From IMG/VR virus record IMGVR_UViG_3300036790_000814, positions 1 through 62,252 of that record: DNA of 62,252 nucleotides, one strand, 5' to 3'. The position numbers and the translations under genes were made by a program. Position 1 is the stretch's first letter, and every line of letters begins with the position of its first letter. The notes beneath the pieces were generated by a model. The model worked only from the letters and a program-made list of their open reading frames with translations. It had not been told where the DNA came from and did not search any database. Positions 1-62,252 of the stretch are shown here, one piece after another. Origin of the DNA: a virus. Lineage: Duplodnaviria > Caudoviricetes.

Positions 1-216
1 CTAAGGGGAGGATTGGAGCGCCCTGCGCTCCTGTATCTGCGCGGCCAGGTCGTGCGTCATCCGGTCGAACTTCCGTTCCAGCTCCTTGCTAGCGATCAGG
101 GCTTCGCGCTTGTTGGTCGGGCCAGAGCTGAAATAACGCTTCTGCGCCTCCCGCATTGCCATCGCGCATGTCACCGCGTCGATCAGGGGGTCGAACAGGT
201 CATCTGCCTGGCTCAT
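1..216 (-). CDS. Hypothetical phage protein (71 aa)
   Basis: ORF coupled to the upstream gene by ATGA overlap in a leftward early operon. Confidence 0.7.
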   Translation of the reverse strand: MSQADDLFDPLIDAVTCAMAMREAQKRYFSSGPTNKREALIASKELERKFDRMTHDLAAQIQERRALQSSP

Positions 217-437
217 GCTGCCACCACGATCCGCTGCACCCGCGGCGGCTTCCGCTGTGGCTCGGCTGGGAAGGGGAGCGATCTCTGCTGCTGTGCCATC
301 TTGCCTTCCGGTGTGGCAAGATAGGCGCGGGCCATGTTGAACAGCGCATGCACCTGGTCCGGGCCAAGGCGCAGCTCGTGATGAGCATCGATTTGATATT
401 CGTATAGGTCAATGGCGGCTTCGGGGATAATTCTCAT
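213..437 (-). CDS. Hypothetical phage protein (MRIIPEAA..., 74 aa)
   Basis: ATG at 437 overlaps the stop of the upstream ORF (ATGA). Confidence 0.7.
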   Translation of the reverse strand: MRIIPEAAIDLYEYQIDAHHELRLGPDQVHALFNMARAYLATPEGKMAQQQRSLPFPAEPQRKPPRVQRIVVAA

Positions 438-898
438 GCCGCCCTTGCCTCGACCTGCTTGAAGCTTCCGGTTGATTGGTCGAAGCGCCAATCCTCGCCG
501 TCCGACCATGTGTAGTATGTGATCTCGTATTCATCGCCGATCTGATAATCGCCGTCGCGCAACCTGTCGGCCGGTTCACTTAGATCAGGCGACAATGTGT
601 CTGTATCGCCGACAACCATGACGTTGTCCGCGCCAAGCGGCATCGGCCTATCTACCAAATAGCTGTCATCGCTTAGTGTAAGGATGGCTTTGCCGTATCT
701 AGTGAGCTTACAAAATTGAACGATCTTCCCGCCATCCAGAGGGGCGGGGATACCATCGTATATGTCGGCCGGTGTGAGGGCATATGCTCCATCAGTCAGC
801 CGCATAATCCATGCGCTCGGCGTAGGCCGCGCCGGTGGGACATTCTCATCCATGTAGTCGTAGGGGAGATATCCGCCGTCGATTCCGGTTTCTCTCAT
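434..898 (-). CDS. Hypothetical protein (MRETGIDG..., 154 aa)
   Basis: ATG at 898 with G-rich RBS and ATGA coupling. Confidence 0.7.
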   Translation of the reverse strand: MRETGIDGGYLPYDYMDENVPPARPTPSAWIMRLTDGAYALTPADIYDGIPAPLDGGKIVQFCKLTRYGKAILTLSDDSYLVDRPMPLGADNVMVVGDTDTLSPDLSEPADRLRDGDYQIGDEYEITYYTWSDGEDWRFDQSTGSFKQVEARAA

Positions 899-1065
899 GC
901 ATCCCCCTGCTGCGTAGGAAGGGCATGGGCATCGCACTCGGTTCTGACGAAAGAGCCGATTAACGATGCGAACTCGCTCTCGGTGCCCCCAACGACGAGA
1001 ACAGCCAGGCATGCGTCGCGAAGGTGATCGACTGCTTTCCGTGTGATCGTGTTTGAGTCGTACAT
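895..1065 (-). CDS. Small hypothetical protein (MYDSNTIT..., 56 aa; not in the ORF track)
   Basis: Translated by hand; stop overlaps the ATG at 898; first gene of the leftward operon below the 1135 palindrome. Confidence 0.55.
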   Translation of the reverse strand: MYDSNTITRKAVDHLRDACLAVLVVGGTESEFASLIGSFVRTECDAHALPTQQGDA

Positions 1066-1133
1066 ATTGAGGCTAAGATTTAGTTAGCTAGCAAATGATA
1101 CGGCTTTCTCCTCTCGTGAGACAAGGACAAAAG

Positions 1134-1150
1134 AAGCAACATTGTTGCTT
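1134..1150. promoter_or_regulatory. Palindromic operator-like site, copy 1 (AAGCAACA-T-TGTTGCTT)
   Basis: Perfect inverted repeat, intergenic, repeated at 6482, 53798, 56175 and 59443. Confidence 0.8.
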
Positions 1151-1278
1151 TGTTTCACTGCCGTCAGTTCAGCCCCAACATCTGCCAGAGTCGCTGGTTC
1201 TGGGGGACTCGCCTTTCGGTTGCCGCAGACGTTCCGGTCACGCCATACTGCCAGCGTGGTGCGGGGAGATGGCGTACG

Positions 1279-2445
1279 ATGACCGTCAGGCTCGGCAGAA
1301 GCGGGATCCGGATGGCCTTCCTGCTGGTGATGCTGGGGGTAGGAACGGCGCAAGCCCCCGACCGCGAATTGCAGGCCGCCCAGTCTGAGAGCCTTCGGCG
1401 AGAGGTGGCCCAGGAATACGGATTCGATGCGGTGCGCCTCCGAGCCGCTGATGCACTTGTAGCGAGCGGGGATCCCCAGGCGGACGTGTATCCCGGCCTC
1501 TCACGCGCGTCGAACAAAAGCCGTACCGATGGGGAGAGCCTGACTGTTGGAGCATGGACGGGCGGCCCCAACGTATGGTTCAAGCCAGAGTATTTGATCG
1601 GCTTTGCCGGAGCCGGTAACGACTGGATCGTGACAGTGAGTTTCCTTCTGCCAACCCGAACGGCTTTTGATGCGGCGTTAGGGGCCCTGCGGGACGGTGG
1701 CTATGACCATTTGAAGGATTACCTGTCCCGGCATGCAAAGCTCTATCAATATAACCTTGACGGATATAAGATGATCGACGCGGTGGGAGAACTTGACAAT
1801 GCTGGGAGACTCCACGTTACGCGCAACGGCGTTGCTGGAACCATTGGCCTCATTCGAGGAAGCAATCCGCCAAAGCTGGTGTTAACCTTCCCGGGCGATC
1901 CGCAACACCCGGTCATTGTCCCCGCAGCGCTCGGAATCGTACCCCCCGGCATACCGCCCATAGCAGCTCCACTGCCTGCGCCGCCCCCGCCGGGCCCAAA
2001 TCCGCCGCAAATCACGGAGACCGACGCAGACGGGAAGAACCTTTACGATCATGTCGTCGTCGAAGATGGAATATCTCACGCTGTAAGCGCTTGGTTGTCA
2101 CGTCACGATGTCAGCTCAATTGTTTTCGCGATTGACCGGCATGTGATCTCGACAATTGGCTACCATGGACAAGAAATCGAGTTCGGGACCATGCACAATC
2201 CGAACCATGGAGGCGCTTTGGAGAGGTTCCTTGGGTTCAAAAGTTCCAGCGGCAGCGAGATTCGCTTTACTTTCGACACCGAGGAATCTTACGATCAGGC
2301 TCTGGCGCAGCTTCCGGGCGGTGTAAACTGGCTCGTTTCATATTTGAATGATGGCGTCCTTCACCATCAATGGGGCGTTCACCTTGCCCTACGAAGGCCG
2401 ACCGCAAACGGGCCGGATGCGTTCATCCCGCCGGACCAACGCTGA
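1279..2445 (+). CDS. Putative exported protein with signal-like N-terminus, Pro-rich linker and an internally duplicated domain
   Basis: Hydrophobic MAFLLVMLGVGTAQA; PPPPGPNPP linker; two copies of the motif E..xGF...F..T..[FY]D.AL..L..GG...L..YL. Confidence 0.7.
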   Translation: MTVRLGRSGIRMAFLLVMLGVGTAQAPDRELQAAQSESLRREVAQEYGFDAVRLRAADALVASGDPQADVYPGLSRASNKSRTDGESLTVGAWTGGPNVWFKPEYLIGFAGAGNDWIVTVSFLLPTRTAFDAALGALRDGGYDHLKDYLSRHAKLYQYNLDGYKMIDAVGELDNAGRLHVTRNGVAGTIGLIRGSNPPKLVLTFPGDPQHPVIVPAALGIVPPGIPPIAAPLPAPPPPGPNPPQITETDADGKNLYDHVVVEDGISHAVSAWLSRHDVSSIVFAIDRHVISTIGYHGQEIEFGTMHNPNHGGALERFLGFKSSSGSEIRFTFDTEESYDQALAQLPGGVNWLVSYLNDGVLHHQWGVHLALRRPTANGPDAFIPPDQR

Positions 2446-2486
2446 AGATGCCCAGAATCTCGTTGCCAGCATTCGGACTGCATGGT

Positions 2487-3116
2487 CTAGGAATGCCCGT
2501 TCAATTCCCGCCGCGCCTGTGCGATCGCCAGATTGAGCCGGATCATGGGAGCGTCGCTGCCGCCGGCGTCGCTGTGCGCGTTCTTGGCGCGGGCACGATA
2601 GCGGCCCTCGGCCAGTAGAAGCTGATCCTCTGGCGGAAGGTCGGCGGGAAAGGGGCCGAGCTCTTCGCGCCAATCGACCGTCTGCTCCTGCGTCTGTCCG
2701 TCCGGCGGCGGAAGCTGCGCGAAGCCTGCGAAAGCCCGCTCCATCATGTAGGCACCTCCGTGGCGCTCAAGGCCGCGCAGATGCTCCACGGCCAGGGCGA
2801 GTGAACGCATGTTCTGCTCGATGTTGGTGTAGCTGTCCCGCGCCATCACCATCTGCTTGCCGCGTAGGCTGAAATAAACAGCACACCCCGGATCTCCGCC
2901 ATCCGGCCGCATGGTGGCGTAGGGCTGCCCATCGAGCCGTAGCGGTATGTTCGTGGACAAGACGACGGAACGCGCGTCGAGCCGCTGCAATTCGTCGTAC
3001 AGCGACCGGCGCGCTGCATCGAACGTCGCGCGCCGGAGCCGCGAGTTCCAGTCTCTGTTGCTTGATGGGGTGCGCGGCCAACCTTCTGGCCATCTGAGGG
3101 GATAGGCTTGGGTCAA
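2487..3116 (-). CDS. Phage J-domain (DnaJ-like) protein
   Basis: AYPLRWPEGWPRT...VVLSTNIPLRLDG N-terminal region typical of this phage family; C-terminal YRARAKNAHSDAGGS..LNLA resembles a J-domain (HPD replaced by HSD). Confidence 0.8.
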   Translation of the reverse strand: MTQAYPLRWPEGWPRTPSSNRDWNSRLRRATFDAARRSLYDELQRLDARSVVLSTNIPLRLDGQPYATMRPDGGDPGCAVYFSLRGKQMVMARDSYTNIEQNMRSLALAVEHLRGLERHGGAYMMERAFAGFAQLPPPDGQTQEQTVDWREELGPFPADLPPEDQLLLAEGRYRARAKNAHSDAGGSDAPMIRLNLAIAQARRELNGHS

Positions 3117-3556
3117 CGTTCTCTCTTGATTGGCTGCTCAAATGGCCTTGATGCAATCTTCCGCTTCCCCTTCGGCCATGGTCGAGGCGGGATCTTCTTG
3201 CGTGGGCGCCTGGTGGCAGTTGCGCGGGCGCGGATGCGCTTGATTTTCGCCCTTACACCAGCCTCTCTGGCAGACTTATCTCGATGACAACCGTCTCGGC
3301 ATCGCGTACGTAGATTTTCAACCGACCAGTTAGCCAGAATTTCAGGATATTCGCCCCTGACAAGGTGAAGAGGTAGCGCGTGATCGGCTTGCCAATCCCG
3401 ATTCCCGCACACTCGTCCGCAATCGTAACAGACACCTTTGTCTCGCGCGAACGCGGCCTTACGCTGGGCTGCGCTGGTGGACAGGACGCCGTATTGCTTC
3501 CAATCAGCGCGCCAGTTTTCGCCTTTAGGTGGTCTGCGATGTTCCAGTCCACTCAC
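3113..3556 (-). CDS. HNH endonuclease
   Basis: CxxC...DH..PL...NL...C...CH motifs. Confidence 0.8.
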   Translation of the reverse strand: MSGLEHRRPPKGENWRADWKQYGVLSTSAAQRKAAFARDKGVCYDCGRVCGNRDWQADHALPLHLVRGEYPEILANWSVENLRTRCRDGCHRDKSAREAGVRAKIKRIRARATATRRPRKKIPPRPWPKGKRKIASRPFEQPIKRER

Positions 3557-4296
3557 GCAGCCGCCGTTTCCGCCACCTTTGCTGTCTCGTCGTCAAGGCT
3601 CGACGTATCGGCCTTGCGCTCCCGCGCGGCCTCGGTCTGGTAGTCCTGCACCTCCTCGGCGACGGCGAGGCCCATGAGGGCGTCGGCTGCCCCGTCACGA
3701 TATGCCCATGATGCGGCCCGCCAGTAGCATTGGCGCTCTGGGTAGTCCGTCCATGGCCCTTGCTTCCCGAGCAATCGGGCGCGCTTGGCGTCCTCATAGG
3801 AAAAGCTGCGGACGTATGGTTCCGCTTGGTCTCTGCGCTTTAGGCTGACGGTGACTTTGTACCCCTCGGCCCATTTGCCGCTGCTGGTCTCCGTGATCTC
3901 GGTTTTAATCCACTCGACCTTTCCGCTGTTCTGGACGAGGGCCGTGGCTCCGTCGCCATAAATGCAGGCCTTGTTGTTGATGACCATGATGGTCGAAACG
4001 GCGGTCACCGGCGCGTAGCCGACCTCCGAACCCTTGCAGATTGCCAGCATGACCTTCGCCTTGGTTTCCTCAGTCGTCTTGCCCTCAAGGCTTCGCGGCA
4101 CCATCCCGGCCAGCACGAACGCTCCGGCCATCTTCCATGCCTCGTCCGTGTCGCGCGGCATGATCGCCATAACCTCGCGCTGGGCGTGAACCTGAACGGG
4201 GAGCGGGCGGGGCGCGGGCGCTATCTCTTGCTTCGGCGCTTCAACCTGCGGTGCGGCTAATTCCTTGTCGTCGTCGGACTGCAATTGGTCGGTCAT
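3553..4296 (-). CDS. recT: RecT-like single-strand annealing protein
   Basis: MVPRS..G...G.EVG..P......VIN.K..IYGD and GPW..YP.R...WRA...RD motifs; lies next to the RecE-like exonuclease. Confidence 0.85.
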   Translation of the reverse strand: MTDQLQSDDDKELAAPQVEAPKQEIAPAPRPLPVQVHAQREVMAIMPRDTDEAWKMAGAFVLAGMVPRSLEGKTTEETKAKVMLAICKGSEVGYAPVTAVSTIMVINNKACIYGDGATALVQNSGKVEWIKTEITETSSGKWAEGYKVTVSLKRRDQAEPYVRSFSYEDAKRARLLGKQGPWTDYPERQCYWRAASWAYRDGAADALMGLAVAEEVQDYQTEAARERKADTSSLDDETAKVAETAAA

Positions 4297-4982
4297 GGCT
4301 TAAATCTCCTTTTCGGTCTGTGGAGGCTATAAAATCCGTCCGAGCATGCGTCGGAACAAAACCTAGAACCGCGTTGGCGTTGATAGGTTGGCCCGGTCAG
4401 GAATCTTGTGTTGCAGGCCATGCATTCCTTCGGTGTCGGGGGTGTTGAAGTGCGCCTACGCTTCATGCATGCGTTTTTGGCCGCCCGTGCGCAAACCCTA
4501 CATGCTCGACTGATAGCCCCGGATGGCAGATTATATTTTTTGGAGTTCTGCTCAGTATATTCGTGCCCCTTTGGGCAGTGGGGGGGTGCGACGCGCGCGC
4601 CCCTGCGAATGTTCATAAGATGAGTTACCGGTTCCAAGTGAGCCGGATTGACGCATGAGCGAACGCGGCAAACGTGATCTTGTTCGGTGCCTGCCGGCAT
4701 CTCGCCTCCAAGGAGGAAAAATACCAAACGATGGGCTAATGCGGTTTTGGTCCCTTCGCCTGTTCCGACCGATCCGTAACCGTCTTCGGTTAGCGCAGCA
4801 GTCCACAACCAACAGCCTGACATTGGCTCTGGACTGATCTTGTCTTGAATGCGTTGGGGAAGATCGAATAGGGTAGGGGTAACCATAGCCAAGTCACGTT
4901 GGTTAGCGGTCAGAGCGAGTGCGGCGTTGAAGCGCCCATTCGCTCGTTCTTTATTGCATATATGGTCCGTAGTCGCAATCAT
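4293..4982 (-). CDS. Free-standing HNH homing-endonuclease-like protein
   Basis: GCWLWT..GYG...AHR...DHVCRVRSCVNPAHLEPVT..N, plus HCPKGH..RACRVC zinc module. Confidence 0.85.
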   Translation of the reverse strand: MIATTDHICNKERANGRFNAALALTANQRDLAMVTPTLFDLPQRIQDKISPEPMSGCWLWTAALTEDGYGSVGTGEGTKTALAHRLVFFLLGGEMPAGTEQDHVCRVRSCVNPAHLEPVTHLMNIRRGARVAPPHCPKGHEYTEQNSKKYNLPSGAISRACRVCARAAKNACMKRRRTSTPPTPKECMACNTRFLTGPTYQRQRGSRFCSDACSDGFYSLHRPKRRFKP

Positions 4983-5989
4983 AATTCTGTTGCGTAAACA
5001 GGCATCAGCGAGTCATCCAAGTCTTCGATTCCTGCATCATCCACCCACGGCTCCGTCTCGCCGTGTTTAGCCATATAGAATTTGAACCGGCGAATCGCCT
5101 CCTCGATTGCGACCTCGCCACATGACCAAAGGCTGCCGCGCGTGAACTTCTTGGCGCGGGCGAGGGGTGCAACGCCTTTCTGTTGAAAACAGAAATAGAA
5201 GTCGTGCGCCTCGCATTCAGTGAAAGCCAGTAGCCATTCGTCCTTGCCGGGGAAGTCGGTTGGCTTCGCCTGTGCTTGTGCCGCTTTAACGGCGCGGAGA
5301 TAGAACGCTGCCTGAATATGATATTTGCCCGATGCCATAGCGCTGTAGATCGCGCTATCGACCGGCTTGTTCATGAAGTTGCCGAACGTCTTCAGGTCGA
5401 TGATGGCGCGGGGCTTCAGGTAATCGAAGCGGCTCTTGAAACGTAAGCCGTCTTCCGTCCATATAACGGTAACCTCTGGATATCCGCCGCGAAAGCACTT
5501 GCTGATTTCTGGATGATTTTCGATCATCGCCGCCGAAATTTCGATGCTGCCGATTAGGTCGGCGGACAGGAACTCCTTGCCGTGGTGCAAGAGCTGATAG
5601 TTCGTGCGGAGCTCGTCCAGAATGGCGGCATTGGGCTGAATCTCAATAAGCTGTTCGATCAACTCGCCTTTCAGGCCCTTCGGTTTCTCCACGCCACACT
5701 TAATCAGCGCGTCCTTGATATCGTCCACGGTGCGAAGGCAGTCGTCCGGCGGCGTGAAAGTCGGCGCGTAGCTGTCGTCGAACGCAGCTTTGCCCTCAAG
5801 TATGCGCTTATGGTAGGCGCGTCCAATGAACATAGCCTCAGTGTCTTCATTGCGGCGCAGCTGGTTCATCCAGCTACGCGCCCAGAAGTCCATCGGGCTA
5901 ATCAGAAGGTTCTTGATGCCGCTGGCGCTGAGGAATGGCAGCGCGTGGTATTCGTCCGCGGCTAATCCGAAGAATAGTCCATCCTGCAT
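4979..5989 (-). CDS. RecE/exonuclease VIII-like PD-(D/E)XK nuclease (DUF3799-like)
   Basis: EYHA...LSASGIK, E...W, KSRFD, IIDLKT, YHIQAAFY motifs. Confidence 0.85.
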   Translation of the reverse strand: MQDGLFFGLAADEYHALPFLSASGIKNLLISPMDFWARSWMNQLRRNEDTEAMFIGRAYHKRILEGKAAFDDSYAPTFTPPDDCLRTVDDIKDALIKCGVEKPKGLKGELIEQLIEIQPNAAILDELRTNYQLLHHGKEFLSADLIGSIEISAAMIENHPEISKCFRGGYPEVTVIWTEDGLRFKSRFDYLKPRAIIDLKTFGNFMNKPVDSAIYSAMASGKYHIQAAFYLRAVKAAQAQAKPTDFPGKDEWLLAFTECEAHDFYFCFQQKGVAPLARAKKFTRGSLWSCGEVAIEEAIRRFKFYMAKHGETEPWVDDAGIEDLDDSLMPVYATEL

Positions 5990-6007
5990 TAACTCCCCTG
6001 TTCTGGC

Positions 6008-6226
6008 CTAATGCCGGTTGTGTGTGATGGTCTTTTTGCGTGTCGGAAGCTCTATCCCCGCGTCGGCGGGGAACGCTTCGGCTAATGTCGTCCGCGCATC
6101 ATCGGTGTTGAAGGTGATCTGCAAATTCGCCGTGCCGGTGATGGGCGTCAGGTGGATGGCGTAGCCGGTTGCGATCAGAATGAGGGCAAGAATCGCAGCG
6201 AGGGTGACTGTTGCGGTGTTGGTCAT
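6008..6226 (-). CDS. Small membrane-anchored hypothetical protein
   Basis: N-terminal hydrophobic helix; GAGGT RBS. Confidence 0.65.
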   Translation of the reverse strand: MTNTATVTLAAILALILIATGYAIHLTPITGTANLQITFNTDDARTTLAEAFPADAGIELPTRKKTITHNRH

Positions 6227-6435
6227 GGTGTTACCTCTTTCATAAGCTCCCTGATCTCATCCATGAATGGCATCAGACCGCGCAACGTGGCGATTGCTTC
6301 CCGTCGCGGATCGGCGCATTCGCCCAAGGCTATTCGCCCAAGGCTTTCCATCATCATGCGACTTGCGTCGCGGTTACATTCGCTTAAGCGTTCGAGCGTC
6401 TTTGCGCTACGTTCGAGTTGTTCGACTATATCCAT
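6223..6435 (-). CDS. Hypothetical protein (70 aa), first gene of the leftward early operon
   Basis: ORF with ATGA coupling to the next gene. Confidence 0.65.
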   Translation of the reverse strand: MDIVEQLERSAKTLERLSECNRDASRMMMESLGRIALGECADPRREAIATLRGLMPFMDEIRELMKEVTP

Positions 6436-6481
6436 GCCGCAACGGTAGTACAGGGTGTCGGGGATAATCCAGAATATTCAT

Positions 6482-6496
6482 AGCAACATTGTTGCT
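6482..6496. promoter_or_regulatory. Palindromic operator-like site, copy 2, in the divergent switch region
   Basis: AGCAACATTGTTGCT between divergent genes 6435(-) and 6583(+). Confidence 0.8.
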
Positions 6497-6522
6497 TTCT
6501 TTGGGCGCAACACAGATTGCTA

Positions 6523-6550
6523 TTGTACGTGCCTCGGCTGTATGTATAGT
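6523..6550 (+). promoter_or_regulatory. Putative sigma70-type promoter TTGTAC-N16-TATAGT
   Basis: Hexamers upstream of the HTH gene; the same -35 hexamer recurs at 12876, 16262 and 43124. Confidence 0.45.
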
Positions 6551-6582
6551 AATATTATCGCAACCATTTAAGCCGATTTCAG

Positions 6583-6846
6583 ATGACACCCAAGCAACTC
6601 GAACGCCGCTGCCTCAAGCTTTTCGGCCCGTCATGGGTTCAGGAACTGGCCTTCAATCTCGGCTATACCCCGCAAGCGATCTCGAACATGAAGCTCGGCA
6701 AGCGCCGCATCTCCCCGCTGATGATCGCCTTCCTCGAACAGCTCGAATCAGGCGCGAAGCCGATCAAGAAGCGACCGGATGGCTACTGGCGGAAGTTCAC
6801 ATGCCGGAAGGGGAGGGGGCACCGTGCAACTGGATCTGATAGATGA
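6583..6846 (+). CDS. Cro/XRE-family HTH regulator
   Basis: QELAFNLGYTPQAISNMKLGKRRI HTH; divergent position. Confidence 0.8.
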   Translation: MTPKQLERRCLKLFGPSWVQELAFNLGYTPQAISNMKLGKRRISPLMIAFLEQLESGAKPIKKRPDGYWRKFTCRKGRGHRATGSDR

Positions 6847-7159
6847 TTGGATGAGCCGCTACCCTCAACAAGCCGGAGCAAAACGTGCCGGAGCGAGTGA
6901 AGCTGCTGCCCGCCGAACCGACCGCGATTCGTGGAGGGCATGGACGCACATGGCGATCATTCGGCTGCTCGAAGGTAATCCTTCGACCGTTAAGGAAATG
7001 CTGACGCTGCTGCACCTCGCATATCCGATGGAAATGCGTGGCAGGGACATCAACAGCCTGCGTCCCCGTTTCAGCGAGCTCGTTGCCGTCAATCGAGTCA
7101 CCGACACCGATCTTCGCCGCAACGGCGAAACGGTTTGGAAGTTAACCCCCAACCATTAG
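6824..7159 (+). CDS. Hypothetical winged-helix-like phage protein
   Basis: SLRPRFSELV...V.DT..RR...VW motif; GTG start after GGAGG. Confidence 0.6.
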   Translation: MQLDLIDDWMSRYPQQAGAKRAGASEAAARRTDRDSWRAWTHMAIIRLLEGNPSTVKEMLTLLHLAYPMEMRGRDINSLRPRFSELVAVNRVTDTDLRRNGETVWKLTPNH

Positions 7160-7174
7160 TCCCCTGGTCTCAAA

Positions 7175-7501
7175 ATGGCCGAAATCCCGCGTAGAACTTT
7201 ATCCGATGGCACTCAGATCTATCCTGAGCATCGCAATCTGAAACCGAATGGTCAGCAGCAGGGATATGTTGTGCTGGCTGAGGAAGAAAGGGCCAAAGGC
7301 TTTGTGCGGCCTGTCCGTCGTTCCTACAAGCATCTGAAGTGCGGAGGCGTTACCACCATGGGGCAAACGCTGGCCGAGACATATGCGCGTGATCCTTACT
7401 TCTATAGCGGCACATTTTGCTGCGATTGCGGAAAACACTTTCCGGTCGGAGAGGATGGCGAGTTTGTTTGGGACGGAACCAACGAGAAAGTAGGTACATA
7501 A
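7175..7501 (+). CDS. Phage Zn-binding hypothetical protein
   Basis: H..CG..T.M...AETYARDP.FY..TFC..C..HFP pattern. Confidence 0.7.
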   Translation: MAEIPRRTLSDGTQIYPEHRNLKPNGQQQGYVVLAEEERAKGFVRPVRRSYKHLKCGGVTTMGQTLAETYARDPYFYSGTFCCDCGKHFPVGEDGEFVWDGTNEKVGT

Positions 7502-7755
7502 TGAAGGGCTTTGCTGACATAGCGGATTTCGACGAAGACAAGCGCATCGACATGATCGGGAACGCCACGATGAGCGGTAAGCAATCGTCCGCCGAAAAGC
7601 CTTTGATAATTGGTTTTGTCGTCGAGGATCATGCTAAGGCCGATCGCTACGTCAAAAAATTGAAAGAGAAGTTTCCAACCATTCGCATCATCGACCGCTT
7701 CGATGGCCCTGTCCAGAACACGGTGACGGTGTACGTTGGTCCACCACCACTCTAA
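7501..7755 (+). CDS. Hypothetical protein (84 aa)
   Basis: TAATG coupling with the previous gene. Confidence 0.6.
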   Translation: MKGFADIADFDEDKRIDMIGNATMSGKQSSAEKPLIIGFVVEDHAKADRYVKKLKEKFPTIRIIDRFDGPVQNTVTVYVGPPPL

Positions 7756-7774
7756 CCCCCAACCACTAATTTCC

Positions 7775-8287
7775 ATGCGTCTGGCTAAAGCTAAGCGTAT
7801 CCCGCCAAAATTCCACAGCCGCCAGCACGGCCTCATGACGGCGCAGCTTGTCGGCTGGTATCACGCAACCGACAAGACGCGCGCGGACCGGTTTTTCACC
7901 GAGGAATGGGACAACGAAGATCTCTTCCAGATCAACCTGCTCGAAACACTCTATGCCGTCATGGACAGGGATTTCGAGTGCATTCACTACCCGGCCTCCG
8001 GGCTACGGTCCAAGCGTACAGCCGCATGGATGAAACGCATCGGGGCGAGGGCAGGAGTCTTCGACCTCTGGTGCGGATGGAAAGGCGCCGGCGAAGGCTG
8101 GCTTGAACTAAAGGCCAACGACAACAAGCTCACGCCGGCGCAAAGGGAATTTGAGGCGTGGCTTGATGCCACCAACCAATTCGGCGGCATTGTTCGCTCG
8201 ATCAGCGCCGCGCTCTATCACTTGCATAAATGGGGTGCGCCGCTGCTGCCCGTATTCATACCGCTTGCTGAGGTGGGGAAGCCATGA
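7775..8287 (+). CDS. VRR-NUC domain nuclease
   Basis: H.P..G.R......MKR.G.RAGV.DL....WLELKA....LTPAQ motif. Confidence 0.8.
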   Translation: MRLAKAKRIPPKFHSRQHGLMTAQLVGWYHATDKTRADRFFTEEWDNEDLFQINLLETLYAVMDRDFECIHYPASGLRSKRTAAWMKRIGARAGVFDLWCGWKGAGEGWLELKANDNKLTPAQREFEAWLDATNQFGGIVRSISAALYHLHKWGAPLLPVFIPLAEVGKP

Positions 8288-8469
8288 ACCCCCACGTCAA
8301 AGCTATCGCACGGAAGATGTGCGAGCTGCACCAGGTCAATCCCGACGCGCGCATTCAGTGCAATAGCTGCGGTGAACCAGCGACGATCGGCAATGCATAC
8401 GAGCGGGCGGTTTGCGATGTCCTCGATGCCGCCGAGCGTCTCGGGCTGCAGTTGGTGAGGCCGGTATGA
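8284..8469 (+). CDS. Hypothetical protein (61 aa)
   Basis: ATGA-coupled ORF with CxxC. Confidence 0.55.
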   Translation: MNPHVKAIARKMCELHQVNPDARIQCNSCGEPATIGNAYERAVCDVLDAAERLGLQLVRPV

Positions 8470-8729
8470 GCGGTGCTGACGCACTCCCGCAGATTGCGGC
8501 TTCGGATCCGCCACTGGACTGCGAAGTCCTTATATTCGCCCCGGAGCTGTCGAAAGACAGATGGCTCCGGGCTGTGCGCAGCATGCGGCGCGGATGCGCG
8601 ACCGCACGTTACAAGGTGTTCGGGATCAAGGGTTATGGCCTCAGTTCTAAGTGGAATTGGCTTTATCGCGATTTCCAGCCTCAGGCATGGAAGCCAGCAA
8701 GCGAGGTGGATAATGCAAGAAGTCTTTGA
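8466..8729 (+). CDS. Hypothetical protein
   Basis: ATGA-coupled ORF in the operon. Confidence 0.55.
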   Translation: MSGADALPQIAASDPPLDCEVLIFAPELSKDRWLRAVRSMRRGCATARYKVFGIKGYGLSSKWNWLYRDFQPQAWKPASEVDNARSL

Positions 8730-8922
8730 CGCCATTCATGGGCTTGCGATCTGCGGCGTGATGCTTCTGATCTACCTGCTTCCGTTTCTGATCGCCAAGG
8801 GTCGTCGTCTCTCGAATCGTTGGTCGATCTTCCTCATCAACCTCTTCTTTGGCTGGACGCTGATTGGTTGGGTGGCATGCCTGAGCTGGGCGGTGTCAGG
8901 AACCGCCAAGGTGGAAGCATGA
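8713..8922 (+). CDS. Superinfection immunity protein (T4 Imm family)
   Basis: YLLP.LIA..R......IFLINLFFGWTLIGWV.CL.WA signature. Confidence 0.88.
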   Translation: MQEVFDAIHGLAICGVMLLIYLLPFLIAKGRRLSNRWSIFLINLFFGWTLIGWVACLSWAVSGTAKVEA

Positions 8923-9119
8923 GCGTCACCCTGACCGACGCGCAGTACGGAAGCTTCTATCGCGCGGTGATGACCGTGGCGAACGGATACCGCTGGCGCG
9001 ACGGGAAATGCAGCACCCGCATAAGCCGGACGGAGTCGGTTGATATCTGTCGCCGAGCCGCGACTGACCTCGAACTGGACTGGCAGAAGTTCAAACTGGA
9101 AGAAGGGGATAAATGCTGA
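8919..9119 (+). CDS. Hypothetical protein (66 aa)
   Basis: ATGA-coupled ORF. Confidence 0.55.
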   Translation: MSVTLTDAQYGSFYRAVMTVANGYRWRDGKCSTRISRTESVDICRRAATDLELDWQKFKLEEGDKC

Positions 9120-9934
9120 GACCGATCAAACCTATCCTCCTCATTGGCCTGAAACCACGGGAAATTACATCGACGCCTCCGCGCTTCGACTGGGCCGATC
9201 CCAAAACTCTTCTTGTCGAGGACGAATATCAGCGCGACCTGACGAAACGCTCGATCACGCTCATCCGCAAGATCGCGGAGCATTTCGACTGGCTGCATAT
9301 CAAGCCGCCGGTCTGCGCGCGGGGAAGCGGTGGCAAACTCTGCGTGATCGACGGGCAGCACACGGCCATTGCGGCGGCCAGCCGAAATATAGCAAAGATT
9401 CCGGTGATGATCGTCGAAGCGCCGGAGATGAAACGCCGCGCCAAAGCCTTCGTCGCGCATAACACCGACCGGCTCCAGGTCACCCCCCTCCAGTTGTTCG
9501 CCTCGCGCCTGGCCAGCGGCGACGAGGGAGCCATTGCTGCCCAGAAGGCCGCCAAGGCGGCTGGCGTCCGGCTATGCCGCGTCCAGCCCGCGAACGGGCT
9601 GTGGGAGGTCGGCGACACGATGGCCGTGGGCGCCGTCGAGCGGCTGGCGGCGCGGTACGGGGAGGAAAGGGCGGCACGGGCGCTCAAGACCCTTGTGGCG
9701 GCCAAGCGCTCGCCTGTTGTCGTGCATGAGGTTCTCGCCACGGCTGCGCTGCTCTTTGACCCGAAGTTCGGATGGCAGCATTCGACGTTCGACCTGGTGA
9801 CCACCATCCGCAGTAAGTCGATCGACGCCTGGCGCCGGCAAGTCCTGACCCAGATCAAGGCCGGAAACAGGATGGCGCTGTGGAAGGGTATCGCGGAGGC
9901 TTGGGTGCGCGCTGGAAACCGAAGCTCAACATGA
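9113..9934 (+). CDS. ParB N-terminal-like (DUF6551-type) protein
   Basis: L.V...YQR...FDW....P.V....VIDGQHTAIAA motif. Confidence 0.75.
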   Translation: MLRPIKPILLIGLKPREITSTPPRFDWADPKTLLVEDEYQRDLTKRSITLIRKIAEHFDWLHIKPPVCARGSGGKLCVIDGQHTAIAAASRNIAKIPVMIVEAPEMKRRAKAFVAHNTDRLQVTPLQLFASRLASGDEGAIAAQKAAKAAGVRLCRVQPANGLWEVGDTMAVGAVERLAARYGEERAARALKTLVAAKRSPVVVHEVLATAALLFDPKFGWQHSTFDLVTTIRSKSIDAWRRQVLTQIKAGNRMALWKGIAEAWVRAGNRSST

Positions 9935-10305
9935 TAGATTGGGAATCACGCGCCAAGCTGCTTGATGCCGAGAACGAAACACTCCGCGATGAAATCCGGC
10001 TTCTCCGCAAGGCGCTGATGGGCGCGGATGAACCGCCGCCGTTCTTTGGCCTCACGGGCAGCGAGGCCATAATGTTTGGCATCCTGATGAACACGCGCGC
10101 GCCACGGCCGGAAGCGTTCCTTACCGCGCTCTACAGCACCAACCCCGACGATCCGCCCGACGAAAAGATACTGGACGTCTGGATATGCAAGATGCGCAAA
10201 AAGCTGACGCCTTTCGGCATCGAGATCAAAACCCATTGGGGCGAATGCTGGGAGATACCGGAAGCCAGCAAGGCGATTGCGCGCGACCTGATGGCGGCGA
10301 CATGA
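9931..10305 (+). CDS. OmpR/PhoB-type winged-helix protein, CtrA-like DNA-binding domain without receiver domain
   Basis: LTGSE...FL.ALY...P.EKILDVWICKMRKKL....I.T.WG closely parallels CtrA LTGKE...FLNHLY...PELKIIDVFICKLRKKL...IETVWG; N-terminal coiled coil. Confidence 0.8.
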   Translation: MIDWESRAKLLDAENETLRDEIRLLRKALMGADEPPPFFGLTGSEAIMFGILMNTRAPRPEAFLTALYSTNPDDPPDEKILDVWICKMRKKLTPFGIEIKTHWGECWEIPEASKAIARDLMAAT

Positions 10306-10447
10306 GCGTACTGTCAACCTCTCCGCGCCGACACCCGAACCGGACTCCTCGTGTGGCTCAGGGAATTGAAACTGAAGCTCAAGGCCGGAGAAGCACCCGC
10401 CGTCTATACCGAGATATGCCAGGCAATCCTTGAGCTTGAGGCGCAGA

Positions 10448-10900
10448 ATGACTGAGGCCATTGATTTCATCGCCGCCTTTGACCAGGCTATCGCAAAGGT
10501 CTGGGGAGAGCATCTGGCGCGTCCATGGCCCCATCCGAACGACAAGCTGACCGCTGATCGCTGGCTAGCTGCTGGCGCCACGGTGGAGCTGTGCAGCGCC
10601 GTCTTCCTTCGCATCATGGAGACGCGGAAGGATCGTCGGTTGTCGATCCCCTCTACCCTGTCCTACTTCGACAATCCAATCCGGGACGCGATCGCCAAGG
10701 GGGAGCATGAGGCGACGGACCTGCATCCCCAGGATTCGCTCTGGAAGGCCCGGCTGGCGGCTTGGGCGAGGGGAGGGCGCTGGATACCGGATCAGTGGGG
10801 TCCCAACCCTACGGAAGCCGGGTGCCGCGTTCCTCGGCGCGTCTTGAACGCCCTCGGCGATCGTCAGGCATCCTCCGCCAATTGTGGGTCAACGAGCTGA
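10448..10900 (+). CDS. Hypothetical protein resembling the C-terminal part of alphaproteobacterial phage replication proteins
   Basis: W...G......P..LSYF...I.DA and W..RL..W...G.W...WGP.P...GCR.P motifs. Confidence 0.55.
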   Translation: MTEAIDFIAAFDQAIAKVWGEHLARPWPHPNDKLTADRWLAAGATVELCSAVFLRIMETRKDRRLSIPSTLSYFDNPIRDAIAKGEHEATDLHPQDSLWKARLAAWARGGRWIPDQWGPNPTEAGCRVPRRVLNALGDRQASSANCGSTS

Positions 10901-12753
10901 TCCCAGTCCTGCAGAATGAACAGGCAGCACAGGTGGAACATAAACCAGTTGGCATAGTACACAACATCGCTAAAGCATCCGCCGGCGCCGATTTGACCGT
11001 GCGCAAGCTCGTGTCTTACCTCCGGGCCAGGCTTCGCGTTGAATAACAGGTCGATCTCGAACACGACGCGCGGGGTCAGGATTTGATCTAGCTGCGCCCG
11101 AAAAGTCGTTAACAACGGACCGAGCGCCAAATCTTCTTCAGTGCCGTCGTCACGTCGCTTGGACGGATCATGACCATTGATCCTCAACACATGCCGCAGA
11201 CAAGGTTCGATCTGCGGAATGAGAAGATGGGTCGCCGACATCATGTCACCTTGAAATAGCCGGGTGAATCCCAGTGCGACGATCGGCTTCTGGCTCTCTG
11301 GTATGAGGACGGACATGCCAACGATCGCGTTGAAGTGGCGCTCGGCAATCCCGTATTTTGTCTGAATCGCCAATCGGGCCGGATTCACAAAACCACGGAC
11401 GAGCCGAGCGCGACGCGGCCCCTCGACCTGGTCGTAGATCCGTCGAAACCAAGCCTCTTCCGGCTCGCCGGATGCTGGCGCTCCCGCGCTTCTTGATTCC
11501 GTCCTACCCTCTCCATCCAAATGTCCTACCGAGATCATCGACATAAACGGCGTCTCTGTGCGTGTCGTCAGTGCCTCCTCGCGCATCTTTTCTGGGTCCG
11601 GTGAACGTCCCAGGATCGCAAACTGCTTGAGCGCGGCTGAAAGCTCCAATGTCGAGAACTGTTCGGCGATCTTCTCCGGCACACCGTCTAGGTGAAGATC
11701 GGTGGGGAACGACCTCATCTGCTTCGATTGCGCCTTCTGCAGCCGGCGCAGTTCGATCTCAAGGTCGTATTCCAGCTTTTCTTCGCCTTCAATGTGGCGG
11801 AGCTGCTGCAGGGCATCCATGACCCAGCCGGCTTCAGCACCTGCTGAGCCTTTGACCTCCTCACGCATAGCGAGGGTTTGGTGGACAGCCGCCTTCAGGC
11901 ACCGCTGGCGCCCATCCCTGTCGTTCGAATTATGATACAGCCGTGCTGCTAGGTCCCAGGCTCGTTTCACCGCCATTGGATAGGTTCCGTGTGGGATTGT
12001 ACCAGCCAACGCCTCCAGCTCCTGCGCTGCTGCGGCTGGCTGCCGCAGGCCGTAGTCCAAACCCAGATCGATGATACTGACGAATGTCCAGATGTCCTTG
12101 GCATCGCGCGCAGCCGTGTGCATCGCCTCGAATATCTGAGCCACCTTGAGTGGTCGTTTGTTGCGGGCCGTGCTGTCCTTGGCGACCTGCATGGCGCGAT
12201 GAAGGAAAGTGATCGCCTCTTGTACTTCTGCGCGTCCGTGAGACGTTTTGAGGCTACCATCAAGCAGCCCTATCACAATGTCGCAATAGGCATCGACTGC
12301 AAAGGTGGCGGATCGACCGTCCTTGCGATTGTTAGACCATGCGATATCGGCCAGCCGCGCCCGCAGTCCCGGGTTCTCGACCTTACCGGCGATCGTCGAA
12401 ATGGCAACCGTCTGTTCACCTCGAAAATCCTCGGGGATGGCGGATCGACCAGTCTCGAACGTCATCATAGGGCCCCAGGGACTTCCACGATCGGACGGCT
12501 GAAGCACTATGCCGCAGAGTGCCGCAAGCAAACGGTACACAACCTGAGCGGGTTCGGTCTTGGCTTCCAGTGCAGCGGCAAACGCCCTCTGGTAGGGCGT
12601 GAACATCTCATGGGGATCGGCAAGTCGCAGTTCGCGGATCGGCGCCTCGATATCGACGGCTTCTAGGTCGTCCGGCGTGGCGATCGCCCGTAATTCGGGC
12701 ACCGGAGGAACTACGTCCTCGGGAGTGGGGTCGTCGGTCGCTGTTTCTGACAT
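10864..12753 (-). CDS. DUF4209-containing HEPN-like protein
   Basis: C-terminal G....F.GD...A.HLLIPQIE..LR..L...G.D...and G.EVRHELAHG (RxxxxH); oriented against the phage operon. Confidence 0.8.
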   Translation of the reverse strand: MSETATDDPTPEDVVPPVPELRAIATPDDLEAVDIEAPIRELRLADPHEMFTPYQRAFAAALEAKTEPAQVVYRLLAALCGIVLQPSDRGSPWGPMMTFETGRSAIPEDFRGEQTVAISTIAGKVENPGLRARLADIAWSNNRKDGRSATFAVDAYCDIVIGLLDGSLKTSHGRAEVQEAITFLHRAMQVAKDSTARNKRPLKVAQIFEAMHTAARDAKDIWTFVSIIDLGLDYGLRQPAAAAQELEALAGTIPHGTYPMAVKRAWDLAARLYHNSNDRDGRQRCLKAAVHQTLAMREEVKGSAGAEAGWVMDALQQLRHIEGEEKLEYDLEIELRRLQKAQSKQMRSFPTDLHLDGVPEKIAEQFSTLELSAALKQFAILGRSPDPEKMREEALTTRTETPFMSMISVGHLDGEGRTESRSAGAPASGEPEEAWFRRIYDQVEGPRRARLVRGFVNPARLAIQTKYGIAERHFNAIVGMSVLIPESQKPIVALGFTRLFQGDMMSATHLLIPQIEPCLRHVLRINGHDPSKRRDDGTEEDLALGPLLTTFRAQLDQILTPRVVFEIDLLFNAKPGPEVRHELAHGQIGAGGCFSDVVYYANWFMFHLCCLFILQDWDQLVDPQLAEDA

Positions 12754-12875
12754 GGTGGCCCTACCGACTCGCGCATCGAGTCTCAAAATGGGGCGCGGCT
12801 TATGGTCCAGGCCGAGCGATTCGTCAATCTCGATTGTTCGGCCGCATTAACCAGAAGCAGGATGCAATGATGCTC

Positions 12876-12904
12876 TTGTACCGAGCGCGTAAGCGATGTA
12901 TAAA
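12876..12904 (+). promoter_or_regulatory. Putative promoter TTGTAC-N17-TATAAA
   Basis: Near-consensus hexamers with 17-bp spacing. Confidence 0.55.
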
Positions 12905-12905
12905 G

Positions 12906-12929
12906 AAAACCCCCGGATGTGCCGGGGGC
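12906..12929 (-). terminator. Hairpin CCCCCGG-ATGTG-CCGGGGG with a U-tract on the minus strand
   Basis: 7-bp GC stem flanked by AAAGAAAA on the + strand. Confidence 0.5.
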
Positions 12930-13332
12930 TATTGCTTACCAGAGTTAGCCGCTCTGTAAGCGCGGGCAAACAATCTGTAGTTGCTGCCATTGGCATTTAT
13001 GCCTCAATGCACAACGCCCCGTCAAGGAATTAGGCGCAGACTGGCAACGGTTCTTGGGTCAACCGTCTTACGTTGCCTGAATGCCCACAAGAACGCGCAA
13101 CGGGCGATGGTAGGGATCGAGAAGGCATATTCCAGCGTAGGGCCGAGCATCCGGTCAAAAGTGCCATAGCCCGCCGCAGTTGCTTGCTGGCTGGTGGCCT
13201 AAGCGAAGGGTGGCTCCGTGGGGGCATGCTTTTCCCGGTCAGAGATCAACCTTGCTCATAAGCGAGGCAGGGGGATCTTTGGCCATCACTCAGGGCTCAC
13301 CATGGGATCATAACCAAGAGTCGGGAGAATTG

Positions 13333-13704
13333 ATGCAGTTGCGGTTTTCACGCGGTGTCAGAAAGAGAACCAGACGACTGCGCAAGGGCAAATGCAAACG
13401 ATGGTGTCTCGTTTATGTGCTGAAAACGTCAGCCGAGCACGACCCGGTCTATGTCGGTCAAACGCGTTGCCTGCCAGAAGTCAGGCTCGAATATCACATT
13501 CAAACCGTGATCGATCGCATGAACAGGCATGAGCGCTTATCGCCCGTTCAGCGATGGCTCGCCAACCTGCTAGGGACTGGCCGGAGGCCCGTGATCGAAG
13601 TGCTCGTCCAAAAGGGAGTGCGGGATGTCACGGAGGCAGTGTGGATAGATCGCCTCCGTCGCGAGGGAGTCAACCTTCTGAATGTCGATTCGGTCGTTCC
13701 GTAG
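13333..13704 (+). CDS. GIY-YIG-like nuclease
   Basis: LVYVL......VYVGQT.....RL..H.....E..WI......LLN. Confidence 0.7.
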   Translation: MQLRFSRGVRKRTRRLRKGKCKRWCLVYVLKTSAEHDPVYVGQTRCLPEVRLEYHIQTVIDRMNRHERLSPVQRWLANLLGTGRRPVIEVLVQKGVRDVTEAVWIDRLRREGVNLLNVDSVVP

Positions 13705-13723
13705 GCCTTCGCGGAAGACGGAA

Positions 13724-14443
13724 CTATGTCCTCTCATCGGGAGATTTTGGCGGGGCTCGATAGTGCGGATGACCCTGTGTTCTTTCGCCGCTAACCCCGG
13801 CCCAAAAATGGCCTGCGTAGTGACGGAATACACCTGCCGTCTCTGCCGGGTTGTAAGCCATCCGGTTGACTAATCCCACGAGAGCTTGGATGAGGACCAA
13901 ATTATCCTGGAAAAATTCTTCGATGTCGTCGTCATCAACGTTCGGTTGTGGCACTGAGGCGAGTGCAAGGTCGTGGTGAGCAAGCCTCTTATCGCGTAGA
14001 TGCCGAATCGTCTTCAGCACGGAATGACGGGGACCTCCCTGTCCATACTTACCGACGATTCGAGCAACCTCGGCTGCTCTCTCGTCTAGAGTCGATCGTA
14101 TTGCGGCTTCTGCTCCAGTGATGCCCATGCGCGTTACACGATCCATCACAAGCATATCCATCACAGCGGGTTTGGAGATGTCGCGCCCGATTTGCTCCAT
14201 TCGGAGGTTGCCTTTCGTCGAGTTATCCCACACGCGCATAAGTGCCATGAGCATCTCGCGCCGAAGCGCTGTGCTGACCACCCGAAATGTCTGGGTTGCA
14301 TAGGACGTCCCCATGCGTGCGTGCAGCTCACCGTCGTATGCCGCGGGCTTCCACGTTTCGTGAAAGACGACCGCCAGGTCAAACTCCACTTGCGCGGCCC
14401 GCACCTGCTCCTGAAGGTCCGCCATCGTTAGGTTTGCCATCAT
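13724..14443 (-). CDS. AbiU2-type HEPN domain protein
   Basis: LMALMRVWD and IRHLRDKRLAH (RxxxxAH) motifs. Confidence 0.75.
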   Translation of the reverse strand: MMANLTMADLQEQVRAAQVEFDLAVVFHETWKPAAYDGELHARMGTSYATQTFRVVSTALRREMLMALMRVWDNSTKGNLRMEQIGRDISKPAVMDMLVMDRVTRMGITGAEAAIRSTLDERAAEVARIVGKYGQGGPRHSVLKTIRHLRDKRLAHHDLALASVPQPNVDDDDIEEFFQDNLVLIQALVGLVNRMAYNPAETAGVFRHYAGHFWAGVSGERTQGHPHYRAPPKSPDERT

Positions 14444-14478
14444 CAAACCCCTCTCAATCCAAGCCTGATAAACCGCCT

Positions 14479-16098
14479 CTAGATCAGCTTACCCTGAACG
14501 GTCGTGTTCTCGGTTTTCGACTTCTTAAACGAAGTCGGGTCGATGAGCGGTATCGCAGGCTTCTTCCCCTCGAACAGATCCTTAATCGTGAGGATTTGTA
14601 TCTTCGGAAACTTGCCATAGCCGCTGTCGTAGAACCCGGCCTTAACCGCCTCGGTTTTCATGGGCGCGGTCGGTTCGGCGAGCGTGACAAACACGCCGAT
14701 CTTTGCCTTCTCTCTGTCGATCACATGGCCAAGGTCGCGTATCATGGGAACGCTTACATTGTCGCCGCCCTTCACGGACACGATCGCCTTCTCCGTCGTC
14801 TTGCCGTCAGGCTTGAAATAGATATGGCCGTCGATGCCGCTGTCAGCGCCCTTTTTCTTCCCCCCGTAGGGTACGGCATCAACGAGCGACACGGCCCACC
14901 ACTGGAATTGGTATTTGTCCTGAGCGGAAAGAGCCCTCGCGCCTTCGAGGTCTTTTGGTGTGCCATGCACGTCGAATGCGATGCCGGGGAACGCATCCTT
15001 AAGCCGTTTCTCAATCAGCGATATGGCGAGGTGGGTGATGTCGATACCCGTCCATTGACGGCCAAGTTTCTGCGCCGCGTGAATCGTGGTGCCACAACCG
15101 CAAAATGGATCGAGTACAACGTCGCCTTCGTTGCTGGCGGCTTGTATCAGACGCTCAAGGAGCGCCAGGGGCTTTTGTGTGGGGTAGCCAAGCCGCTCGG
15201 CTGCCAGATTGTGCATCGGCGGAATGTCACTGATGATGTCCTGCAATGGCATACCAGCTTGCTCGTCCAGATAGTTTTTCAAGCGTGGCGCGCCACCATC
15301 TTTCTTCGGCCAGTGGATACGGCCGGCCGCGTCCATTACGTCAAGCTGGGTCGGGGGATAAGCCCAATGACGGCCTTTCGCAGTTACGTCGATGCCGCGC
15401 CACACTAAGCCGGTTTCACCGTGACGAACGCCTGCCCCGGTCAGATCCGAGCGTTGCCAGCGGCGTCCATCAGGGTCAACATGCGTGTAGAAGGCGTCGA
15501 TATAGGTCTGGTCGTATGGCTGAAAGATTGGATTCCAAACGGGCGTATCCCCCTTCGCGTAATACAAGATGATATCGTGCACCGGCCCGAAACGCTTGGA
15601 GCTGCTGTGTGCGCTTGTGCGCTTCCACACGATCTCGTTCTGGAAGCTATGCGGACCAAAAACGGCATCGAGGAGGATTTTGAGGTAGTGGCTGGCGCTC
15701 GGGTCACAGTGGAGGAAGAGGCTTCCCGTCTCCTTCAACACACGATGCAATTGTAGCAAGCGTGCTGCCATCATCGTGAGATAGGCCATCATGTCGTTCT
15801 CTTTCAGGAACGCCCGCATGGCCCGCAGCATTTCGGCGGCGTCGGTGTTGCCGCTCTGGATGACCTCATCGAAGGCCCGCTCGGCGCTGTCATTCCAGTG
15901 CCAGGTATCCTCGAAGGCCTCGATCTGCGCCTGGGACTGCTCACCGGTCGGGGCGCGGAAAAGAACGTTGTAGTTGGCCTGGCTGTTGAAGGGCGGGTCG
16001 AGATAGATCAGATCCACGCTCTCATCGGCGATATCGTCGCGAAGGACTTGCAGATTGTCGCCGTAATAGAGGTGGTTTGGCACACCCGGTTTCGCCAT
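14479..16098 (-). CDS. Beta-class N6A/N4C DNA methyltransferase fused to a C-terminal Mrr-like domain
   Basis: LIYLDPPF, YPTQKP, VLDPFCGCGTT; C-terminal D.GIDG...VSVKGG...IRDL...IGVFVTL; start may be 16158. Confidence 0.88.
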   Translation of the reverse strand: MAKPGVPNHLYYGDNLQVLRDDIADESVDLIYLDPPFNSQANYNVLFRAPTGEQSQAQIEAFEDTWHWNDSAERAFDEVIQSGNTDAAEMLRAMRAFLKENDMMAYLTMMAARLLQLHRVLKETGSLFLHCDPSASHYLKILLDAVFGPHSFQNEIVWKRTSAHSSSKRFGPVHDIILYYAKGDTPVWNPIFQPYDQTYIDAFYTHVDPDGRRWQRSDLTGAGVRHGETGLVWRGIDVTAKGRHWAYPPTQLDVMDAAGRIHWPKKDGGAPRLKNYLDEQAGMPLQDIISDIPPMHNLAAERLGYPTQKPLALLERLIQAASNEGDVVLDPFCGCGTTIHAAQKLGRQWTGIDITHLAISLIEKRLKDAFPGIAFDVHGTPKDLEGARALSAQDKYQFQWWAVSLVDAVPYGGKKKGADSGIDGHIYFKPDGKTTEKAIVSVKGGDNVSVPMIRDLGHVIDREKAKIGVFVTLAEPTAPMKTEAVKAGFYDSGYGKFPKIQILTIKDLFEGKKPAIPLIDPTSFKKSKTENTTVQGKLI

Positions 16099-16327
16099 CG
16101 CCGTTCCCTTGTGCGCTTTGGCCATCCGAGAAGCCGCCTCCCCTGAGATTTTAGCCATATCGGCGCCCGTCGATGCGGGTGCTGCCACCCCCTTAGAGCA
16201 AGCAGCCGACAGTGCCAACCCGGCAGCGGCCTAATAGATGTCATGATTGTCCGGATTTTCGTTGTACGGGGCATAAGTTTCGTATAAATATGGAAAGGAG
16301 ATCCCCGCCTCCTGCGCCGGAACCTAC

Positions 16328-16771
16328 TTGCCTGATACTCTCCACGCGCTTTGCACCTGTACCCGCGTCATCGGCGCCGGGAACAGCTTTGAAATTCTGA
16401 TCCCCCTCTCCGAAATCAGCGATTACGGCCAAACCTACCGCGTCCTGCGCCCCGACCATGATAACCGCGAGTTCGTCCCGTTCGAGCTCGGCATTGAGCC
16501 TTACATCTCCGATATCAACCTCATGGAACAGGGGTTTGCCCGTTATGATCGCTGGCTGGCGCATGAGCGGGCCAGCAAACCTCTCAAGCTCGCCATCCTG
16601 CAACGGGCCTTTCCCGAAAACCGACTTACCGAAGTCCCTTTCCTCTGGAACGACGATTACCTGCCGGACAGGCAGGTCACCCTCACCATCGACCGCGCGG
16701 GCAACCTGGTCGATGAGCCGAAACCCGCCATTGCCCGCCCTCGTCGTCCCCGGAAAGCGCCAGCCCCATGA
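16328..16771 (+). CDS. Hypothetical protein (147 aa)
   Basis: ORF coupled (ATGA) to the DUF6456 gene. Confidence 0.6.
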   Translation: MPDTLHALCTCTRVIGAGNSFEILIPLSEISDYGQTYRVLRPDHDNREFVPFELGIEPYISDINLMEQGFARYDRWLAHERASKPLKLAILQRAFPENRLTEVPFLWNDDYLPDRQVTLTIDRAGNLVDEPKPAIARPRRPRKAPAP

Positions 16772-17403
16772 AAATCGCCTCCCTCCCCGCCTTCATCACC
16801 GAAAAGCGCACGATCAAGCGCAAAGGCCCTCCCGCTCGGTACAGGCGCGCCGCCAAGGCCGCGGCCAGGTTCGATGGCGACACCGGCACCCCCGAGATGA
16901 AGCGCCAGCTTGGGGCCATTCTGGAACCGCGCGAGCGCACCTCGACCGGGCATGTCGTGACGGTAGGGGCGCGGGTCGAATCCCAATATCCCCATGACCG
17001 CTACCGGGTGAGGAAGCAGCTCGATCCCAAGGATCCCACCCGCAACGACATGATGTGGCACGCCGCGGAACGGCTCCGGCAGGATTTCTACCTGTCCGGC
17101 CTGCAAGCCAAGCAGTCGTCATCTTTCCAGCCACGCGTGAGCGGCGGTGAAGCCTGGTCGCAGGAACAACAGGCGATGGCGCTCGGGCGCTACAAGCGCG
17201 CGATGAATGGAGTAGGGGTCACGCTGCGCGCCTGCCTGTTCTTCGTATGCATCGAGGGTTGGGCAGCGGATGCATGGGCGCGGAAAAACGGCAAAAAAGA
17301 CAGCGACGGCATCGCGTTATTGCGCGCTGGGCTCGAAGAACTCGCCGCGCTCTACGGCTATATCAAAAATCCAATTGACAACTGCCACGGCTATGCCTCA
17401 TAA
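16768..17403 (+). CDS. DUF6456-family putative late transcription activator
   Basis: AAERLR.DF..SGL....VSGG....A..RY..AM..VG.....V.CIEG....LR.GL..LA..YG; sits in the Q-like position before the late operon. Confidence 0.7.
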   Translation: MKIASLPAFITEKRTIKRKGPPARYRRAAKAAARFDGDTGTPEMKRQLGAILEPRERTSTGHVVTVGARVESQYPHDRYRVRKQLDPKDPTRNDMMWHAAERLRQDFYLSGLQAKQSSSFQPRVSGGEAWSQEQQAMALGRYKRAMNGVGVTLRACLFFVCIEGWAADAWARKNGKKDSDGIALLRAGLEELAALYGYIKNPIDNCHGYAS

Positions 17404-17404
17404 T
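17375..17404 (+). promoter_or_regulatory. Putative late promoter TTGACA-N18-CATAAT
   Basis: Consensus -35 and near-consensus -10 at the end of the activator gene. Confidence 0.55.
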
Positions 17405-17435
17405 TATTCCATTCTGAAAAACTGTCACTGTTTTC

Positions 17436-17470
17436 GCCCGGATGTTCTCAACGAGACGCCGGGGCTTTTT
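17436..17470 (+). terminator. Putative intrinsic terminator just downstream of the late promoter
   Basis: GCCCGG...CCGGGGC stem followed by TTTTT. Confidence 0.5.
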
Positions 17471-17482
17471 GCATCTCAATGA

Positions 17483-17559
<77 letters not shown>

Positions 17560-17563
17560 ATTC

Positions 17564-17653
17564 GGAAGAGTGGCCGAGAGGCTGATGGCGGCGGTCCCGA
17601 AAACCGCAATGCTCGCGAGGGCATCGTGGGTTCGAATCCTACCTCTTCCGCCA
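17564..17653 (+). tRNA. tRNA-Ser (CGA) with long variable arm
   Basis: 90 nt; acceptor GGAAGAG/CTCTTCC-G-CCA; anticodon arm GCGGT-CCCGAAA-ACCGC; variable arm ATGCTC-GCGA-GGGCAT; T-loop TTCGAAT. Confidence 0.9.
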
Positions 17654-17673
17654 CCTATTCTTCTTTTTGTGCT

Positions 17674-17964
17674 ATGAAAACCTCCATTCCGCGCCTGTCC
17701 CGCGTAACCTTCAAGGATGGCCGCCAGCTTCATGTGCTGCGCAATACGCGCTCCGAACGCTGTGCCAGAGAATTTCGGGAGGACTGCGCCAAGATCGCGA
17801 CCAAGCGCGGCGACCTGATGGCGGGTTATGCCATTGTCGCCTGGGAAAGGGATGGCGGCGTTACTACCGTGCTGAACATCCATGACGGTCGGCCGGTCGG
17901 CCCTTTGATGGCACCTGATTTCGTCCGCACGGCGCTGATTGATTTCATCGCATCTGAAACCTGA
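17674..17964 (+). CDS. Hypothetical protein (96 aa)
   Basis: ORF after the tRNAs in the late direction. Confidence 0.6.
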   Translation: MKTSIPRLSRVTFKDGRQLHVLRNTRSERCAREFREDCAKIATKRGDLMAGYAIVAWERDGGVTTVLNIHDGRPVGPLMAPDFVRTALIDFIASET

Positions 17965-17978
17965 CTCGCGAGGCAACC

Positions 17979-18152
17979 ATGACCATCCGCATCAATCCCC
18001 AGCATAAGGGCGATCTTCACCGCGACACGCATACCCCGATGGGCAAAAAGATTTCCCTCGCCAAAGAAGAAAAGGCCGCGCGAGGCAAGAACCCTGCGGT
18101 TCGTAAGCGGGCAGATTTCGCCATCGCCGCACGAACCTGGCATCACAAATAA
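17979..18152 (+). CDS. Small basic phage protein (MTIRINPQHKGDLH..., 57 aa; not in the ORF track)
   Basis: GAGG RBS; I.P.HKG.LH....P.G.KI......RKRA.FA..AR.W.H pattern recalled from phage small basic proteins. Confidence 0.7.
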   Translation: MTIRINPQHKGDLHRDTHTPMGKKISLAKEEKAARGKNPAVRKRADFAIAARTWHHK

Positions 18153-18279
18153 CCGAACACCCTACCGGCCCGTGGGTCAAAACAGCCGGACGCTCATGGG
18201 CTGGGCTCACCTTTCCCCCCTGGCCACATGAACTGACAGCCCGGAAAGCTACGGGCACCATCTTACAAAGGAAAATCCA

Positions 18280-18444
18280 ATGGAACACATTCTCGCCGAA
18301 CTGAAAGCCATCGTCGCCAAGATCGAAGTCGAACTCGGCATCGAGAAAGCTCCGGAAGCACCGGCGCCGGAAGCCAAGGCAGCACAGCCTGAAGCACCCG
18401 CGGCTCCCGCCTCACCAGCGACGCCAGAACCACCGGCGGCATAA
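18280..18444 (+). CDS. Small Ala/Pro-rich protein (54 aa; not in the ORF track)
   Basis: AAGGA RBS; amphipathic helix followed by a PAPA-like tail. Confidence 0.6.
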   Translation: MEHILAELKAIVAKIEVELGIEKAPEAPAPEAKAAQPEAPAAPASPATPEPPAA

Positions 18445-18485
18445 CGCGTCCGCAAAGTCGATCAACACCTTACCCATTACAGGCA

Positions 18486-18794
18486 ATGCCATTCGCTAAA
18501 GGGAAGTCCGGGAATCCGACAGGCAAAAACGGTCAGAAGCCGATCAGCGATGCGATCCGCAGCTTGCTATCTCGGAAGCCAAGTGAAGGTTTTAAGGTAA
18601 AGACCTGCAAAACGAACGCCCAGCTGATCGCACTGAACCTCGTGGCGGCCGCTATCGGCGGCAACAAAGACGCCACCAAGGAAGTGATTGATCGGGTCGA
18701 AGGCAAACCCGCTCAAGCCCTCGAACACAGCGGCCAGCTCACCCTGACGCATGAAGAGATACTCGCCCACCTCGCGGATGATGACCCCGCGTGA
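18486..18794 (+). CDS. terS: Terminase small subunit (DUF5681-like)
   Basis: F.KGKSGNPTG motif, DRVEGKP.Q; immediately upstream of TerL. Confidence 0.8.
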   Translation: MPFAKGKSGNPTGKNGQKPISDAIRSLLSRKPSEGFKVKTCKTNAQLIALNLVAAAIGGNKDATKEVIDRVEGKPAQALEHSGQLTLTHEEILAHLADDDPA

Positions 18795-20211
18795 GAGGGG
18801 AATCCGCCTCCGGCTAAGAGACGATTTCGAGTGGTATGCGCCCCGGTGCCTGAAGATCCGAACGAAAACAGGGGTCATTCAACCGTTCCGGCTGAACGCA
18901 GCACAACGCTATCTGCACGGACAGATTGAGGAACAGCGGAAGCGAACGGGCAAGATCCGCGCGCTGGTTGTGAAGGGCCGTCAACAAGGCTGCTCAACCT
19001 ACACGGAAGGCCGGTTCTTCTGGTTGGAAACGCATCATCGGGGGATGAAAGCCTTCATCCTGACGCATCTGGATGAGGCCACGGCCAACCTGTTTGGAAT
19101 GGCGAAGAGGTTCTATGAGCACTGCCCCGAAGTCGTCCGTCCGTCGATCGCCGCGTCGAACGCGAAGGAACTGGTCTTCGATGTTCTCGACAGCAGCTAC
19201 AAGGTTAGTACGGCTGGCAGCAAGGGCACTGGCCGCAGTGATACTATCCAGCTTTTTCATGGCAGCGAGGTTGCCTACTGGCCAAACGCCCAAACACACG
19301 TCGCCGGCGCGCTGCAAGCCGTCCCGGATGAGCCGGGAACGGAAGTCATCCTCGAAAGCACGTCGGCAGGCCGACTAGGGCTATTCTATGAGATGTGCGC
19401 CGCGGCCATGCGTGGGGAGGGGGAGTATATCCTCGTCTTCATCCCGTGGTTCTGGCAGCCGGAATACCGCAAGCCGGTGCCGGAAGGGTTTGAGCCGACC
19501 GCCGATGAGCTGGCTTACCAGGCGGCCTACGCGCTTGATCTCGAACAGATCGTGTGGCGCCGGGCCAAGATCGTCGAGCTGAACGGAGTACACAATTTCA
19601 GGCGGGAATACCCCGCTACGGTCGAAGAGGCCTTCAGCGCTGAAGTTCCAGGCGCATTATGGCGTCGCGGCCAGATCGACAACCTGCGGGTGCGGGAGAC
19701 TCCCCACCTCGTCCGCATCGTCGTGGCGGTGGATCCGTCCGGCGGGGACAAAGAGCGGAACGATGAAGTCGGCCTGGTGGTCGTTGGCATCGATGCGCAG
19801 AAACATGGCTACGTGCTGGCCGATCACTCCGGCCGCTACACGCCCGAAACCTGGGCCAGCAAGGCTGTGGCGCTCTACCGCCAGTTCAAGGCGGACCGGA
19901 TCGTCGCGGAAGCCAACTTCGGCGGCCAGATGGTCGAAAGCACCATCCGCGTCGTGGACAGGAATGCACCGGTGAAGCTGGTGCACGCCTCCCGCGGCAA
20001 GCAGGCACGGGCTGAGCCCGTCGCGGCGCTGTACGAATCCGGAAGAATGCACCACGTCGACACGCATATCGGCCTTGAAGATGAAATGGTCACGTGGGTG
20101 CCGCTCACGTCGACGGACAGCCCGAACCGGGTGGATGCGCTTGTGTGGGCCACGACTGAATTACTGATTGACGGGCCGGGCTCGGTGACCGTCCAAGCGC
20201 TTCGTCTCTGA
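18778..20211 (+). CDS. terL: Terminase large subunit
   Basis: KGRQQG.ST Walker A, HGSEVA Walker B, ESTS, nuclease VAVDPS...SPNRVDA. Confidence 0.95.
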   Translation: MMTPRERGIRLRLRDDFEWYAPRCLKIRTKTGVIQPFRLNAAQRYLHGQIEEQRKRTGKIRALVVKGRQQGCSTYTEGRFFWLETHHRGMKAFILTHLDEATANLFGMAKRFYEHCPEVVRPSIAASNAKELVFDVLDSSYKVSTAGSKGTGRSDTIQLFHGSEVAYWPNAQTHVAGALQAVPDEPGTEVILESTSAGRLGLFYEMCAAAMRGEGEYILVFIPWFWQPEYRKPVPEGFEPTADELAYQAAYALDLEQIVWRRAKIVELNGVHNFRREYPATVEEAFSAEVPGALWRRGQIDNLRVRETPHLVRIVVAVDPSGGDKERNDEVGLVVVGIDAQKHGYVLADHSGRYTPETWASKAVALYRQFKADRIVAEANFGGQMVESTIRVVDRNAPVKLVHASRGKQARAEPVAALYESGRMHHVDTHIGLEDEMVTWVPLTSTDSPNRVDALVWATTELLIDGPGSVTVQALRL

Positions 20212-20271
20212 TGGGCGCTTAATTACCAAGGAAGACAAGAAACATCAACCAACCAAAACAGGAGTCAACAA

Positions 20272-20823
20272 ATGACGGCGACAGAAAATGAATTTTTTGG
20301 CAGTGGATCAGCCACCTTTGGGCTTGAAGGCAACATCGCATGTCAGGCAAGCGCAGGCGTTAACCCTGGCGCGACCGGCGCGGATAACGTGCTTGCGGTC
20401 TTCTCCATCCCAGCCAATTCATTTGATCAGGCAGGGCGCGCGGTCTCGATCGCTGCCATCGGCGGTTTCGCCGCCAACACCAACACGAAGCGGGTCAAGA
20501 TCATTGTTGGAGCGGCATCCGCCGTTGTCGGTTCGACAATAGGTTCCGGTGGAACCACGATCGCCGACACCGCCGCCGTCACGACCAATGGTGCCGGCTG
20601 GTCTCTCGGCGCATCCGTAGTAAAATACGGTGCAGCCGGGTCGAACACGCAGCAAGGTATTCATAGCGCCGCTCAGGTGGGTAGCGCGGTCGCTGCGCTC
20701 ATTACGCCTGCGTCTCTGACGCTGACTGAAAACCTTCCAATCCTGGTCGCTGTCACCGGCAATGCCACGACGACCGCCACGGACATCGCGTTGAACGCGT
20801 TCGAGGTAAATGCCTGCAATTAG
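20272..20823 (+). CDS. Probable virion structural protein (Ala/Gly/Thr-rich)
   Basis: AGGAG RBS; located between TerL and portal. Confidence 0.6.
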   Translation: MTATENEFFGSGSATFGLEGNIACQASAGVNPGATGADNVLAVFSIPANSFDQAGRAVSIAAIGGFAANTNTKRVKIIVGAASAVVGSTIGSGGTTIADTAAVTTNGAGWSLGASVVKYGAAGSNTQQGIHSAAQVGSAVAALITPASLTLTENLPILVAVTGNATTTATDIALNAFEVNACN

Positions 20824-20864
20824 GCATCTCCTGCCAGGGGCATTGAGAATCTACCAGAGGCCCA

Positions 20865-22253
20865 ATGACCGACACGGTGCGCCAGCAATCATCCGCCGTC
20901 TCGAAGATGGCGGAGGACTGGACGCTGATCGATGCCCTGATGGGCGGCACCAAGACCATGCGACAGGCAGGCAAAAAGTATTTGCCCCAGTGGCCGGCCG
21001 AGGACCAAGAAAGCTATCAGGCCCGTCTCGCGACCGCGACGCTGTTTCCGGCATATGCACGCACCGTCTCGGTTCTGACGGGAAAGCCGTTCTCGAAACC
21101 TATGACCGTTGGCGAGGATGTGCCGAAGCGGATTGCCGCCTGGCTTGAGAACGTCGATCTGCAGAACCGCAACCTTGATGCCTTTGCGTCCGATTTATGC
21201 CAGGAAGCCCTTGGATACGGGCTTGCGGGCATTCTGGTCGATTACCCCCAGAATCCGGGGGTGAAAACCGTCGCCGATGAGCTGAAGACCGGGATAAGGC
21301 CCTATTTCGTCCATATTCGTCGTGACGCCATCCTCGGCTGGAAGACGGCACGGATCGGGGGCAGCCTCGTTCTGACGCAGCTCCGCCTTTTGGAATCCAT
21401 TGAAGTCCCGGACGGTGATTTCGGCGTCAAGTTTATCGAACAGGTCCGGGTGCTGACGCCCGGCGCATGGAAAACATGGCGCAAGAGCAAGCCATCTGAC
21501 GGGCCTGAAACCTGGCTGCCATTCGAACACGGCACCACGACCCTCAAGGTCATCCCATTCGTGCCGATCTACGGCAGGCGGACGGATTTCATGGTCGGTG
21601 TGTCGCCCATGCTGGAACTGGCACACGCCAACGTCGAGCACTGGCAGAGCAAGAGCGATCAGCAGACCATCCTGCACGTCGCGCGCGTGCCGATGCTGTT
21701 CACCAAGGATATCGGGTCCGATACGCAAATTACGATCGGGGCTGGGGCCTTTATTCGCGCCTCGTCGAAGGATGCGGACGTCAAATACGTCGAGCATTCC
21801 GGCAAGGCCATAGAGGCGGGCCGAATCTCGCTCCTCGATCTTGAAGACCGCATGCGCCAGATCGGCGCTGAACTCTTGGTCATCAAGCCAGGCAACACAA
21901 CCGAAGTGCAGACGATCGCGGATAACGAACAGGGTATGTGCGACCTGCAACGCATTATGCAAACGGTTGAGGACGGTCTTGATCAGGCGCTCGATCTTAT
22001 GGCGCAGTGGATCGGTGAGAAAGACGGCGGCCACGTCTCGATCTACCGGGACTTTGGCGCCGCCACGCTAGCTGAGGCTTCGGCTGATCTACTCTACAAA
22101 ATGCGCTCGTCTGGTTCGTTGAGCCTTGAGACTCTTTTGTCGGAATGTAAGAGACGGGGCATATTGAGCCCGGATATTGAAGTCGAAGAGGAAATCAAAC
22201 GCGCTAAAGCGGACGCACCCGTGGAAACGACCCAGGTGACCGTGAAGCCGTAA
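20865..22253 (+). CDS. Portal protein (DUF4055 family)
   Basis: LMGGT..MR.AG..YLP.WP.E...Y..RL..ATL; ILH.ARVP motifs. Confidence 0.92.
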   Translation: MTDTVRQQSSAVSKMAEDWTLIDALMGGTKTMRQAGKKYLPQWPAEDQESYQARLATATLFPAYARTVSVLTGKPFSKPMTVGEDVPKRIAAWLENVDLQNRNLDAFASDLCQEALGYGLAGILVDYPQNPGVKTVADELKTGIRPYFVHIRRDAILGWKTARIGGSLVLTQLRLLESIEVPDGDFGVKFIEQVRVLTPGAWKTWRKSKPSDGPETWLPFEHGTTTLKVIPFVPIYGRRTDFMVGVSPMLELAHANVEHWQSKSDQQTILHVARVPMLFTKDIGSDTQITIGAGAFIRASSKDADVKYVEHSGKAIEAGRISLLDLEDRMRQIGAELLVIKPGNTTEVQTIADNEQGMCDLQRIMQTVEDGLDQALDLMAQWIGEKDGGHVSIYRDFGAATLAEASADLLYKMRSSGSLSLETLLSECKRRGILSPDIEVEEEIKRAKADAPVETTQVTVKP

Positions 22254-22339
22254 ATTTATTGCTGCAAGGCAGGTGCCGCGCAGCGCCAAGGGGCGGATGC
22301 CCCATAAGCCGGCTGGATAGCCGGAGAGAGTAGCCTACA

Positions 22340-23116
22340 ATGAAGCTCCACCTTGATGAAAAGGGCAATGTTGTCGTTCAAGACGGCAAGCCAGTTTATA
22401 TTGCGGATGACGGGAAAACTATCGCGTTCGATTATCCGGCGACATTGGCGACAATCTCCCGGTTGAACGGCGAAGCCAAAGGTCACAGGGAACGGGCCGA
22501 AGCCGCCGAGGCCAAAGCCAAGACATTCGAGGGTATCGAAGATCCCACTAAGGCACTCGAAGCGCTCAACATCGTCAAGAACCTCGATACCAAGAAGCTG
22601 ATCGATGCCGGCAAGGTCGATGAGATCAAGGCGGAAGCCAAAAAGGCTTTCGATGATCAGCTCAAGGCAGTCGAAGAGAAATACAAGCCCGTCGTCACTG
22701 AACGCGATGGCCTACGGGATTCGCTGCATAAGGAAATTGTTGGCGGCTCATTCAGCCGCTCCAAGTTCATCGCCGACAAGCTCGCGATACCGTCCGACCT
22801 CGCTCAAGCGCGGTTTGGCGGGTCATTTACCGTCGAGGAAGGCAACAAGATCGTCGCCAAGGATGCGTCAGGCAATCGCATCTTCAGCCGCGCGCGGCCC
22901 GGCGAAATAGCCGACTTCGATGAAGCCCTCGAAACGCTCGTCGAGCAGTACCCCTATCGGGACAACATCCTGAAGGGTTCAAACGCTTCTGGCGGCGGTG
23001 CTGGCGGTTCGTCCTCCGGCGCCGGCGGAAAGAAGACGATGACGCGGGCGCAGTTCGATGGACTTGATCCCGCGGCGAAGGTCGCGGCCGTCAAAGACAC
23101 CACGATCGTCGATTGA
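22340..23116 (+). CDS. Capsid scaffolding protein (DUF6651-like)
   Basis: MKL.LDE.G.VVVQDGKPVY...A..HRE...LIDAG.V...ADFDEALE. Confidence 0.85.
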   Translation: MKLHLDEKGNVVVQDGKPVYIADDGKTIAFDYPATLATISRLNGEAKGHRERAEAAEAKAKTFEGIEDPTKALEALNIVKNLDTKKLIDAGKVDEIKAEAKKAFDDQLKAVEEKYKPVVTERDGLRDSLHKEIVGGSFSRSKFIADKLAIPSDLAQARFGGSFTVEEGNKIVAKDASGNRIFSRARPGEIADFDEALETLVEQYPYRDNILKGSNASGGGAGGSSSGAGGKKTMTRAQFDGLDPAAKVAAVKDTTIVD

Positions 23117-23239
23117 AGCATTGAATTTACTGGCGCGGCTCACCGCTGCGCCAAGTCCGAGACCTGGATGGGGATCGGAGTCTGACCCGGATGGCTCGCC
23201 GTCTCAACCTCCCCCTCAACCCTTAAAATAGGTGCTACT

Positions 23240-24409
23240 TTGAGCAATACGTTAACCTCCCTCATCCCTACACTTTATGAAGCGCTGGACGTTGTCTCGC
23301 GCGAGATGACTGGTTTCATTCCTTCCGTCGCCAGGGACACGTCGTCTGAACGCGCCGCATTGAACCAGCAGATCCTCGTGCCCGTCACGCAGGCTCAGGC
23401 TGCGCAGAATGTTACCCCCGGTGTGATTCCGCCGGATACCGGCGATCAGACCATCGGCAACGTGGCTATGACCATTCAGAACAGCAAGATGGTCCCGATC
23501 CGTTGGAGCGGCGAACAGCAGAAGGGCATGAAGACGAATGGGACCTATTCGCGGGTTCTGCGCGATCAGTTCGCCCAAGGCTTCCGCACGCTGGCCAACC
23601 TGGTCGAAACCTCGTGCTTCCAGGGGGCCTATCAGGGTGCATCTCGCGCTTATGGCACGGCTGGCACGGCTCCGTTCGGCACCGCAGGCGACTTGTCCGG
23701 CGCTGCGCAGCTTCGGAAGATCCTTGACGACAACGGCTGCCCGCAAAGCGACCTGCATATGGTTCTCGGGTCTGCTGCGGTTGCCAACCTTCGCGGCGTC
23801 CAGACGATCCTGTTGAAAGCGAACGAAGAAGGTTCGAACGCTTTCCGTCGTACCGGCCAACTGACGGATATCCCGCTCGATGGCTTCATGCTGCACAACA
23901 GCAATTCCATCCAGCAAGTCACGAAGGGCACTGGCACAAGCTATGTGACATCGGGCGATTCACCCGCCGGCACAAGCTCGATTGCCCTCGTCACGGGTTC
24001 CGGCACAGTTCTGGGCGGTGACGTGGTTACGTTCGCTGCGGACACGACCAATAAGTTCGTCGTGAACGCTGGCGTAGCGGCTGCGGGCACGATCGCGATC
24101 GGCGCACCTGGTACGCTGATCGACGTTCCGACCGCCAACGCCATGACAATCGGCGCAAACTACACGCCGAATGTCGGCTTCACACGGTCGGCCATCCAGC
24201 TCATCACCCGCGCTCCCGCGATGCCGGAAGATGAAAACGGTAAGCCAAGCGATCTAGCTGAAGATGTCGTGATGATCACTGATCCCGTGTCGGGCATCAG
24301 TTTTGAAATCTCGATGTACAAACAGTACCGCCAGTTGGTCTATTATGTTGCGCTTGCTTGGGGCGTAACAGCCATCAAGCCGAACAACATTGCGATCTTG
24401 ATGGGCTAA
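23240..24409 (+). CDS. Major capsid protein (P22 coat-like family)
   Basis: NTLT.LIP.LY.ALDVVSRE..GFIP.V start; TDPVSG.SFE...Y.QYRQ......AWG end; TTG start. Confidence 0.92.
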   Translation: MSNTLTSLIPTLYEALDVVSREMTGFIPSVARDTSSERAALNQQILVPVTQAQAAQNVTPGVIPPDTGDQTIGNVAMTIQNSKMVPIRWSGEQQKGMKTNGTYSRVLRDQFAQGFRTLANLVETSCFQGAYQGASRAYGTAGTAPFGTAGDLSGAAQLRKILDDNGCPQSDLHMVLGSAAVANLRGVQTILLKANEEGSNAFRRTGQLTDIPLDGFMLHNSNSIQQVTKGTGTSYVTSGDSPAGTSSIALVTGSGTVLGGDVVTFAADTTNKFVVNAGVAAAGTIAIGAPGTLIDVPTANAMTIGANYTPNVGFTRSAIQLITRAPAMPEDENGKPSDLAEDVVMITDPVSGISFEISMYKQYRQLVYYVALAWGVTAIKPNNIAILMG

Positions 24410-24427
24410 TCAGCACCACAAGCAAGA

Positions 24428-24484
24428 AATCAATTACTCCCCGCAGGACTCGCCCCTCAAAAGGCTCCTGTGGGGTTATTGATT
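24428..24484. terminator. Long stem-loop after the capsid gene
   Basis: AATCAAT..CCCCGCAGGA-loop-TCCTGTGGGG..ATTGATT. Confidence 0.5.
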
Positions 24485-24519
24485 AAGACGTGAGCGCAGC
24501 AGCGTTCGCGACTTCCCTA

Positions 24520-24616
24520 CCAAGGAGACCGCGATGGCGAAGAAGGATCGAGTAGAAGACGACGGCACTGAAACGCAAGACGATCAACCCAAGGAGACCG
24601 CGATGGCGAAGAAGGA
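24520..24616 (+). repeat. 28-bp direct repeat CCAAGGAGACCGCGATGGCGAAGAAGGA (24520-24547 and 24589-24616)
   Basis: Exact copies 69 bp apart, each containing RBS plus ATG. Confidence 0.95.
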
Positions 24617-24743
24617 CGATGAGTCCAAGCCTGTTGCCGCATCGACGGAGGGCCTCGTCAAGATGGTCAGGGGCGACAAGATTATTCACGCGCACCCGAC
24701 CACGGTCCACGATCACAATAAAAACGGTTGGAAGCACGCCTAA
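24534..24743 (+). CDS. Small head-associated protein with two in-frame starts
   Basis: GLVKM.R.....AHP.TV..H...GW motif typical of post-capsid genes. Confidence 0.7.
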   Translation: MAKKDRVEDDGTETQDDQPKETAMAKKDDESKPVAASTEGLVKMVRGDKIIHAHPTTVHDHNKNGWKHA

Positions 24744-24746
24744 TCT

Positions 24747-25139
24747 ATGACGCTCACCAATCAGCAGGTTGTTGACGTAAGACGGTATTGCGGCGTCAGC
24801 GTCACTGGCAACACGACCTCAACTGCCTATCGTGAGCCGTATTATTCCGACGTAACGCTGGCAAGCTTGTCGCTCGATTACCGGCTGGCAAATCTGGCGG
24901 CAGAAGAAGAGAACACGCTCGTAACCTACTACCTCGCCAATCTTTATCTCCGCGAGGATGAAATCCAGAGCGCAGCAGCTAATCTTGATACCGACAAGGC
25001 CGCGGTCTGGACGCACAACAAGCAGGAAGTGAGCGACCGGCGAGAACTGTTCAACCAGCTTCGGCTCGATCTCTGCAATTTCCTCGGCTTTTCACCTGGC
25101 CGGGGTTTGGCCAACCAGAACCGCCTCGTAAGGGCGTAG
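24747..25139 (+). CDS. Head-tail adaptor protein
   Basis: DVRRYCG...LDYRL.NL...EE....YL....NLDTD.AAVW.HN..E..DR; gene position. Confidence 0.7.
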   Translation: MTLTNQQVVDVRRYCGVSVTGNTTSTAYREPYYSDVTLASLSLDYRLANLAAEEENTLVTYYLANLYLREDEIQSAAANLDTDKAAVWTHNKQEVSDRRELFNQLRLDLCNFLGFSPGRGLANQNRLVRA

Positions 25140-25187
25140 GTATTCCGTCGCAGATCAACATTTTCGCTCATCCAAATAGGTGATTTT

Positions 25188-25454
25188 ATGTCTCAAGGCA
25201 TTGTTGCTGCGCATACCGCGCCAGCCGTTCACGCGCTTACCGTCACGCCGTCGGACACAGCTACTGTCAGCAGCGACGGGAGATCGACGCGCGGCCTCTT
25301 CGTCGGCACAGGCGGCAATGTGGCCGTTATGCTGCGTGATGATTCCACAGCGGTGACGCTTAAAAACGTCGCGTCGGGAAGCGTTCTGCCAATCCAGGTT
25401 CAGTTCGTGATGAACACCAACACGACCGCGACCGATATCGTCGCTCTATTCTGA
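25188..25454 (+). CDS. Head spike base protein (RcGTA rcc01079-like)
   Basis: PA..A..VTPSD.....TRGLFVGTGGNV.V......VT..NV.SGS.LPI.V..V..T.TTA..IVAL. Confidence 0.82.
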   Translation: MSQGIVAAHTAPAVHALTVTPSDTATVSSDGRSTRGLFVGTGGNVAVMLRDDSTAVTLKNVASGSVLPIQVQFVMNTNTTATDIVALF

Positions 25455-26692
25455 TGCATCTTTCGTCCCCCCTAAGCCTGGCAATTTCGCAGCGGGGTTC
25501 GGGATTTCCCTTCAGCGGCGCGTCACTCGACCTCGACTTCGCCAATGGCCGCTATTATCAGCAAGGCGTCGGCTCGGCCCCGTCGAGCATCCTGTCCTGC
25601 ACCCGCGCCTCTGTGGGCTACGCGGCTGACTTGTCGGGTAACTACGGGCCATTCGCCAATAATGTACTCCGCATCACGAATGCAGGACTCACGCTGGAAA
25701 ACACAAGTACGAATCTCTGCCTCCATTCGACCGACTTGACGAATGCTGTGTGGACAGCAGCGAGCGCAACGCCTCTTGCCGCACAGATTACAGCGCCCGA
25801 TGGAACGCTCACGGGCAACCTGTGGACTTCGGGGAGTACAGGCTATCCTTCCGTGTTTCAGGCAATCACAGCCGTCAATGCGACCGTCTATACAGGGTCG
25901 GTGTTTGCAAAAGCTGGAAATAGCACATCACTCACGATCGAACTTCGAGGTTCTTCGGGGGCGACCACTGACTACACATTCACGCTCTCTGGGGCAGGAA
26001 CCGCAACCATCAACGGAAGCGCGGTCGGCTCGCCAACAGGAACAATTAAGTACGTAGGAAATGGTTGGTATCTTTGTACGGTGACGAAAACGACCACCAA
26101 CACCACCCCGAAATTCATCATCGGGCAGAATCCTTCAACAGTAGGCAATACGGTCTACCTGTGGAACGCGCAGTACGAGGCGTCGAGTTTCGCAACATCG
26201 CCTATTCCGACAACCGGAAGTTCGGCGACCCGTGCAAGCGACTCGGTGCTGTTCACCTCGTTCCCCGCAATCTCCGGCGCGATGACCGCATTTGTGGCCG
26301 CCACTTGTCTTGCTCCCACAGCTACAGCAGCAGGTATTTTCAATTCGGACGATGGAACATCCAACAATAACTTCAACATGCTTTCAAATAGCTCTGGGAC
26401 TGTTCGCTTCCAAAGCAAGCAGGGAGGAACGCTCAACGTGAACGCTGGGAGCGCCTCTTTTACGCAAGGCGCTTTGACGAAGATGGCGTTCGCGGGGCAA
26501 ACGGGAGACTACGTTGGTTATATCGGCGGCTCATTGCAAGGGACGGCCAGCAGCGGTACCTTCCCTACACTCACCGAAGGCGGACTCGCCGCGAGCGCAG
26601 CATCTGGGGCGAACATGAACATGCTCGTCTCCCGCGTCGCCATCTTCCCCACGCGCCTCCCCAACGCCACGCTCGCCGCAAGGACTACCTAG
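25454..26692 (+). CDS. Head spike fibre (rcc01080-like, lectin/LamG-like C-terminus)
   Basis: LDLDFA....TRAS...GL.LE...TNL...S...W; AQ.E...FATS.IPT....ATRA.D. Confidence 0.78.
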   Translation: MHLSSPLSLAISQRGSGFPFSGASLDLDFANGRYYQQGVGSAPSSILSCTRASVGYAADLSGNYGPFANNVLRITNAGLTLENTSTNLCLHSTDLTNAVWTAASATPLAAQITAPDGTLTGNLWTSGSTGYPSVFQAITAVNATVYTGSVFAKAGNSTSLTIELRGSSGATTDYTFTLSGAGTATINGSAVGSPTGTIKYVGNGWYLCTVTKTTTNTTPKFIIGQNPSTVGNTVYLWNAQYEASSFATSPIPTTGSSATRASDSVLFTSFPAISGAMTAFVAATCLAPTATAAGIFNSDDGTSNNNFNMLSNSSGTVRFQSKQGGTLNVNAGSASFTQGALTKMAFAGQTGDYVGYIGGSLQGTASSGTFPTLTEGGLAASAASGANMNMLVSRVAIFPTRLPNATLAARTT

Positions 26693-26693
26693 T

Positions 26694-26981
26694 ATGGACT
26701 ACCTTCTGCAATTCACCGATGAACCTACCGCCCAAGCCGCGCTGCCGCAGCTTTACAGTGCCGCGAACGGCTGGAATGAAAGCCTTTGCATCCCTAACAT
26801 CAGCGTGGCGCAGCAAACCGGCACGACCACGGAAACCGACCCCGACACGGGAGATCAAATTCTGGTTCCGGTGATGACGCCGGATACCGGCTGGTTTATC
26901 CGCATCGCGGGAACGCCGCCGGATGGGACAACGCCATTCGATCAAACCGGATGGACGTGCTCGCCGGTGTTTGCGCAGTGA
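26694..26981 (+). CDS. Fibre-associated small protein
   Basis: MDYLL.F.DE..A.AAL pattern directly after the fibre gene. Confidence 0.55.
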   Translation: MDYLLQFTDEPTAQAALPQLYSAANGWNESLCIPNISVAQQTGTTTETDPDTGDQILVPVMTPDTGWFIRIAGTPPDGTTPFDQTGWTCSPVFAQ

Positions 26982-26982
26982 T

Positions 26983-27183
26983 ATGCAGGGATACGCGCGG
27001 GCCGTCAGCGAGCTTTTGAAGCAAGCTGATTGGGAAGTTGCGCGGCACCGGCATGGAAGCCATGTGGTGTGGAAGTCGCCGGATCGGAAGGCTTCCGTCG
27101 TTGTTTCGGTCAATTTGAACGATCGTAACCTTGCGCAGCGTGCGCTGAAGCAGGCCGGGTTATCGCCGCAACTTATAAGGTAA
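26983..27183 (+). CDS. hicA: HicA-family (dsRBD-fold) toxin-like protein, copy 1
   Basis: LLKQADWEVARHRHGSHVVWKSP.....VVV......A...LKQAGL. Confidence 0.8.
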   Translation: MQGYARAVSELLKQADWEVARHRHGSHVVWKSPDRKASVVVSVNLNDRNLAQRALKQAGLSPQLIR

Positions 27184-27186
27184 CCG

Positions 27187-27399
27187 ATGAGCGTCAGGCA
27201 TTTTCGAGAAAAAGTAATGCTCAACAAGGACGTTTACGACAGGTTTCTGGCTGGTGATAAATATGAAACCATCGCCGCGCAACTCGAAATGAATGTCGGG
27301 ACGGTTTGCAGACGCATACGGGATCACGAGTCGGTACTGGACATACTCGGTTTGCCAGTGCCGAAGCGAAGAAAGTCGGAATTGAGATTGCAGCAATGA
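27187..27399 (+). CDS. Small HTH protein
   Basis: G.KYETIAAQLEMNVGTVCRRI. Confidence 0.65.
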   Translation: MSVRHFREKVMLNKDVYDRFLAGDKYETIAAQLEMNVGTVCRRIRDHESVLDILGLPVPKRRKSELRLQQ

Positions 27400-28040
27400 A
27401 CGGCGCGACAATCCAAGAGCGCACTTATGCGGGTTATGCGAAAGCGGCCTCCTTCATAGGGCAAACCTGTAGCCTCTATCGCGCGGCCTCGGCCAGCAAT
27501 CCGACGGCGAGCGGGAACCTGGTCACCACGCTCCCGGCATCCTTCAACGCCGAGGACATGACCTACAGCAAGCCGCGCGGCTACGCGAAGGCCACATGGT
27601 ATTGCCTGATCGACGGCACGCAGACCGCAGTCGGTGATTACCTGATTGGACCGGCGGGGACTTTCTTCATCGCGGCCATGCAGCCGCTTCTGCCCATTCT
27701 GGCCGTCAAATGCGAGCGGACAGTGACCGTGCTGCGGCCCCAGATTCAGACCGGCGTGGGCGCTCAAGGCTACGGCGGCAACACGGCGGCGAACGAAACG
27801 GCGGTGATGACCGGCTGGCCCTGTTCGATCCTGCAAGGGACGAAGGGCGAGAAGGCGGAAGTGAACCTGCCAGGCGACGTACGCGCGCCCTGGTGGGTGA
27901 TGCTGCTGCCCTATTTCTCCGGCGTCGATCTTCAGTTCAACGACATTGTCACCGATGATCTTGGGCGGCGGTACGTCATCAGCTCGCCGGAGCTGACCGG
28001 TCTCGGCTGGCGGTGCACCCTCATGACCGCGGTGCCGTGA
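27396..28040 (+). CDS. Head closure/neck protein
   Basis: Y.GYAKAA..IG; GDYL.G..GTFFIA.MQ.LLPI..V.C; position before the tail genes. Confidence 0.65.
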   Translation: MNGATIQERTYAGYAKAASFIGQTCSLYRAASASNPTASGNLVTTLPASFNAEDMTYSKPRGYAKATWYCLIDGTQTAVGDYLIGPAGTFFIAAMQPLLPILAVKCERTVTVLRPQIQTGVGAQGYGGNTAANETAVMTGWPCSILQGTKGEKAEVNLPGDVRAPWWVMLLPYFSGVDLQFNDIVTDDLGRRYVISSPELTGLGWRCTLMTAVP

Positions 28041-28369
28041 TGAGTAATCTATCCGTAATCGTAGTCGATGAAATAGACGATAAGGAAGCATCGCCGGATG
28101 GCCAGCATTTTCTGAGCAATCAAGCACCTGGCACTATCTCGTGGAGCAACTGGTACAACAGCGATGAGGTGGCTGGTTGTTTCTATGTGTGCCCGTGCGG
28201 TTGCAGGGTTGTTGGATTCCTGTCTGTTCGCTCAGCAATGCGGCAAGAAAGTCCATCGTGGGAGTGGAACGGAGATAAAGATAAGCCGACGATGAAGCCA
28301 AGCATTCAGAAAACATCGCCATGCAAATGGCACGGCTATCTCACTGACGGCGTTTTCAAGAGTTGCTGA
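28040..28369 (+). CDS. DUF6527-family Cys/His protein
   Basis: CPCGC......W.WNG....PT..PSI.....C.WHG....G. Confidence 0.7.
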   Translation: MSNLSVIVVDEIDDKEASPDGQHFLSNQAPGTISWSNWYNSDEVAGCFYVCPCGCRVVGFLSVRSAMRQESPSWEWNGDKDKPTMKPSIQKTSPCKWHGYLTDGVFKSC

Positions 28370-28371
28370 CC

Positions 28372-29217
28372 ATGGCTGATGTATCGGACGTTCAAAGCGC
28401 CATCGTCACGCTGGTTTCAGCCGCGATCTACCCGAACGGCACGGGTCAGGCTTCGGTGGCCGGTGTTCCGGTCGTGATCTACCCCGGATGGCCGGACAGC
28501 GACACGCTGACCGCCGATCTGGCGGCCGAAAAATGCCATGTCACCGTCTTTGCAGGGCGGGATGAGCGCAATACCACGCGCTTTCCGGTTTCGCAGCAGG
28601 TGACGGCCAATCCAGCACCTTCCCTGACGCTCTCCGTGGCGGGGCAGGTGGTCACGGTAGGCGGCACGGTATCCACCCCCCAGAACGTCATGCTCCTGGT
28701 GAACGGGAAGTCCTACGCTCACGCCGTTCAGGCCAATGACACGCTGGACACGATCGCGGCGGCGCTGGCCGCGCTTGTGGCGACCCATGTCTCCGGCACC
28801 TCCGCTACAGGCGCGGCAATCACCATAGGCCCTACGGGCTTCATCGGAGCGGCGAGGGCGGGGGGCTTCGGGACGGTCGCGACCGAATGGAAGCGGCAGG
28901 AACGGATATTCACCGTCACGGTGTGGGCGGACACGCCCGCGCACCGGGATGCACTCGCCGGCGCTGCCGACGTGGCGCTGGCAAGCCAGACCTTCCTGAC
29001 GATGCCGGACAGTTTCAAGGCGAGGATCCGCTACCGGGGATCGCCGCAGACCGACGCACTACAAAAGGAAACGCTCTACCGGCGCGACCTGAAATACGCC
29101 GTGGAATTTGCCACGACAGAGGTCAGCCAACTCGCGCAAGTCATCATCCCGTCCGTCAGTGTCACGGCCGGGGTCATCACCGATTCAAGCACGCCGATCA
29201 ACACGACTTATTTTTGA
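28372..29217 (+). CDS. Tail terminator/completion-like protein
   Basis: MAD.SDV...A.YPNG.....YPGWP...L..DL; LYRRDL.Y.VE; precedes the sheath. Confidence 0.65.
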   Translation: MADVSDVQSAIVTLVSAAIYPNGTGQASVAGVPVVIYPGWPDSDTLTADLAAEKCHVTVFAGRDERNTTRFPVSQQVTANPAPSLTLSVAGQVVTVGGTVSTPQNVMLLVNGKSYAHAVQANDTLDTIAAALAALVATHVSGTSATGAAITIGPTGFIGAARAGGFGTVATEWKRQERIFTVTVWADTPAHRDALAGAADVALASQTFLTMPDSFKARIRYRGSPQTDALQKETLYRRDLKYAVEFATTEVSQLAQVIIPSVSVTAGVITDSSTPINTTYF

Positions 29218-29228
29218 AGGAGCCTGTC

Positions 29229-29372
29229 ATGCAAGTCCTGACCGTCATTCACGCCTTTGGCGACTATCCGCGCGGCCACAAGATTACCGATCCGACTGAA
29301 ATCGCCAGGGTTCTTGAAGGCGAGAACGCCCGCAGTGTCGTCAAAACGGAAGAGCCGGCGCCGCAGGAATAA
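29229..29372 (+). CDS. Small pre-sheath protein (47 aa)
   Basis: AAGGAG RBS; L.V.HAFG.Y.RG..ITD. Confidence 0.6.
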   Translation: MQVLTVIHAFGDYPRGHKITDPTEIARVLEGENARSVVKTEEPAPQE

Positions 29373-29405
29373 CGGCCATCCCGATTTCACACAGGAGTTT
29401 AAGCA

Positions 29406-30950
29406 ATGCCCATTTATGACCTCGGCGCCCTCAACACGACTGCCCTTCAAGCGCCTGACTTGTATATCCAGAAAGTCCCTCCCCAGACCCTCTACATCAA
29501 TGGCGTTCCGACCGACATTCTCGGCCTGGCCGGCGTTGGTTCATGGGGGCCGGTCGATAGCCCGATCCTTGCGCAGGGCGATACCTTCGGCTCGGTCACG
29601 GTTCGTAAATATGACCTGGCTTCGGCCATCGCCATATCGGCGCAGGTGGGGGCAAACAACATCCGCGCCGTGCGCGTTACGGATGGCACGGATGCGGCTG
29701 CAACATGCGCGCTGAAGGACACGCAGGGTTCCCCCGTCACCGGCGCGACGCTTACCACGATCTACACCGGCATCGTCGGTAACGGCCTCTCGGCGGCGAT
29801 CACGACCGGCACGGCCGCCAGCACCTACAAGCTGACGATCAACCGCCCCGGCTACACCTCCGAGGTATATGACAATATCCCCGGCTCCGGTTCGACCTTC
29901 TGGACGAACCTGGTCAGCGCGGTGAACAACGGCCAGAGCGGATTCCGCGGCCCCTCGCAGCTCGTCGTCGCCACGATCGGCAGCAGCACCAATGTTCCCA
30001 ACACCTCCACCAGTTTCACCTTTTCCGGCGGCCTCGACGGCGCCTCAGGGGTGACGGACACCACCCTGGTCGGCACCGACAACGTTGCCGCCGCCTCGCG
30101 CACCGGCATGTATTGCCTGCGGGGTTCCGGTGCTCAAGTCCTGAACCTGATCGACCTGACAACCTCAAGCCAGTGGCCGAACATCGCCGCCTTCGCCGAT
30201 GCGGAAGGCATGTATGTCCCTTGCCAGGGGCCGGCGGGCGCATCGTACAGCACGGTGGCCACATCCCTCTCCACGGCAGGCGTGGACGATCCATCCATCA
30301 AGACGATGGTGGGCGACTGGATTTACTGGCAGGACAACGTCAACGGCGTGCAGCGCCTTATGGCTCCGGCCACATGGGTCGCCGCCGAGCTTGCGAACCT
30401 TTCTCCGCAGCTCTCTACCCTGAACAAGCAGCTTCCCGCCATTATCGGCACGCAGCGCGCGCTGCAAAACCAGCCCTACAGTACGGCGGAGATCGGCGCA
30501 GTCGCCACCTCCCGCCTCGATGTCATCACCAACCCATGCCCCGGCGGGTCGTATTTTGGCTGCCGGACGGGGCGCAATTCGTCCTCCGACCCGACGCGCA
30601 ACGGCGACAACTACACGCGCATGACGAACTACCTGGCGCTGACTCTGGCGTCGGCGTTCGGTTTTGTCATCGGCCAGCCGCAGACCACGACCCTCCGCAA
30701 TGACTGTAAGGCGGCGATCGATTTCTTCCTCGCCAACCTTGAAGACGAAGGGATGATCGGGAATGTGAACGGGGGGCCTGCTTTCTCCGTCACGCTCGAT
30801 GCCACGGATAACCCGGATAGTCAGGTGGCGCTTGGTTACATGCAGGCCGACGTGCAGGTGAAGTATCTCAGCATTGTCTGGTTTTTCATCATCAATCTGG
30901 AAGGCGGCCAGACGGTCTCCGTCCGCCTCGCCAACACGCTTTCACAATAA
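29406..30950 (+). CDS. Tail sheath protein
   Basis: LNTTAL..PDLY.Q...G...WGP; YTRMTNY; N.....ALGYMQADV.V.Y. Confidence 0.92.
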   Translation: MPIYDLGALNTTALQAPDLYIQKVPPQTLYINGVPTDILGLAGVGSWGPVDSPILAQGDTFGSVTVRKYDLASAIAISAQVGANNIRAVRVTDGTDAAATCALKDTQGSPVTGATLTTIYTGIVGNGLSAAITTGTAASTYKLTINRPGYTSEVYDNIPGSGSTFWTNLVSAVNNGQSGFRGPSQLVVATIGSSTNVPNTSTSFTFSGGLDGASGVTDTTLVGTDNVAAASRTGMYCLRGSGAQVLNLIDLTTSSQWPNIAAFADAEGMYVPCQGPAGASYSTVATSLSTAGVDDPSIKTMVGDWIYWQDNVNGVQRLMAPATWVAAELANLSPQLSTLNKQLPAIIGTQRALQNQPYSTAEIGAVATSRLDVITNPCPGGSYFGCRTGRNSSSDPTRNGDNYTRMTNYLALTLASAFGFVIGQPQTTTLRNDCKAAIDFFLANLEDEGMIGNVNGGPAFSVTLDATDNPDSQVALGYMQADVQVKYLSIVWFFIINLEGGQTVSVRLANTLSQ

Positions 30951-30966
30951 GATCGGAGCCTAAGTC

Positions 30967-31401
30967 ATGTCAGTGAACGGATTTACCACAGGCCGCGACA
31001 TTACGCTGTCCATCCAGACGCCAGGCGGTACGTTGCCTGTCACGGCCAACATTACCAACTTCAACGCGAATCCGGCCTATACCGACCTCAAGGCGAAGAT
31101 GCTGGATGGCACCACGCGCCATGGGGTGATACCCGATTGCTGGGAGGGGTCGTTCGATATCGAGCGCTTCGACCCCACGCTGGATAACTACTTCGCCCAG
31201 TATGAGGACGACTATTACAACCAGAACCCCATAAGCTCTGGCACGATCTATGAGACGATCAGCGAAGCGGACAGTTCCATCACGCAATGGCGCTACACGG
31301 GTGTCACCCTGAAGCTGACGAAAGCCGGTGATTACGCCGGGGACAAGCAGGTGCAGCAGAGCGTTATGTTCCGCGCCGAACGCCGCATCAAGGTGGCATA
31401 A
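30967..31401 (+). CDS. Tail tube protein
   Basis: 144 aa directly after the sheath; W.GSF..ER, I.ETI.E. Confidence 0.85.
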   Translation: MSVNGFTTGRDITLSIQTPGGTLPVTANITNFNANPAYTDLKAKMLDGTTRHGVIPDCWEGSFDIERFDPTLDNYFAQYEDDYYNQNPISSGTIYETISEADSSITQWRYTGVTLKLTKAGDYAGDKQVQQSVMFRAERRIKVA

Positions 31402-31402
31402 C

Positions 31403-31783
31403 ATGGCAAAAGTCACGCTCGGCCCGAAGGCCGAAACCCCGACTGAGGCCGTGGTGAACGCCGCCAATGCGACGGTCATGGTCACGGATGCAAAGGGCAG
31501 GCAGATCACCGTCAAAAAAATCGGCGCTCTGGATCGCATGCGCCTGTTTGAACTCATCGGACCGGATAACGTGAAGAACGAAGCCTATCTCGGCTATGCC
31601 ACGCTCGCCTACGCGGCTGTAAAAATCGATGGCGAGGACGTGCCGCGCCCTACGTCAAAGCTTGCTCTCGAAGGGCTTGTGCAAAGGCTCGACGATGATG
31701 GGCTGGCCTCTGTCGCCAAGGCGATAGCTAAGAACTTCATGCCTCCCGTTGAAGATATCCGGGACAAAGTAAAAAACGGGTAG
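31403..31783 (+). CDS. Tail assembly chaperone (G)
   Basis: Between tube and tape measure; ends in slippery A AAA AAC. Confidence 0.8.
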   Translation: MAKVTLGPKAETPTEAVVNAANATVMVTDAKGRQITVKKIGALDRMRLFELIGPDNVKNEAYLGYATLAYAAVKIDGEDVPRPTSKLALEGLVQRLDDDGLASVAKAIAKNFMPPVEDIRDKVKNG

Positions 31784-31950
31784 AGCACCCTCTTCTTGTC
31801 TCCTGTCTTTGGCTTGTCAAAAACGGGGTGCCTTACGACGTGGCGTTCAGCCTCGATGACATCGAGCGGTCGGCTTACGAAATCATCCTTGGAAAAATGG
31901 AAGGGAATCAGTGGGACTTTAGCGCGTGGCGCTGGAAAGAGCGCACATGA
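31771..31950 (+). CDS. -1 frameshift extension of the tail chaperone (GT product)
   Basis: The -1 frame after AAAAAAC is open: RVEHPLLVSCLWLVKNGVPYDVAF...WKERT*, and its stop overlaps the next ATG. Confidence 0.8.
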   Translation, partial: KKRVEHPLLVSCLWLVKNGVPYDVAFSLDDIERSAYEIILGKMEGNQWDFSAWRWKERT

Positions 31951-32405
31951 AGGAATTTACGCTGGACGGATTTGCGAAACACCTTGATGGTTTGGTCGCG
32001 GGGATGCCAGCCCTCGAACTGGCGATGCTCGAAACAATAGGCGTCACGGTCGAGAACGCAGCAAAGGACAAGATCGGGGACTATCAGGCGGAAGCCGGGC
32101 CGTTTGAAGCATGGGCACCCCTAACCGAAGGGACACAGGACGAACGCGAGCGCAAGGGTTACGCGCCGGATGAGCCCCTGCTGCGCACCGGCGAGCTTCG
32201 CGCGTCGATCACGCATCGTGTCGAACCGCCAGTTGTTGAAATCGGTTCCGATGACCCGATAGCCGAATATCAGGAATTGGGAACGAAGAACATCCCGCCA
32301 CGGTCGTTCCTCGGCGGCGCGGCTTTCGAGCAAGCGCCGAAGCTGACAGCGGAATTGGGCAAGGAGATGGAGCTTTACCTCGCTGGCCTGACGGAAACGA
32401 AATAG
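31947..32405 (+). CDS. HK97 gp10-like virion morphogenesis protein
   Basis: PLLRTGELRASI...IGS....A.YQELGT..IPPRSFLG. Confidence 0.75.
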   Translation: MKEFTLDGFAKHLDGLVAGMPALELAMLETIGVTVENAAKDKIGDYQAEAGPFEAWAPLTEGTQDERERKGYAPDEPLLRTGELRASITHRVEPPVVEIGSDDPIAEYQELGTKNIPPRSFLGGAAFEQAPKLTAELGKEMELYLAGLTETK

Positions 32406-32414
32406 GGAGCGAGC

Positions 32415-34025
32415 ATGGAAGCCTATAGAGTTGGCGTCACCTTCGCCCTGAACAACCTGGTCAGCGCCGAACTGGCGAAGATGACGGGCCAGTTTCTCGA
32501 AGCGAACGACGCAGCGAAGGCGCTGAGCGCCACACTCAAGACGCTCGATTTCGGTGCATCGGCGACGATGGCTGTATCAGCCAGCGCTACGGCAATGGGC
32601 GACGCCTTCAAATACGCCTCGGTCGAAATCGACGGAGTGCGGGCGAAGCTGGTGACCATGAACGCTGCCGCAGGCGCGGGAGGCGGTGCACGGCATGGTG
32701 GTGGTGGCCTGCTCGCTGCCTTATCAAGACCTGGCCCGCTCATTGCGATAGCCACGGGCTATGAAGCCCTCAAGGGCGGCATGTCGATGGAAGACATGAT
32801 CGCCCGCGCCATGATTGCCATGGGCCTGCCGGTCGGGCCGAATTATATGGCGTCTCAGGTTGCTGCCGGGATTCAGCGGTCGGTCTTCAGCACTTCGACC
32901 GGCTACGGCGTGTCGATGGGCGATACGGAAGACGCGGCGCTTCAGGCGATGCGCGCGCTTGCTCCCCTGACGCCAGACCAACGCCTCGCGCTTCTGCCGT
33001 CGATTATGAATTTTGCCGGAGCGGAAGTGCTCGGCAAGCATGGGACAACCATGCAGGAAGCGGCGGAGGCTGGTATCGCGCTGGCGCACCAGCTCAGGGC
33101 CTACTCGCCTGAGCAGATCGAACCGCTCCTTGGCGCGTTCGCCAAGCTGTCGATGGCCTCGCCGCAAAGCCTCGCGCAGATGGCGCGGGCGTCGAGCTAC
33201 TATCTGCCCCTGCTGACGGCAGGGCTCGGCATGGATCCGTCTGAACTCATGGCTTTGGGTACGGTCGGCTCGCAGATGGGGCTGAACACGAAGGCCGGCA
33301 CCTGGCTGGCGCGGATGTTCCAGTCCCCGTTCACCGCAGACCTGACCGGGAAACGGCAAAAGGAAAGGCTGCATGCGCTTGAGGCGCTTGGCCTTGTCGA
33401 AGGCGGCAAATTCGCCACCAATGACCCAATAGAATTTCTGCAGATCATGGCGGAACACGCCGGTTCCATGTCGCCTCCGCAGCGCATGTCCGCTTACGTT
33501 GCGGCCTTCGGGCAACAGGGGGCGCGCGCAGCATCTATCTATACCGACCCGGCGGTGATGAAGAATCTGCTTGGATTGACCCAGGGACTGCGCGGCGCTC
33601 CGACACCGGAAGCTCTGCGCGGCCAATATGCCAACTCGCCGTTGGTGCAATTTCACCAAGCCGAGTCAGATTTGAGCAAAGCCTTCACGCAACTTGGTGA
33701 AGCGTTGATGCCGGAAGCAACGATCGCTCTCAAGGGATTCAGCGTCGTTGTCGAGGGTATCGCCAAGATACTAAGCGCACCCGAATGGCTCGGCGCAAAG
33801 GCCGCGGCAGGCGTGAGGGCCGGATATAACTGGGCTACGGGTGGCGGATCAACCGTACCGACATCAGCCGCTAGCCAGGCCGTTGTCATCCAGCACCAGA
33901 CAAATCTTGATGGCCGTGCCATCGCCCAAAGCACGACGCGCTATCAGCTTGACGGGCTAGCGAAGGCACCTGCCTCCGGCAATAACTTCGATCTGCGGGC
34001 TACTCCGCTAGCGACGGGGTTCTGA
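32415..34025 (+). CDS. Tape measure protein (536 aa)
   Basis: Ala/Gly-rich helical protein; AGT.L..M motif; gene position. Confidence 0.82.
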   Translation: MEAYRVGVTFALNNLVSAELAKMTGQFLEANDAAKALSATLKTLDFGASATMAVSASATAMGDAFKYASVEIDGVRAKLVTMNAAAGAGGGARHGGGGLLAALSRPGPLIAIATGYEALKGGMSMEDMIARAMIAMGLPVGPNYMASQVAAGIQRSVFSTSTGYGVSMGDTEDAALQAMRALAPLTPDQRLALLPSIMNFAGAEVLGKHGTTMQEAAEAGIALAHQLRAYSPEQIEPLLGAFAKLSMASPQSLAQMARASSYYLPLLTAGLGMDPSELMALGTVGSQMGLNTKAGTWLARMFQSPFTADLTGKRQKERLHALEALGLVEGGKFATNDPIEFLQIMAEHAGSMSPPQRMSAYVAAFGQQGARAASIYTDPAVMKNLLGLTQGLRGAPTPEALRGQYANSPLVQFHQAESDLSKAFTQLGEALMPEATIALKGFSVVVEGIAKILSAPEWLGAKAAAGVRAGYNWATGGGSTVPTSAASQAVVIQHQTNLDGRAIAQSTTRYQLDGLAKAPASGNNFDLRATPLATGF

Positions 34026-34792
34026 TGGCTGTCGTTCTCACCCTCGGCCCGCTGCTCTTCGCTGATTTTGAGGTGCCGGAGCGGATCAACGTCGGCGGCG
34101 AGCAAATGCTTGTCGTCCACAAGCTGGTGGGCGGTTCGCGCGTTATTGACGCCATGGGGCGGGACGACGCGGACATCAAATGGTCGGGCCGGTTCCGGGG
34201 GAGTGCGGCCGAAGTCCGCGCGCGGCTGGCTGATTTCACCCGTGTTCAGGGCCAGCCGATGGTTCTGGCGTGGTCAACCTTCCGCTACAACGTGCTGGTC
34301 AAGGCGTTCCACGCCGATTTCGAGCAGCAATACGAGATACCTTATTCGATCACCTGTCAGGTCGTCCAAGACCTGACCAGCCCGATCCTGACGGCGTTGC
34401 TCGGCCTTGATGCGGCGATCACCACGGATCTGAACCAGGTCGTGCAGATCGGCGCGCAGATCAACATCCCCGGCATTACCTCGGCGGTGTCGGGAGTCAC
34501 CTCGGCGGTAAGCGCCGTCCAGACCTTCGAGGGGGCGGCATCCTCCGTCACCTCCGGCGCTCTTTCAGCCATCGACCTCGCACAGGGGGCTGTCACGGGT
34601 CAGCAAAGCCTTCTGAATGGGGTGGTGGAAGCCTCCGGCAATGTGGCGGGGGCGGTCGCTGGGGCGGCCCCTGCGAGCCTCATAAGCTCGCTCACGGCGC
34701 AAGCGTCGGCCTTCAGCCAATTGGGGCTGCTCTCGCAGGCGCAAGCCTATCTGGGGCGCATGGCGGTCAACGTAGGGCAGGGAGGGTCATAG
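34025..34792 (+). CDS. Tail tube initiator/baseplate-related protein
   Basis: L.LG...F.DFEVPE.I..GG.Q...VHKL.GG.R.IDAMG.D. Confidence 0.7.
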   Translation: MAVVLTLGPLLFADFEVPERINVGGEQMLVVHKLVGGSRVIDAMGRDDADIKWSGRFRGSAAEVRARLADFTRVQGQPMVLAWSTFRYNVLVKAFHADFEQQYEIPYSITCQVVQDLTSPILTALLGLDAAITTDLNQVVQIGAQINIPGITSAVSGVTSAVSAVQTFEGAASSVTSGALSAIDLAQGAVTGQQSLLNGVVEASGNVAGAVAGAAPASLISSLTAQASAFSQLGLLSQAQAYLGRMAVNVGQGGS

Positions 34793-34793
34793 G

Positions 34794-34979
34794 ATGCGCA
34801 CCGTCACAGTCGCCGGCGGCGATCTCTACCATGTGGCCCTGCAATATCTGGGGGATGCAACTCAATGGTCGCGGATCGCTCAGGCGAATAACCTGCTTGA
34901 TCCGGTGATTACCGGTATCGTCACCCTGCAAATACCTTCGGTGAATCCGACCCTTACCGGGGGCGTGCTTGCTCTTTAG
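34794..34979 (+). CDS. LysM/gpX-like tail protein
   Basis: TV.GG.L..VA..YLGDATQW.RIA..N.L.DP......L.IP. Confidence 0.78.
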   Translation: MRTVTVAGGDLYHVALQYLGDATQWSRIAQANNLLDPVITGIVTLQIPSVNPTLTGGVLAL

Positions 34980-36090
34980 CGACCAGCAACAATCCGCGCC
35001 TCAGGTCAGGCAATCGACATTCAACGTCCAGGTCAACGATACCATTCCCCTGACGGGCGTCACGGAAATCGAGGTCACGAACGCCAGCCACTTTTCGGCG
35101 GATACCTTCCGGCTGAAGGCGGCGATCAACGGGCTGCCGTCCAATCTCGGCCTCAACTATTGGGACGGGTCGGCCGGAGATAACGTCGAGATATTCGCGG
35201 GCTTCAAGGATTTGGCGACGGGCGCGGCGCAATCGACCTCGCTCATTTACGGGCAGGTCGATGAAATCGACGTTGATCTGGTAACCCAGACGATCACGCT
35301 GGAGGGAAGGGATTTATCGGCGCAATTTCTGGACACAAAGCCGGATGCTGCCGGGCTAACGCCCCAATCCTATCAGGATCAGACCGCAAGCCAGATCGTG
35401 CAGACCCTCGCCAAGGCGCATGGCCTGCAAGCGCAGGTGACGCCGACGACAAACAAGGTCGGCGCTTATTATGAGTTGTATTACAATCAGCTGACGCACG
35501 CGCAATCCGAATGGGACTTGCTCGCGCTGCTCGCCCAACAGGAAAACTATGACATGTGGGTACAGGGGAAAACCCTGTACTTCCTGCCTCCGGTGCCATT
35601 GACGACCGACCCGTACATCCTGCGGTGGAATGCCGGTGGCCAAGGGGGTTACAGCGCGAATTTCGAGGATGCGCATCTGCACCGCAGCGAAACGCTCGGC
35701 AAGGATGTCATCGTCAGGGTCATAAGCTGGAACCAGGCGCAGGAAACGAAAATCACCGCGACGGCCAAGCGCGTCCAGGCGAACAAGAACCAAAGAGCCG
35801 GGGGCGCGGCGCAGACCTATACCTTCTACCCGCCGAACCTGAACCAAGCGCAGGCGACTCAATATGCCAACGCCAAGGCCGAAGAAATCACGCGACATGA
35901 GCGGATCATCAGCGGGAGCCTGCCGGGGGATAACCTCCTGACGCACCGCTCGCTTATGAAGCTCGTCGGCACCGGCACACAGTGGGATCAGGTGTATTTC
36001 GTGGACACGGTGACGCGGCATATCTCTTTTGAACATGGTTACCGCATGGAGTTCAGGGCGAAGAACCACAGCACGCAAAGCACCGAATGA
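34969..36090 (+). CDS. Baseplate hub (gpD/Mu gp44-like)
   Basis: ADTF...G.VD.......L.GRDL; S.WDLL..LA. Confidence 0.8.
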   Translation: MLFSDQQQSAPQVRQSTFNVQVNDTIPLTGVTEIEVTNASHFSADTFRLKAAINGLPSNLGLNYWDGSAGDNVEIFAGFKDLATGAAQSTSLIYGQVDEIDVDLVTQTITLEGRDLSAQFLDTKPDAAGLTPQSYQDQTASQIVQTLAKAHGLQAQVTPTTNKVGAYYELYYNQLTHAQSEWDLLALLAQQENYDMWVQGKTLYFLPPVPLTTDPYILRWNAGGQGGYSANFEDAHLHRSETLGKDVIVRVISWNQAQETKITATAKRVQANKNQRAGGAAQTYTFYPPNLNQAQATQYANAKAEEITRHERIISGSLPGDNLLTHRSLMKLVGTGTQWDQVYFVDTVTRHISFEHGYRMEFRAKNHSTQSTE

Positions 36091-36677
36091 TCGACAGACT
36101 CCGGAACATCATGCGCCTTGAAGCGCTCCGAGCGCTCGCGCATGTGACGCAGGCAAAGACGGGCATCGTCACGAATTACGATCCGGCGCATTACGCCGCA
36201 CGCGTCCAGCTTCAGCCCGAAGGCATCTTGACCGGGTACCTCCCGGTCACCTCGGCATGGGTCGGGAACGGATGGGGTCTGTACGCGCCACCGAATATCG
36301 GCGATGTGGTCGAGGTGCATTTCCAGCAAGGCAGCAAGGAAGCCGCTTTCATCGTCAATCGGTTCTACAGCACGAAGACGGTGCCTCTGGCGGTTCCGTC
36401 CGGCGAGTTCTGGCTCGTCCACCAGTCGGGAAGCTCCTTGAAGTTCACCAACGACGGGACAGTCACGGTCAACGCCAACACGAATATGACGCTGAACGCG
36501 CCGAACGGAACGCTCCGGCTCGCGGCGGAGAAAATTCAGGTTCACGCGACGGACGAATACCGCTTCGACGTGAATGGGCATGGCCAAGCATGGCTCCCGA
36601 CAAAGATCGACACATACCAGATTGGCGAGGTGGCGGGGGCGTCGAACAACATCAGCCCGCCGGAAATCGGGGATTGA
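36087..36677 (+). CDS. Baseplate spike (gpV-like)
   Basis: GIV..YDP....RV.LQPEG..TG.LP.....G.GWG...PP..GD.V.V.F. Confidence 0.85.
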   Translation: MIDRLRNIMRLEALRALAHVTQAKTGIVTNYDPAHYAARVQLQPEGILTGYLPVTSAWVGNGWGLYAPPNIGDVVEVHFQQGSKEAAFIVNRFYSTKTVPLAVPSGEFWLVHQSGSSLKFTNDGTVTVNANTNMTLNAPNGTLRLAAEKIQVHATDEYRFDVNGHGQAWLPTKIDTYQIGEVAGASNNISPPEIGD

Positions 36678-37043
36678 TTGAGTGACGTATCCCAGACCTG
36701 GGGCGATGATATCGATGTAAGCGCCAATGGGGATTTGCTCGTTGTCGATAGCCTTCTCCTGAGCGAACAGCGCGTTTTGCGTCGGCTTCTCACGAATCCG
36801 GGCGATTATATCTGGCATCCCGACTATGGGGCCGGGCTGCCCGCCATGATCGGCGAGCCGATCAACGTGGATACGGTCAAAGCCATCATCACGGCGCAGA
36901 TTTTCCTTGAGGATTCGGTCGTACGCGATCCGCCGCCGGTGGTCGATGTTTCGTCCATTCCGAACGGGATGTTTGTCAATATTCAGTACACCGAAGCGGA
37001 TTCGGGGCAACCCGTCACTTTGAGTTTCAGCGTCAACGCCTAG
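36678..37043 (+). CDS. Baseplate wedge/sheath initiator (gp25/Mu gp46-like)
   Basis: QRVLRRLLTNPGDYIWHP.YGAGL. Confidence 0.8.
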   Translation: MSDVSQTWGDDIDVSANGDLLVVDSLLLSEQRVLRRLLTNPGDYIWHPDYGAGLPAMIGEPINVDTVKAIITAQIFLEDSVVRDPPPVVDVSSIPNGMFVNIQYTEADSGQPVTLSFSVNA

Positions 37044-37050
37044 GTTTTAG

Positions 37051-38175
37051 ATGGCTAGCCTTCAGACTTATGATTTCACGTCGCTGGTGCGGAACACCGT
37101 CGCGGCGATACAGGCCGGATCGAGCAAGCTTATCAATCTCTCGGTCGGCTCCGTACTGCGCGCGCTGGTCGAAGCCGTGTCCGGCGTCATTCTCTGGCTG
37201 CAGGGCCTCGTCACCTATGTTCTGACGCTCACGCGCTTCGCCACAAGCTCCGGCTCCGATGCGGATAGCTGGGGCGCTGATTTCGGCTATGTTCGCCTGC
37301 TTTCGGCATTCGCTTCCGGCCAGGTCACCTTCTATCGCTTCACCGCAACTGCTCAAGCCGTCGTTCCCTTCGGCTCGGTCGTCCAGACCGCGGACGGAAC
37401 CCAAAGCTTCACGGTCGAGACGGACCCGACGAACCCGGCCTATAGCGAATCGCTGGGCGGCTATGTGCTGCCTATCAACACGTCAAGCGTCACCGTCACC
37501 GTGGTAGCGGTGAACGCCGGAACGCAGGGCAATGTAGCCGGCGGAACCATCACCTCGATGGGGCAGGGGATTCCGGGCATTGATACGGTGACGAACGCCA
37601 GCGCGTTCATCAACGGTATCGATGTCGAGGCCGATCCTTCTTACAAAACACGGTTTCCGCTCTGGCTTCAGGCGCTGTCAAAAGCGACGAAACTGGCGAT
37701 AGCTTCCGCCATCCTGAGCGTCGAAGCGAATCTCCGCTACACGATCACGGAAAACTACGACTACAACAATACATACGATCCAGGATTTTTCTACCTGGTC
37801 ATAGACGATGGAAGTGGCGATCCATCATCCGATCTGCTGAACAGCGTAGGGTCTGCCGTCGAAGCCGTGCGCGGTCTTGGCATACGTTATGCCGTGTTTG
37901 GTCCAAACGTCGTCACCGCGAACGTCAACATGACGCTCACAACGGCGAGCGGGTACGATCACCCCACGGTTGTCGGCCAGGTTGGAACGGCACTACAGAA
38001 TTTCATCAATGGCCTCACGATAGGCACCACACTGCCCTATTCGCAGCTTGCTGCGGTCGCCTACAGCATTCCCGGAGTGACAAACGCTACATCGATCACG
38101 CTCAACAGCGGAACCTCGGATCTTACCGCCACGAATCAGCAAACGATTCGCGCGGGCACAATTACCGTCGCGTGA
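37051..38175 (+). CDS. Baseplate J protein
   Basis: GSVLRAL.EA...A.G.VTF...G..GNV..G.I......NG.D.E.D. Confidence 0.9.
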   Translation: MASLQTYDFTSLVRNTVAAIQAGSSKLINLSVGSVLRALVEAVSGVILWLQGLVTYVLTLTRFATSSGSDADSWGADFGYVRLLSAFASGQVTFYRFTATAQAVVPFGSVVQTADGTQSFTVETDPTNPAYSESLGGYVLPINTSSVTVTVVAVNAGTQGNVAGGTITSMGQGIPGIDTVTNASAFINGIDVEADPSYKTRFPLWLQALSKATKLAIASAILSVEANLRYTITENYDYNNTYDPGFFYLVIDDGSGDPSSDLLNSVGSAVEAVRGLGIRYAVFGPNVVTANVNMTLTTASGYDHPTVVGQVGTALQNFINGLTIGTTLPYSQLAAVAYSIPGVTNATSITLNSGTSDLTATNQQTIRAGTITVA

Positions 38176-38181
38176 TCTGAC

Positions 38182-38847
38182 ATGGCCATCGGGGATCAAG
38201 CCGACTGCGAAAGCCGGATCAAGGCGCTCCTGCCGCAAAAGTGGTTTAACGATAGCTCGCCGGTCAAGGATGCGCTGGTTTCAGGCTGCGCATGGGCGCT
38301 GTCTCTGGTCTATTCGCTGATCCAGTACGCGCAGAACCAGACTCGCATAGCGACAGCGACGGATGGTTTCCTCGACCTCATCGGGTGGGACTATTTTGGC
38401 GGGAGGCTGCCGCGCCGCCAGCAAGAAACCGACGCGGCCTATCGCGCGCGCATTCAGGCGAACCTGCTTCTGACCCGCACGACGCGGCAGGGGATGGTCA
38501 ATTGCCTTGTGGCGCTTACCGGGCGCGCGCCGATCATCTTTGAACCTGCGCGGCCTCTGGATACTGGAGCCTACGGCGCCTCGATCTGCGGCTATGGTTC
38601 GGCCGGCGGTTACGGGTCGCAGAAGCTCCCGGCTCAGGCGTTCATTATTGCCTATCGGCCTTCAGGTTCCGGCATTCCGAACATCGGGGGCTATGGCTCA
38701 ACGCCATGGGGTTACTCGACGGCAAGCCAGGGCGAATACGCCAGCCTGAGCATGATTCAAGGCTACGTCACAGACGCGGACATTTTCGCCTGCGTCGATG
38801 CAGCGAAACCGGCAGGCACAACCGCCTGGACACGTTTATCGAACTAG
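38182..38847 (+). CDS. Baseplate I-like wedge protein
   Basis: QTRIATATD..LD.I..D.FG..L.R...E.D..YR.RI. Confidence 0.78.
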   Translation: MAIGDQADCESRIKALLPQKWFNDSSPVKDALVSGCAWALSLVYSLIQYAQNQTRIATATDGFLDLIGWDYFGGRLPRRQQETDAAYRARIQANLLLTRTTRQGMVNCLVALTGRAPIIFEPARPLDTGAYGASICGYGSAGGYGSQKLPAQAFIIAYRPSGSGIPNIGGYGSTPWGYSTASQGEYASLSMIQGYVTDADIFACVDAAKPAGTTAWTRLSN

Positions 38848-38855
38848 GAGCATTC

Positions 38856-40367
38856 ATGGACAGACAGATCGTTTACGTTGGACAGGTGCCGCAGGACACT
38901 GACCTGCTTCTGACCAACAAAAATACGATGATCGCCTTGGGGATGCTTGCGCAGGCCGTCCTCGGCACGTCCACGCTCGTTGACGGGCTTGCTTGCACCG
39001 CGACGAGCCCCGCGTCCCTCCAGGTCGATATAGGGCCCGGTTCGATCTATTCCTACCAGAATGTCGATGGCACAGCTTACGGCTCGATCAACGCCGATAC
39101 CTCCGACCAGATCGTCAAGCAGGGCATAAATCTCTCGCCCGTCGCTCTTTCCTGCCCCGCGCCTGCCACATCCGGCTATTCGGTCAACTATCTCATTCAG
39201 GCCGAGTTCGAGTCGGTCGATGGCGGATCAACCGTCCTTCCCTATTACAATTCGAGCAACCCGTCCGTCGCCTACAACGGCCCGAACAACACCGGCGTAT
39301 CGCAGAATACCATCCGTCAGGGCCAGTGCGTGCTGAATGTGAAGGCCGGTACGGCGGCCACAACCGGAACACAGGTCACGCCGACGCCCGACGCGGGCTA
39401 CACCGGCCTCTGGGTCGTCACCGTCGCCAATGGGCAGACCACGATCACGTCTGGCAACATCGCGGCCTCCGCAGGCGCTCCGTTCATCTCGAACAAATTG
39501 GCGTCGCTTGCGCCTCTGGCAAGCCCTGCCATGACCGGCGTCCCAACTGCGCCAACGGCCTCGCCGGGAACGAATACGACGCAACTTGCCACGATGGCCG
39601 CGCTCCAAGCAGCCATAAGCGGAACCGCGCAACCTACGACCGGCTCTGCCTCCGGCCTGGCGGCGGCATGGGCCTCCAACACCACACTGACTCTCTTGGC
39701 GAACGAAATCACGCTGGAAAATGGCTCTGGCGGCACATACAAGGCTGTTAGCCCCTCGCGCACGATCAACACGGGCACGACGGGAGCCGATGGCTGTGAT
39801 GTGGCATTGTCCGGCTTCTCCGCCAGTTCGTGGGCCTACTACTACCTGATTTCGGATGGCACAAACGTACGCGGCCTCCTCTCCGCTTCCGCTACGTCGC
39901 CGACGATGCCCGGAAGCTATACCTACAAAGCGCTGTGCGGTGCGTGTCGTCTCGACGGAAGCAAGAATATCGTCGGGTTCAAGCAAATCGGCCGCAAATG
40001 GCAATACCAGGTGGGGTCGAACCTGAGCGCCTTGCCGCAGATGTTCGCCGGTAATTCAGGAAGCGTTTCAACGCCGACTTATACCTCTCTTGCCATTAGC
40101 AGCTATGTGCCGACAGCCATCGCCAGCACGATCAAGTTCTGCTTTGTCAGCGCCAGCAATAACGGTCAGACAATCATCGCGCCCAACAGCAATTACGGCG
40201 CAGCAAATACGGCGACGAATCCCCCACCTTTCGATGTCGGGCCGGGATCAGGCACGAACATCACCATGATGGGCGAGCTTCTGCTCGAAAGCTCGAACAT
40301 CTACTACGCCAATAGCAACGGGTCAGGGAGCGCCACCTATGCTCTCGGCTTTGAACTGAATCTGTAG
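38856..40367 (+). CDS. Tail fibre protein
   Basis: MDRQIVY.G..P..TDLL N-terminus; APLASPA.TG.PTAPT...GTN.TQLAT fibre repeat. Confidence 0.85.
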
Positions 40368-40375
40368 GAGGGAAC

Positions 40376-40732
40376 ATGGACAACCAATTATGCTATTTCA
40401 ACAACGGGCTTTCGTTCAGAACGGTCGATGCAGGCTACACGGCGCAGTCTGGCGAGGTCTTGTTCGCCGAAACGCCGACCCCTACCGAGTTGACAAACGC
40501 CTTTTCTGGCTATGCCAGCGCCATCACGGCGGAGAGCTGGGGCACCTATCAGGCGCAGGCGCAAGCTGCGCTGGATAAGGCGGATATCACCATCCTCCGC
40601 TGCGCCGAGAATGGGGTGGCCGTCCCTTCGGCCTGGGCAACCTACCGCCAGGCTCTGCGCGCGATTGTCAGCGCCTCGTCCGGCACGCCTGGCACGTTGC
40701 CAGCAAAACCGGCCTATCCTGCCGGCACATAA
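40376..40732 (+). CDS. Tail fibre assembly chaperone
   Basis: L...D......W..YRQALR.I........P..P. Confidence 0.75.
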
Positions 40733-40743
40733 CGGGTTCGTTG

Positions 40744-41052
40744 ATGCAGGAAACGCCTGAACGCCGCAGTTACGACCAATTATATCTATCAGCTCACATT
40801 CAAGCCGCGGCCACTGCCGCACGCCTCGAAGCGCATGTGGATGAGGATATCCGCCGCTTCGAGGGGATCGGTCGCGAGATAGGCGAGGTCAAGGAGTCAG
40901 TTTCCGACCTTGGTACCAAAATGGATAACTTGCGCGGCGACGTTGGCGACTTGCACCGGCGCTATGCCTGGATCATCGGCGGTCTACTTGCCCTCGCCAA
41001 GGCCGCCGACTGGATCATCCACTATTTAATTCCCGTCATTCACATCAACTGA
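40744..41052 (+). CDS. Coiled-coil protein with C-terminal membrane segment (lysis region, XhlA/holin-like)
   Basis: Heptad region followed by WIIGGLLALA. Confidence 0.5.
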   Translation: MQETPERRSYDQLYLSAHIQAAATAARLEAHVDEDIRRFEGIGREIGEVKESVSDLGTKMDNLRGDVGDLHRRYAWIIGGLLALAKAADWIIHYLIPVIHIN

Positions 41053-41060
41053 GGTCTGCC

Positions 41061-41636
41061 ATGCTGCCAGGTATTGAAACTGTCGTGTTTATCTTCGTCG
41101 GCGCGTTCTTTCGCCGCTTCTGGGGAGGATGGGAAGGAAGCGATGTTCCTGAAGCTCATTTTTTCAAGATCGGCGTATGCCTCGCCCTATCGATTCTCCT
41201 TGGCGTGCTGACATTCCACTACGCCACGACCGCGCTGTTCTTCGGCGGCGCGATGCTCGTCACCTTTCTCAATCCATTCCATAGCAAAGGCCAGCGCATG
41301 GGGTTTGGCGGGCCGCCGTCCCTCGTTGGGTCAGTTCTATGGATGTCAGGCTCCTATGGAGTTCTTGCGTTCCTCGTATCCGGGATCACGGCGTGGAGTG
41401 AAAAGGCCGCATGGCCGCTTCTGTTCGCGCCACTCGGCCTTCTGGCCAGCGGCGGTTACCTCATCGCGTTCTATGTGCTGCCAAGGCTATCCTCGACGTT
41501 CAACCCGAATGCCTTCACGGCCAAGGTCAAGCTCGGCAACGCCTACCTGATCGACGGGCCTCCCGCCATTGGCGAATTATGCCTCGGTGCGCTTCTCATC
41601 GGCGGCATGCCGCTCATTAACGCTGTTGTCGGGTGA
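41061..41636 (+). CDS. Multi-pass membrane protein
   Basis: Several hydrophobic segments; GAGG RBS. Confidence 0.65.
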   Translation: MLPGIETVVFIFVGAFFRRFWGGWEGSDVPEAHFFKIGVCLALSILLGVLTFHYATTALFFGGAMLVTFLNPFHSKGQRMGFGGPPSLVGSVLWMSGSYGVLAFLVSGITAWSEKAAWPLLFAPLGLLASGGYLIAFYVLPRLSSTFNPNAFTAKVKLGNAYLIDGPPAIGELCLGALLIGGMPLINAVVG

Positions 41637-41639
41637 ACC

Positions 41640-41882
41640 ATGGAACTCATCCGCCATTGCCTGACAGGCAAAGACAATCAGACCTGGGATATAGCCCGCG
41701 TGCTGTTCGCCCTTATCGGTATATCGTTCGTAGCGCTTGCCATCCATGCCGTTATGCACGGCGCATCCTTTGACCCTCAAACCTATGGGGTGGGCGCTGG
41801 CAGCATTTTAGGCGGCGGCGGCGCGGGGATCGGCATGAAAGCAAAAACAGAACCGGAGGGTGGCGATGGGCACGGTGAATAG
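41640..41882 (+). CDS. Holin-like small membrane protein
   Basis: Two hydrophobic segments and a charged C-terminus; precedes the spanins. Confidence 0.6.
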   Translation: MELIRHCLTGKDNQTWDIARVLFALIGISFVALAIHAVMHGASFDPQTYGVGAGSILGGGGAGIGMKAKTEPEGGDGHGE

Positions 41883-42225
41883 CGTTCTCATAGGCATTGG
41901 CGCCGCAATTGCCATCATAATTATCGCGATCATCGTCTGGCTGTCGATCTCGAACGCGCATCTGAAGGCCGAACTCGCCACGGCGCAAAGCGGCCTCGCT
42001 GGCTGCCAGTACGCCAACGACGATTTCAAATCCAAAGCCGTGCAGCAAAACGCGGTGCTGGGCGCGTTGCAGGACAAGCTGAAGGCGGTCGCCGTCGCGG
42101 CCAATCAGTCGGCGCGGGTGGCGGACGCCTCTGCGACGAAGCTTGAAGCCGCCAAGGCACCTGCGGGTGACGATTGCAAGGCAGCTACCGGCCTGATGGA
42201 CGCTTACCTGCGGGGACAACGATGA
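41866..42225 (+). CDS. i-spanin (Rz-like)
   Basis: N-terminal TM, coiled coil, terminal Cys. Confidence 0.7.
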   Translation: MGTVNSVLIGIGAAIAIIIIAIIVWLSISNAHLKAELATAQSGLAGCQYANDDFKSKAVQQNAVLGALQDKLKAVAVAANQSARVADASATKLEAAKAPAGDDCKAATGLMDAYLRGQR

Positions 42226-42485
42226 ATGGTCGCTCCCTCCTCCTCCTCCTCCTGTTGGGCGCATGCGCCTCGCCAGTGACGGTGTACAAGCCGGTCACCG
42301 TCGAAGTGCCGGTGCCATGCGATATGCCGAAGGTCGATCATCCGGCATGGGCAACGTCGCTCGTTCCTCTAAACTCCCGCCTATTCGATAAGGTGAAGGC
42401 CAGTCTGGTCGAACTGCAACAACGCGCGGCCTATGAGGCGCGGCTGCAAGCTGCGGCAGCCTCGTGCGCGAAAGCCTCAACCTAG
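42222..42485 (+). CDS. o-spanin lipoprotein (Rz1-like)
   Basis: Lipobox LLGA-C; V.VPVPC; follows the i-spanin. Confidence 0.75.
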   Translation: MNGRSLLLLLLLGACASPVTVYKPVTVEVPVPCDMPKVDHPAWATSLVPLNSRLFDKVKASLVELQQRAAYEARLQAAAASCAKAST

Positions 42486-42492
42486 AGGGCGC

Positions 42493-42690
42493 GTGAGCAA
42501 CCACGACCTCTACAACAAGGTCGCAGACGCTCTCAAGAAGAACGGTTTCGAGCTGGTTCGCCCCAAGGGCGGTCACATGATATTCGGCCGCGAAGAACCG
42601 CGCCTCCGCGTTCCTGTTCCCGTGCAACTCCACGACAAAGCGTTGGCAAACAGAATCTTCAAGCAAGCCAGGATCGAGGCCCACCTATGA
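42493..42690 (+). CDS. hicA: HicA-family toxin-like protein, copy 2
   Basis: LKKNGFELVRPKGGHMIF.......VPVP......AN.IFKQA.I; GTG start after GAGGG. Confidence 0.8.
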   Translation: MSNHDLYNKVADALKKNGFELVRPKGGHMIFGREEPRLRVPVPVQLHDKALANRIFKQARIEAHL

Positions 42691-43109
42691 CGCGCGGCAT
42701 GACGTTGAACAATCCATGCAATGTCATGGAAACGCGGACAGTTTGGCAGGGACAGATAAAGCCAACTTCCGATACTGAAAGGCGCCTCGCGCAGTTCGTG
42801 GATATCCCACATGGCATCCGCGCCGCCGCGAGAATATTCTACAACTACGCGCACCTGGAAAACCTTAAGACCGTCCGCCTGATGATAAGCCGGTGGGCGC
42901 CTGAAAACGAAAACCCGACAGGCGATTATATCAAATTCGTCGCGGATGGCCTCGGCGTGGGGCCGGACGATATCCTGAACGTCCACAACACCAACACGCT
43001 CTTTTCCCTCATCAAGCTGATTATCCGATTCGAGCAAGGCGGCAACGTCTGCGTCGATTCGGACATTGCTGCTGGCATTTCCATGGCTGTTGACGAACCC
43101 GTGGCGTGA
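42687..43109 (+). CDS. Putative endolysin (lysozyme-like 'structural protein P5' family)
   Basis: RG...NNP.N.....F.....GIRA.......Y.....T...I.RWAP..EN.T..Y...VA. Confidence 0.72.
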   Translation: MTRGMTLNNPCNVMETRTVWQGQIKPTSDTERRLAQFVDIPHGIRAAARIFYNYAHLENLKTVRLMISRWAPENENPTGDYIKFVADGLGVGPDDILNVHNTNTLFSLIKLIIRFEQGGNVCVDSDIAAGISMAVDEPVA

Positions 43110-43123
43110 CGCCTCAAGCCGCC

Positions 43124-43152
43124 TTGTACGAGCTGCAAGTCCGCAGTACAAT
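43124..43152 (+). promoter_or_regulatory. Putative promoter TTGTAC-N17-TACAAT, whose hexamers also form the inverted repeat TTGTAC-N16-GTACAA
   Basis: Seen directly upstream of the HTH-ardC operon. Confidence 0.6.
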
Positions 43153-43196
43153 GGCCGCTCTTTCCCCGCTCGCTGTTTATCTAAGTTTTCTCGACT

Positions 43197-43571
43197 ATGT
43201 GCGTTGCCTCCATGAGTGCGAAAGTTGCCCAAAATCCCAGAAAGCGCGCTCCGATGAGTCAGGCGCAGCGCGATAAGCTCTCCGCCTCCCAAAGGGCTTA
43301 CGTTCAGAACGATCCACGCTGGGAAGAACATCGGCGCAAGCTGGCCGAAGCGCAGATTTGCCGCCGCATGACGCTTTTGCCCAATGAGGTCGAATTGATC
43401 CAGTCGCTGCGCCATAGGGGACGGACGTTCTCGTACATCGAGCAAGAGATCGGCGTTTGTGGCGAAGTGATCGGGCGCGAGCTGAAGGCAATGGGCATCC
43501 ATACCGGATGCGTGCGCCCTGGCCACAGGGCCAAGCGGGGGAAGGGGTTCTGGCGTTCGTTCGATGAATGA
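43197..43571 (+). CDS. HTH-containing hypothetical protein
   Basis: LR..G.TFS.IEQEIGV..EVI.REL; overlaps the ardC start. Confidence 0.6.
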   Translation: MCVASMSAKVAQNPRKRAPMSQAQRDKLSASQRAYVQNDPRWEEHRRKLAEAQICRRMTLLPNEVELIQSLRHRGRTFSYIEQEIGVCGEVIGRELKAMGIHTGCVRPGHRAKRGKGFWRSFDE

Positions 43572-44496
43572 GATCAAAACCCAAAGGGCCGACGTGTATG
43601 ACCGCGTGACGGCAAAAATCATCGAGTTTCTTGAAGCTGGCGCCCCGCTCTGTGAGCGATTGTGGATTGGCGGCCCTCCCTCCATTCCCCTCCGGGTCAA
43701 CAACAAGGCATATCGGGGCATAAACCAATTAGTGCTTTTCGTCGGCGCCATTGAGAACGGCTACGGCTTGGGCCACTGGCTTACCTACAAATCAGCCAAG
43801 GGCCTCGGCGGCCAGGTGCGCAAAGGCGAGAAGGGCGAACTGGTCGTCTATGCCGATTCGTTCATCAAGCCCGTCGAAAACAAGAATACCGGCGAGACGG
43901 AAGATCGGGAGCTGTGGTTCCTCAAGGGATACACGGTCTTCAACGCGCAGCAGATCGACGGCCTGCCCGCCGCATTCTATCAACGCCCAACCATCAAGCT
44001 GATGGAGAAGCCGGAAAAGCTGGAAGCCGTAAAGCGCTTCGTTGCCAACACGGGCGCGAAGATCATCGACGGTGGCACGCAGGCTTTCTACCGGCCATCA
44101 ACCGATGAGATCCACATGCCGGACTATGAGCGGTTTACGAGCCGCGAGGCATGGCATAGCGTGGAACTCCACGAACTCGGCCATTGGTGCGCCCATTCGA
44201 GCCGTCTCAACCAGCCTCTCGGCGGTGACAAGCGCAGCAAAGCTTATGGGATCGAGGAACTGAATGCTGAGATAACGAGTGCGTTCCTTTGTGCGTCATT
44301 GGAAATCACGCCGGAAGTCCGAACCGACCATTCAGCTTACTTGGCTGCTTGGTTGGGCATTCTCCGAGAGGATAATCGTGCAATCTTTGCTGCCGCTAGG
44401 GAGGCGCAACGGCGGACTGATTATCTGTTCGGTCTGCAACCTGGTCGCCCTCAGGAAGACGGCGGCGGTTCCGACGCGCCTGACGATCCGGCATGA
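43564..44496 (+). CDS. ardC: ArdC-family ssDNA-binding antirestriction protein with zincin-like domain
   Basis: YD.VT..II..LE.G...W; YRGIN; W.TY..A...GGQVRKGEKG; YTVFN..Q; AFY.P..D.I.MP; HELGHW; EEL.AE. Confidence 0.93.
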   Translation: MNEIKTQRADVYDRVTAKIIEFLEAGAPLCERLWIGGPPSIPLRVNNKAYRGINQLVLFVGAIENGYGLGHWLTYKSAKGLGGQVRKGEKGELVVYADSFIKPVENKNTGETEDRELWFLKGYTVFNAQQIDGLPAAFYQRPTIKLMEKPEKLEAVKRFVANTGAKIIDGGTQAFYRPSTDEIHMPDYERFTSREAWHSVELHELGHWCAHSSRLNQPLGGDKRSKAYGIEELNAEITSAFLCASLEITPEVRTDHSAYLAAWLGILREDNRAIFAAAREAQRRTDYLFGLQPGRPQEDGGGSDAPDDPA

Positions 44497-44807
44497 GCCA
44501 GGACGCCTTCGACCGGATGGTGGCCCGATTCCGTGCACGGATGGCGCACCTGCGCGAAACCCACGCCCGCCAAGGCTACCTCTATGCCGAGCACCAGAAG
44601 GATTCCGGCTATGCCATCCTGTTGACGCCGGAGCCGTCCGGCGACGCAACCTGGCGCGTAACCTCGTTCCAAGCCGGCCAGCCGATCGGGCACCGGCAGT
44701 ACGATGTCCTGGAAGGCCGCGGCCCGGCGTTCAACGCCTTGCAGGAGTTCGCTGGGACGAATTGGCGCCTGGTGCAGAGATACTGGCCGCCGACTGACCC
44801 GACTTAG
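44493..44807 (+). CDS. Hypothetical protein (104 aa)
   Basis: ATGA-coupled to ardC. Confidence 0.65.
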   Translation: MSQDAFDRMVARFRARMAHLRETHARQGYLYAEHQKDSGYAILLTPEPSGDATWRVTSFQAGQPIGHRQYDVLEGRGPAFNALQEFAGTNWRLVQRYWPPTDPT

Positions 44808-44810
44808 CGC

Positions 44811-45338
44811 TCAACCGGTCGAGTAGAAGAGGCGGATTGCACGAACCGCGATAGAAGGCACCATGCGGAACATGGTGGTGATGAGGCGATAGCGACATAT
44901 CCACACCCCCTTCGTGGCGCCGAATGTCTTTACCAGCGTCGCAAGCTCCTCATGGTGGTCGCCGAGATACTCGTCAATCCGGCCTTTCGGCGCGGTGAGG
45001 GCGATCAGCATTTCGCATCCGCCAAGTTGAGGAATCTGGACGAGCCGTGGTCTGAGGAAGTTGGGGTGAGCGAAACCGCTCCCAGGCGCCAACGATCTGC
45101 GGCCGTGATGCTTGACTTGGATAAACGTACCGGCGGCGACAGCATCCGGCTTTCCCTCGTTCTCCTCGAAGCTGTCCAGCAATATCAGGTTCCCAAGATC
45201 TGCAGACAGTGCTGTGTCGAAGGCTCTCAGATGGTCTGCATCGAGATGTGTCAGAAAGACACGGGTGATGGCATCGACGCTGACGGTGTTGTCCCGACCA
45301 CCATCCTTACCGTTCATCAGCCGCGAGAAGAGGCTCAC
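44811..45338 (-). CDS. Hypothetical protein coupled to PadR
   Basis: GTGA overlap with the padR-family stop. Confidence 0.6.
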   Translation of the reverse strand: MSLFSRLMNGKDGGRDNTVSVDAITRVFLTHLDADHLRAFDTALSADLGNLILLDSFEENEGKPDAVAAGTFIQVKHHGRRSLAPGSGFAHPNFLRPRLVQIPQLGGCEMLIALTAPKGRIDEYLGDHHEELATLVKTFGATKGVWICRYRLITTMFRMVPSIAVRAIRLFYSTG

Positions 45339-45655
45339 GAAAGGCCTCCCGCGGCCACCAAGCCGCTCTGGAACCGGCTTGCGAACCTCTCGGCGGCCAA
45401 CTGACCAGGCGCTTCGATCCGGTACAGCCGCTTCCGCCTTCCGCCGCGCTCGGCCGTTCCCTCAGTCCACCAGGACGAAATCATCCCCTTGGCTTCCAGC
45501 CTCTCCAGCGCCGTGTAGACGGAACCCAGGCTTACCTTGCGTTCCAGCCGCGCCTCCAACCTATCCCTGAGCGACAGCCCATAGGCGTCCCGCGGCTGCT
45601 GGATTAGCGAAGCCAGAAGGTCGAACTCGAACGGGCCTATCGAATCACGCGCCAT
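45335..45655 (-). CDS. PadR-family transcriptional regulator
   Basis: AYG..L...L......VSLGSVY..LERLE.KG.I.S......RGGRRKR.Y.I. Confidence 0.9.
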   Translation of the reverse strand: MARDSIGPFEFDLLASLIQQPRDAYGLSLRDRLEARLERKVSLGSVYTALERLEAKGMISSWWTEGTAERGGRRKRLYRIEAPGQLAAERFASRFQSGLVAAGGLS

Positions 45656-45819
45656 GGAAGCTCCTTTAGTCCTGCGATGTAGGACAAATAGGATCGCAAC
45701 CGCCTCGGCGCAAGTGGGCCGGATGACATTTCTATCTTCCGCCGACACCAGATGAGATGGGAAACATCCCACGATTATCCTTGACGCCCTAGGCTCACCC
45801 CTCGCACGATAACCCCATC

Positions 45820-46203
45820 GTGAGCGACCATGAAGGGCTGGCTCTTGGCGTCGCACTGATCGCCGTCGGCATATGGCTTGCCGCACGCCGCCGTCCTGCG
45901 CGTCTGGTCGATCAGACCGTCTTCATCGTCCGCAACCTCAAGAACCTTCTGGCGATTGCGTTCGCGCTTTTTCTGCTGGCTTGGTGGGCCGGGGCCTTCA
46001 GTAATGACCAGGTTGAGCGTTGGTGGGAGCGCTTCTGGGATGAGGCCGCGCGTATCCCGTTCCTGGTCTTCCTTGCCTTCATCGTCGGCGCTCCGGCGGT
46101 CTGGCACTGGATCAACCGGGCGTACACCCTTCGGGGACCGCCGCAGATGCCGCCGCCACGTAGCAAACCCTACGGCTGGCGTAAGCCGGGCAACCGGGTT
46201 TGA
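45820..46203 (+). CDS. Membrane protein (3 predicted TM) coupled to the coupling-protein gene
   Basis: Hydrophobic segments; TTGA overlap with 46200. Confidence 0.7.
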   Translation: MSDHEGLALGVALIAVGIWLAARRRPARLVDQTVFIVRNLKNLLAIAFALFLLAWWAGAFSNDQVERWWERFWDEAARIPFLVFLAFIVGAPAVWHWINRAYTLRGPPQMPPPRSKPYGWRKPGNRV

Positions 46204-47513
46204 ACGTCTGGGCGACCAACGGCGGAATCTATCTCGGCTGCCCGGCGGACAGCCCGCAGGGTGACTGGCGCGGCAACGCTGGCGTCGAGCATCGGTATGA
46301 TGGTGATCGGCACATCCTCCTGCTCGGCCCCAACGGTAGCGGTAAAACAAGGCGTCTGCTCTATCCGAACCTGCTTTCCCTCCAGCGCTGGTCGGTCCTC
46401 GTTGTCGATCCCAAGGGCCTGCTGGCAGGACTGACAATCAACCAGCGTATTGGGACCAAGATCGTCCTCGATCCGTTCAAGGTGACCTCCCTTCCCTCCG
46501 CCGGCTTCAATCCGCTATCGGCACTAAACTCTGCGGACGACACCTTTCCCGATGACTGCCTCGGTATCGCCCGGTCGCTGATTCAGATTGAGGGCTCCGA
46601 ACCGCACTGGTCGGCCTCGGCGCAAGATTGGGTGTGCGCTCTCATCATGTATGAGAAGCTCAAGCATGGTGACGCGGCAACGCTGGTCGGCGTGCGCAAG
46701 AATCTCGGCGGCAGCCAGGCGGATACCCGACAACTCGCGGCAGATATGTGCGTCCTTGGCGACGAGGAAGACTGTGGCGAGCTCGTCATCAAGGCCTCGC
46801 GATTCCTCGATATCAACGAGGAGTCGAAGGAACTGAACAGCATCCTCTCCACCGCTCTAACGCAGACGCGATGGCTGGACAGCCGCCCGATCAAGGCCGA
46901 TTTGAGCGGCGGTACGTTCGATTTCGCGACGATGAAAGACCGTCCGGTCACGGTCTACCTGGTGCTTCCCCCGAACCGCTTGGTCACGCACGGGCCGTGG
47001 CTCCGGCTGATGATTACCGCCGTGCTCCAGCCGCTTTTGCGGGAGGTGAAACCTTCAGCGACGCCCGTCCTGTTCATGCTGGACGAATTTGCCCAGCTCG
47101 GCCATCTGCCGGTGATCGAGGAGAATCTGGCGGTGATGCGCGAGTACGGCGTCAAGCTCTGGCCCGTGTTTCAAGACGTGGCGCAGGGACAGGCGATCTA
47201 CGGCAAGCGCTGGCCATCGTTCCTGAGCAACAGCGGCATTGTCCAAAGTTTCTCGGCCATGGATGTCGATACCGCCGAACTGCTCTCCAAACGCTCGGGG
47301 CAGACATCCGAATGGATCGAGGTGCCTTCCGAAAGCCGAAATCTCGGCCGCGAGTTGAGCCGGTCGGTCAGCGCCGCCGCACAAGTGATCCAACGCCCTG
47401 TCCTCTGGCCGCACGACCTGATGGATATGGATGACGGCTATACCGTCATCTATTCACACCGGGCCAAAGGGCCGGTTTTTGCGTTTGCGCCGTGGCCGTC
47501 CGCCCTTGGCTGA
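46200..47513 (+). CDS. virD4: VirD4/TraG-family type IV coupling protein (no N-terminal TM)
   Basis: H.LL.GPNGSGKT Walker A; VVDPKG; FNPL; FMLDEFAQLG Walker B; R.YGV.LW...Q...Q...YG; TAE..S...G. Confidence 0.9.
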   Translation: MNVWATNGGIYLGCPADSPQGDWRGNAGVEHRYDGDRHILLLGPNGSGKTRRLLYPNLLSLQRWSVLVVDPKGLLAGLTINQRIGTKIVLDPFKVTSLPSAGFNPLSALNSADDTFPDDCLGIARSLIQIEGSEPHWSASAQDWVCALIMYEKLKHGDAATLVGVRKNLGGSQADTRQLAADMCVLGDEEDCGELVIKASRFLDINEESKELNSILSTALTQTRWLDSRPIKADLSGGTFDFATMKDRPVTVYLVLPPNRLVTHGPWLRLMITAVLQPLLREVKPSATPVLFMLDEFAQLGHLPVIEENLAVMREYGVKLWPVFQDVAQGQAIYGKRWPSFLSNSGIVQSFSAMDVDTAELLSKRSGQTSEWIEVPSESRNLGRELSRSVSAAAQVIQRPVLWPHDLMDMDDGYTVIYSHRAKGPVFAFAPWPSALG

Positions 47514-47751
47514 CCCTCCCAGCATTTCGGCGCTGCGGCAGGCTTCGTGGTCATTCTCTTGTGTGATTTTCTGATAGCAGAATGAGCATATCGTCTTGTC
47601 AGAATGGGAATCCGCCCAGGATCGGCTGTGCCGGAGCGGGCGCGGCTTTGGCGTCCACTGCGTCAGTGCGCGCGCACCGCGGCGGAACGTCGGGCTGCGG
47701 GTTTCGCGTTCGCCTGTCCCGCCCCTGCGCCGCCGCGCGACAGGCGGGGGA

Positions 47752-49650
47752 TTATCTCCCCCTTCCCCCCCTGTTCTGGCCGCGCTGCGCCTGTTTGGAT
47801 TGGGTCGGGCCGTCCGTAGTCTTCCCTTCGGCCCTGATCTTGTCGATCTTCTCGCGCATCGCGGGCGTGATGTGCCCGCGCTGTTCGTCCTTGCGCTCGT
47901 CGGCCTCAGCCGCCTTCGCCAACGTCTCGCGCGCGGCCGCCAGGTCGGCGCGGGTATGCTGCCCCTGCCCTCCCCGGTTGACCGCGCGCTCGGTCGCCAC
48001 ACCCTCATCGGCCGGTATCGTTCCTTGAGAGAGTTCCTCACGTGGCGCCTTCCGGGCCTCGTGGCCTTCCTGAAGCTTTTGGACCAATTGGGTAGGCAGG
48101 CCGGTGTTGGCCAAATCCTCGCGGAATTTTTCGACAACCCCCTCACGAACCTGTCTGGAAAGCTGCGTTCGGTATTCTCGCAGTTCCTCCGCGTAGCCCT
48201 CGCAGGCGTCGGCTTCCTGCACGGTGGCGATGGCGGACGGGTGATCCATGTTCCGCGTCGCGACCTGAGTGTAAGAGGCAATGCGCCGATCCGTTAGCGC
48301 CCGATATTCGTACCACTCGATATGCCGGTTGGTGCGCAGCAGTTCACGTTGAACGGGATCGGCTTCCTGTGCCTCCTGCCCCCGATACCAGTCTTGCTTT
48401 TCGGCGAAGGCCGCGTACTCGGCGCGCGCGGCGCTCGACAGTACAGTGTAGACATCGGCGGATGTGGTGGAAGCCGACAGCGCGGATGCGTAGCGCGAAT
48501 GCGCGTCGGCCGGTTCCCCGTTTCGCTCCAGCTCGGCGGTATGGCCGTCCCGCGTCCTCTTCCATCGTTCGGCCTCGCGGATCTCCGCCTCGCGCCTGGT
48601 CTCAAACGTCCTGAGTTCTTCGCCGCGCGTCAGTTGGTCCTGAATGAGCGCGGTGCGCTCCGCCCGCAGGTGATCGAGGCGTTCCTGCTGAAGCCGTACC
48701 TGCTTATCGTTGTCGTCGCCGGCCGGAATGTCGGGCCGCCCCGCGAGCCTCGGATCCGCTTCGCGCTTACGCTCGTCCTGGTCGTGTCCGGAGTCATCGC
48801 TCATCCCGCTCCCCTTCCCAGCTCTCTTGCGGCGCTCGTCTTCGAGGATGATGATTTCGGCAGTGAGTTTCGCCTGCTCGGCCTTCAGTTCATTTAGTTC
48901 AGCGTGGTGCCGCCGGTTGCGCGCTTTGACGGCCCGATTGTGCTCGCCGGTCGCCGTCGGCGCCCCGTCGAGCTCGGCCTGGTTCTGTTTGTTCCCCAGA
49001 TGCTTGGTCGGCTCAAGATCGATGCCCTGCTTGTCGTAGGTCTCGTGGGAAACCCGTTCACCGGATCCGATCAGCTCAAGGCGCTCGTTCAACACCGAGG
49101 CGAACATCTTCCGCTGCCAGATGGTTTCCTCAACCCGGGTTTTCTTGTCGGTGATCTCGCGCGCTTTCGCGCCGAACCCCTCCGGCCCGACGCGCCGCAT
49201 GTTGTAGCCGAGATGGATGTGCCAGTTCCGGTCGTCGCCGTGGTCGGTCGGCTTGTGAACCGCCCAAGTGACCATGACGCCATAGCGCTGGCTGATCTCC
49301 CGCGCCATGCGCTGCGCTACGTCGATATGGTCGCTCTCCGCAAACTCCCGCGAACTGGCAAGATTCCAGTGGTTGGCGACGTGGCTATTGATGCGCTTTT
49401 CAGAAGCCTCGACCGCGTTCCAGGCTTTGCCAAGCTGGTCATCATCGGTCAGGTAGGCCTGAGCACCAGACGGTGCGACTGTCCCCCAACCCGACACCTC
49501 ACCCGGATGGTTCCTCTTGCACCAGGTGCCGGTGCGTTCGTCCTTCAGGGTCTCGCCGGTCATGTAGGCCGCAAGGCCAACCGCCGACTTGCCTTCGCTC
49601 CGGCTCACGGCATCGATGTGGGCATGGTACCATGTCACGGGGACGGACAT
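47752..49650 (-). CDS. mobA: MOBQ (MobA/MobL) relaxase with long C-terminal extension
   Basis: YH.....SR..G.SAV..AAY (catalytic Tyr); WN.VE..EKR; AVH......RN.H.H (3H motif); PT.HLG; Arg-rich C-terminus. Confidence 0.92.
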   Translation of the reverse strand: MSVPVTWYHAHIDAVSRSEGKSAVGLAAYMTGETLKDERTGTWCKRNHPGEVSGWGTVAPSGAQAYLTDDDQLGKAWNAVEASEKRINSHVANHWNLASSREFAESDHIDVAQRMAREISQRYGVMVTWAVHKPTDHGDDRNWHIHLGYNMRRVGPEGFGAKAREITDKKTRVEETIWQRKMFASVLNERLELIGSGERVSHETYDKQGIDLEPTKHLGNKQNQAELDGAPTATGEHNRAVKARNRRHHAELNELKAEQAKLTAEIIILEDERRKRAGKGSGMSDDSGHDQDERKREADPRLAGRPDIPAGDDNDKQVRLQQERLDHLRAERTALIQDQLTRGEELRTFETRREAEIREAERWKRTRDGHTAELERNGEPADAHSRYASALSASTTSADVYTVLSSAARAEYAAFAEKQDWYRGQEAQEADPVQRELLRTNRHIEWYEYRALTDRRIASYTQVATRNMDHPSAIATVQEADACEGYAEELREYRTQLSRQVREGVVEKFREDLANTGLPTQLVQKLQEGHEARKAPREELSQGTIPADEGVATERAVNRGGQGQHTRADLAAARETLAKAAEADERKDEQRGHITPAMREKIDKIRAEGKTTDGPTQSKQAQRGQNRGGRGR

Positions 49651-49667
49651 TATTTGCTTCCTGCCTC

Positions 49668-49703
49668 TGCAAACGCGTGCGTTTGCAAAAGTGCGCTAAC
49701 CCT
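49668..49703 (+). other. MOBQ-type oriT: inverted repeat TGCAAACGC-GT-GCGTTTGCA followed by AAAGTGCG^CTAACCCT (predicted nic 49695/49696)
   Basis: Matches the RSF1010/MOBQ architecture IR + TAA(G/A)TGCG^CCCT; lies between divergent mobA and an accessory gene. Confidence 0.78.
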
Positions 49704-49817
49704 TCTACCGCCGCCTGCTTGCCTCTGCTCCATCGGCGGGCCTTTCCCCCGAACCATGGTTGCGCCATGATAACAGCGGCATCGCGGGAATGCACGACCA
49801 GAAAAGGGGGTGAGGAC

Positions 49818-50144
49818 GTGGGCGACACACTCGACCGGCTGACGAAGCTGAAGCAGAGGCAGGCGAAGCAGCTAGAAAAAGAGATTCAGGAAGCCACCAA
49901 GCGCAAGCAGTTGGAGAGCCGTATCCGCAGGGAAGAAGCGGCGCTGGCTTTGCGCCTCGCGGGTCTGCTGGGCGAGACGATACGGGACGCAACCCTGACA
50001 CCGGCGGAGCACGAAACCATTGCCGCGATTATCCGCCGCCGTGAGGGGCAGCCGCGGGATTGGGCGAAGGTGCTTGAGTGGTTGGAGGCTTCGGCTCCGA
50101 AGCCATTGCCGCAGGTGGTTACCGAAGCTATCCGGGCGGCCTGA
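49818..50144 (+). CDS. Probable relaxosome accessory protein (MobC/TraC-like coiled coil)
   Basis: Divergent from mobA across oriT; charged coiled coil; GAGGA RBS with GTG start. Confidence 0.55.
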   Translation: MGDTLDRLTKLKQRQAKQLEKEIQEATKRKQLESRIRREEAALALRLAGLLGETIRDATLTPAEHETIAAIIRRREGQPRDWAKVLEWLEASAPKPLPQVVTEAIRAA

Positions 50145-50349
50145 CGCACGGGTCAACGCCCTGCCATGAGTCTGGGCCGCCGCGTACGCCGCAGACCTGA
50201 CAGACAAGCTGCTGGTCATCCCATTGATGATCGGGCGGCGGTTCTGGGGGCTTCGACGGCGGCAGCTTTCCCCGCTTCCGCTTCTTCGCCATCCGGCGGA
50301 GATACTCCTTTCGGCTGACGGCAATGAAGTATTTGGGGCGGAGTTTCAT
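50128..50349 (-). CDS. Small basic Cys/His protein
   Basis: H.W......CQVCG........C. Confidence 0.5.
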   Translation of the reverse strand: MKLRPKYFIAVSRKEYLRRMAKKRKRGKLPPSKPPEPPPDHQWDDQQLVCQVCGVRGGPDSWQGVDPCVRPPG

Positions 50350-50355
50350 GTCGCC

Positions 50356-51033
50356 CTAGTCGCCCATATCCAACATAATCTGGTCTGGTTGGCGCTGCGC
50401 CTTTTCAATGCGAGCGCAGGCGATGTCGAAGTAGCGAGGCTCAATCTCGATTCCGACGAACGCTCTTCCTTTTCGCACGCAAGCAACGCCACATGTGCCG
50501 CTGCCCATGAACGGGTCGCACACCGTTTCCCCCTCGTCCGAAAACCAGTTCACCAGCCATTCCTGATGTATGAGGGCGCGGCTGCACGGATGGCCGTTCG
50601 GCGGCCTGTCGCCCGGCTGTGCTTTAGGTGAGACGCTTGGGATCACCCGACGTCCGGGGCTGCTTCTCACCGGCTTCCCGAAAACATAGGCCGTCTCGTT
50701 CCCGCCGAGAACGCGGCCGAGGTATCCCGGCATGACGTACTGGCACCATGCCATTTGCTGGAACGGAAGCCGGTCGGAGACGTGCCGCAGAACGCGCGGG
50801 TCGCTGTCGTTTCTCATGCACACTACGAGTTGCCGGAGTTCAGCCGGAAGGGACTGGCAGAAATCTGCAAACAGGCCGTCAGGATCTTCCCACCCCGCCA
50901 AAAGGCCAGTCGGACAGTTCGGCCAAACTGGGTCAGTGATGATCGCCTGTATGCCGGTCAGAACCTTCAAGAGATCGAGCGCGTCACCAAGATAGAGGGT
51001 GCAATTGCCGATAGTTTCCTTGTTGGGAGGCAC
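50356..51033 (-). CDS. Orphan beta-class DNA methyltransferase with variant motif IV (DPVW)
   Basis: TLYLGD; IITDPVW; HP; V.DPFMGSGT.GVA......F.GIE....YFDIAC.RI. Confidence 0.85.
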   Translation of the reverse strand: MPPNKETIGNCTLYLGDALDLLKVLTGIQAIITDPVWPNCPTGLLAGWEDPDGLFADFCQSLPAELRQLVVCMRNDSDPRVLRHVSDRLPFQQMAWCQYVMPGYLGRVLGGNETAYVFGKPVRSSPGRRVIPSVSPKAQPGDRPPNGHPCSRALIHQEWLVNWFSDEGETVCDPFMGSGTCGVACVRKGRAFVGIEIEPRYFDIACARIEKAQRQPDQIMLDMGD

Positions 51034-51071
51034 GTCACAGTCGCTCTCTCCCGCCTTGGCGGGTGTGGTGG

Positions 51072-51284
51072 TCAATCGGCTAGTAAAACCTCTGCATCTG
51101 GATTCAGGCGGCGGATCTCCGAAAGCACGGTTTCCGGCTTGACCTGTTCGGTGAACGCGGTCGGGATTCCGGTGGTGCCGAATAGCTCCTGTATCTCGGC
51201 GGCAAGGCGTCCGCGTCGATGGTAAGCCATCCAGCAATTGGCCTCGCACTTCAGCAGGATGTTCGGTGCCTTGCGTTCCGTCAC
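51072..51284 (-). CDS. Hypothetical protein (70 aa)
   Basis: LFGT..IPTAF motif; coupled ORF. Confidence 0.6.
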   Translation of the reverse strand: MTERKAPNILLKCEANCWMAYHRRGRLAAEIQELFGTTGIPTAFTEQVKPETVLSEIRRLNPDAEVLLAD

Positions 51285-51841
51285 GGATAGACCAGCGGCG
51301 TGAGTGTTCCCGGCAGGTAGAGCGGGTGCTCGGGCGTGCCACTAGCCAGCCGTAAATACCTCAGCTCGGCACCAGCATTTCTCAGCATCAGAATCACATC
51401 AGCAGCGCGCGCACGCAATGACAGGCTTGGCGGTTGGCCATACGCCAACACGACGATTTCAGACCGCGCAGCCATTGCAAGAATTGCCTCGTCGTTGCCC
51501 GGGCCGATAGGATCATCCGGATCACGAAGCCCAAATCTGTTTTGGTCAACATATGCGTGCATGTTGCCGACCAGTTGGCCGCCGTATTGCCATCTGCGAG
51601 CGAAGTTGCCGGTTCGTGTCAGAGTCCTATCGGCGTGCTCAACACACGCCACTGACGGGTTCATCATCAGGAACATCACTAGGGGCCTCGTGGCATCCCA
51701 TATTTCCGACAGCTCATAGCGATAGAGTCCGCATTCGGAAAACCTGGGGGTTACCACAGAGTCATTCGGCCACCGCGGGGGAGGTCGCCTACGTCGAGGC
51801 GCTGCACCCAATAAGTCGGCGGCGGTCGGTATGGTTGTCAT
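51281..51841 (-). CDS. DUF1643-family protein
   Basis: FS.CG.YRY.L...W.......F.M.NPS.A....D.T.......W.YGG....N...P.HPLY. Confidence 0.85.
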   Translation of the reverse strand: MTTIPTAADLLGAAPRRRRPPPRWPNDSVVTPRFSECGLYRYELSEIWDATRPLVMFLMMNPSVACVEHADRTLTRTGNFARRWQYGGQLVGNMHAYVDQNRFGLRDPDDPIGPGNDEAILAMAARSEIVVLAYGQPPSLSLRARAADVILMLRNAGAELRYLRLASGTPEHPLYLPGTLTPLVYP

Positions 51842-52056
51842 CGCCATCCTGGTGGTGGTCCTTCCGACAGGATCAGCCGGGCTAGGCCCTCGTTCGCCCC
51901 TCCGGCGCTCGACATGGCGGACTTTTCCCAGCCTTTGGCGCTGCGAACGATAATCATCCGACCGTCGACCGCGTAGCTGCCGAGCTTCTCCATGGTGTCC
52001 CTATCCACCACGTCATTCCAGTAAAGCGGCTCCGTGCGCTTCGGTCTTCTGGCCAT
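51838..52056 (-). CDS. Hypothetical protein (72 aa)
   Basis: GGAGG RBS; ATGA coupling. Confidence 0.6.
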   Translation of the reverse strand: MARRPKRTEPLYWNDVVDRDTMEKLGSYAVDGRMIIVRSAKGWEKSAMSSAGGANEGLARLILSEGPPPGWR

Positions 52057-52084
52057 GTGGTTGCCTCCGAGTCATGTCGGATAT

Positions 52085-52303
52085 TTAGCACAGAATCGTC
52101 TCGCCGGTTCGGTCGCGAACGTATTCCCCCGAACCTCCGCACCACTCGCACGCGACCTGAACTTGCTTTGGTTCTGCGCAGTCGCCTCGGCACTCACCAC
52201 CTTTGGTCAGATTCCCGCAACACCGTGGTTGGATATCGATCTGGAAACCGCTGCCGTCACACTCGGGGCAGGGCGGGGGTTCGGTGGTTCGTGTATCGGT
52301 CAT
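52085..52303 (-). CDS. Small CxxCxGxG zinc-finger protein
   Basis: CPECDGSG...CEWCGGSG. Confidence 0.6.
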   Translation of the reverse strand: MTDTRTTEPPPCPECDGSGFQIDIQPRCCGNLTKGGECRGDCAEPKQVQVACEWCGGSGEYVRDRTGETILC

Positions 52304-52444
52304 GGCTCTCCTTGCTGTGGGGTTAGTCGAATAGGCTTAGCTGGCCGCGTGGCGCTGCTGGTGGCTGCGCGTCGAGGCGTCTGGGTGATGGCCCGAACCG
52401 GCCTCGGCTCACCTGGCACAATCTCTGCGCGATCTGGTGGCATA

Positions 52445-53371
52445 TCAGTATTCCAGATTTCCGGCGGCAAACTGCTTGGCCCAAAATACGGCGGCGTTCG
52501 TGGCCTTCCGCTGCCATGCGCCAAAGCGGGGACTCCAATGCCAGCCCGCGCCTTTCAGAGTGACTCTGGTCTGCTCGTCCGGCTTGCCGTCAAAGAAAAT
52601 CTGAATCCGGTCTGCGTCGTGGTTGGCGACGACGCGAAGCCCTTCCTTGGCAACAATCTCAACCTCACCGGTCGGCTTGTTCGCGACGGCTTCGGCGGCG
52701 GTCTGCTCAAGGCTCCATGCCGAATGTGAAGGCATGAATATCGGCTTTGCCATGCTGGTTTGCTGCTCGCGGATGAAAGACAGCCCGCGCCGGACAAGTT
52801 CCCGCTCCCCGTTCGCGGCCAGCCGTTTCAGCTTTCCGGCCAAGCTGTTGACAAAGGCCGAACGGGTATAGGGCTTGGTTCCGTCGTCGATGGCCTTGAT
52901 AACGCCGATATCGCGGGCAAAATCGTGCTGTAGCTTGCGCCAGTCGTCTGTTGTCATCTGTTCCGGTGTGCGGGCGTCGAGGATGGCTTTTGCGGCGACG
53001 TCCTGCGCCCGCGCGTTCCACGCCTGAAACTCGGCGCGGCGGCGGTCAACTGTCTCGCCGCGCTTTCGATTGCTCTCGGTCGGGAATCTGGCGGGGCCGA
53101 CGATGAAAGCCGAAGCCGTCCGCGTCATGGCGTGCCAGATCGCGGTTTGATGCTCAGCATAGTTTCGCTGATAGCGTTCGACGTGTTCGGGGATAAGCGC
53201 CCGCTGCGCGTCCGTTTTTGCCAGTGTCTCCATTTTCTGCCGCAACCCTTCCACGGCTTCGTGGAAAAATCCAATGTCCCCATCGGCTCTGCGTTCGGGG
53301 AAATGGCTGAGATTAGCATAGGCCCGAATGGCAAGATCGCGGTCGAGGTGGGCAGGCAAAGCAGTCGTCAT
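52445..53371 (-). CDS. DUF3560-like/polyvalent-protein domain protein
   Basis: S.FPE.R; ASA.I.GPARFP...N.K; N...DRIQIFFDGKPD...R..LK..GW.WSP..GAWQR. Confidence 0.65.
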   Translation of the reverse strand: MTTALPAHLDRDLAIRAYANLSHFPERRADGDIGFFHEAVEGLRQKMETLAKTDAQRALIPEHVERYQRNYAEHQTAIWHAMTRTASAFIVGPARFPTESNRKRGETVDRRRAEFQAWNARAQDVAAKAILDARTPEQMTTDDWRKLQHDFARDIGVIKAIDDGTKPYTRSAFVNSLAGKLKRLAANGERELVRRGLSFIREQQTSMAKPIFMPSHSAWSLEQTAAEAVANKPTGEVEIVAKEGLRVVANHDADRIQIFFDGKPDEQTRVTLKGAGWHWSPRFGAWQRKATNAAVFWAKQFAAGNLEY

Positions 53372-53388
53372 AGTCTAGCTTTCCCCGG

Positions 53389-53712
53389 TCAAGCCGGTGC
53401 AAAGGTGTGCTTTCTAGCTTTCTGCTGTTTCCCTCGAATCAGCCGTTCATAAGCGGCATCAATGCTCACGTCCGGCGCGATGGATACACCGCTGGTAGAA
53501 ATGCCGCCGCGTGCGGAGGGGAGGGCGGGGATTCTGGATGTCGCCCGCTCTGCGGCCCCAATCCATGCGTCAATCTTGTTGGGATCGAACGTCCAGACAC
53601 CTCCGAGCTTGGCGGCTCCGGGTATCTTGCCTAATGCGGCGAGAGATTGAACCTGTCGAAGCGATAGGCTTGTCCGATTTACAACATCTGTGGGGCGGAT
53701 GCGGTCACTCAC
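53389..53712 (-). CDS. Excisionase-like HTH protein
   Basis: LS.RQVQ.LA..GKIPGA.K.G..W.FD...I.AWI. Confidence 0.7.
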   Translation of the reverse strand: MSDRIRPTDVVNRTSLSLRQVQSLAALGKIPGAAKLGGVWTFDPNKIDAWIGAAERATSRIPALPSARGGISTSGVSIAPDVSIDAAYERLIRGKQQKARKHTFAPA

Positions 53713-53797
53713 GAAATCCTTTGCTTTCTCCCCATAATGGGGGCCGGTTTAATAATCAGATTCTAGTTATCCCACGCCATGAAACAAGCAAAATCAT

Positions 53798-53812
53798 GGC
53801 AACATTGTTGCT
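53798..53812. promoter_or_regulatory. Palindromic operator-like site, copy 3 (GGCAACATTGTTGCT)
   Basis: Same 13-bp core; 86 bp upstream of the excisionase-like gene. Confidence 0.8.
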
Positions 53813-53814
53813 AT

Positions 53815-53973
53815 TTATTGCGGGGCTGGCGGCTTCCATTCCCTCGGCGTTGGATTCCTGTTCCATGACCATCTGGCAATATCGGAAAGCTGATTCCATG
53901 AGGGCCGGACTGCGCCATCCTGATACGTCGGCTTTCGGCGGCAATCTTCCTCGTAGGCGTCCCGTCCGGTCAG
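53815..53973 (-). CDS. Small hypothetical protein (TGRDAYEEDCRRKPTYQDG...; start uncertain, CTG)
   Basis: Protein-like frame coupled to the stop of the upstream gene. Confidence 0.4.
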   Translation of the reverse strand: MTGRDAYEEDCRRKPTYQDGAVRPSWNQLSDIARWSWNRNPTPREWKPPAPQ

Positions 53974-54197
53974 AGCTCGATTCCCCGAAGCCGATACGGA
54001 ACACCCTGATTGATTCGATCGACCATGCCACGGCGGAACTGTTCCATGACTTCCCTGCCGGAGCATGACCACCAGCATGTCAAGCCATGCTTGAACACCA
54101 TATCGGGATTCGCCTTCGCCAGCTTGATCGCTTGAACGTAGGCTGCGAGGGTGACGGTGCGGTTGATGGCGGGAAGGGTGATGGTGCGGGTAGGCAT
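53970..54197 (-). CDS. Hypothetical protein (75 aa)
   Basis: GGAG RBS; MPTRTITLPAINR. Confidence 0.6.
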   Translation of the reverse strand: MPTRTITLPAINRTVTLAAYVQAIKLAKANPDMVFKHGLTCWWSCSGREVMEQFRRGMVDRINQGVPYRLRGIEL

Positions 54198-54234
54198 GGA
54201 TGGTTGATTTCTCCCGCTGGTGCGGGGTTTGGGG

Positions 54235-54753
54235 TTAGCAAATCTCGAATCCACCGCAGTCCTCAAGGAAGACGGCAAATCCTTCGATATTCTCAATGTT
54301 GATGTGGTATCCCGCCGCCCATGGCTCTTTGTCACCGCGTCCATCACAGCCATTGCACCAACCAACTTGCCCGTTGCGCGGGTGACCGTCCTCCTCAATT
54401 TTTCTGGTGTCCTGTCCGGCTTTCTTGCCTATCGCATCAGACCTTACGCCTGAACCGTTGCACAGTGGGCAGGTTTCGCGCGGGAGACCGGCGAGGGCGC
54501 TTGCTCTTTTGTCGATGTAGGCTTCCGCCGCGCCGCTTGCGATGCTCTGCCGCAGATGCGCCGCCAAATTCTTGGATGTCGCGGCGTCCAGCCCATCACC
54601 ATCATTCAAATGCCAGTGCTCGCAACGCGATGTAAGGTCATCGGGTGCGGTATCGAGGATGAAATCGGCAAGCGGACGCCACCACCATACATTGTTCCGA
54701 AAATACTTGCCCTTCTCCGATGTCGGAGCTTTCCCGTAAACGTCCATCCCCAT
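54235..54753 (-). CDS. Phage-type protein with CxxCxGxG insert
   Basis: MGMDVYG...G.YFRNNVWWWRPL...NDG.GL...FL..CGGFEI; GGAG RBS. Confidence 0.7.
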   Translation of the reverse strand: MGMDVYGKAPTSEKGKYFRNNVWWWRPLADFILDTAPDDLTSRCEHWHLNDGDGLDAATSKNLAAHLRQSIASGAAEAYIDKRASALAGLPRETCPLCNGSGVRSDAIGKKAGQDTRKIEEDGHPRNGQVGWCNGCDGRGDKEPWAAGYHINIENIEGFAVFLEDCGGFEIC

Positions 54754-55134
54754 GATACGCACTTTCTCCGGCTTGCCGCCGGTCTTGGTTGTCGGCCCTG
54801 TCGGGCGGGTGACGGTTGCTCTCCACCGACAAGTCACACACCATAGGGAACATCGGAAGGACGATCCCCCGCGCATGTGTCGCGCTGCGTTTAGATGGGC
54901 GGTGGCTCCTTCATCCATTCCGTCGATCTTGAATGACCGCTACCTTGACGCCGTGAGGCCCAAGGGCCGCATCACCCCGCTGTTGTTCGGGTTTTATGGG
55001 TTTCCCTTGCAATCCCACCCCTTGCGGGGACGGTGGGTTACCACCATCGGCCACAGTTTCCCGTGAACCTCTCCATCTTGGTTTAACGAGCCGGAAGGAT
55101 ACGCTGCTCGACTCCCTCGCGGGAATTTCTTGGC

Positions 55135-55245
55135 TCAATTCCCCAACAGGATAAACAGGGCCAGCACCACACCGGCGATGAAGCTGGCGATGGCAAGCAA
55201 AACCATCTGGGCGCGGGTGAAGGTGTGGGGTGTGGGTTCGGTCAT
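55135..55245 (-). CDS. 36-aa single-TM peptide (MTEPTPHTFTRAQMVLLAIASFIAGVVLALFILLGN)
   Basis: Translated by hand; ATGA coupled to the 55242-55514 gene. Confidence 0.5.
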   Translation of the reverse strand: MTEPTPHTFTRAQMVLLAIASFIAGVVLALFILLGN

Positions 55246-55514
55246 GCTGCACCTTCCACCGAGAACCGAACCGCGTCTTGTCCTCTGGCATTGAGAAAGG
55301 TGGTGCCGAGATCGCCGTGGATGTTCACGGCCCGGACGATCAAGGCAGCTCTGGCGGCGGCTTCTGCCCGGTGTTCATCTAAACCCGTCTTCGCATAAAC
55401 TACGCAGAAGTACGTCTTTCCGCCATCTGCGCTTATGTGGTGCCTCATGCCGCTGGCTGTCGGCTCCGGCGGTATCACGCTCCACGGAATCGGTGTGTGT
55501 GTTGTCTCGCTCAT
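55242..55514 (-). CDS. Phage early protein (HTP.PW...A.LIVRAVN type)
   Basis: Motif recalled from small temperate-phage early proteins. Confidence 0.6.
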   Translation of the reverse strand: MSETTHTPIPWSVIPPEPTASGMRHHISADGGKTYFCVVYAKTGLDEHRAEAAARAALIVRAVNIHGDLGTTFLNARGQDAVRFSVEGAA

Positions 55515-55723
55515 GCGGCCGCCCCAAACTGCCCGTGTTCGGCCATGATCTCATCAACCGCGTCTTGGTCGATCTCCGCATCTCCGCCGCAATCCGAGCA
55601 TGCCTTGGGGCCGTCCGCTTCTTCAATCGGTCGCCAGCAAATGGCACAGACGTAGCCGCCCTCGATCTCGTCTGGCGTTGGCTCCGGCATGAACCCCGCG
55701 TATTTCTCCTTGGCGCTACCCAT
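55511..55723 (-). CDS. Small acidic Zn-ribbon protein
   Basis: CAIC...CSDC; GGAGG RBS. Confidence 0.6.
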   Translation of the reverse strand: MGSAKEKYAGFMPEPTPDEIEGGYVCAICWRPIEEADGPKACSDCGGDAEIDQDAVDEIMAEHGQFGAAA

Positions 55724-55724
55724 G

Positions 55725-56099
55725 TCACGCCCTCCCGCTGCAGCGAGAGCGCAGACCGTCGCGGTTCTTCACGTACCAGCTTTCGGCCTCGATCAGCCGG
55801 TCATAGAGAAGCTCCGCCGTCTTGGCGCAGTTGTAGGCTCCCTGCGGCGGCAACACGCAGCGTTCGCGTTTGGCTTCTTCGACGGTGTGCAGCTTGGGCA
55901 TGATCGCATACGGGTGATTGCCTTCATTCCAGCCGTGATATTCGATGAAGAAATGCTCGGTTTCGGCTTTGCTGATCGTGTTGCTCTGCTCGGCCACGTC
56001 TTGCAGGGATACCGGCTCGCCAGTGCGGGCCGCGTCCATCACGCCATTGCAAAAGGCGTCAAGCTTCTCCGGTGTGGTGCAGTCGATAATTAATGTCAT
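55725..56099 (-). CDS. Hypothetical protein (124 aa)
   Basis: ATG at 56099 after GGGGA; first gene below the 56175 palindrome. Confidence 0.6.
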   Translation of the reverse strand: MTLIIDCTTPEKLDAFCNGVMDAARTGEPVSLQDVAEQSNTISKAETEHFFIEYHGWNEGNHPYAIMPKLHTVEEAKRERCVLPPQGAYNCAKTAELLYDRLIEAESWYVKNRDGLRSRCSGRA

Positions 56100-56174
56100 G
56101 GCATCCCCGCTAAGATGAAGTGAATTGAATGAATGTAGGATACCAATATATTGGGGTAGTGCAATATAAATCAG

Positions 56175-56189
56175 AGCAACATTGTTGCT
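56175..56189. promoter_or_regulatory. Palindromic operator-like site, copy 4
   Basis: AGCAACATTGTTGCT in AT-rich intergenic DNA. Confidence 0.8.
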
Positions 56190-56246
56190 ATTATTTGAAC
56201 GACGGTAGGAGTAATCTACCTGTGCATGTGAATCGTGCTGGATAAC

Positions 56247-56282
56247 AAAAACCCCGCCTTCTGAGGGGCGGGGCTTCTGTTT
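56247..56282 (-). terminator. Intrinsic terminator downstream of the parB-like gene
   Basis: AAAA-CCCCGCCTTC-TGA-GGGGCGGGG hairpin; U-tract on the minus strand. Confidence 0.7.
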
Positions 56283-56483
56283 GGTCAACCGGACACGGCC
56301 ACAGCTTACCCTGCTTGCATGCTTGGTGGAAGCTAATTCGGTGTGGCACTCTCTCCACCCGTCACGCCTAATAAGAGGTGGCGTTCCCCCTGCACGGTCC
56401 GCCCCGTGCGGCCTAGTAGGACGTCATCGCTTCTTGGACTATAGCGCCCGCGAAGCTCCGTCCGTTCGCTATGGGATTCCTTG

Positions 56484-58343
56484 CTACCCAGCTTGCATGA
56501 TCGGCGGTAACCAGCCCCGCCCTTTCAGCTCGGCAGAAATTGCCTTCGCCATCGGCTCCCGCTTCATAGCTTCGATGCCCTTGCGCTTTGCTGGCGGGAT
56601 TGCTCCATCAAGCTCGGCCAGCAACGCGGCTTTCGGCACTCGGCTGAAGTAGCTCTCTGCGTTCGCCGTCCAGTGCTTCCCCATGTCGAGCTTCAACGCC
56701 TTGGTGAGTTCGGCGGATGAGTCCTTCGCCTCGGCTCCGTTCGACTGCACCACGTCGATGGTGAGCGCGGCACACACGGCCAGAAGCCCCTGCACGGTGG
56801 CCGCGTTCTGCTCCGCCATCCAGCCCCACAAGTCCTCCGGCTTCTTCGGCAGTTTTTTCTGCCAAGCCTTCACGATACCGGCCAGCTTCTTCCCCGCCGC
56901 CGATTTCTCCACCTGCTCGTTGATCGCCAAGGGATAGTTCGTTTCGTGCGGGTTGATGCCCAAGCTGCTATGCTCTCCGCCGAGCTGGTAAAGCAGTTTC
57001 AGCGCGAGGACGTGGGTCACGGCCAGCAATCCCACCTTGGGGTTACCCGCCATCTCCACCTGAGCCGCCACATTCTTCTGGCTGGTCAGTTCCGCGACCA
57101 GCGCCGCCGACAGGCCGCCCTTGGCCTTCTCCGGCTTCGCTGCGCCATTACCGCTCTGCTCGGCCCCGTTCGCGCCGTGCGCCAGCTTACGGGCTGCTCC
57201 CTTGTCCTCAGGCTTCACCAGACCCTGCAAGACAGAAGCCTCGCCATTATGCCCGATGGTGACCAGAACGCCGCCGACGGCCATCTGCGCCAGCGTATAG
57301 ACGGGTTCGCCATCGGATAGCTCGTCGATCTGCTGGTACAGGTCACCAAGGCGCTCGGCGGCAGCTTCGTCGTCCGGCTCCTCCCCATGCTTCTTCATGA
57401 TCTTGTCGGCCTCGGCCTGTAGCGCGGCTATCTTCGCGCTCGTTTCCTCGTCCGGCTCCGCCCGGCCTGGTTGCAGGTGTCCGAAGGCGTTCTTCTGCTC
57501 ATAGGGCAGGTTGGGGATAACCTCGACCCATTTCCAGCCTATGCTTCTGAAAGCTATGGCGGCGGCGGTAAGCTTCTCCTCGGCCAGCCGGTTCACCAGC
57601 GCGGAGTCGGTCAACCATCCTTCCCCTTTGTCGGCAAACAGATCTCGCGTGATGCCGCCACCGGCCTTCTCATAGGCTTCGAGCGTCACGAACTTTGCGA
57701 TGGCACTATCAGCTTCCACCTGCTCGTTGGTCAGCGCGGCGCGTATCTGGTCGGCCCTGCCGTTGCCCTTCGCCCAATCCGGGAGGTCGCGCCAGACTTT
57801 CTCCTGCTTTTTCCTGTCCGACTCGATGGTGAAAGCCGTCACTTGGTCAAACGACATCTCGCCCTTCTCGAAAATGGTGATGAGCTTGGGGCTGACCGTC
57901 GTGGCGATTTTCAAGAACTGGTTCACATGGCGAAGCGGGGCAACAAGCTTTGCGGCTATCGTCTCAGGGCCATCGCCTTGATCGTTCAGTTTTTTGATGG
58001 CGTTCCATTGGTCTATTGGATGCATTTCGACGCGAGTTATGTTTTCAACCAAGCTGGTCTCAACCAATGTGGGATCGTTCGCATCCCGCACCTCGCACGG
58101 AACCAGATAGTCACCAGTTATTTTTTTCTGCTTAAGCAGCAGCTGCATGGCGGCAAGGCGAGTCCCCCCGATGACCACGCCAAATTTTTCACCTTCAACG
58201 GGATGGACACGCAGATTTTGGATCACACCGTGCTGTTCGATGCTGCGAGCAAACTCCTCGATGGTTTCCTTGGGGCGGATTTTTCTGACATTCAGGTCGG
58301 ACAGAACGAGGCTGCTCAGAGGGATGTTTTGTATCTCAGACAT
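56484..58343 (-). CDS. Long plasmid-type ParB/RepB/Spo0J-family protein (619 aa)
   Basis: IPLS.L..S..NVRK; SI...G.IQNL.V; V..GG.RL.A; SL.EN..R..MHP.DQ; Y..AGG....DLF; W......YF.RV.K. Confidence 0.88.
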   Translation of the reverse strand: MSEIQNIPLSSLVLSDLNVRKIRPKETIEEFARSIEQHGVIQNLRVHPVEGEKFGVVIGGTRLAAMQLLLKQKKITGDYLVPCEVRDANDPTLVETSLVENITRVEMHPIDQWNAIKKLNDQGDGPETIAAKLVAPLRHVNQFLKIATTVSPKLITIFEKGEMSFDQVTAFTIESDRKKQEKVWRDLPDWAKGNGRADQIRAALTNEQVEADSAIAKFVTLEAYEKAGGGITRDLFADKGEGWLTDSALVNRLAEEKLTAAAIAFRSIGWKWVEVIPNLPYEQKNAFGHLQPGRAEPDEETSAKIAALQAEADKIMKKHGEEPDDEAAAERLGDLYQQIDELSDGEPVYTLAQMAVGGVLVTIGHNGEASVLQGLVKPEDKGAARKLAHGANGAEQSGNGAAKPEKAKGGLSAALVAELTSQKNVAAQVEMAGNPKVGLLAVTHVLALKLLYQLGGEHSSLGINPHETNYPLAINEQVEKSAAGKKLAGIVKAWQKKLPKKPEDLWGWMAEQNAATVQGLLAVCAALTIDVVQSNGAEAKDSSAELTKALKLDMGKHWTANAESYFSRVPKAALLAELDGAIPPAKRKGIEAMKREPMAKAISAELKGRGWLPPIMQAG

Positions 58344-58379
58344 TGATCGTCTCTTTCTCTCGCGAACGCGAGCTTCGGG

Positions 58380-59087
58380 TTAAACTGCACGTTTCAAAGG
58401 CTTTGCGGCGGGATAGAGAGCTTCGGCGACAGGAATGCCCTGCCTCAATCTATGCCGTAGGGTGAAGGGGTTGATTCCGACGAGGCTTGCAATATCCGAT
58501 GCAGGAAGCAATTCACCGTTGAACTCGTATAGCTTGGTGCAACGCCTGTTATTAACGTTCTGCTTGCGAGTCACCCATCGGCAATTCTCAGGGCTATAGT
58601 CATCGTCATTGTCGATGCGGTCGATCTGTAGATCGTCCCGATAGCCGTGCGCCAATGCCCATTTGGCAAATGCCATGAAGTCTCTGAGCCAGAGGTCACT
58701 AATCTTGATGCCGCGCCCCCCGTAGTCATGATAGGACAGGTCGCTTTTATTATAGCATCTAGTCTTCATGCCTCGCCAAGTCTTATAAAGGCGCGTCTTG
58801 GACATACCGTGTGTGGTGAGCTTCGCCGCCCCGATAGTCCTTAGTTGTTTAAGGCGAAAGCACCCGCAGCTAGTCACCTCGCCGGATACCATGGGGCGTG
58901 CCCCGACCAGCTTGACGTTCCCGCAATCACAAGCACAAACCCAAGTGGAAACATGCTTGTTCATGTGACTGTAGGACACGACGAAAAGACGGCCATACTT
59001 GTGGCCGGTAAGGTCAGATTTGAGATGCCTTGTTTCTGTTGACCTGAGGTTCCGATATGGAACGGTGATGCATTGAATGGTGGTCAC
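58380..59087 (-). CDS. HNH homing-endonuclease-like protein
   Basis: C.CDCGN; SCGC; HGMS.TRLY..W..MK.RC; YGGRGI; IDRIDND..Y.P.NCRW. Confidence 0.85.
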   Translation of the reverse strand: MTTIQCITVPYRNLRSTETRHLKSDLTGHKYGRLFVVSYSHMNKHVSTWVCACDCGNVKLVGARPMVSGEVTSCGCFRLKQLRTIGAAKLTTHGMSKTRLYKTWRGMKTRCYNKSDLSYHDYGGRGIKISDLWLRDFMAFAKWALAHGYRDDLQIDRIDNDDDYSPENCRWVTRKQNVNNRRCTKLYEFNGELLPASDIASLVGINPFTLRHRLRQGIPVAEALYPAAKPLKRAV

Positions 59088-59127
59088 AGTTGGTAGGCTT
59101 TCTCCCCGCTAGGCGGGGCGTTTGGGG

Positions 59128-59331
59128 TTAGGCTTCAATTCCGAATGCGTGTTCCCAGCCTTCTGTGCCGAAAAAGTCGTCCTCTGACAGACTATCGAGG
59201 CACTCCTGCGTCAACATGAGCAAGAGTTCTTTCGCGCTGTCTGGGTTGCTCTCGACATGCTTCTTCAGCCCGTCGCAGATTTGGTTGATGGCTTCCGCTG
59301 CTCCTGCGTCCGACATTTTTTCGATGTTCAT
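59128..59331 (-). CDS. Hypothetical protein (67 aa)
   Basis: LD.L...DFFGTEGW motif. Confidence 0.6.
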   Translation of the reverse strand: MNIEKMSDAGAAEAINQICDGLKKHVESNPDSAKELLLMLTQECLDSLSEDDFFGTEGWEHAFGIEA

Positions 59332-59442
59332 GGCTGAAATCTTTCTGCCCTTGTGGGCGGTTGATTGATTCTTGGCCCCGCAGGGCATAGGCATTCGCAA
59401 AACCACCCTAGCAATACATCACGGTAATGCAACAGGAAATAG

Positions 59443-59457
59443 AGCAACAATGTTGCC
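59443..59457. promoter_or_regulatory. Palindromic operator-like site, copy 5 (AGCAACAATGTTGCC, reverse orientation)
   Basis: Reverse complement equals copy 3. Confidence 0.8.
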
Positions 59458-59561
59458 ATTTCCGGCCTATGCGCCCGTTACCCTCTTGACTGGAATCGTC
59501 TTCTCCTGCTCAGGCACATTCTTGGTCGGATCGCTCAGACGGCATTTTGGGCTAACACACA

Positions 59562-60428
59562 ATGGTACGCACACTTTATTTGGACCACAGCATCGTGTCG
59601 CACGAACCGTGGTGGCTGCCCGTCGAGCAGGTGGTTGCCTCGCGCGAAGTACGCTTGGCTCTGTCGCTCTGGAATCTGTTTGAGATCGGCGCAGCCAGCA
59701 ACATGGGACAGCGGGACAGACGCCTTGCGTTCCTTGAAAAACTAGACCCTCTGTGGATGATTGAGCGGAGAACCATTCAGAAGCAGGAAGTCGAACGCTT
59801 TCTCTGGCGCCACAAGTTTGGCCGTACTCCCCGGGACATGCTCGTTCTGACTCCTTCCCTATCGGTGGTCGAATCCTTCATATCTGGCCCACAGACACAC
59901 ATAGGGCTAACCCCCCGTCAATTCATTCGTGAGCTGGATTACAATCGGCTGAACCCACTAAAGAAACTGTCACCCGAGGCTCAGACCACCTTGAAGAAGG
60001 CAGATCCCGCAGCTCTGAAAAGGAGCGACAAAGGGATGTTCGTCGGCTGGGTAAATCAATCCATTCCGATCTGCAATCCCGATGGGCAGCCTATGACGGC
60101 CGTTGCTCGGTTAGAATTGGCTGAGTTCTGCTATCGGCGCCGGGCTGAGTTCTTAGCGGAGTGTCCGTCCATGGCGGTAGAGGACGCGCTCACGACGGAC
60201 CGGACTCGCGACCGGCAGCGCAAGCCGACCGACTCCGACGGTCCTGATGCGCAGCACACAATAGCCGCACTCCCGTATTGCGATTTATTTTTCACGCGGG
60301 ACGGCTATCAGGCGCGGAGTGCAACGGTGGTAAGGCGCATGCTAAAGGCACTGAAGTTGGCCGAGATATGCACAGGCCCTGACCAATTAAGCGAGGTGGC
60401 TTCGGCCCTTAGGGGAACGCCAGGTTGA
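59562..60428 (+). CDS. PIN-like domain protein
   Basis: LYLDHSIV; LS.WNLFEI; D..D..H...ALPYCD.F.T.D acidic residue pattern. Confidence 0.6.
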   Translation: MVRTLYLDHSIVSHEPWWLPVEQVVASREVRLALSLWNLFEIGAASNMGQRDRRLAFLEKLDPLWMIERRTIQKQEVERFLWRHKFGRTPRDMLVLTPSLSVVESFISGPQTHIGLTPRQFIRELDYNRLNPLKKLSPEAQTTLKKADPAALKRSDKGMFVGWVNQSIPICNPDGQPMTAVARLELAEFCYRRRAEFLAECPSMAVEDALTTDRTRDRQRKPTDSDGPDAQHTIAALPYCDLFFTRDGYQARSATVVRRMLKALKLAEICTGPDQLSEVASALRGTPG

Positions 60429-60464
60429 CCTTGCGTCAGCAGTCTGGTCGACCAGCCCAGTCCC

Positions 60465-60890
60465 CTATGTAACGCTCTTGAACTTATTCGAGCCGTGTCC
60501 AGTATGATCTGTCAGAGGTTCATCAACATCTTTAATGACATTGCCTGATTTATCGCGAATGAACTCGCGGGCTCGCCTGGTGTCACGATTTATCTCATAC
60601 TCCCGATAAACATAATCGCCCTGTGAGCGTCTTATTTCCCAACCGGATTTGAACGTTATCCGCAGCTTGTCCTTACTGCGCCGCGAATTGTCCTTGGCCT
60701 TAAAACTGATATGATCGCGGACAATGATCGGCAGGTCCTTGATGGGGGGGAGCGTGATATGCTGCTTGGCCGGGCCGCACATGGGGCACAGGCTTGCCGG
60801 ATGCCCTGCTTCTGACCCTTCCTCCGTCAGCACTTGTCCGCAGACACCGCATTGAATGACGTCGCTGTCGTTCATTGGCTGTGTTCTCAC
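60465..60890 (-). CDS. Zn-ribbon hypothetical protein
   Basis: CGVC...CPMC; R.I.R.....E.........EPL..H.GHGS. Confidence 0.6.
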   Translation of the reverse strand: MRTQPMNDSDVIQCGVCGQVLTEEGSEAGHPASLCPMCGPAKQHITLPPIKDLPIIVRDHISFKAKDNSRRSKDKLRITFKSGWEIRRSQGDYVYREYEINRDTRRAREFIRDKSGNVIKDVDEPLTDHTGHGSNKFKSVT

Positions 60891-61087
60891 TTTAGTATGC
60901 CTTGGACGTTATAGCCCAGCCGGATCTCCTCTTCAGTCTGGACGAGCCGGGCCTCGGCCTCCGGATTGCCGTCACGCAGCGCGTAGCTTCGGTAGCAATG
61001 CCAGCAGCAGACCAAGCCTTTGTCTTTCGGCCCTCCGCACAATGGGCAAATCAGGCTGGCGCGAAGACGCGGATGAGCGTTATCCAC
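60887..61087 (-). CDS. Small Cys-rich protein
   Basis: CPLCGG.K..G.VCCW.CY; GGAG RBS. Confidence 0.6.
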   Translation of the reverse strand: MDNAHPRLRASLICPLCGGPKDKGLVCCWHCYRSYALRDGNPEAEARLVQTEEEIRLGYNVQGILK

Positions 61088-61190
61088 TCCAGCCCTCCAA
61101 TTCTCTTCGCCCTCGTTGCGTCGGGCAAGTCGTATGGACTTTTGACCATGGTGAGATAGACTCGCGATCGAAAGCTGCGGAGCGGGAACC

Positions 61191-62252
61191 GTGCCGAAAG
61201 CTGGCTACCTTTACAAGCGCGGAGATACCTATTGGGGCCGAGTCCGTCTGGCCGGACGGGAGCACAGGCGCAGCTTACGAACGTCTGATGCCCGGGAAGC
61301 TGCCAGGCGACTCAAGGCGTGGCGGCTCAAGGTTGAGCGCGCGGTTGTGGCGGATCCCGACTCCCCGACCTTCAAGGCAGCGGTGGTCAAATGGGCAGAA
61401 GAAGTCCTGCCAAAATCGGTGAAGCCTGCCGTCATGCGGCGCTATCTGACCAGCATTGCGCAACTCGACCCTGTCTTTGGCCCGCTCCGCATTGGTGAGG
61501 TCAACACGGCCAAAATCAGCGAGTATGTGAGCCTCCGCACACGCACAACCAGCAATGCCACCATACGCAGGGACTTGACGGCCCTCTCGCGCCTGATGGC
61601 GGCTTGCGTGGCATGGGGATGGCGCGATGATAACCCTGTGCGCCTATATGACCGTAGCGTTGTCCTGCGCGAACGCCGGGAGCCGATTGAGCCGCCTGGT
61701 GAGGATGATTTCCAGCGCGTGCTGGCTGCCGTTCCTGAGGCAATGGCGAAGGTGCTGCGGCTCCTCGACCAGACCGGCATGCGCGAGAATGAAGCGGTCG
61801 TCCTGACGGCAAGCGACGTGAACAAGGAACGGAAGCAAATCACGCTCCTGCGAACCAAGACCAGCCGCCCGCGCACCCTCGATTGGAAGACCCCCGCAGG
61901 GGACGCTACGGACGCGCTGACGGCCGGGGAAGAGAAGGGGGTGCTGTTCCCCTCTCGCAGCGGGAAGCCATACGGCAACTTCGCCAGCGCCTTCGGGGCA
62001 GTCATGCGTCGCGTGGTCGCTGCCGAAAAGAAGGCCAAGCGTCCCTTCCGCCGGTTCCGCGTCCACGATCTCCGCCACGGCTTCGCCATCCGTTGGCTAA
62101 AGAATGGGGGCGGGATATATGAGCTGTCCAAGCACCTTGGACACTCGTCCGTAAAAACGACAGAGGGCTATCTGGGCTACCTGTCTGGGAAGGAACAGAA
62201 ACTTGCACAAACTGGGGCACAGTGGCATGTTGGGTTAGCAGCCGCAGAATGA
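61191..62252 (+). CDS. int: Tyrosine recombinase/phage integrase
   Basis: TGMR..E; TKT; HDLRH; LGH; terminal TEGY catalytic Tyr; N-terminal RRSL.T arm-binding region. Confidence 0.95.
   Translation: MPKAGYLYKRGDTYWGRVRLAGREHRRSLRTSDAREAARRLKAWRLKVERAVVADPDSPTFKAAVVKWAEEVLPKSVKPAVMRRYLTSIAQLDPVFGPLRIGEVNTAKISEYVSLRTRTTSNATIRRDLTALSRLMAACVAWGWRDDNPVRLYDRSVVLRERREPIEPPGEDDFQRVLAAVPEAMAKVLRLLDQTGMRENEAVVLTASDVNKERKQITLLRTKTSRPRTLDWKTPAGDATDALTAGEEKGVLFPSRSGKPYGNFASAFGAVMRRVVAAEKKAKRPFRRFRVHDLRHGFAIRWLKNGGGIYELSKHLGHSSVKTTEGYLGYLSGKEQKLAQTGAQWHVGLAAAE

What the first reader, a model, noticed from the sequence alone, without database searches (positions are those of the whole stretch)
43124..62252. 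Complete myovirus prophage carrying its own conjugative mobilisation kit (MOBQ relaxase, oriT, VirD4 coupling protein, ArdC)
Seen: directly after the endolysin, with no integrase or att-like junction in between, lie ardC, a VirD4/TraG ATPase, a MobA/MobL relaxase and a MOBQ-type oriT. No VirB mating-pair genes are present. Known: relaxase, oriT and T4CP without MPF define a mobilisable element that borrows a host or plasmid T4SS. Inference: the excised phage circle may spread both by virions and by conjugation, bypassing receptor limits and superinfection exclusion. The alternative is a separate integrative mobilisable element next to a prophage. The operator shared by both halves and the single integrase argue against that.
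Basis: partly seen in the sequence, partly recalled or inferred. Interest (0 to 1): 0.92.

Follow-up and report, generated by a model that had tools for sequence, protein, structure and literature searches.

The report
Prophage joined to conjugative mobilisation module
A soil-bacterium prophage with a contractile tail is physically and regulatorily joined to a plasmid-style "hitch-hiking" kit (nicking enzyme, transfer origin, coupling motor), so it might spread by cell contact as well as by virus particles, but whether both parts move as one piece is not settled.

Summary
After the endolysin (42687-43109) come ArdC, a two-gene T4CP (membrane ORF plus ATPase), a MobA/MobL (MOBQ-type) relaxase and an oriT-like site. 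Further on lie a methylase, DUF1643, an Xis-like gene and a ParB-like gene. The record's only integrase lies at its last base. No VirB4 and no second recombinase were found. A 15-bp palindrome occurs five times, twice in the phage early arm and three times in the right arm.

Points for one unit:
- The same kind of module follows the lysis genes in three related phages.
- The Xis-like gene carries the shared operator.
- Close Int/Xis relatives sit at the ends of two phage records where I found no relaxase or T4CP.

Points against:
- The same backbone is a free-standing 24.8-kb att-bounded IME in an alphaproteobacterial MAG.
- The three phage-linked modules are not each other's nearest relatives.
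- The clade's expected genome is about 50 kb, against at least 62 kb here.

The att sites lie outside the record and could not be reached.

I read it as a composite of prophage and IME-type arm under one switch (about 0.5). The closest printed analogue is phage-ICE tandems (Sci Adv 2026). This scan has already reported such prophages on other DNA, including the relative G001.

The parts
3553..5989 (-). Phage early-left recombination genes: RecT-like 3553-4296, HNH 4293-4982, exonuclease 4979-5989
   Evidence: PHROGs, (phrog_561, phrog_826, phrog_412). Homologues 65-70% identical lie in a second island of MAG G003.
1135..1149 (.). Operator palindrome copy 1, upstream of minus-strand genes 1012..1
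6482..6496 (.). Operator palindrome copy 2, in the divergent early switch region between the exo/RecT operon and the 87-aa HTH gene
6583..6846 (+). 87-aa Cro/CI-type HTH protein, the best candidate for the operator-binding regulator (inferred)
   Evidence: Weak Pfam HTH_3 and YdaS hits below the cut-off. It lies about 100 bp from operator copy 2.
18751..43109 (+). Myovirus late region from terminase to endolysin
   Evidence: PHROGs. Syntenic at 50-80% amino-acid identity with G001 and G006.
43110..43196 (.). 87-bp junction between the endolysin and the first gene of the arm. No recombinase, no repeat partner, no tRNA fragment.
43197..43571 (+). HTH-like small protein. A 62.6% identical homologue lies beside a relaxase/T4CP locus without phage genes (L003).
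43564..44496 (+). ArdC (ArdcN plus zincin metallopeptidase, HELGH present)
45335..45886 (-). PadR-family regulator
   Evidence: PF03551, 5.4e-12.
45820..46203 (+). Membrane subunit of the split T4CP (127 aa, 3-4 hydrophobic segments). Overlaps the T4CP start by 4 nt.
   Evidence: The same two-gene layout occurs in L002, L005, G001 and G006.
46200..47513 (+). T4CP ATPase (VirD4/TraG family), without its own N-terminal anchor
   Evidence: PF02534 5e-59, PF12696, PF10412. Walker A and B motifs.
47752..49650 (-). MobA/MobL (MOBQ-type) relaxase, 632 aa
   Evidence: HxDDxNxHxH motif. Family of 39 database proteins, nearest 50% identical.
49668..49700 (+). oriT-like site: inverted repeat plus AAGTGCGC. 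The nick inferred between 49695 and 49696 rests on recalled RSF1010 data.
50356..51847 (-). N6/N4 DNA methylase and DUF1643
   Evidence: The same pair follows an integrase right after the lysis genes in the phage relative L019, where I found no relaxase or T4CP.
53389..53712 (-). Xis-like HTH protein, first gene downstream of operator copy 3. Cognate partner of the integrase.
   Evidence: Weak HTH_17 hit. 53-54% homologues lie directly upstream of the 61-62% identical integrases in L053 and L054.
53798..53812 (.). Operator palindrome copy 3
56175..56189 (.). Operator palindrome copy 4
56484..58343 (-). 619-aa protein with a ParB N-terminal domain, conserved with G001 (38%) and the G003 IME (47%)
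59443..59457 (.). Operator palindrome copy 5
61191..62252 (+). Tyrosine integrase, the only recombinase in the record. Its stop codon is the last base of the record.

Best explanation
This is a composite element. A temperate contractile-tailed phage carries, between its lysis genes and its own Xis/Int lysogeny module, an IME-type mobilisation arm. The arm holds an oriT, a MOBQ-type relaxase, a two-subunit T4CP, ArdC and a ParB-like protein.

Proposed mechanism:
- One repressor binds the palindrome AGCAACATTGTTGCT. It is probably the 87-aa HTH protein next to the early switch.
- In lysogeny this repressor silences five leftward promoters. They drive the phage recombination operon, the left-end genes, the Xis-like gene with methylase and DUF1643, a block of small ORFs, and the ParB-like operon.
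- Loss of repression turns on phage early genes and Xis together, so Int/Xis excise a circle that contains both phage and arm.
- The relaxase then nicks oriT, and the T4CP hands the strand to a type IV secretion system supplied by another element.
- The stretch 49.7-59.4 kb would enter first. All its genes read from the transferred strand, as in a plasmid leading region.

Shown: gene content, intact motifs, oriT conservation, the shared operator, the cognate Int/Xis pair and recurrence in relatives.

Inferred: which protein binds the operator, co-excision, the nick position, use of a helper T4SS, and whether the enlarged genome still fits the capsid.
For: 1. Five operator copies span both arms, and 0 of 100 shuffles reach the observed count. 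In all five the flanking sequence fits a leftward promoter.
2. The Xis-like gene 53389-53712 is the first gene after operator copy 3. Its homologues (53-54%) lie directly upstream of integrases 61-62% identical to this one in two IMG/VR phage records. Family searches found no relaxase and no T4CP in either record. So Int and Xis are a cognate, phage-type pair that brackets part of the arm.
3. The 43.1-kb junction has no recombinase, no repeat of 14 bp or more and no tRNA fragment.
4. Among the 6 closest phage relatives (baseplate 59-66% identical), 3 extend more than 2 kb past the late genes, and all 3 carry arm genes there. G001 has T4CP, relaxase, ArdC and ParB-like; G006 has T4CP; G004 has the ArdC N-terminus. 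The other 3 end at or before the endolysin.
5. In all of IMG/VR this T4CP family was found only in G001 and G006. The scans state that this window's own record may be left out.
6. The relative L019, in which I found no relaxase or T4CP, has an integrase followed by DUF1643 and a methylase directly after its lysis genes. So those right-arm genes look native to the phage.
7. The left-end gene 434-1012 and the arm gene 44493-44807 both have homologues in one mobilisation locus, L005, where I found no phage genes.
8. All minus-strand gene calls between 49.8 and 59.4 kb agree with the leading-region logic. That logic is recalled, not tested.
Against: 1. A free-standing 24.8-kb IME in MAG G003 has the same backbone: int, xis-like, ParB-like, ArdC, relaxase and a T4CP remnant. 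It has clear imperfect direct repeats of about 130 bp at the 5' end of a VOC-family gene and no late genes. The arm is therefore a kind of element that can stand alone.
2. Phage-linked modules are not monophyletic. The window's T4CP is nearest to L003 (48.5%) and G006's to L002 (57%), while G001's is 36-41% identical to all others. In the relaxase tree the window and G001 sit far apart (quick tree, many forks open). The phage structural proteins are 50-80% identical. This points to repeated docking or exchange rather than one inherited genome.
3. Completeness figures for 5 fragments imply a clade genome of about 50 kb (my arithmetic). The composite is at least 62 kb here. In G001 the span from integrase to endolysin is 52.7 kb, with the arm outside it.
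4. In G001 the integrase lies at the other end of the phage, and I found no operator shared by its two arms.
5. More distant relatives showed no arm genes: L032, L025, L022 and others, plus G242 and G245.
6. The left end of the record lies inside a leftward operon, so a second integrase further left cannot be excluded.
Confidence: 0.5

Rival explanations
1. These are two elements in tandem. An ordinary prophage of about 50 kb has its own integrase lying left of the record. Beside it sits an autonomous IME of about 19 kb (43.1-62.3 kb) with its own Int/Xis. The provirus caller merged them. The IME carries operators for the phage repressor and so senses induction of its neighbour, as a satellite does, but it excises and transfers on its own.
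For: - The G003 IME has the same backbone and is att-bounded.
- The modules are polyphyletic while the phage genes are conserved.
- The expected clade genome is about 50 kb.
- G001 has a canonical integrase at the far end of the phage, 68% identical to the G003 IME integrase. Integrase types therefore move between phages and IMEs.
- Phage-ICE tandems formed by accretion are documented (PMC13651849; abstract and sections 3 and 11 read).
Against: - The 43.1-kb junction shows no repeat, tRNA fragment or recombinase.
- The IME's integrase would lie at the end away from the phage.
- The operator also controls phage recombination genes, so a separate IME would need to have evolved the phage's exact operator three times.
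- DUF1643, methylase and integrase are native to the phage in relative L019.
- The left-end gene 434-1012 belongs to the gene pool of mobilisation loci.
Confidence: 0.27
2. The arrangement is nested. The phage is inserted into a larger mobilisable or conjugative island, or that island's parts flank the phage. The arm and the DNA left of the record would then belong to one older element.
For: - In G001 the 12 kb left of the phage integrase hold a resolvase, SSB, an HATPase protein and an HTH. These are not housekeeping genes.
- L003 links T4CP, the HTH homologue and a resolvase.
- Phage::ICE and ICE::Phage nestings are reported in PMC13651849 (section 11).
Against: - I found no att-like repeats at either phage end in G001.
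- The gene order of the G003 IME does not match 'G001 minus phage' once orientation is considered (my reading).
- The flanks of this window are unknown.
Confidence: 0.1
3. The relaxase, oriT and T4CP have been co-opted for a phage function. One option is initiation of rolling-circle replication, since HUH relaxases are related to rolling-circle initiators. Another is DNA handling. Conjugation would not be involved.
For: No replication initiator, helicase or primase was recognised among the early-right ORFs tested: 0 of 7 by Pfam and 0 of 10 by PHROGs.
Against: - Failing to recognise replication genes is weak evidence, because most early ORFs have no family at all.
- The module has the full signature of conjugative mobilisation, including ArdC and a T4CP with a TraG-D_C domain.
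- It also occurs in loci where I found no phage genes.
Confidence: 0.05

Closest known systems
Integrative and mobilisable elements (IMEs) that encode relaxase, oriT and their own T4CP but no mating-pair system (reviewed in PMC5704250, seen only as a search listing and abstract start). The concrete example found here is the 24.8-kb IME in MAG G003.
   Same: Integrase, Xis-like gene, MOBQ-type relaxase, oriT, T4CP, ArdC and ParB-like protein, with no VirB4. The G003 element shares the ParB-like protein (47%), ArdC (47%) and the relaxase (37%).
   Different: Here the module is contiguous with a complete set of myovirus late genes and shares an operator with the phage early region. Its att boundaries are not visible. 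The G003 IME has clear att repeats and no phage late genes.
Phage-ICE tandems, including ICE::Phage and Phage::ICE (Huang et al., Sci Adv 2026, PMC13651849; abstract and sections 3 and 11 read)
   Same: A prophage is physically joined to a conjugation-type element. A phage integrase is proposed or shown to excise the composite, and conjugative functions then move it.
   Different: Those partners are full ICEs with mating-pair systems, are formed by accretion at shared att sites, and were studied in Streptococcus. Here there is only relaxase plus T4CP, no internal att was found, and one operator spans both parts.
Phage-plasmids carrying an oriT or relaxase (Ares-Arroyo et al., NAR 2022, PMC10123127; passages read)
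   Same: A phage genome that also carries determinants of conjugative mobilisation.
   Different: Those are extrachromosomal, and such cases are described there as rare exceptions. This element has an integrase, and I found no plasmid replication gene or ParA.
RSF1010/R1162 MobA-oriT, the MOBQ prototype
   Same: MobA_MobL fold family, a three-histidine motif, and an oriT made of an inverted repeat followed by AAGTGCGC.
   Different: The C-terminal 400 aa have no recognised primase domain. After the motif the sequence reads CTAACCCT. The T4CP is encoded by the element itself and is split into two genes.
G001 (IMGVR_UViG_3300047160_036126), already followed up in this scan (e1-6002788)
   Same: Same phage clade (portal 72%, head protein 80% identical). 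T4CP, relaxase, ArdC and ParB-like lie directly after the lysis genes.
   Different: Its mobilisation proteins are only 34-39% identical to this window's. Its integrase is of another type and lies at the other end of the phage. ArdC lies on the other side of the relaxase, and I found no shared operator.

Membership tests
IME (integrative mobilisable element) | Relaxase with an intact catalytic motif | tested here: met
   PF03389 at 3.4e-33. HGDDRNWHIH at residues 137-146.
IME (integrative mobilisable element) | Cognate oriT | tested here: met
   Inverted repeat plus AAGTGCGC lies 18 bp upstream of the relaxase start. The layout recurs in 5 of 6 loci, this window included, with differing repeat sequences. 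Nicking was not tested.
IME (integrative mobilisable element) | No mating-pair formation genes | tested here: met
   0 matches to PF03135 in the record. No ORF longer than 640 aa. Other VirB families were not searched one by one.
IME (integrative mobilisable element) | Own integration and excision module | tested here: met
   Integrase 61191-62252. Xis-like 53389-53712, paired with such integrases in L053 and L054.
IME (integrative mobilisable element) | Discrete element bounded by att repeats that excludes the phage | tested here: inconclusive
   No repeat or tRNA fragment at 43.1 kb. The integrase-proximal att lies outside the record and the flanks could not be fetched.
VirD4/TraG-type T4CP | T4SS-DNA_transf / TrwB nucleotide-binding domain with Walker A and B motifs | tested here: met
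   PF02534 5e-59, PF12696 1.3e-23, PF10412 1.9e-15. GPNGSGKT and VLFMLDE.
VirD4/TraG-type T4CP | N-terminal transmembrane anchor in the same polypeptide | tested here: not met
   The anchor is a separate overlapping ORF (45820-46203). The same split occurs in L002, L005, G001 and G006, whereas L003 has a fused helix. This is a split variant, not a frameshift.
MOBQ relaxases | MobA_MobL domain, three-histidine motif, and an oriT of the IR-AAGTGCGC type | tested here: met
   The MOBQ label and the RSF1010 nick consensus are recalled. No MOB-typing tool was run.
Phage-ICE tandem (PMC13651849) | Partner is a full ICE with a mating-pair system | tested here: not met
   No VirB4 found.
Phage-ICE tandem (PMC13651849) | Accretion at a shared att site, leaving an internal att between the two modules | tested here: inconclusive
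   None found at 43.1 kb, but the true core sequence is unknown.
Phage-plasmid | Plasmid replication and partition instead of integration | tested here: not met
   An integrase is present. No Rep or ParA family was seen among the ORFs scanned. The ParB_N-domain proteins have no ParA partner.
Complete tailed (myovirus-type) temperate phage | Terminase, portal, head, sheath, baseplate, fibres, lysis and lysogeny genes | tested here: met
   The record is listed as a provirus with completeness 100. No replication genes were recognised. Viability was not tested.

The most novel reading that the evidence does not exclude
A temperate phage lineage has two routes of horizontal spread wired to a single lysis-lysogeny switch. 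Loss of one repressor would derepress three things at once: phage early genes, the cognate excisionase, and a leading-region-like anti-defence operon next to oriT. The same excised circle of at least 62 kb would then be a substrate both for packaging and for export through a borrowed type IV secretion system. Conjugative entry would bypass receptor limits. The phage clade would renew this kit by repeatedly swapping it with free IMEs.
Probability: 0.2. Interest if true: 0.85.

Novelty: new variant of a known kind. Interest (0 to 1): 0.58.

Why it matters
If phage and arm leave the chromosome as one circle, this phage could reach cells that lack its receptor through another element's mating pore. 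Induction of a prophage and conjugative transfer would then share one switch. That blurs the boundary between transduction and conjugation in soil Alphaproteobacteria.

It would also extend the recently described phage-ICE tandems to helper-dependent (IME-type) partners.

Even if the two parts are separate elements, an IME carrying its neighbour phage's operator would be a new form of cross-talk, comparable to phage satellites.

- Comparable composites are now in print.
- This scan has already reported several, including a relative of this phage.
- The key point, common boundaries, remains untested.

Tried and rejected
1. Circular or permuted record: there is no terminal overlap, and the integrase ORF ends exactly at the last base. 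Rejected.

2. T4CP frameshift or pseudogene: rejected. The same 'membrane ORF plus ATPase ORF' layout occurs in four other loci.

3. A 16-bp exact repeat in G001 (12078 and 77065) as an att pair: about 0.08 such matches are expected by chance (my arithmetic). There is no flanking similarity, and the test join gave only an uninformative open frame. Not used.

4. att-like repeats at G001's lysis/T4CP junction: none of 12 bp or more.

5. A 16-nt match between the attP-flank of L053 and window 43078-43093: 28 of 200 random windows score as high, and no tRNA-like sequence lies beside it. Chance.

6. The window's operator, or an analogous shared palindrome, in relatives:
- No copy of the motif in 11 and later 45 loci.
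- No multi-copy palindrome or shared word spanning both arms of G001 or within the G003 IME.

7. DNA similarity of the arm to known phages or plasmids: no match in 'phages', and one 43-bp match in 'plasmids'.

8. Genome searches around G003:
- 4 of 244 genomes of its order have a related baseplate gene, all more distant (43-48% identical). None has this T4CP or relaxase family on the same contig.
- 22 of 401 genomes sampled from the class have T4CP matches at E <= 1e-50. Of the 4 best that I checked, 0 had a baseplate match.

9. Sequencing runs: one holder was listed, probably the source, kept as contigs. No RNA holder was listed. Depth is flat by construction, and the four listed joints have sides of 20-22 nt and were treated as noise. 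By my arithmetic the Logan contig stops 73 nt past the integrase stop and, at the other end, at about 17.5 kb near the phage tRNA-Met. I take this only as a hint of a repeat or tRNA there.

10. The genome search missed the weak integrase of L019 that hmmscan found. 'No match' rows from those family scans are therefore soft.

11. Literature: searches did not turn up a printed description of an integrated prophage with relaxase plus T4CP and a shared operator. This is not proof of absence.

12. Not used: structure prediction, fold search, complex prediction, the search of protein representatives and the protein-atlas search.

Full report
WHAT THE RECORD IS

The window is a whole 'virus record', a provirus cut out of a larger contig at gene boundaries. 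It begins with the reverse complement of a stop codon and ends with the TGA of the integrase gene. It has no terminal overlap. The database lists its relaxase on a contig of 92,382 bp. The attachment sites therefore lie outside what I could read. This limits every statement about boundaries.

CHECK OF THE OBSERVATION

PHROGs and Pfam confirm a contractile-tailed phage.
- Early, leftward genes: RecT-like, HNH and exonuclease (3.5-6.0 kb). Also a methyltransferase (14.5-16.2 kb).
- Two tRNA genes at 17.5 kb.
- Late genes: large terminase, portal, scaffold-like, major head, sheath, baseplate, fibre, fibre assembly, spanin-like ORFs, and an endolysin at 42687-43109.
- The record is listed with completeness 100.

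After an 87-bp gap the arm follows.
- HTH-like ORF, ArdC, a 104-aa ORF, a 175-aa ORF and a PadR regulator.
- A 127-aa membrane ORF, then the T4CP ATPase.
- The MobA/MobL relaxase, convergent with the T4CP.
- An N6/N4 methylase, DUF1643, an Xis-like HTH, several small ORFs, a 619-aa ParB_N protein and an HNH endonuclease.
- A 288-aa ORF with no family match, and a tyrosine integrase.

Catalytic motifs are intact. Whole-record family searches found no VirB4, one tyrosine integrase and no serine recombinase.

The T4CP is split, not broken. The membrane ORF overlaps the ATPase ORF by 4 nt. The same two-gene layout occurs in L002, L005, G001 and G006.

THE oriT

Eighteen bases upstream of the relaxase start lies a perfect 9-bp inverted repeat with a 2-nt loop, followed by AAGTGCGC. 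The same layout lies upstream of the relaxase genes of G001, L002 and L003, and in looser form in L006. It is absent from L005. The inverted-repeat sequences differ between loci while the adjacent word is kept. That is the pattern expected of a real relaxase recognition site. The nick position (49695/49696) and the label MOBQ rest on my recollection of RSF1010. I did not test them.

THE SHARED OPERATOR

AGCAACATTGTTGCT or a close variant occurs at 1135, 6482, 53798, 56175 and 59443. None of 100 shuffles reached the observed count. All five copies lie between genes. The flanks on the minus strand are similar enough to suggest that each overlaps a leftward promoter.

The promoters would drive:
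- the left-end genes 1012..1, whose operon runs off the record;
- the exo/HNH/RecT operon;
- the Xis-like gene, followed by a 308-aa ORF, DUF1643 and the methylase;
- a block of small ORFs;
- the 92-aa ORF, HNH and ParB-like genes.

The only regulator gene next to a copy is the 87-aa HTH gene at 6583 (weak HTH_3 hit). I infer that it is the binding protein.

RELATIVES OF THE PHAGE

A baseplate alignment found 22 IMG/VR loci.

G001 is a 77.6-kb provirus. It is syntenic from terminase to fibre at 50-80% identity. After its own VanY-like endolysin and an HNH gene come a membrane ORF, T4CP, relaxase, ArdC and a ParB-like gene, at 34-39% identity to the window's.

G006 is a 40.7-kb provirus. It has a T4CP 2.4 kb after its endolysin, and the record is cut right there.

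G004 (L012) has an ArdC N-terminus at its contig end, 3.5 kb after the fibre gene.

Of the six closest relatives, three extend beyond the late region, and all three carry arm genes. The other three stop at or before the endolysin. In IMG/VR this T4CP family was found only in G001 and G006, and the relaxase family only in G001. These scans state that the window's own record may be left out.

More distant relatives (baseplate 43-55% identical) show no arm genes in the sequence available. One of them, L019, has an integrase directly after its lysis genes, followed by DUF1643 and a methylase. This suggests that the 50-62-kb part of the window's arm is native phage material.

RELATIVES OF THE ARM

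The relaxase family is small: 39 database proteins, the nearest 50% identical, nearly all from metagenomes. Convergent relaxase-T4CP pairs occur in L002, L003 and L005 and, with only a T4CP remnant, in L006. I saw no phage late genes within 7-10 kb of them.

In MAG G003 the module lies in a 24.8-kb element bounded by imperfect direct repeats of about 130 bp. The repeats duplicate the ribosome-binding site and the first codons of a VOC-family gene. The element carries an integrase (68% identical to G001's), an xis-like ORF, ParB-like, ArdC, the relaxase and a T4CP remnant. It has no late genes. The arm's backbone is therefore an autonomous IME type.

The phage-linked modules are not each other's nearest relatives.
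- The window's T4CP is closest to L003 (48.5%) and G006's to L002 (57%). G001's is 36-41% identical to all the others.
- In the relaxase tree the window pairs with P0002, far from G001. This was the quick method, with 8 of 23 inner forks open.

THE RECOMBINATION MODULE

Integrases 61-62% identical to the window's lie at the ends of two other IMG/VR phage records (30.5 and 40.1 kb). Family searches found no relaxase and no T4CP in either. In both, a 53-54% homologue of the window's Xis-like gene sits directly upstream of the integrase.

So Int (61.2 kb) and Xis-like (53.4 kb) are a cognate pair of a kind that ordinary phages use, and Xis carries the shared operator. This search covered only viral records, so it cannot show that IMEs lack such integrases.

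In L053 a fragment like the 3' part of a tRNA-Ser lies about 100 bp after the integrase gene. I named that tRNA by eye; ARAGORN called no tRNA in L053. The window has no such fragment apart from the phage's own tRNA-Ser(CGA) gene. A 16-nt match at 43078 is chance.

By my arithmetic, a Logan contig from the one run that holds this DNA stops 73 nt after the integrase stop. That fits a repeat or tRNA there, but it is only a hint. The same contig bridges the 43.1-kb junction, which argues against a chimeric assembly. It probably derives from the same reads as the record.

WEIGHING

One composite unit is favoured by:
- the five operators across both arms, including the Xis promoter;
- the phage-type Int/Xis pair that brackets the arm;
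- the clean junction;
- recurrence at the same place in three relatives;
- the phage-native look of the methylase, DUF1643 and integrase region;
- a left-end gene (434-1012) that belongs to the gene pool of mobilisation loci.

Separate elements are favoured by:
- the free-standing G003 IME;
- the polyphyly of the modules;
- a clade genome size of about 50 kb implied by completeness figures (my arithmetic), against at least 62 kb here;
- the canonical far-end integrase of G001, with its arm lying outside a 52.7-kb phage span;
- the lack of a shared operator in G001.

My reading is that a family of IMEs has repeatedly recombined or docked into the accessory region between lysis genes and lysogeny module of this phage clade. 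In this window the result is one regulatory unit, and probably one excision unit (0.5). A tandem of two independent elements is at 0.27, a nested arrangement at 0.1 and a non-conjugative role at 0.05. The remainder is unassigned. Whether the enlarged genome can still be packaged is open and doubtful.

COMPARISON WITH WHAT IS KNOWN

IMEs with relaxase plus T4CP are well known. Phage-ICE tandems, in which a phage integrase excises the composite and ICE conjugation moves it, were described in October 2026: 612 cases in RefSeq, including nested forms (PMC13651849; abstract and sections 3 and 11 read). Phage-plasmids with an oriT are reported as rare (PMC10123127, passages). A paper on satellites that integrate into prophage late genes appeared only in a reference list I saw, and I did not read it.

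My four literature searches did not find an integrated phage with a relaxase/T4CP-only kit under the phage's own operator. I could not see supplements.

This scan's own notes list at least six other genomes with prophages carrying relaxase/T4CP modules. G001 was already followed up with a similar verdict. These are unchecked AI notes, not independent evidence.

VERDICT

I class it as a new variant of a known kind, with interest about 0.58.

Noticed in passing
L041+L006 (MAG G003, contig C8; about 14.4-39.4 kb of my joined stretch that starts at C8:152000): A 24.8-kb integrative mobilisable element bounded by imperfect direct repeats of about 130 bp. The repeats duplicate the start of a VOC/glyoxalase-family gene. 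Its T4CP is reduced to a C-terminal remnant.
   Followed up: partly
window 45820-47513; also L002 5817-5820, L005 13846-13851, L011 5419-7480, L036 652-2698: The T4CP of this family is encoded as two overlapping genes, a membrane protein and an ATPase. One member (L003) still has a fused N-terminal helix.
   Followed up: partly
window 42433-42690: A small ORF matching a PHROG 'toxin' family (phrog_353, E 2.7e-8) sits inside the lysis cassette, just before the endolysin. Weak homologues occur in G001 and L002.
   Followed up: no
window 6500-18800: No replication initiator, helicase or primase was recognised in the early-right region by Pfam or PHROGs. A second ParB-like protein (9113-9934, DUF6551/phrog_1033) and a small protein with a weak Trans_reg_C hit (9880-10305) are 62-73% conserved in G001.
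   Followed up: partly
window 24520-24547 and 24589-24616: An exact 28-bp direct repeat, 69 bp apart, lies at the start of a small ORF after the major head gene.
   Followed up: no
window 17483-17653: The phage carries tRNA-Met(CAT) and tRNA-Ser(CGA) genes just upstream of the terminase region. The Logan contig of the source run appears to break here.
   Followed up: no
window 58380-59087 and 4293-4982; L011 4504-5055: HNH endonuclease genes are scattered in both arms. G001 has an HNH-AP2 gene between its endolysin and its T4CP.
   Followed up: no
L053 11115-11300: After the integrase lies a partial tRNA-Ser-like 3' fragment. It is followed by a second short stretch resembling the 3' end of an integrase gene, which suggests remnants of earlier integrations or an attP arm.
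   Followed up: partly
L008 1-12300 (G001): The 12 kb left of G001's integrase hold a resolvase, SSB, a 568-aa HATPase protein, an HTH and a low-GC membrane protein. This looks like mobile-element or defence cargo rather than host core genes.
   Followed up: partly
window 10864-12786: A 640-aa minus-strand ORF (phrog_5183, unknown function) lies antisense among early genes, next to a 579-aa methyltransferase.
   Followed up: no

Follow-up and report, generated by a model that had tools for sequence, protein, structure and literature searches.

The question raised by this locus is whether a block of genes lying beside a plasmid-like transfer origin in a tailed-phage genome is the part of a mobilization system that enters a recipient first, or simply an arm of the phage. 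The window (the whole stretch analysed, 62,252 bp) is an entire 62-kb soil provirus record, rated by CheckV as a provirus and 100% complete, and it encodes a complete virion module comprising terminase, portal, major head, sheath, baseplate and fibres. Its source is a metagenome; its ends coincide exactly with gene ends, and att sites are absent. We put at about even the chance that a MOBQ (RSF1010-type) mobilization module is built into the phage and that the interval is its oriT-proximal arm, the first to be transferred; the description of the window as a temperate contractile-tailed phage with a built-in MOBQ mobilization module is part of that reading and shares the same balanced, joint estimate. 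The features that frame the interval are as follows.

43564–44496 (+), ArdC (ArdcN plus zincin metallopeptidase; Pfam 2.1e-28 and 2.5e-45; phrog_7245)
46200–47513 (+), VirD4/TraG-type coupling protein, short form, 437 aa (Pfam T4SS-DNA_transf 5e-59, TraG-D_C, TrwB_AAD_bind)
47752–49650 (−), MOBQ relaxase MobA/MobL, 632 aa (Pfam MobA_MobL 3.4e-33, residues 21–225)
49668–49696 (+), oriT, inverted repeat then nick core; architecture in 5/5 loci compared
49818–50144 (+), basic, charged 108-aa protein in the MobC position; frame backed by codon-position GC
61191–62252 (+), tyrosine integrase (phrog_1 7.5e-48); stop codon the final base of the window

The oriT, with the + strand sequence TGCAAACGCGTGCGTTTGCAAAAGTGCGC, lies 18 nt from the start codon of mobA (49650) and consists of 9-bp arms (49668–49676 and 49679–49687) separated by a 2-nt loop, then 1 nt, then AAGTGCGC at 49689–49696. 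This 8-mer is not rare by itself (3 in the window against 3.3 expected); the composite of inverted repeat, 1–3 nt and AAGTGCGC was found at all five loci compared, namely the window, the related phage G001 and plasmids pLM12P1, pYAN-1 and pACMV6, and in each of them it lies on the other strand from the relaxase gene, with the repeat nearer to that gene. On the model of R1162, whose biochemistry is presumed to carry over for both nick position and transfer direction, we place the predicted nick between 49695 and 49696. The original prediction that nic lies on the + strand with the inverted repeat on the mobA side is borne out by this conserved layout and by R1162 biochemistry, and on the same grounds transfer would probably proceed rightward, with mobA entering last, as had been proposed.

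The closest plasmid matches of MobA are annotated MobQ relaxases, with 33–38% identity over the N-terminal 40–50% of the protein. The module resembles those of the RSF1010/R1162 type (mobA, oriT and divergent mobC) in its MobA/MobL relaxase, in an inverted repeat placed on the relaxase side and followed after 1–3 nt by the same core, and in the small divergent gene across oriT. It differs in that no primase or other known domain was found by Pfam in the C-terminal half of the relaxase, in having its own short coupling protein, and in residing in a 62-kb tailed prophage and not a small plasmid. The divergent gene at 49818–50144, the first past the nick, is a further difference: its product has no match in Pfam, PHROG or NCBIfam and is not significantly similar either to the MobC-type ORFs of the plasmids or to its G001 counterpart, so that we call it MobC-like by position only.

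Beyond this gene, 16–17 genes between 50128 and 59406, recognized by codon-position GC and family matches, occupy the − strand and point at oriT.

50128–50349 (−), 73-aa basic protein, pI 10.0; frame supported, no Pfam, PHROG or NCBIfam match
50356–51033 (−), orphan N6/N4 DNA methyltransferase, about 225 aa (Pfam N6_N4_Mtase 2.2e-12; phrog_67)
51072–51284 (−), 70-aa protein; frame supported, no Pfam, PHROG or NCBIfam match
51281–51847 (−), DUF1643 protein, 188 aa (Pfam 9.7e-33; phrog_3230)
51838–52056 (−), 72-aa protein; frame supported, no Pfam, PHROG or NCBIfam match
52085–52303 (−), 72-aa acidic protein with CxxCxGxG-type zinc finger, pI 4.5 (weak DnaJ_CXXCXGXG match, 1.7e-4, under the curated cut-off)
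52445–53371 (−), DUF3560-like protein, 308 aa (ESM Atlas features 0.93 and structure TM 0.79 to DUF3560-named clusters)
53389–53712 (−), weakly called excisionase/AlpA-like HTH protein, 107 aa (HTH_17 6.9e-4, under cut-off; phrog_1840 excisionase 3.9e-4)
53970–54197 (−), protein of about 75 aa; frame supported, no Pfam, PHROG or NCBIfam match
54235–54753 (−), 172-aa protein of a large, mostly viral family, with inserted DnaJ-type zinc finger (Atlas clusters)
55242–55514 (−), 90-aa protein; weak phrog_1273 match, no Pfam or NCBIfam family
55511–55723 (−), 70-aa very acidic zinc-ribbon protein, pI 4.1; frame supported, weak DZR_2 and rubrerythrin-like matches
55725–56099 (−), protein of about 124 aa; no family found
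56484–58343 (−), YfjB/HerB-like long ParB-family protein, 619 aa (ParB_N 1.3e-10; phrog_7783 full length 3.6e-65)
58380–59087 (−), HNH homing-endonuclease-like protein, 235 aa (phrog_374 8.6e-66; PADLOC HEase)
59128–59331 (−), acidic protein of about 67 aa; ORF open up to 59406, no family assigned

The starts of the genes at 53970–54197 and 55725–56099 were chosen among candidates, the coding signal of the HTH gene is weak by codon-position GC, and a methyltransferase start at 51342 was replaced by one near 51033. The methyltransferase also matches NCBIfam PRK13699-type and PADLOC MTase_II/oMTase models; PADLOC gave no match for three other block genes scanned beside it. The DUF1643 protein has 164 homologues, and its AF2 model (pLDDT 86) matches only a generic three-layer alpha/beta fold (best Z 6.3). 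Pfam is silent on the DUF3560-like protein at E<=0.01 and the PDB holds no sequence relative of it; its C-terminal 60 aa match phrog_19458 and phrog_6744. The exact sequence of the 172-aa protein is present in the Atlas, in clusters that are 83–94% viral; it has 1715 homologues, and its AF2 model (pLDDT 96) gave no Foldseek match in the PDB at E<=1e-3, the best VIA matches being YfbM (Z 6.1), CdiI (Z 5.7) and the DNA mimic DMP12 (Z 5.5).

The anatomy first described for this region, an oriT beside a relaxase gene and a co-oriented block of named genes pointing at it, is thus confirmed as a whole. An orphan methyltransferase, a DUF1643, a DUF3560-like and a long ParB-like protein had been named, and each has matching families or structures; the outer coordinate of 59331 agrees with the best start of the last gene, the 'dozen or so' small ORFs correspond to about 11 without a family, and ArdC does lie on the trailing side, as had been cautioned. 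The statement that all genes from 50128 to 59331 are on the − strand, with the transferred strand as their template, holds for the 16–17 block genes; it overlooked the + strand gene at 49818–50144 inside the interval, and therefore not every gene is templated by the transferred strand.

Two of the block's proteins connect it to conjugative plasmids. The 619-aa protein aligns end to end with YfjB/HerB of the F plasmid (residues 6–618 against 37–634 of 652; E 3e-38, 26% identity), including the C-terminal half termed D3–D4 in a 2026 preprint (PMC13370423), and its gene likewise points toward oriT. According to that preprint, HerB focus formation needs an arginine in Box II and a glutamate in Box III, and the 619-aa protein retains both; it differs from the F protein in being 33 residues shorter at the N-terminus, in having threonine for the first Box II arginine and in being phage-borne. 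The query matched at least 5000 plasmid records, at least 4899 of them over at least 80% of its length and at least 3792 of the matched records typed as conjugative; only 2 phage records match over at least 80%. The full-length HerB/YfjB type is plasmid-typical and rare in phage records. The methyltransferase and the methylase of the F leading region share 30% identity over 107 aa (E 2e-12), and on the F map the methylase and ParB-like genes both point at oriT. Samuel et al. (Nature, 2024) report that orphan methyltransferases are prominent among leading-region families and place such genes on the T-strand.

Measured against the F-type leading regions as outlined there, the block is similar in adjoining oriT on the first-entering side, in having − strand genes templated by the transferred strand, and in having many small genes along with a long ParB of the YfjB/HerB type and an orphan methylase (about 225 aa). 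It is unlike them in its lack of certain hallmark genes, with no SSB, PsiB, ArdA or KlcA seen in Pfam, PHROG and NCBIfam searches and no hok-type gene detected; in the lack of a long hairpin resembling Frpo/ssi single-stranded-DNA promoters in three folded intergenic gaps, where the sole z below −2 comes from a terminator; in a phage operator on its promoters; and in the homing endonuclease and mainly viral families mixed into it. The small ORFs had been put forward as anti-restriction, anti-CRISPR or anti-SOS candidates, and here the proposal fared poorly: comparison of about 11 with Pfam, PHROGs with function, NCBIfam and PDB sequences returned 0 matches to any such family. An anti-defence role of block genes would follow by analogy, as would a leading-region function for the block. 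The leading-region interpretation is accordingly supported in part, by the nick strand, direction, orientation and two F-type families, and is not supported by anti-defence matches.

A 13-mer operator, GCAACATTGTTGC, is a feature newly found here. It occurs five times in the window, always intergenic and in both arms, a count reached in 0/100 shuffles.

1136–1148, operator copy 1 of 5, between 434–1012 (−) and 1150–2445 (+)
6483–6495, copy 2, in the 148-bp divergent gap of the phage early switch
53799–53811, copy 3, 87 nt upstream of the HTH gene
56176–56188, copy 4, inside the block
56252–56273, terminator hairpin of the HerB-like transcription unit, G+C-rich and with T runs on both strands
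59444–59456, copy 5, in reverse orientation, in the divergent gap at the block head

The block comprises three transcription units (59.4 to 56.3 kb, 56.2 to 54.0 kb and 53.8 to 50.1 kb), each behind one operator copy. Such an arrangement suggests early expression, through absence of the repressor, from double-stranded DNA, and ordinary operator-controlled promoters need the second strand; the template-strand argument from orientation is thus weaker here than in F.

The operator common to the phage early switch and the block also lends itself to another explanation, which we consider unlikely but the most serious of the alternatives: that the block is an ordinary early or accessory arm serving infection and induction only, its operons merely read from the lysogeny end toward mobA, with the oriT nearby incidental. 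Block co-orientation is not above chance for a phage, uniform orientation being normal in phage operons, and elsewhere in the window everything from 18.7 to 41.6 kb is on the + strand. Several block genes are phage-typical (the HNH homing endonuclease, the predominantly viral 172-aa family and DUF1643 with its PHROG), a DUF1643 homologue lies downstream of the tail fibres in the relative L017, whose 13-kb fragment has no relaxase, and the three folded gaps lack a Frpo-like hairpin. Against this explanation stand the predominance of plasmids over phages among full-length HerB/YfjB records, the HerB-like gene, which in both the window and G001 faces a conserved oriT from its leading side, and the fact that no infection role is known for the relaxase and coupling protein.

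The reading of the block as a first-transferred arm gains from related phage records. The order from tail fibres to coupling protein (+) recurs in all four that reach far enough (window, G001, G002 and L039); G002 ends within the coupling-protein gene, and in the other three the order runs on as relaxase (−) and a co-directional block. In G001 and L039, ArdC belongs to the block that lies upstream of the relaxase gene and reads the same way; this block is callable as the leading side only in G001, where oriT was located; there ArdC and the HerB-like gene both point at oriT. The HerB-like gene (38% identity) is the only one that the blocks of the window and G001 have in common, HNH-type genes being present in both without detected similarity to each other, and the window's gene block is not shared by any relative examined. 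Mob genes are 36–42% identical between relatives (42% for the G001 relaxase) as against 50–80% for structural genes, and the L039 relaxase is only 27% identical, with no matching oriT seen; this disparity indicates probable cassette exchange at the locus.

The same divergence could be read differently, as a prophage ending near 41.7 kb fused by the provirus caller to an adjacent integrative mobilizable element running from ArdC through the coupling protein, MobA, oriT and block to the integrase. The record's exact gene-end boundaries without att sites, and the location of its sole integrase (one PF00589 match) at the mob end, agree with this, and there are known elements that combine a MOBQ relaxase with a VirD4-like gene. 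Those in a Mesorhizobium survey (PMC8627217) share with the window an integrase, relaxase, oriT and own coupling protein and the lack of mating-pore genes, and as described there differ in that the window also encodes a complete virion module. We nevertheless regard this fusion as improbable. The same 13-mer serves both arms, which argues that the block is wired into the phage and is not a neighbouring island; the gene order is repeated in four related phage records; and relatives L011 and L012 have homologues of the gene at 42687–43109, which directly precedes the ArdC operon. A PF00589 scan finds a single tyrosine integrase per complete record, and that of G001 lies at the opposite end from the mob arm; in G001 an exact 16-bp direct repeat, TTCTGACGACGCCCAG (at 12078 and 77065; E 0.022), is a candidate att that encloses both, from the integrase through the HerB-like gene.

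The element has a dedicated coupling protein, whose gene adjoins mobA. This protein aligns with NCBIfam TraG/VirD4 models from about position 140–225 on, best with the short CD1115 family, and has no membrane anchor (maximum 19-residue hydropathy 1.02). Homologues in G001, G002 and L039 are 39–45% identical, and all 119 matches listed for the short family besides the window's own are 438–546 aa long, 46–58% identical, and carry all three T4CP Pfam domains. VirB4 was found in 0/3 records searched, so the element would be mobilizable, not self-transmissible. HUH nucleases also initiate rolling-circle replication, and this, with the missing anchor and type IV secretion system, is what favours the view that relaxase, oriT and coupling-protein genes are decaying or serve outside conjugation, for example in rolling-circle initiation of phage DNA, with no functional leading region; we think it a slim prospect, given that all three genes and the oriT are intact, that the short form is a large conserved family (a short VirD4-like one is curated in NCBIfam) and that the module is retained in four diverged phages.

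From the anatomy, homologies, conserved oriT, shared operator and recurrence in relatives, all observed directly, we infer a course of nicking, help from another element, entry and expression. After excision, MobA would nick the + strand at the AAGTGCGC core, perhaps helped by the 49818–50144 protein, and would remain on the 5' end of the nicked strand; the anchor-less VirD4-like ATPase would then deliver it to a type IV secretion system that some other element in the cell provides. The + strand would enter the recipient from 49696 rightward, with mobA last and the 10-kb block, with its three operator-bearing units, first. These units would be silent in a lysogen and would fire immediately in a repressor-free cell, whether the DNA came by injection or by mating, and their products (the YfjB/HerB-like ParB clamp, the orphan methylase, the DUF1643 and DUF3560-like proteins and about 11 small proteins) may aid establishment of incoming DNA.

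A phage body combined with a plasmid-like or contact-dependent second route has parallels in phage-plasmids and in the 'conjugative prophage' Phi1207.3 of Streptococcus pyogenes. Phage-plasmids are episomes whose defining genes are those for replication and partition, and the element in the window integrates; for Phi1207.3, the abstract-level description mentions conjugal transfer and no relaxase, oriT or coupling-protein module. In the window, virion genes are joined to a transfer origin, relaxase, coupling protein and leading-type layout, and the phage may therefore spread by mating besides infection.

The central observation of the original prediction, an oriT with a co-oriented block of genes beside it, is confirmed by our analysis, and these features are found together with a full set of phage structural genes. 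The window spans a virus record from end to end, of the provirus class in IMG/VR and with a CheckV completeness of 100%; since it has no terminal repeat and both of its ends fall exactly on stop codons, it must have been cut from a longer contig (92,382 bp). Its main parts and the adjoining mobilization module are as follows.

Left arm: recombination genes and early switch
18.7-41.6 kb, plus strand: complete contractile-tailed virion module, with terminase, portal, major head protein, sheath and tail fibre
46200-47513, plus strand: VirD4-like coupling protein lacking a membrane anchor, adjoining mobA
47752-49650, minus strand: MobA, a MobA/MobL relaxase (PF03389, 3.4e-33, residues 21-225)
49818-50144, plus strand: divergent ORF of 108 aa directly after the nick, at the site occupied by MobC in MOBQ plasmids
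Far right end: the sole tyrosine integrase of the record

Other features of the phage body include tRNA-Met(CAT) and tRNA-Ser(CGA) genes at 17483-17653 (plus strand), just 5' of the packaging genes, which were the sole matches in an Rfam scan of the window. In the left arm, a 640 aa protein (10864-12786, minus strand) has a full-length match (E 1.8e-85) to the PADLOC candidate defence family PDC-S39 and also matches phrog_5183, and a large DNA methyltransferase of 579 aa is encoded at 14479-16218 (minus strand); together with the methylase in the oriT-proximal block, the phage therefore carries two methylases. A contig from a public run, a soil DNA metagenome and possible source of the record, spans 42253-62252 unbroken (joints with sides of just 21-22 nt being disregarded). 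It ends just 73 nt past the integrase stop codon, consistent with an assembly that broke off at the attachment site or close to it.

The closest plasmid matches of MobA are annotated as MobQ relaxases. Eighteen nucleotides from the mobA start codon the plus strand carries TGCAAACGCGTGCGTTTGCAAAAGTGCGC, a 9 bp inverted repeat followed by one base and then AAGTGCGC. Since the AAGTGCGC 8-mer is not significant by itself (3 in the window against 3.3 expected), the equivalent position was compared in a related phage record, G001, and in pLM12P1, pYAN-1 and pACMV6, small MOBQ plasmids picked from the relaxase search matches. An inverted repeat, 1-3 nt and then AAGTGCGC are found at 5/5 loci, and in all five the oriT reads on the strand that does not encode the relaxase, its repeat lying nearer to the relaxase gene than the core does. 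By this layout the predicted oriT of the window is of the RSF1010/R1162 type; a MobA/MobL relaxase and an inverted-repeat/nick-core oriT adjoining the relaxase gene are what the window has in common with MOBQ (RSF1010-type) modules.

In R1162 the nick lies inside the core, and the repeat is 5' of the nick and transferred last. DNA transfer from a nick runs 5' to 3', and the core in the window reads 5' to 3' on the plus strand, pointing away from mobA; assuming the R1162 nick position, the plus strand would thus enter from 49696 rightward, with mobA last. The earlier proposal of a plus-strand nick, rightward transfer and late entry of mobA agrees both with the conserved oriT layout and with nicking in R1162, and the block would lie on the side of the oriT that enters the recipient first. 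It had further been stated that all called genes beyond the oriT are on the minus strand; this holds for 16-17 genes at 50128-59406, and the single plus-strand gene, that of the 108 aa divergent ORF, had been overlooked. This ORF has no sequence similarity to the MobC-type ORFs of the plasmids and no family match.

Genes in the block were called by codon-position GC, family matches and inspection of start sites, and the strand predicted to be transferred is the template of the 16-17 on the minus strand. On the leading side of G001, 8 ORFs of at least 90 aa point at the oriT, after 3 opposite ones that adjoin it. The recognizable products of the block are listed here.

True start near 51033, minus strand: orphan N6/N4 methylase, about 225 aa
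Block, minus strand: DUF1643 protein (Pfam)
Block, minus strand: DUF3560-like protein (ESM Atlas, not Pfam)
Block, minus strand: excisionase-type HTH protein (weak match)
56484-58343, minus strand: ParB-family HerB-like protein, 619 aa (ParB_N, 1.3e-10)
Block, minus strand: HNH homing-endonuclease-like protein (PHROG family)

For about 11 other ORFs, 36-172 aa long, neither Pfam nor NCBIfam nor the PHROGs with a function give a family, and no SSB, PsiB, ArdA, KlcA or toxin-antitoxin genes were detected in the block with Pfam and NCBIfam. The homing endonuclease and the 172 aa ORF, the family of which is 83-94% viral, are phage-typical, and two genes, those of the HerB-like protein and the methylase, are plasmid-like.

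The 619 aa protein aligns end to end with the F ParB-like protein encoded between ssb and psiB (E 3e-38), the alignment extending to residue 618 of 619 and to residue 634 of the 652 in F HerB, and phrog_7783 spans its residues 4-618; by sequence, it possesses the long C-terminal half (D3-D4) that is specific to the YfjB/HerB family. A 2026 preprint (PMC13370423) describes YfjB/HerB as a conserved leading-region protein that is produced immediately after entry and loads on the host chromosome, and states that its focus formation needs R94 (CTP binding) and E130 (Mg2+ coordination); opposite these residues, the Box II arginine and the Box III glutamate, the HerB-like protein has R and E. Members of the family are overwhelmingly found on plasmids: the HerB-like protein matches at least 5000 plasmid records, and among 5000 of these, 4899 align over at least 80% of the query and 3792 are typed as conjugative. 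Only two phage records, both short unannotated contigs, match over at least 80%. The block methylase resembles the F leading-region methylase in size and sequence, and orphan methylases are a prominent leading-region family in the Nature study of Samuel et al. (2024), which places such genes on the T-strand.

These features support the leading-region anatomy that had been proposed for the block. The template-strand orientation is real, yet ordinary for phage operons, and it is weaker evidence here than in F because no Frpo-like hairpin was seen when three intergenic gaps were folded as single-stranded DNA (z 0.23 and 0.21 for two of them, and -2.06 for the other, owing to a terminator hairpin). 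A promoter scan gave 3 sites where 3.3 would be expected; each is on the plus strand, and none faces the block genes. We regard it as plausible, at about even odds, that the block is a functional leading region.

Regulation of the block appears to be tied to the phage. The most repeated 12/13-mer in the window is GCAACATTGTTGC, an exact repeat search for which returned five copies, all intergenic; 0 of 100 shuffles reach this count.

1136-1148: GCAACATTGTTGC, at 1.14 kb
6483-6495: GCAACATTGTTGC, at 6.48 kb, within the divergent early switch
53799-53811, 56176-56188 and 59444-59456: GCAACATTGTTGC, heading three block transcription units

The first block transcription unit ends in a terminator at 56252-56273. 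From its placement GCAACATTGTTGC looks like a putative operator that the oriT-proximal block has in common with the early switch. Neither G001 nor a second related record, G002, contains it.

The main alternative is that the record holds two elements, a prophage and a chance neighbour, fused in one sequence: it is a provirus cut out by software, and the mob genes are just 36-42% identical between relatives, the structural proteins of which are 50-80% identical. Against this, the order of tail fibres, coupling protein (plus strand), relaxase (minus strand) and co-directional block recurs in related phages, and is kept in 4/4 records that reach far enough, namely the window, G001, G002 (which breaks off within the coupling-protein gene, so that the relaxase and block are seen in the other three) and the record L039. 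A regulator common to both arms, as GCAACATTGTTGC would be, is also hard to square with a chance neighbour. G001, in which the only integrase is at the end opposite the mob arm, contains a 16 bp exact direct repeat (12078-12093 and 77065-77080; E 0.022) that flanks the stretch from the integrase to the HerB-like gene and encloses 65.0 kb including the mob arm. No repeat of this length was found in comparison with the middle 40 kb, G+C is higher outside the repeat pair, and no tRNA is present at either copy; we consider the repeat a candidate attL/attR pair, the extent of which argues against two fused elements. That the window is a single element is, on balance, likely.

The L039 record carries a relaxase of 734 aa (12035-14239, minus strand) that is of a different subtype and just 27% identical to MobA, with no repeat-plus-AAGTGCGC origin seen at the locus; all of its minus-strand ORFs of at least 90 aa upstream of the relaxase are co-directional with it, including that for ArdC (17401-18333). 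This different relaxase without a matching oriT, and the 36-42% identity of the other mob genes, make the locus look like a site of cassette exchange, and suggest that mobilization cassettes are exchanged after the tail fibres. With the relaxase as the query for relatives, one viral contig and two weak genome matches were found, and 0 matches in metagenomes; the major head protein was sought in 401 genomes from the same class as one weak match, with none at E<=1e-30. Alignments of the coupling protein returned G001 alone at first, and then two new records and G002. Five fragmentary relatives are without MobA, and four of the five also without the coupling protein; they extend no more than 6-9 kb beyond the fibres or are truncated in another way, and thus say nothing on the absence of mob genes. 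DNA similarity searches of 47-60 kb against phage and plasmid collections gave one 43 bp match and nothing useful.

The coupling protein is not a fragment, since its 119 listed homologues (P0242-P0360, the window's own protein excluded) are 438-546 aa in length and 46-58% identical, with three T4CP domains in each, and a short VirD4-like family is curated in NCBIfam. Many of these listed homologues are on 20-100 kb contigs, and the few that are named belong to Paraburkholderia, Methylovirgula and other soil taxa. VirB4 was found in 0/3 records searched, so the element would depend on the secretion system of a helper. The excised phage circle would be nicked by MobA and the nicked DNA delivered through the helper pore, block first. 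Because each block unit carries the putative phage operator, these units would be kept off in a lysogen and switched on immediately in a cell that has no repressor, whether reached by infection or by mating; F achieves its early burst through single-strand promoters, whereas here the phage operator would give such a burst.

Integrative mobilizable elements resemble the window in having an integrase, a relaxase and an oriT without mating-pore genes; they have no virion of their own and use helpers for all transfer, whereas the window has terminase, portal, major head, sheath and fibre genes. A phage-plasmid is maintained as an episome by plasmid replication and partition genes; the window has an integrase and is of the provirus class. 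A second, small ParB-like gene is present in the left arm (9113-9934, plus strand). Its product shares 62% identity with the corresponding protein of G001 and is in length unrelated to the HerB-like protein.

The original prediction saw the small ORFs as anti-restriction, anti-CRISPR or anti-SOS candidates, and for this we find no support: structure prediction for two block proteins and HMM searches with the small ORFs yielded no anti-defence family, and neither did NCBIfam on 20 proteins, while PDB sequence searches with four proteins gave nothing credible. The DUF1643 model (pLDDT 86) matches generic three-layer alpha/beta folds alone, with a best Z of 6.3. The 172 aa protein (54235-54753, minus strand) has more than 1700 mostly viral homologues and a model with a pLDDT of 96, for which Foldseek found no PDB match at E<=1e-3 beyond an inserted DnaJ-type CxxCxGxG zinc finger. 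Its fold matches to YfbM (Z 6.1), CdiI (Z 5.7) and DMP12 (Z 5.5; VIA) are below the level deemed meaningful by the tool and were set aside; the protein is mildly acidic (pI 5.2), and from its model a DMP12-like DNA mimic might be considered as a lead only. Several block ORFs are acidic (pI 4.1-5.2), which proves nothing. An anti-defence role for the small ORFs is thus a hypothesis.

Phages and conjugative elements are generally viewed as distinct vehicles, each with its own limits of host range. The individual parts described here are known: the MOBQ module, the gene families of plasmid leading regions, and integrative mobilizable elements that bring a coupling protein of their own (PMC8627217). 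What is new to us is their combination, in which a complete tailed prophage has a relaxase, an oriT and a coupling protein, with a HerB/methylase block under a putative phage operator; a limited search of the open-access literature, including papers on hitcher elements, found no described tailed phage or prophage with all three mobilization components. Our tentative overall reading, to which we give somewhat less than an even chance, is of a lineage of temperate tailed soil phages with two routes of spread, through their own virions and, with a kit of MOBQ relaxase, RSF1010-type oriT and anchor-less coupling protein, through the conjugation apparatus of other elements; a plasmid-like leading region with a HerB-type host-reprogramming clamp would be placed under the phage immunity operator, giving zygotic induction of establishment and counter-defence genes by either door, and the position after the tail fibres would serve as a swap site for different relaxase types.

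If this is true, a prophage leaving through the mating pore of another element would escape receptor-based host range, a 62 kb virus could enter cells where adsorption fails, and leading-region genes and phage early genes would form one common pool. The YfjB/HerB family, recently given a function in F, is here phage-borne and lies beside about 11 uncharacterized genes under one putative operator, making the block a compact set of candidates for roles in establishment or counter-defence. For a census of such hybrids, two simple markers are at hand, the conserved oriT and the short coupling protein.
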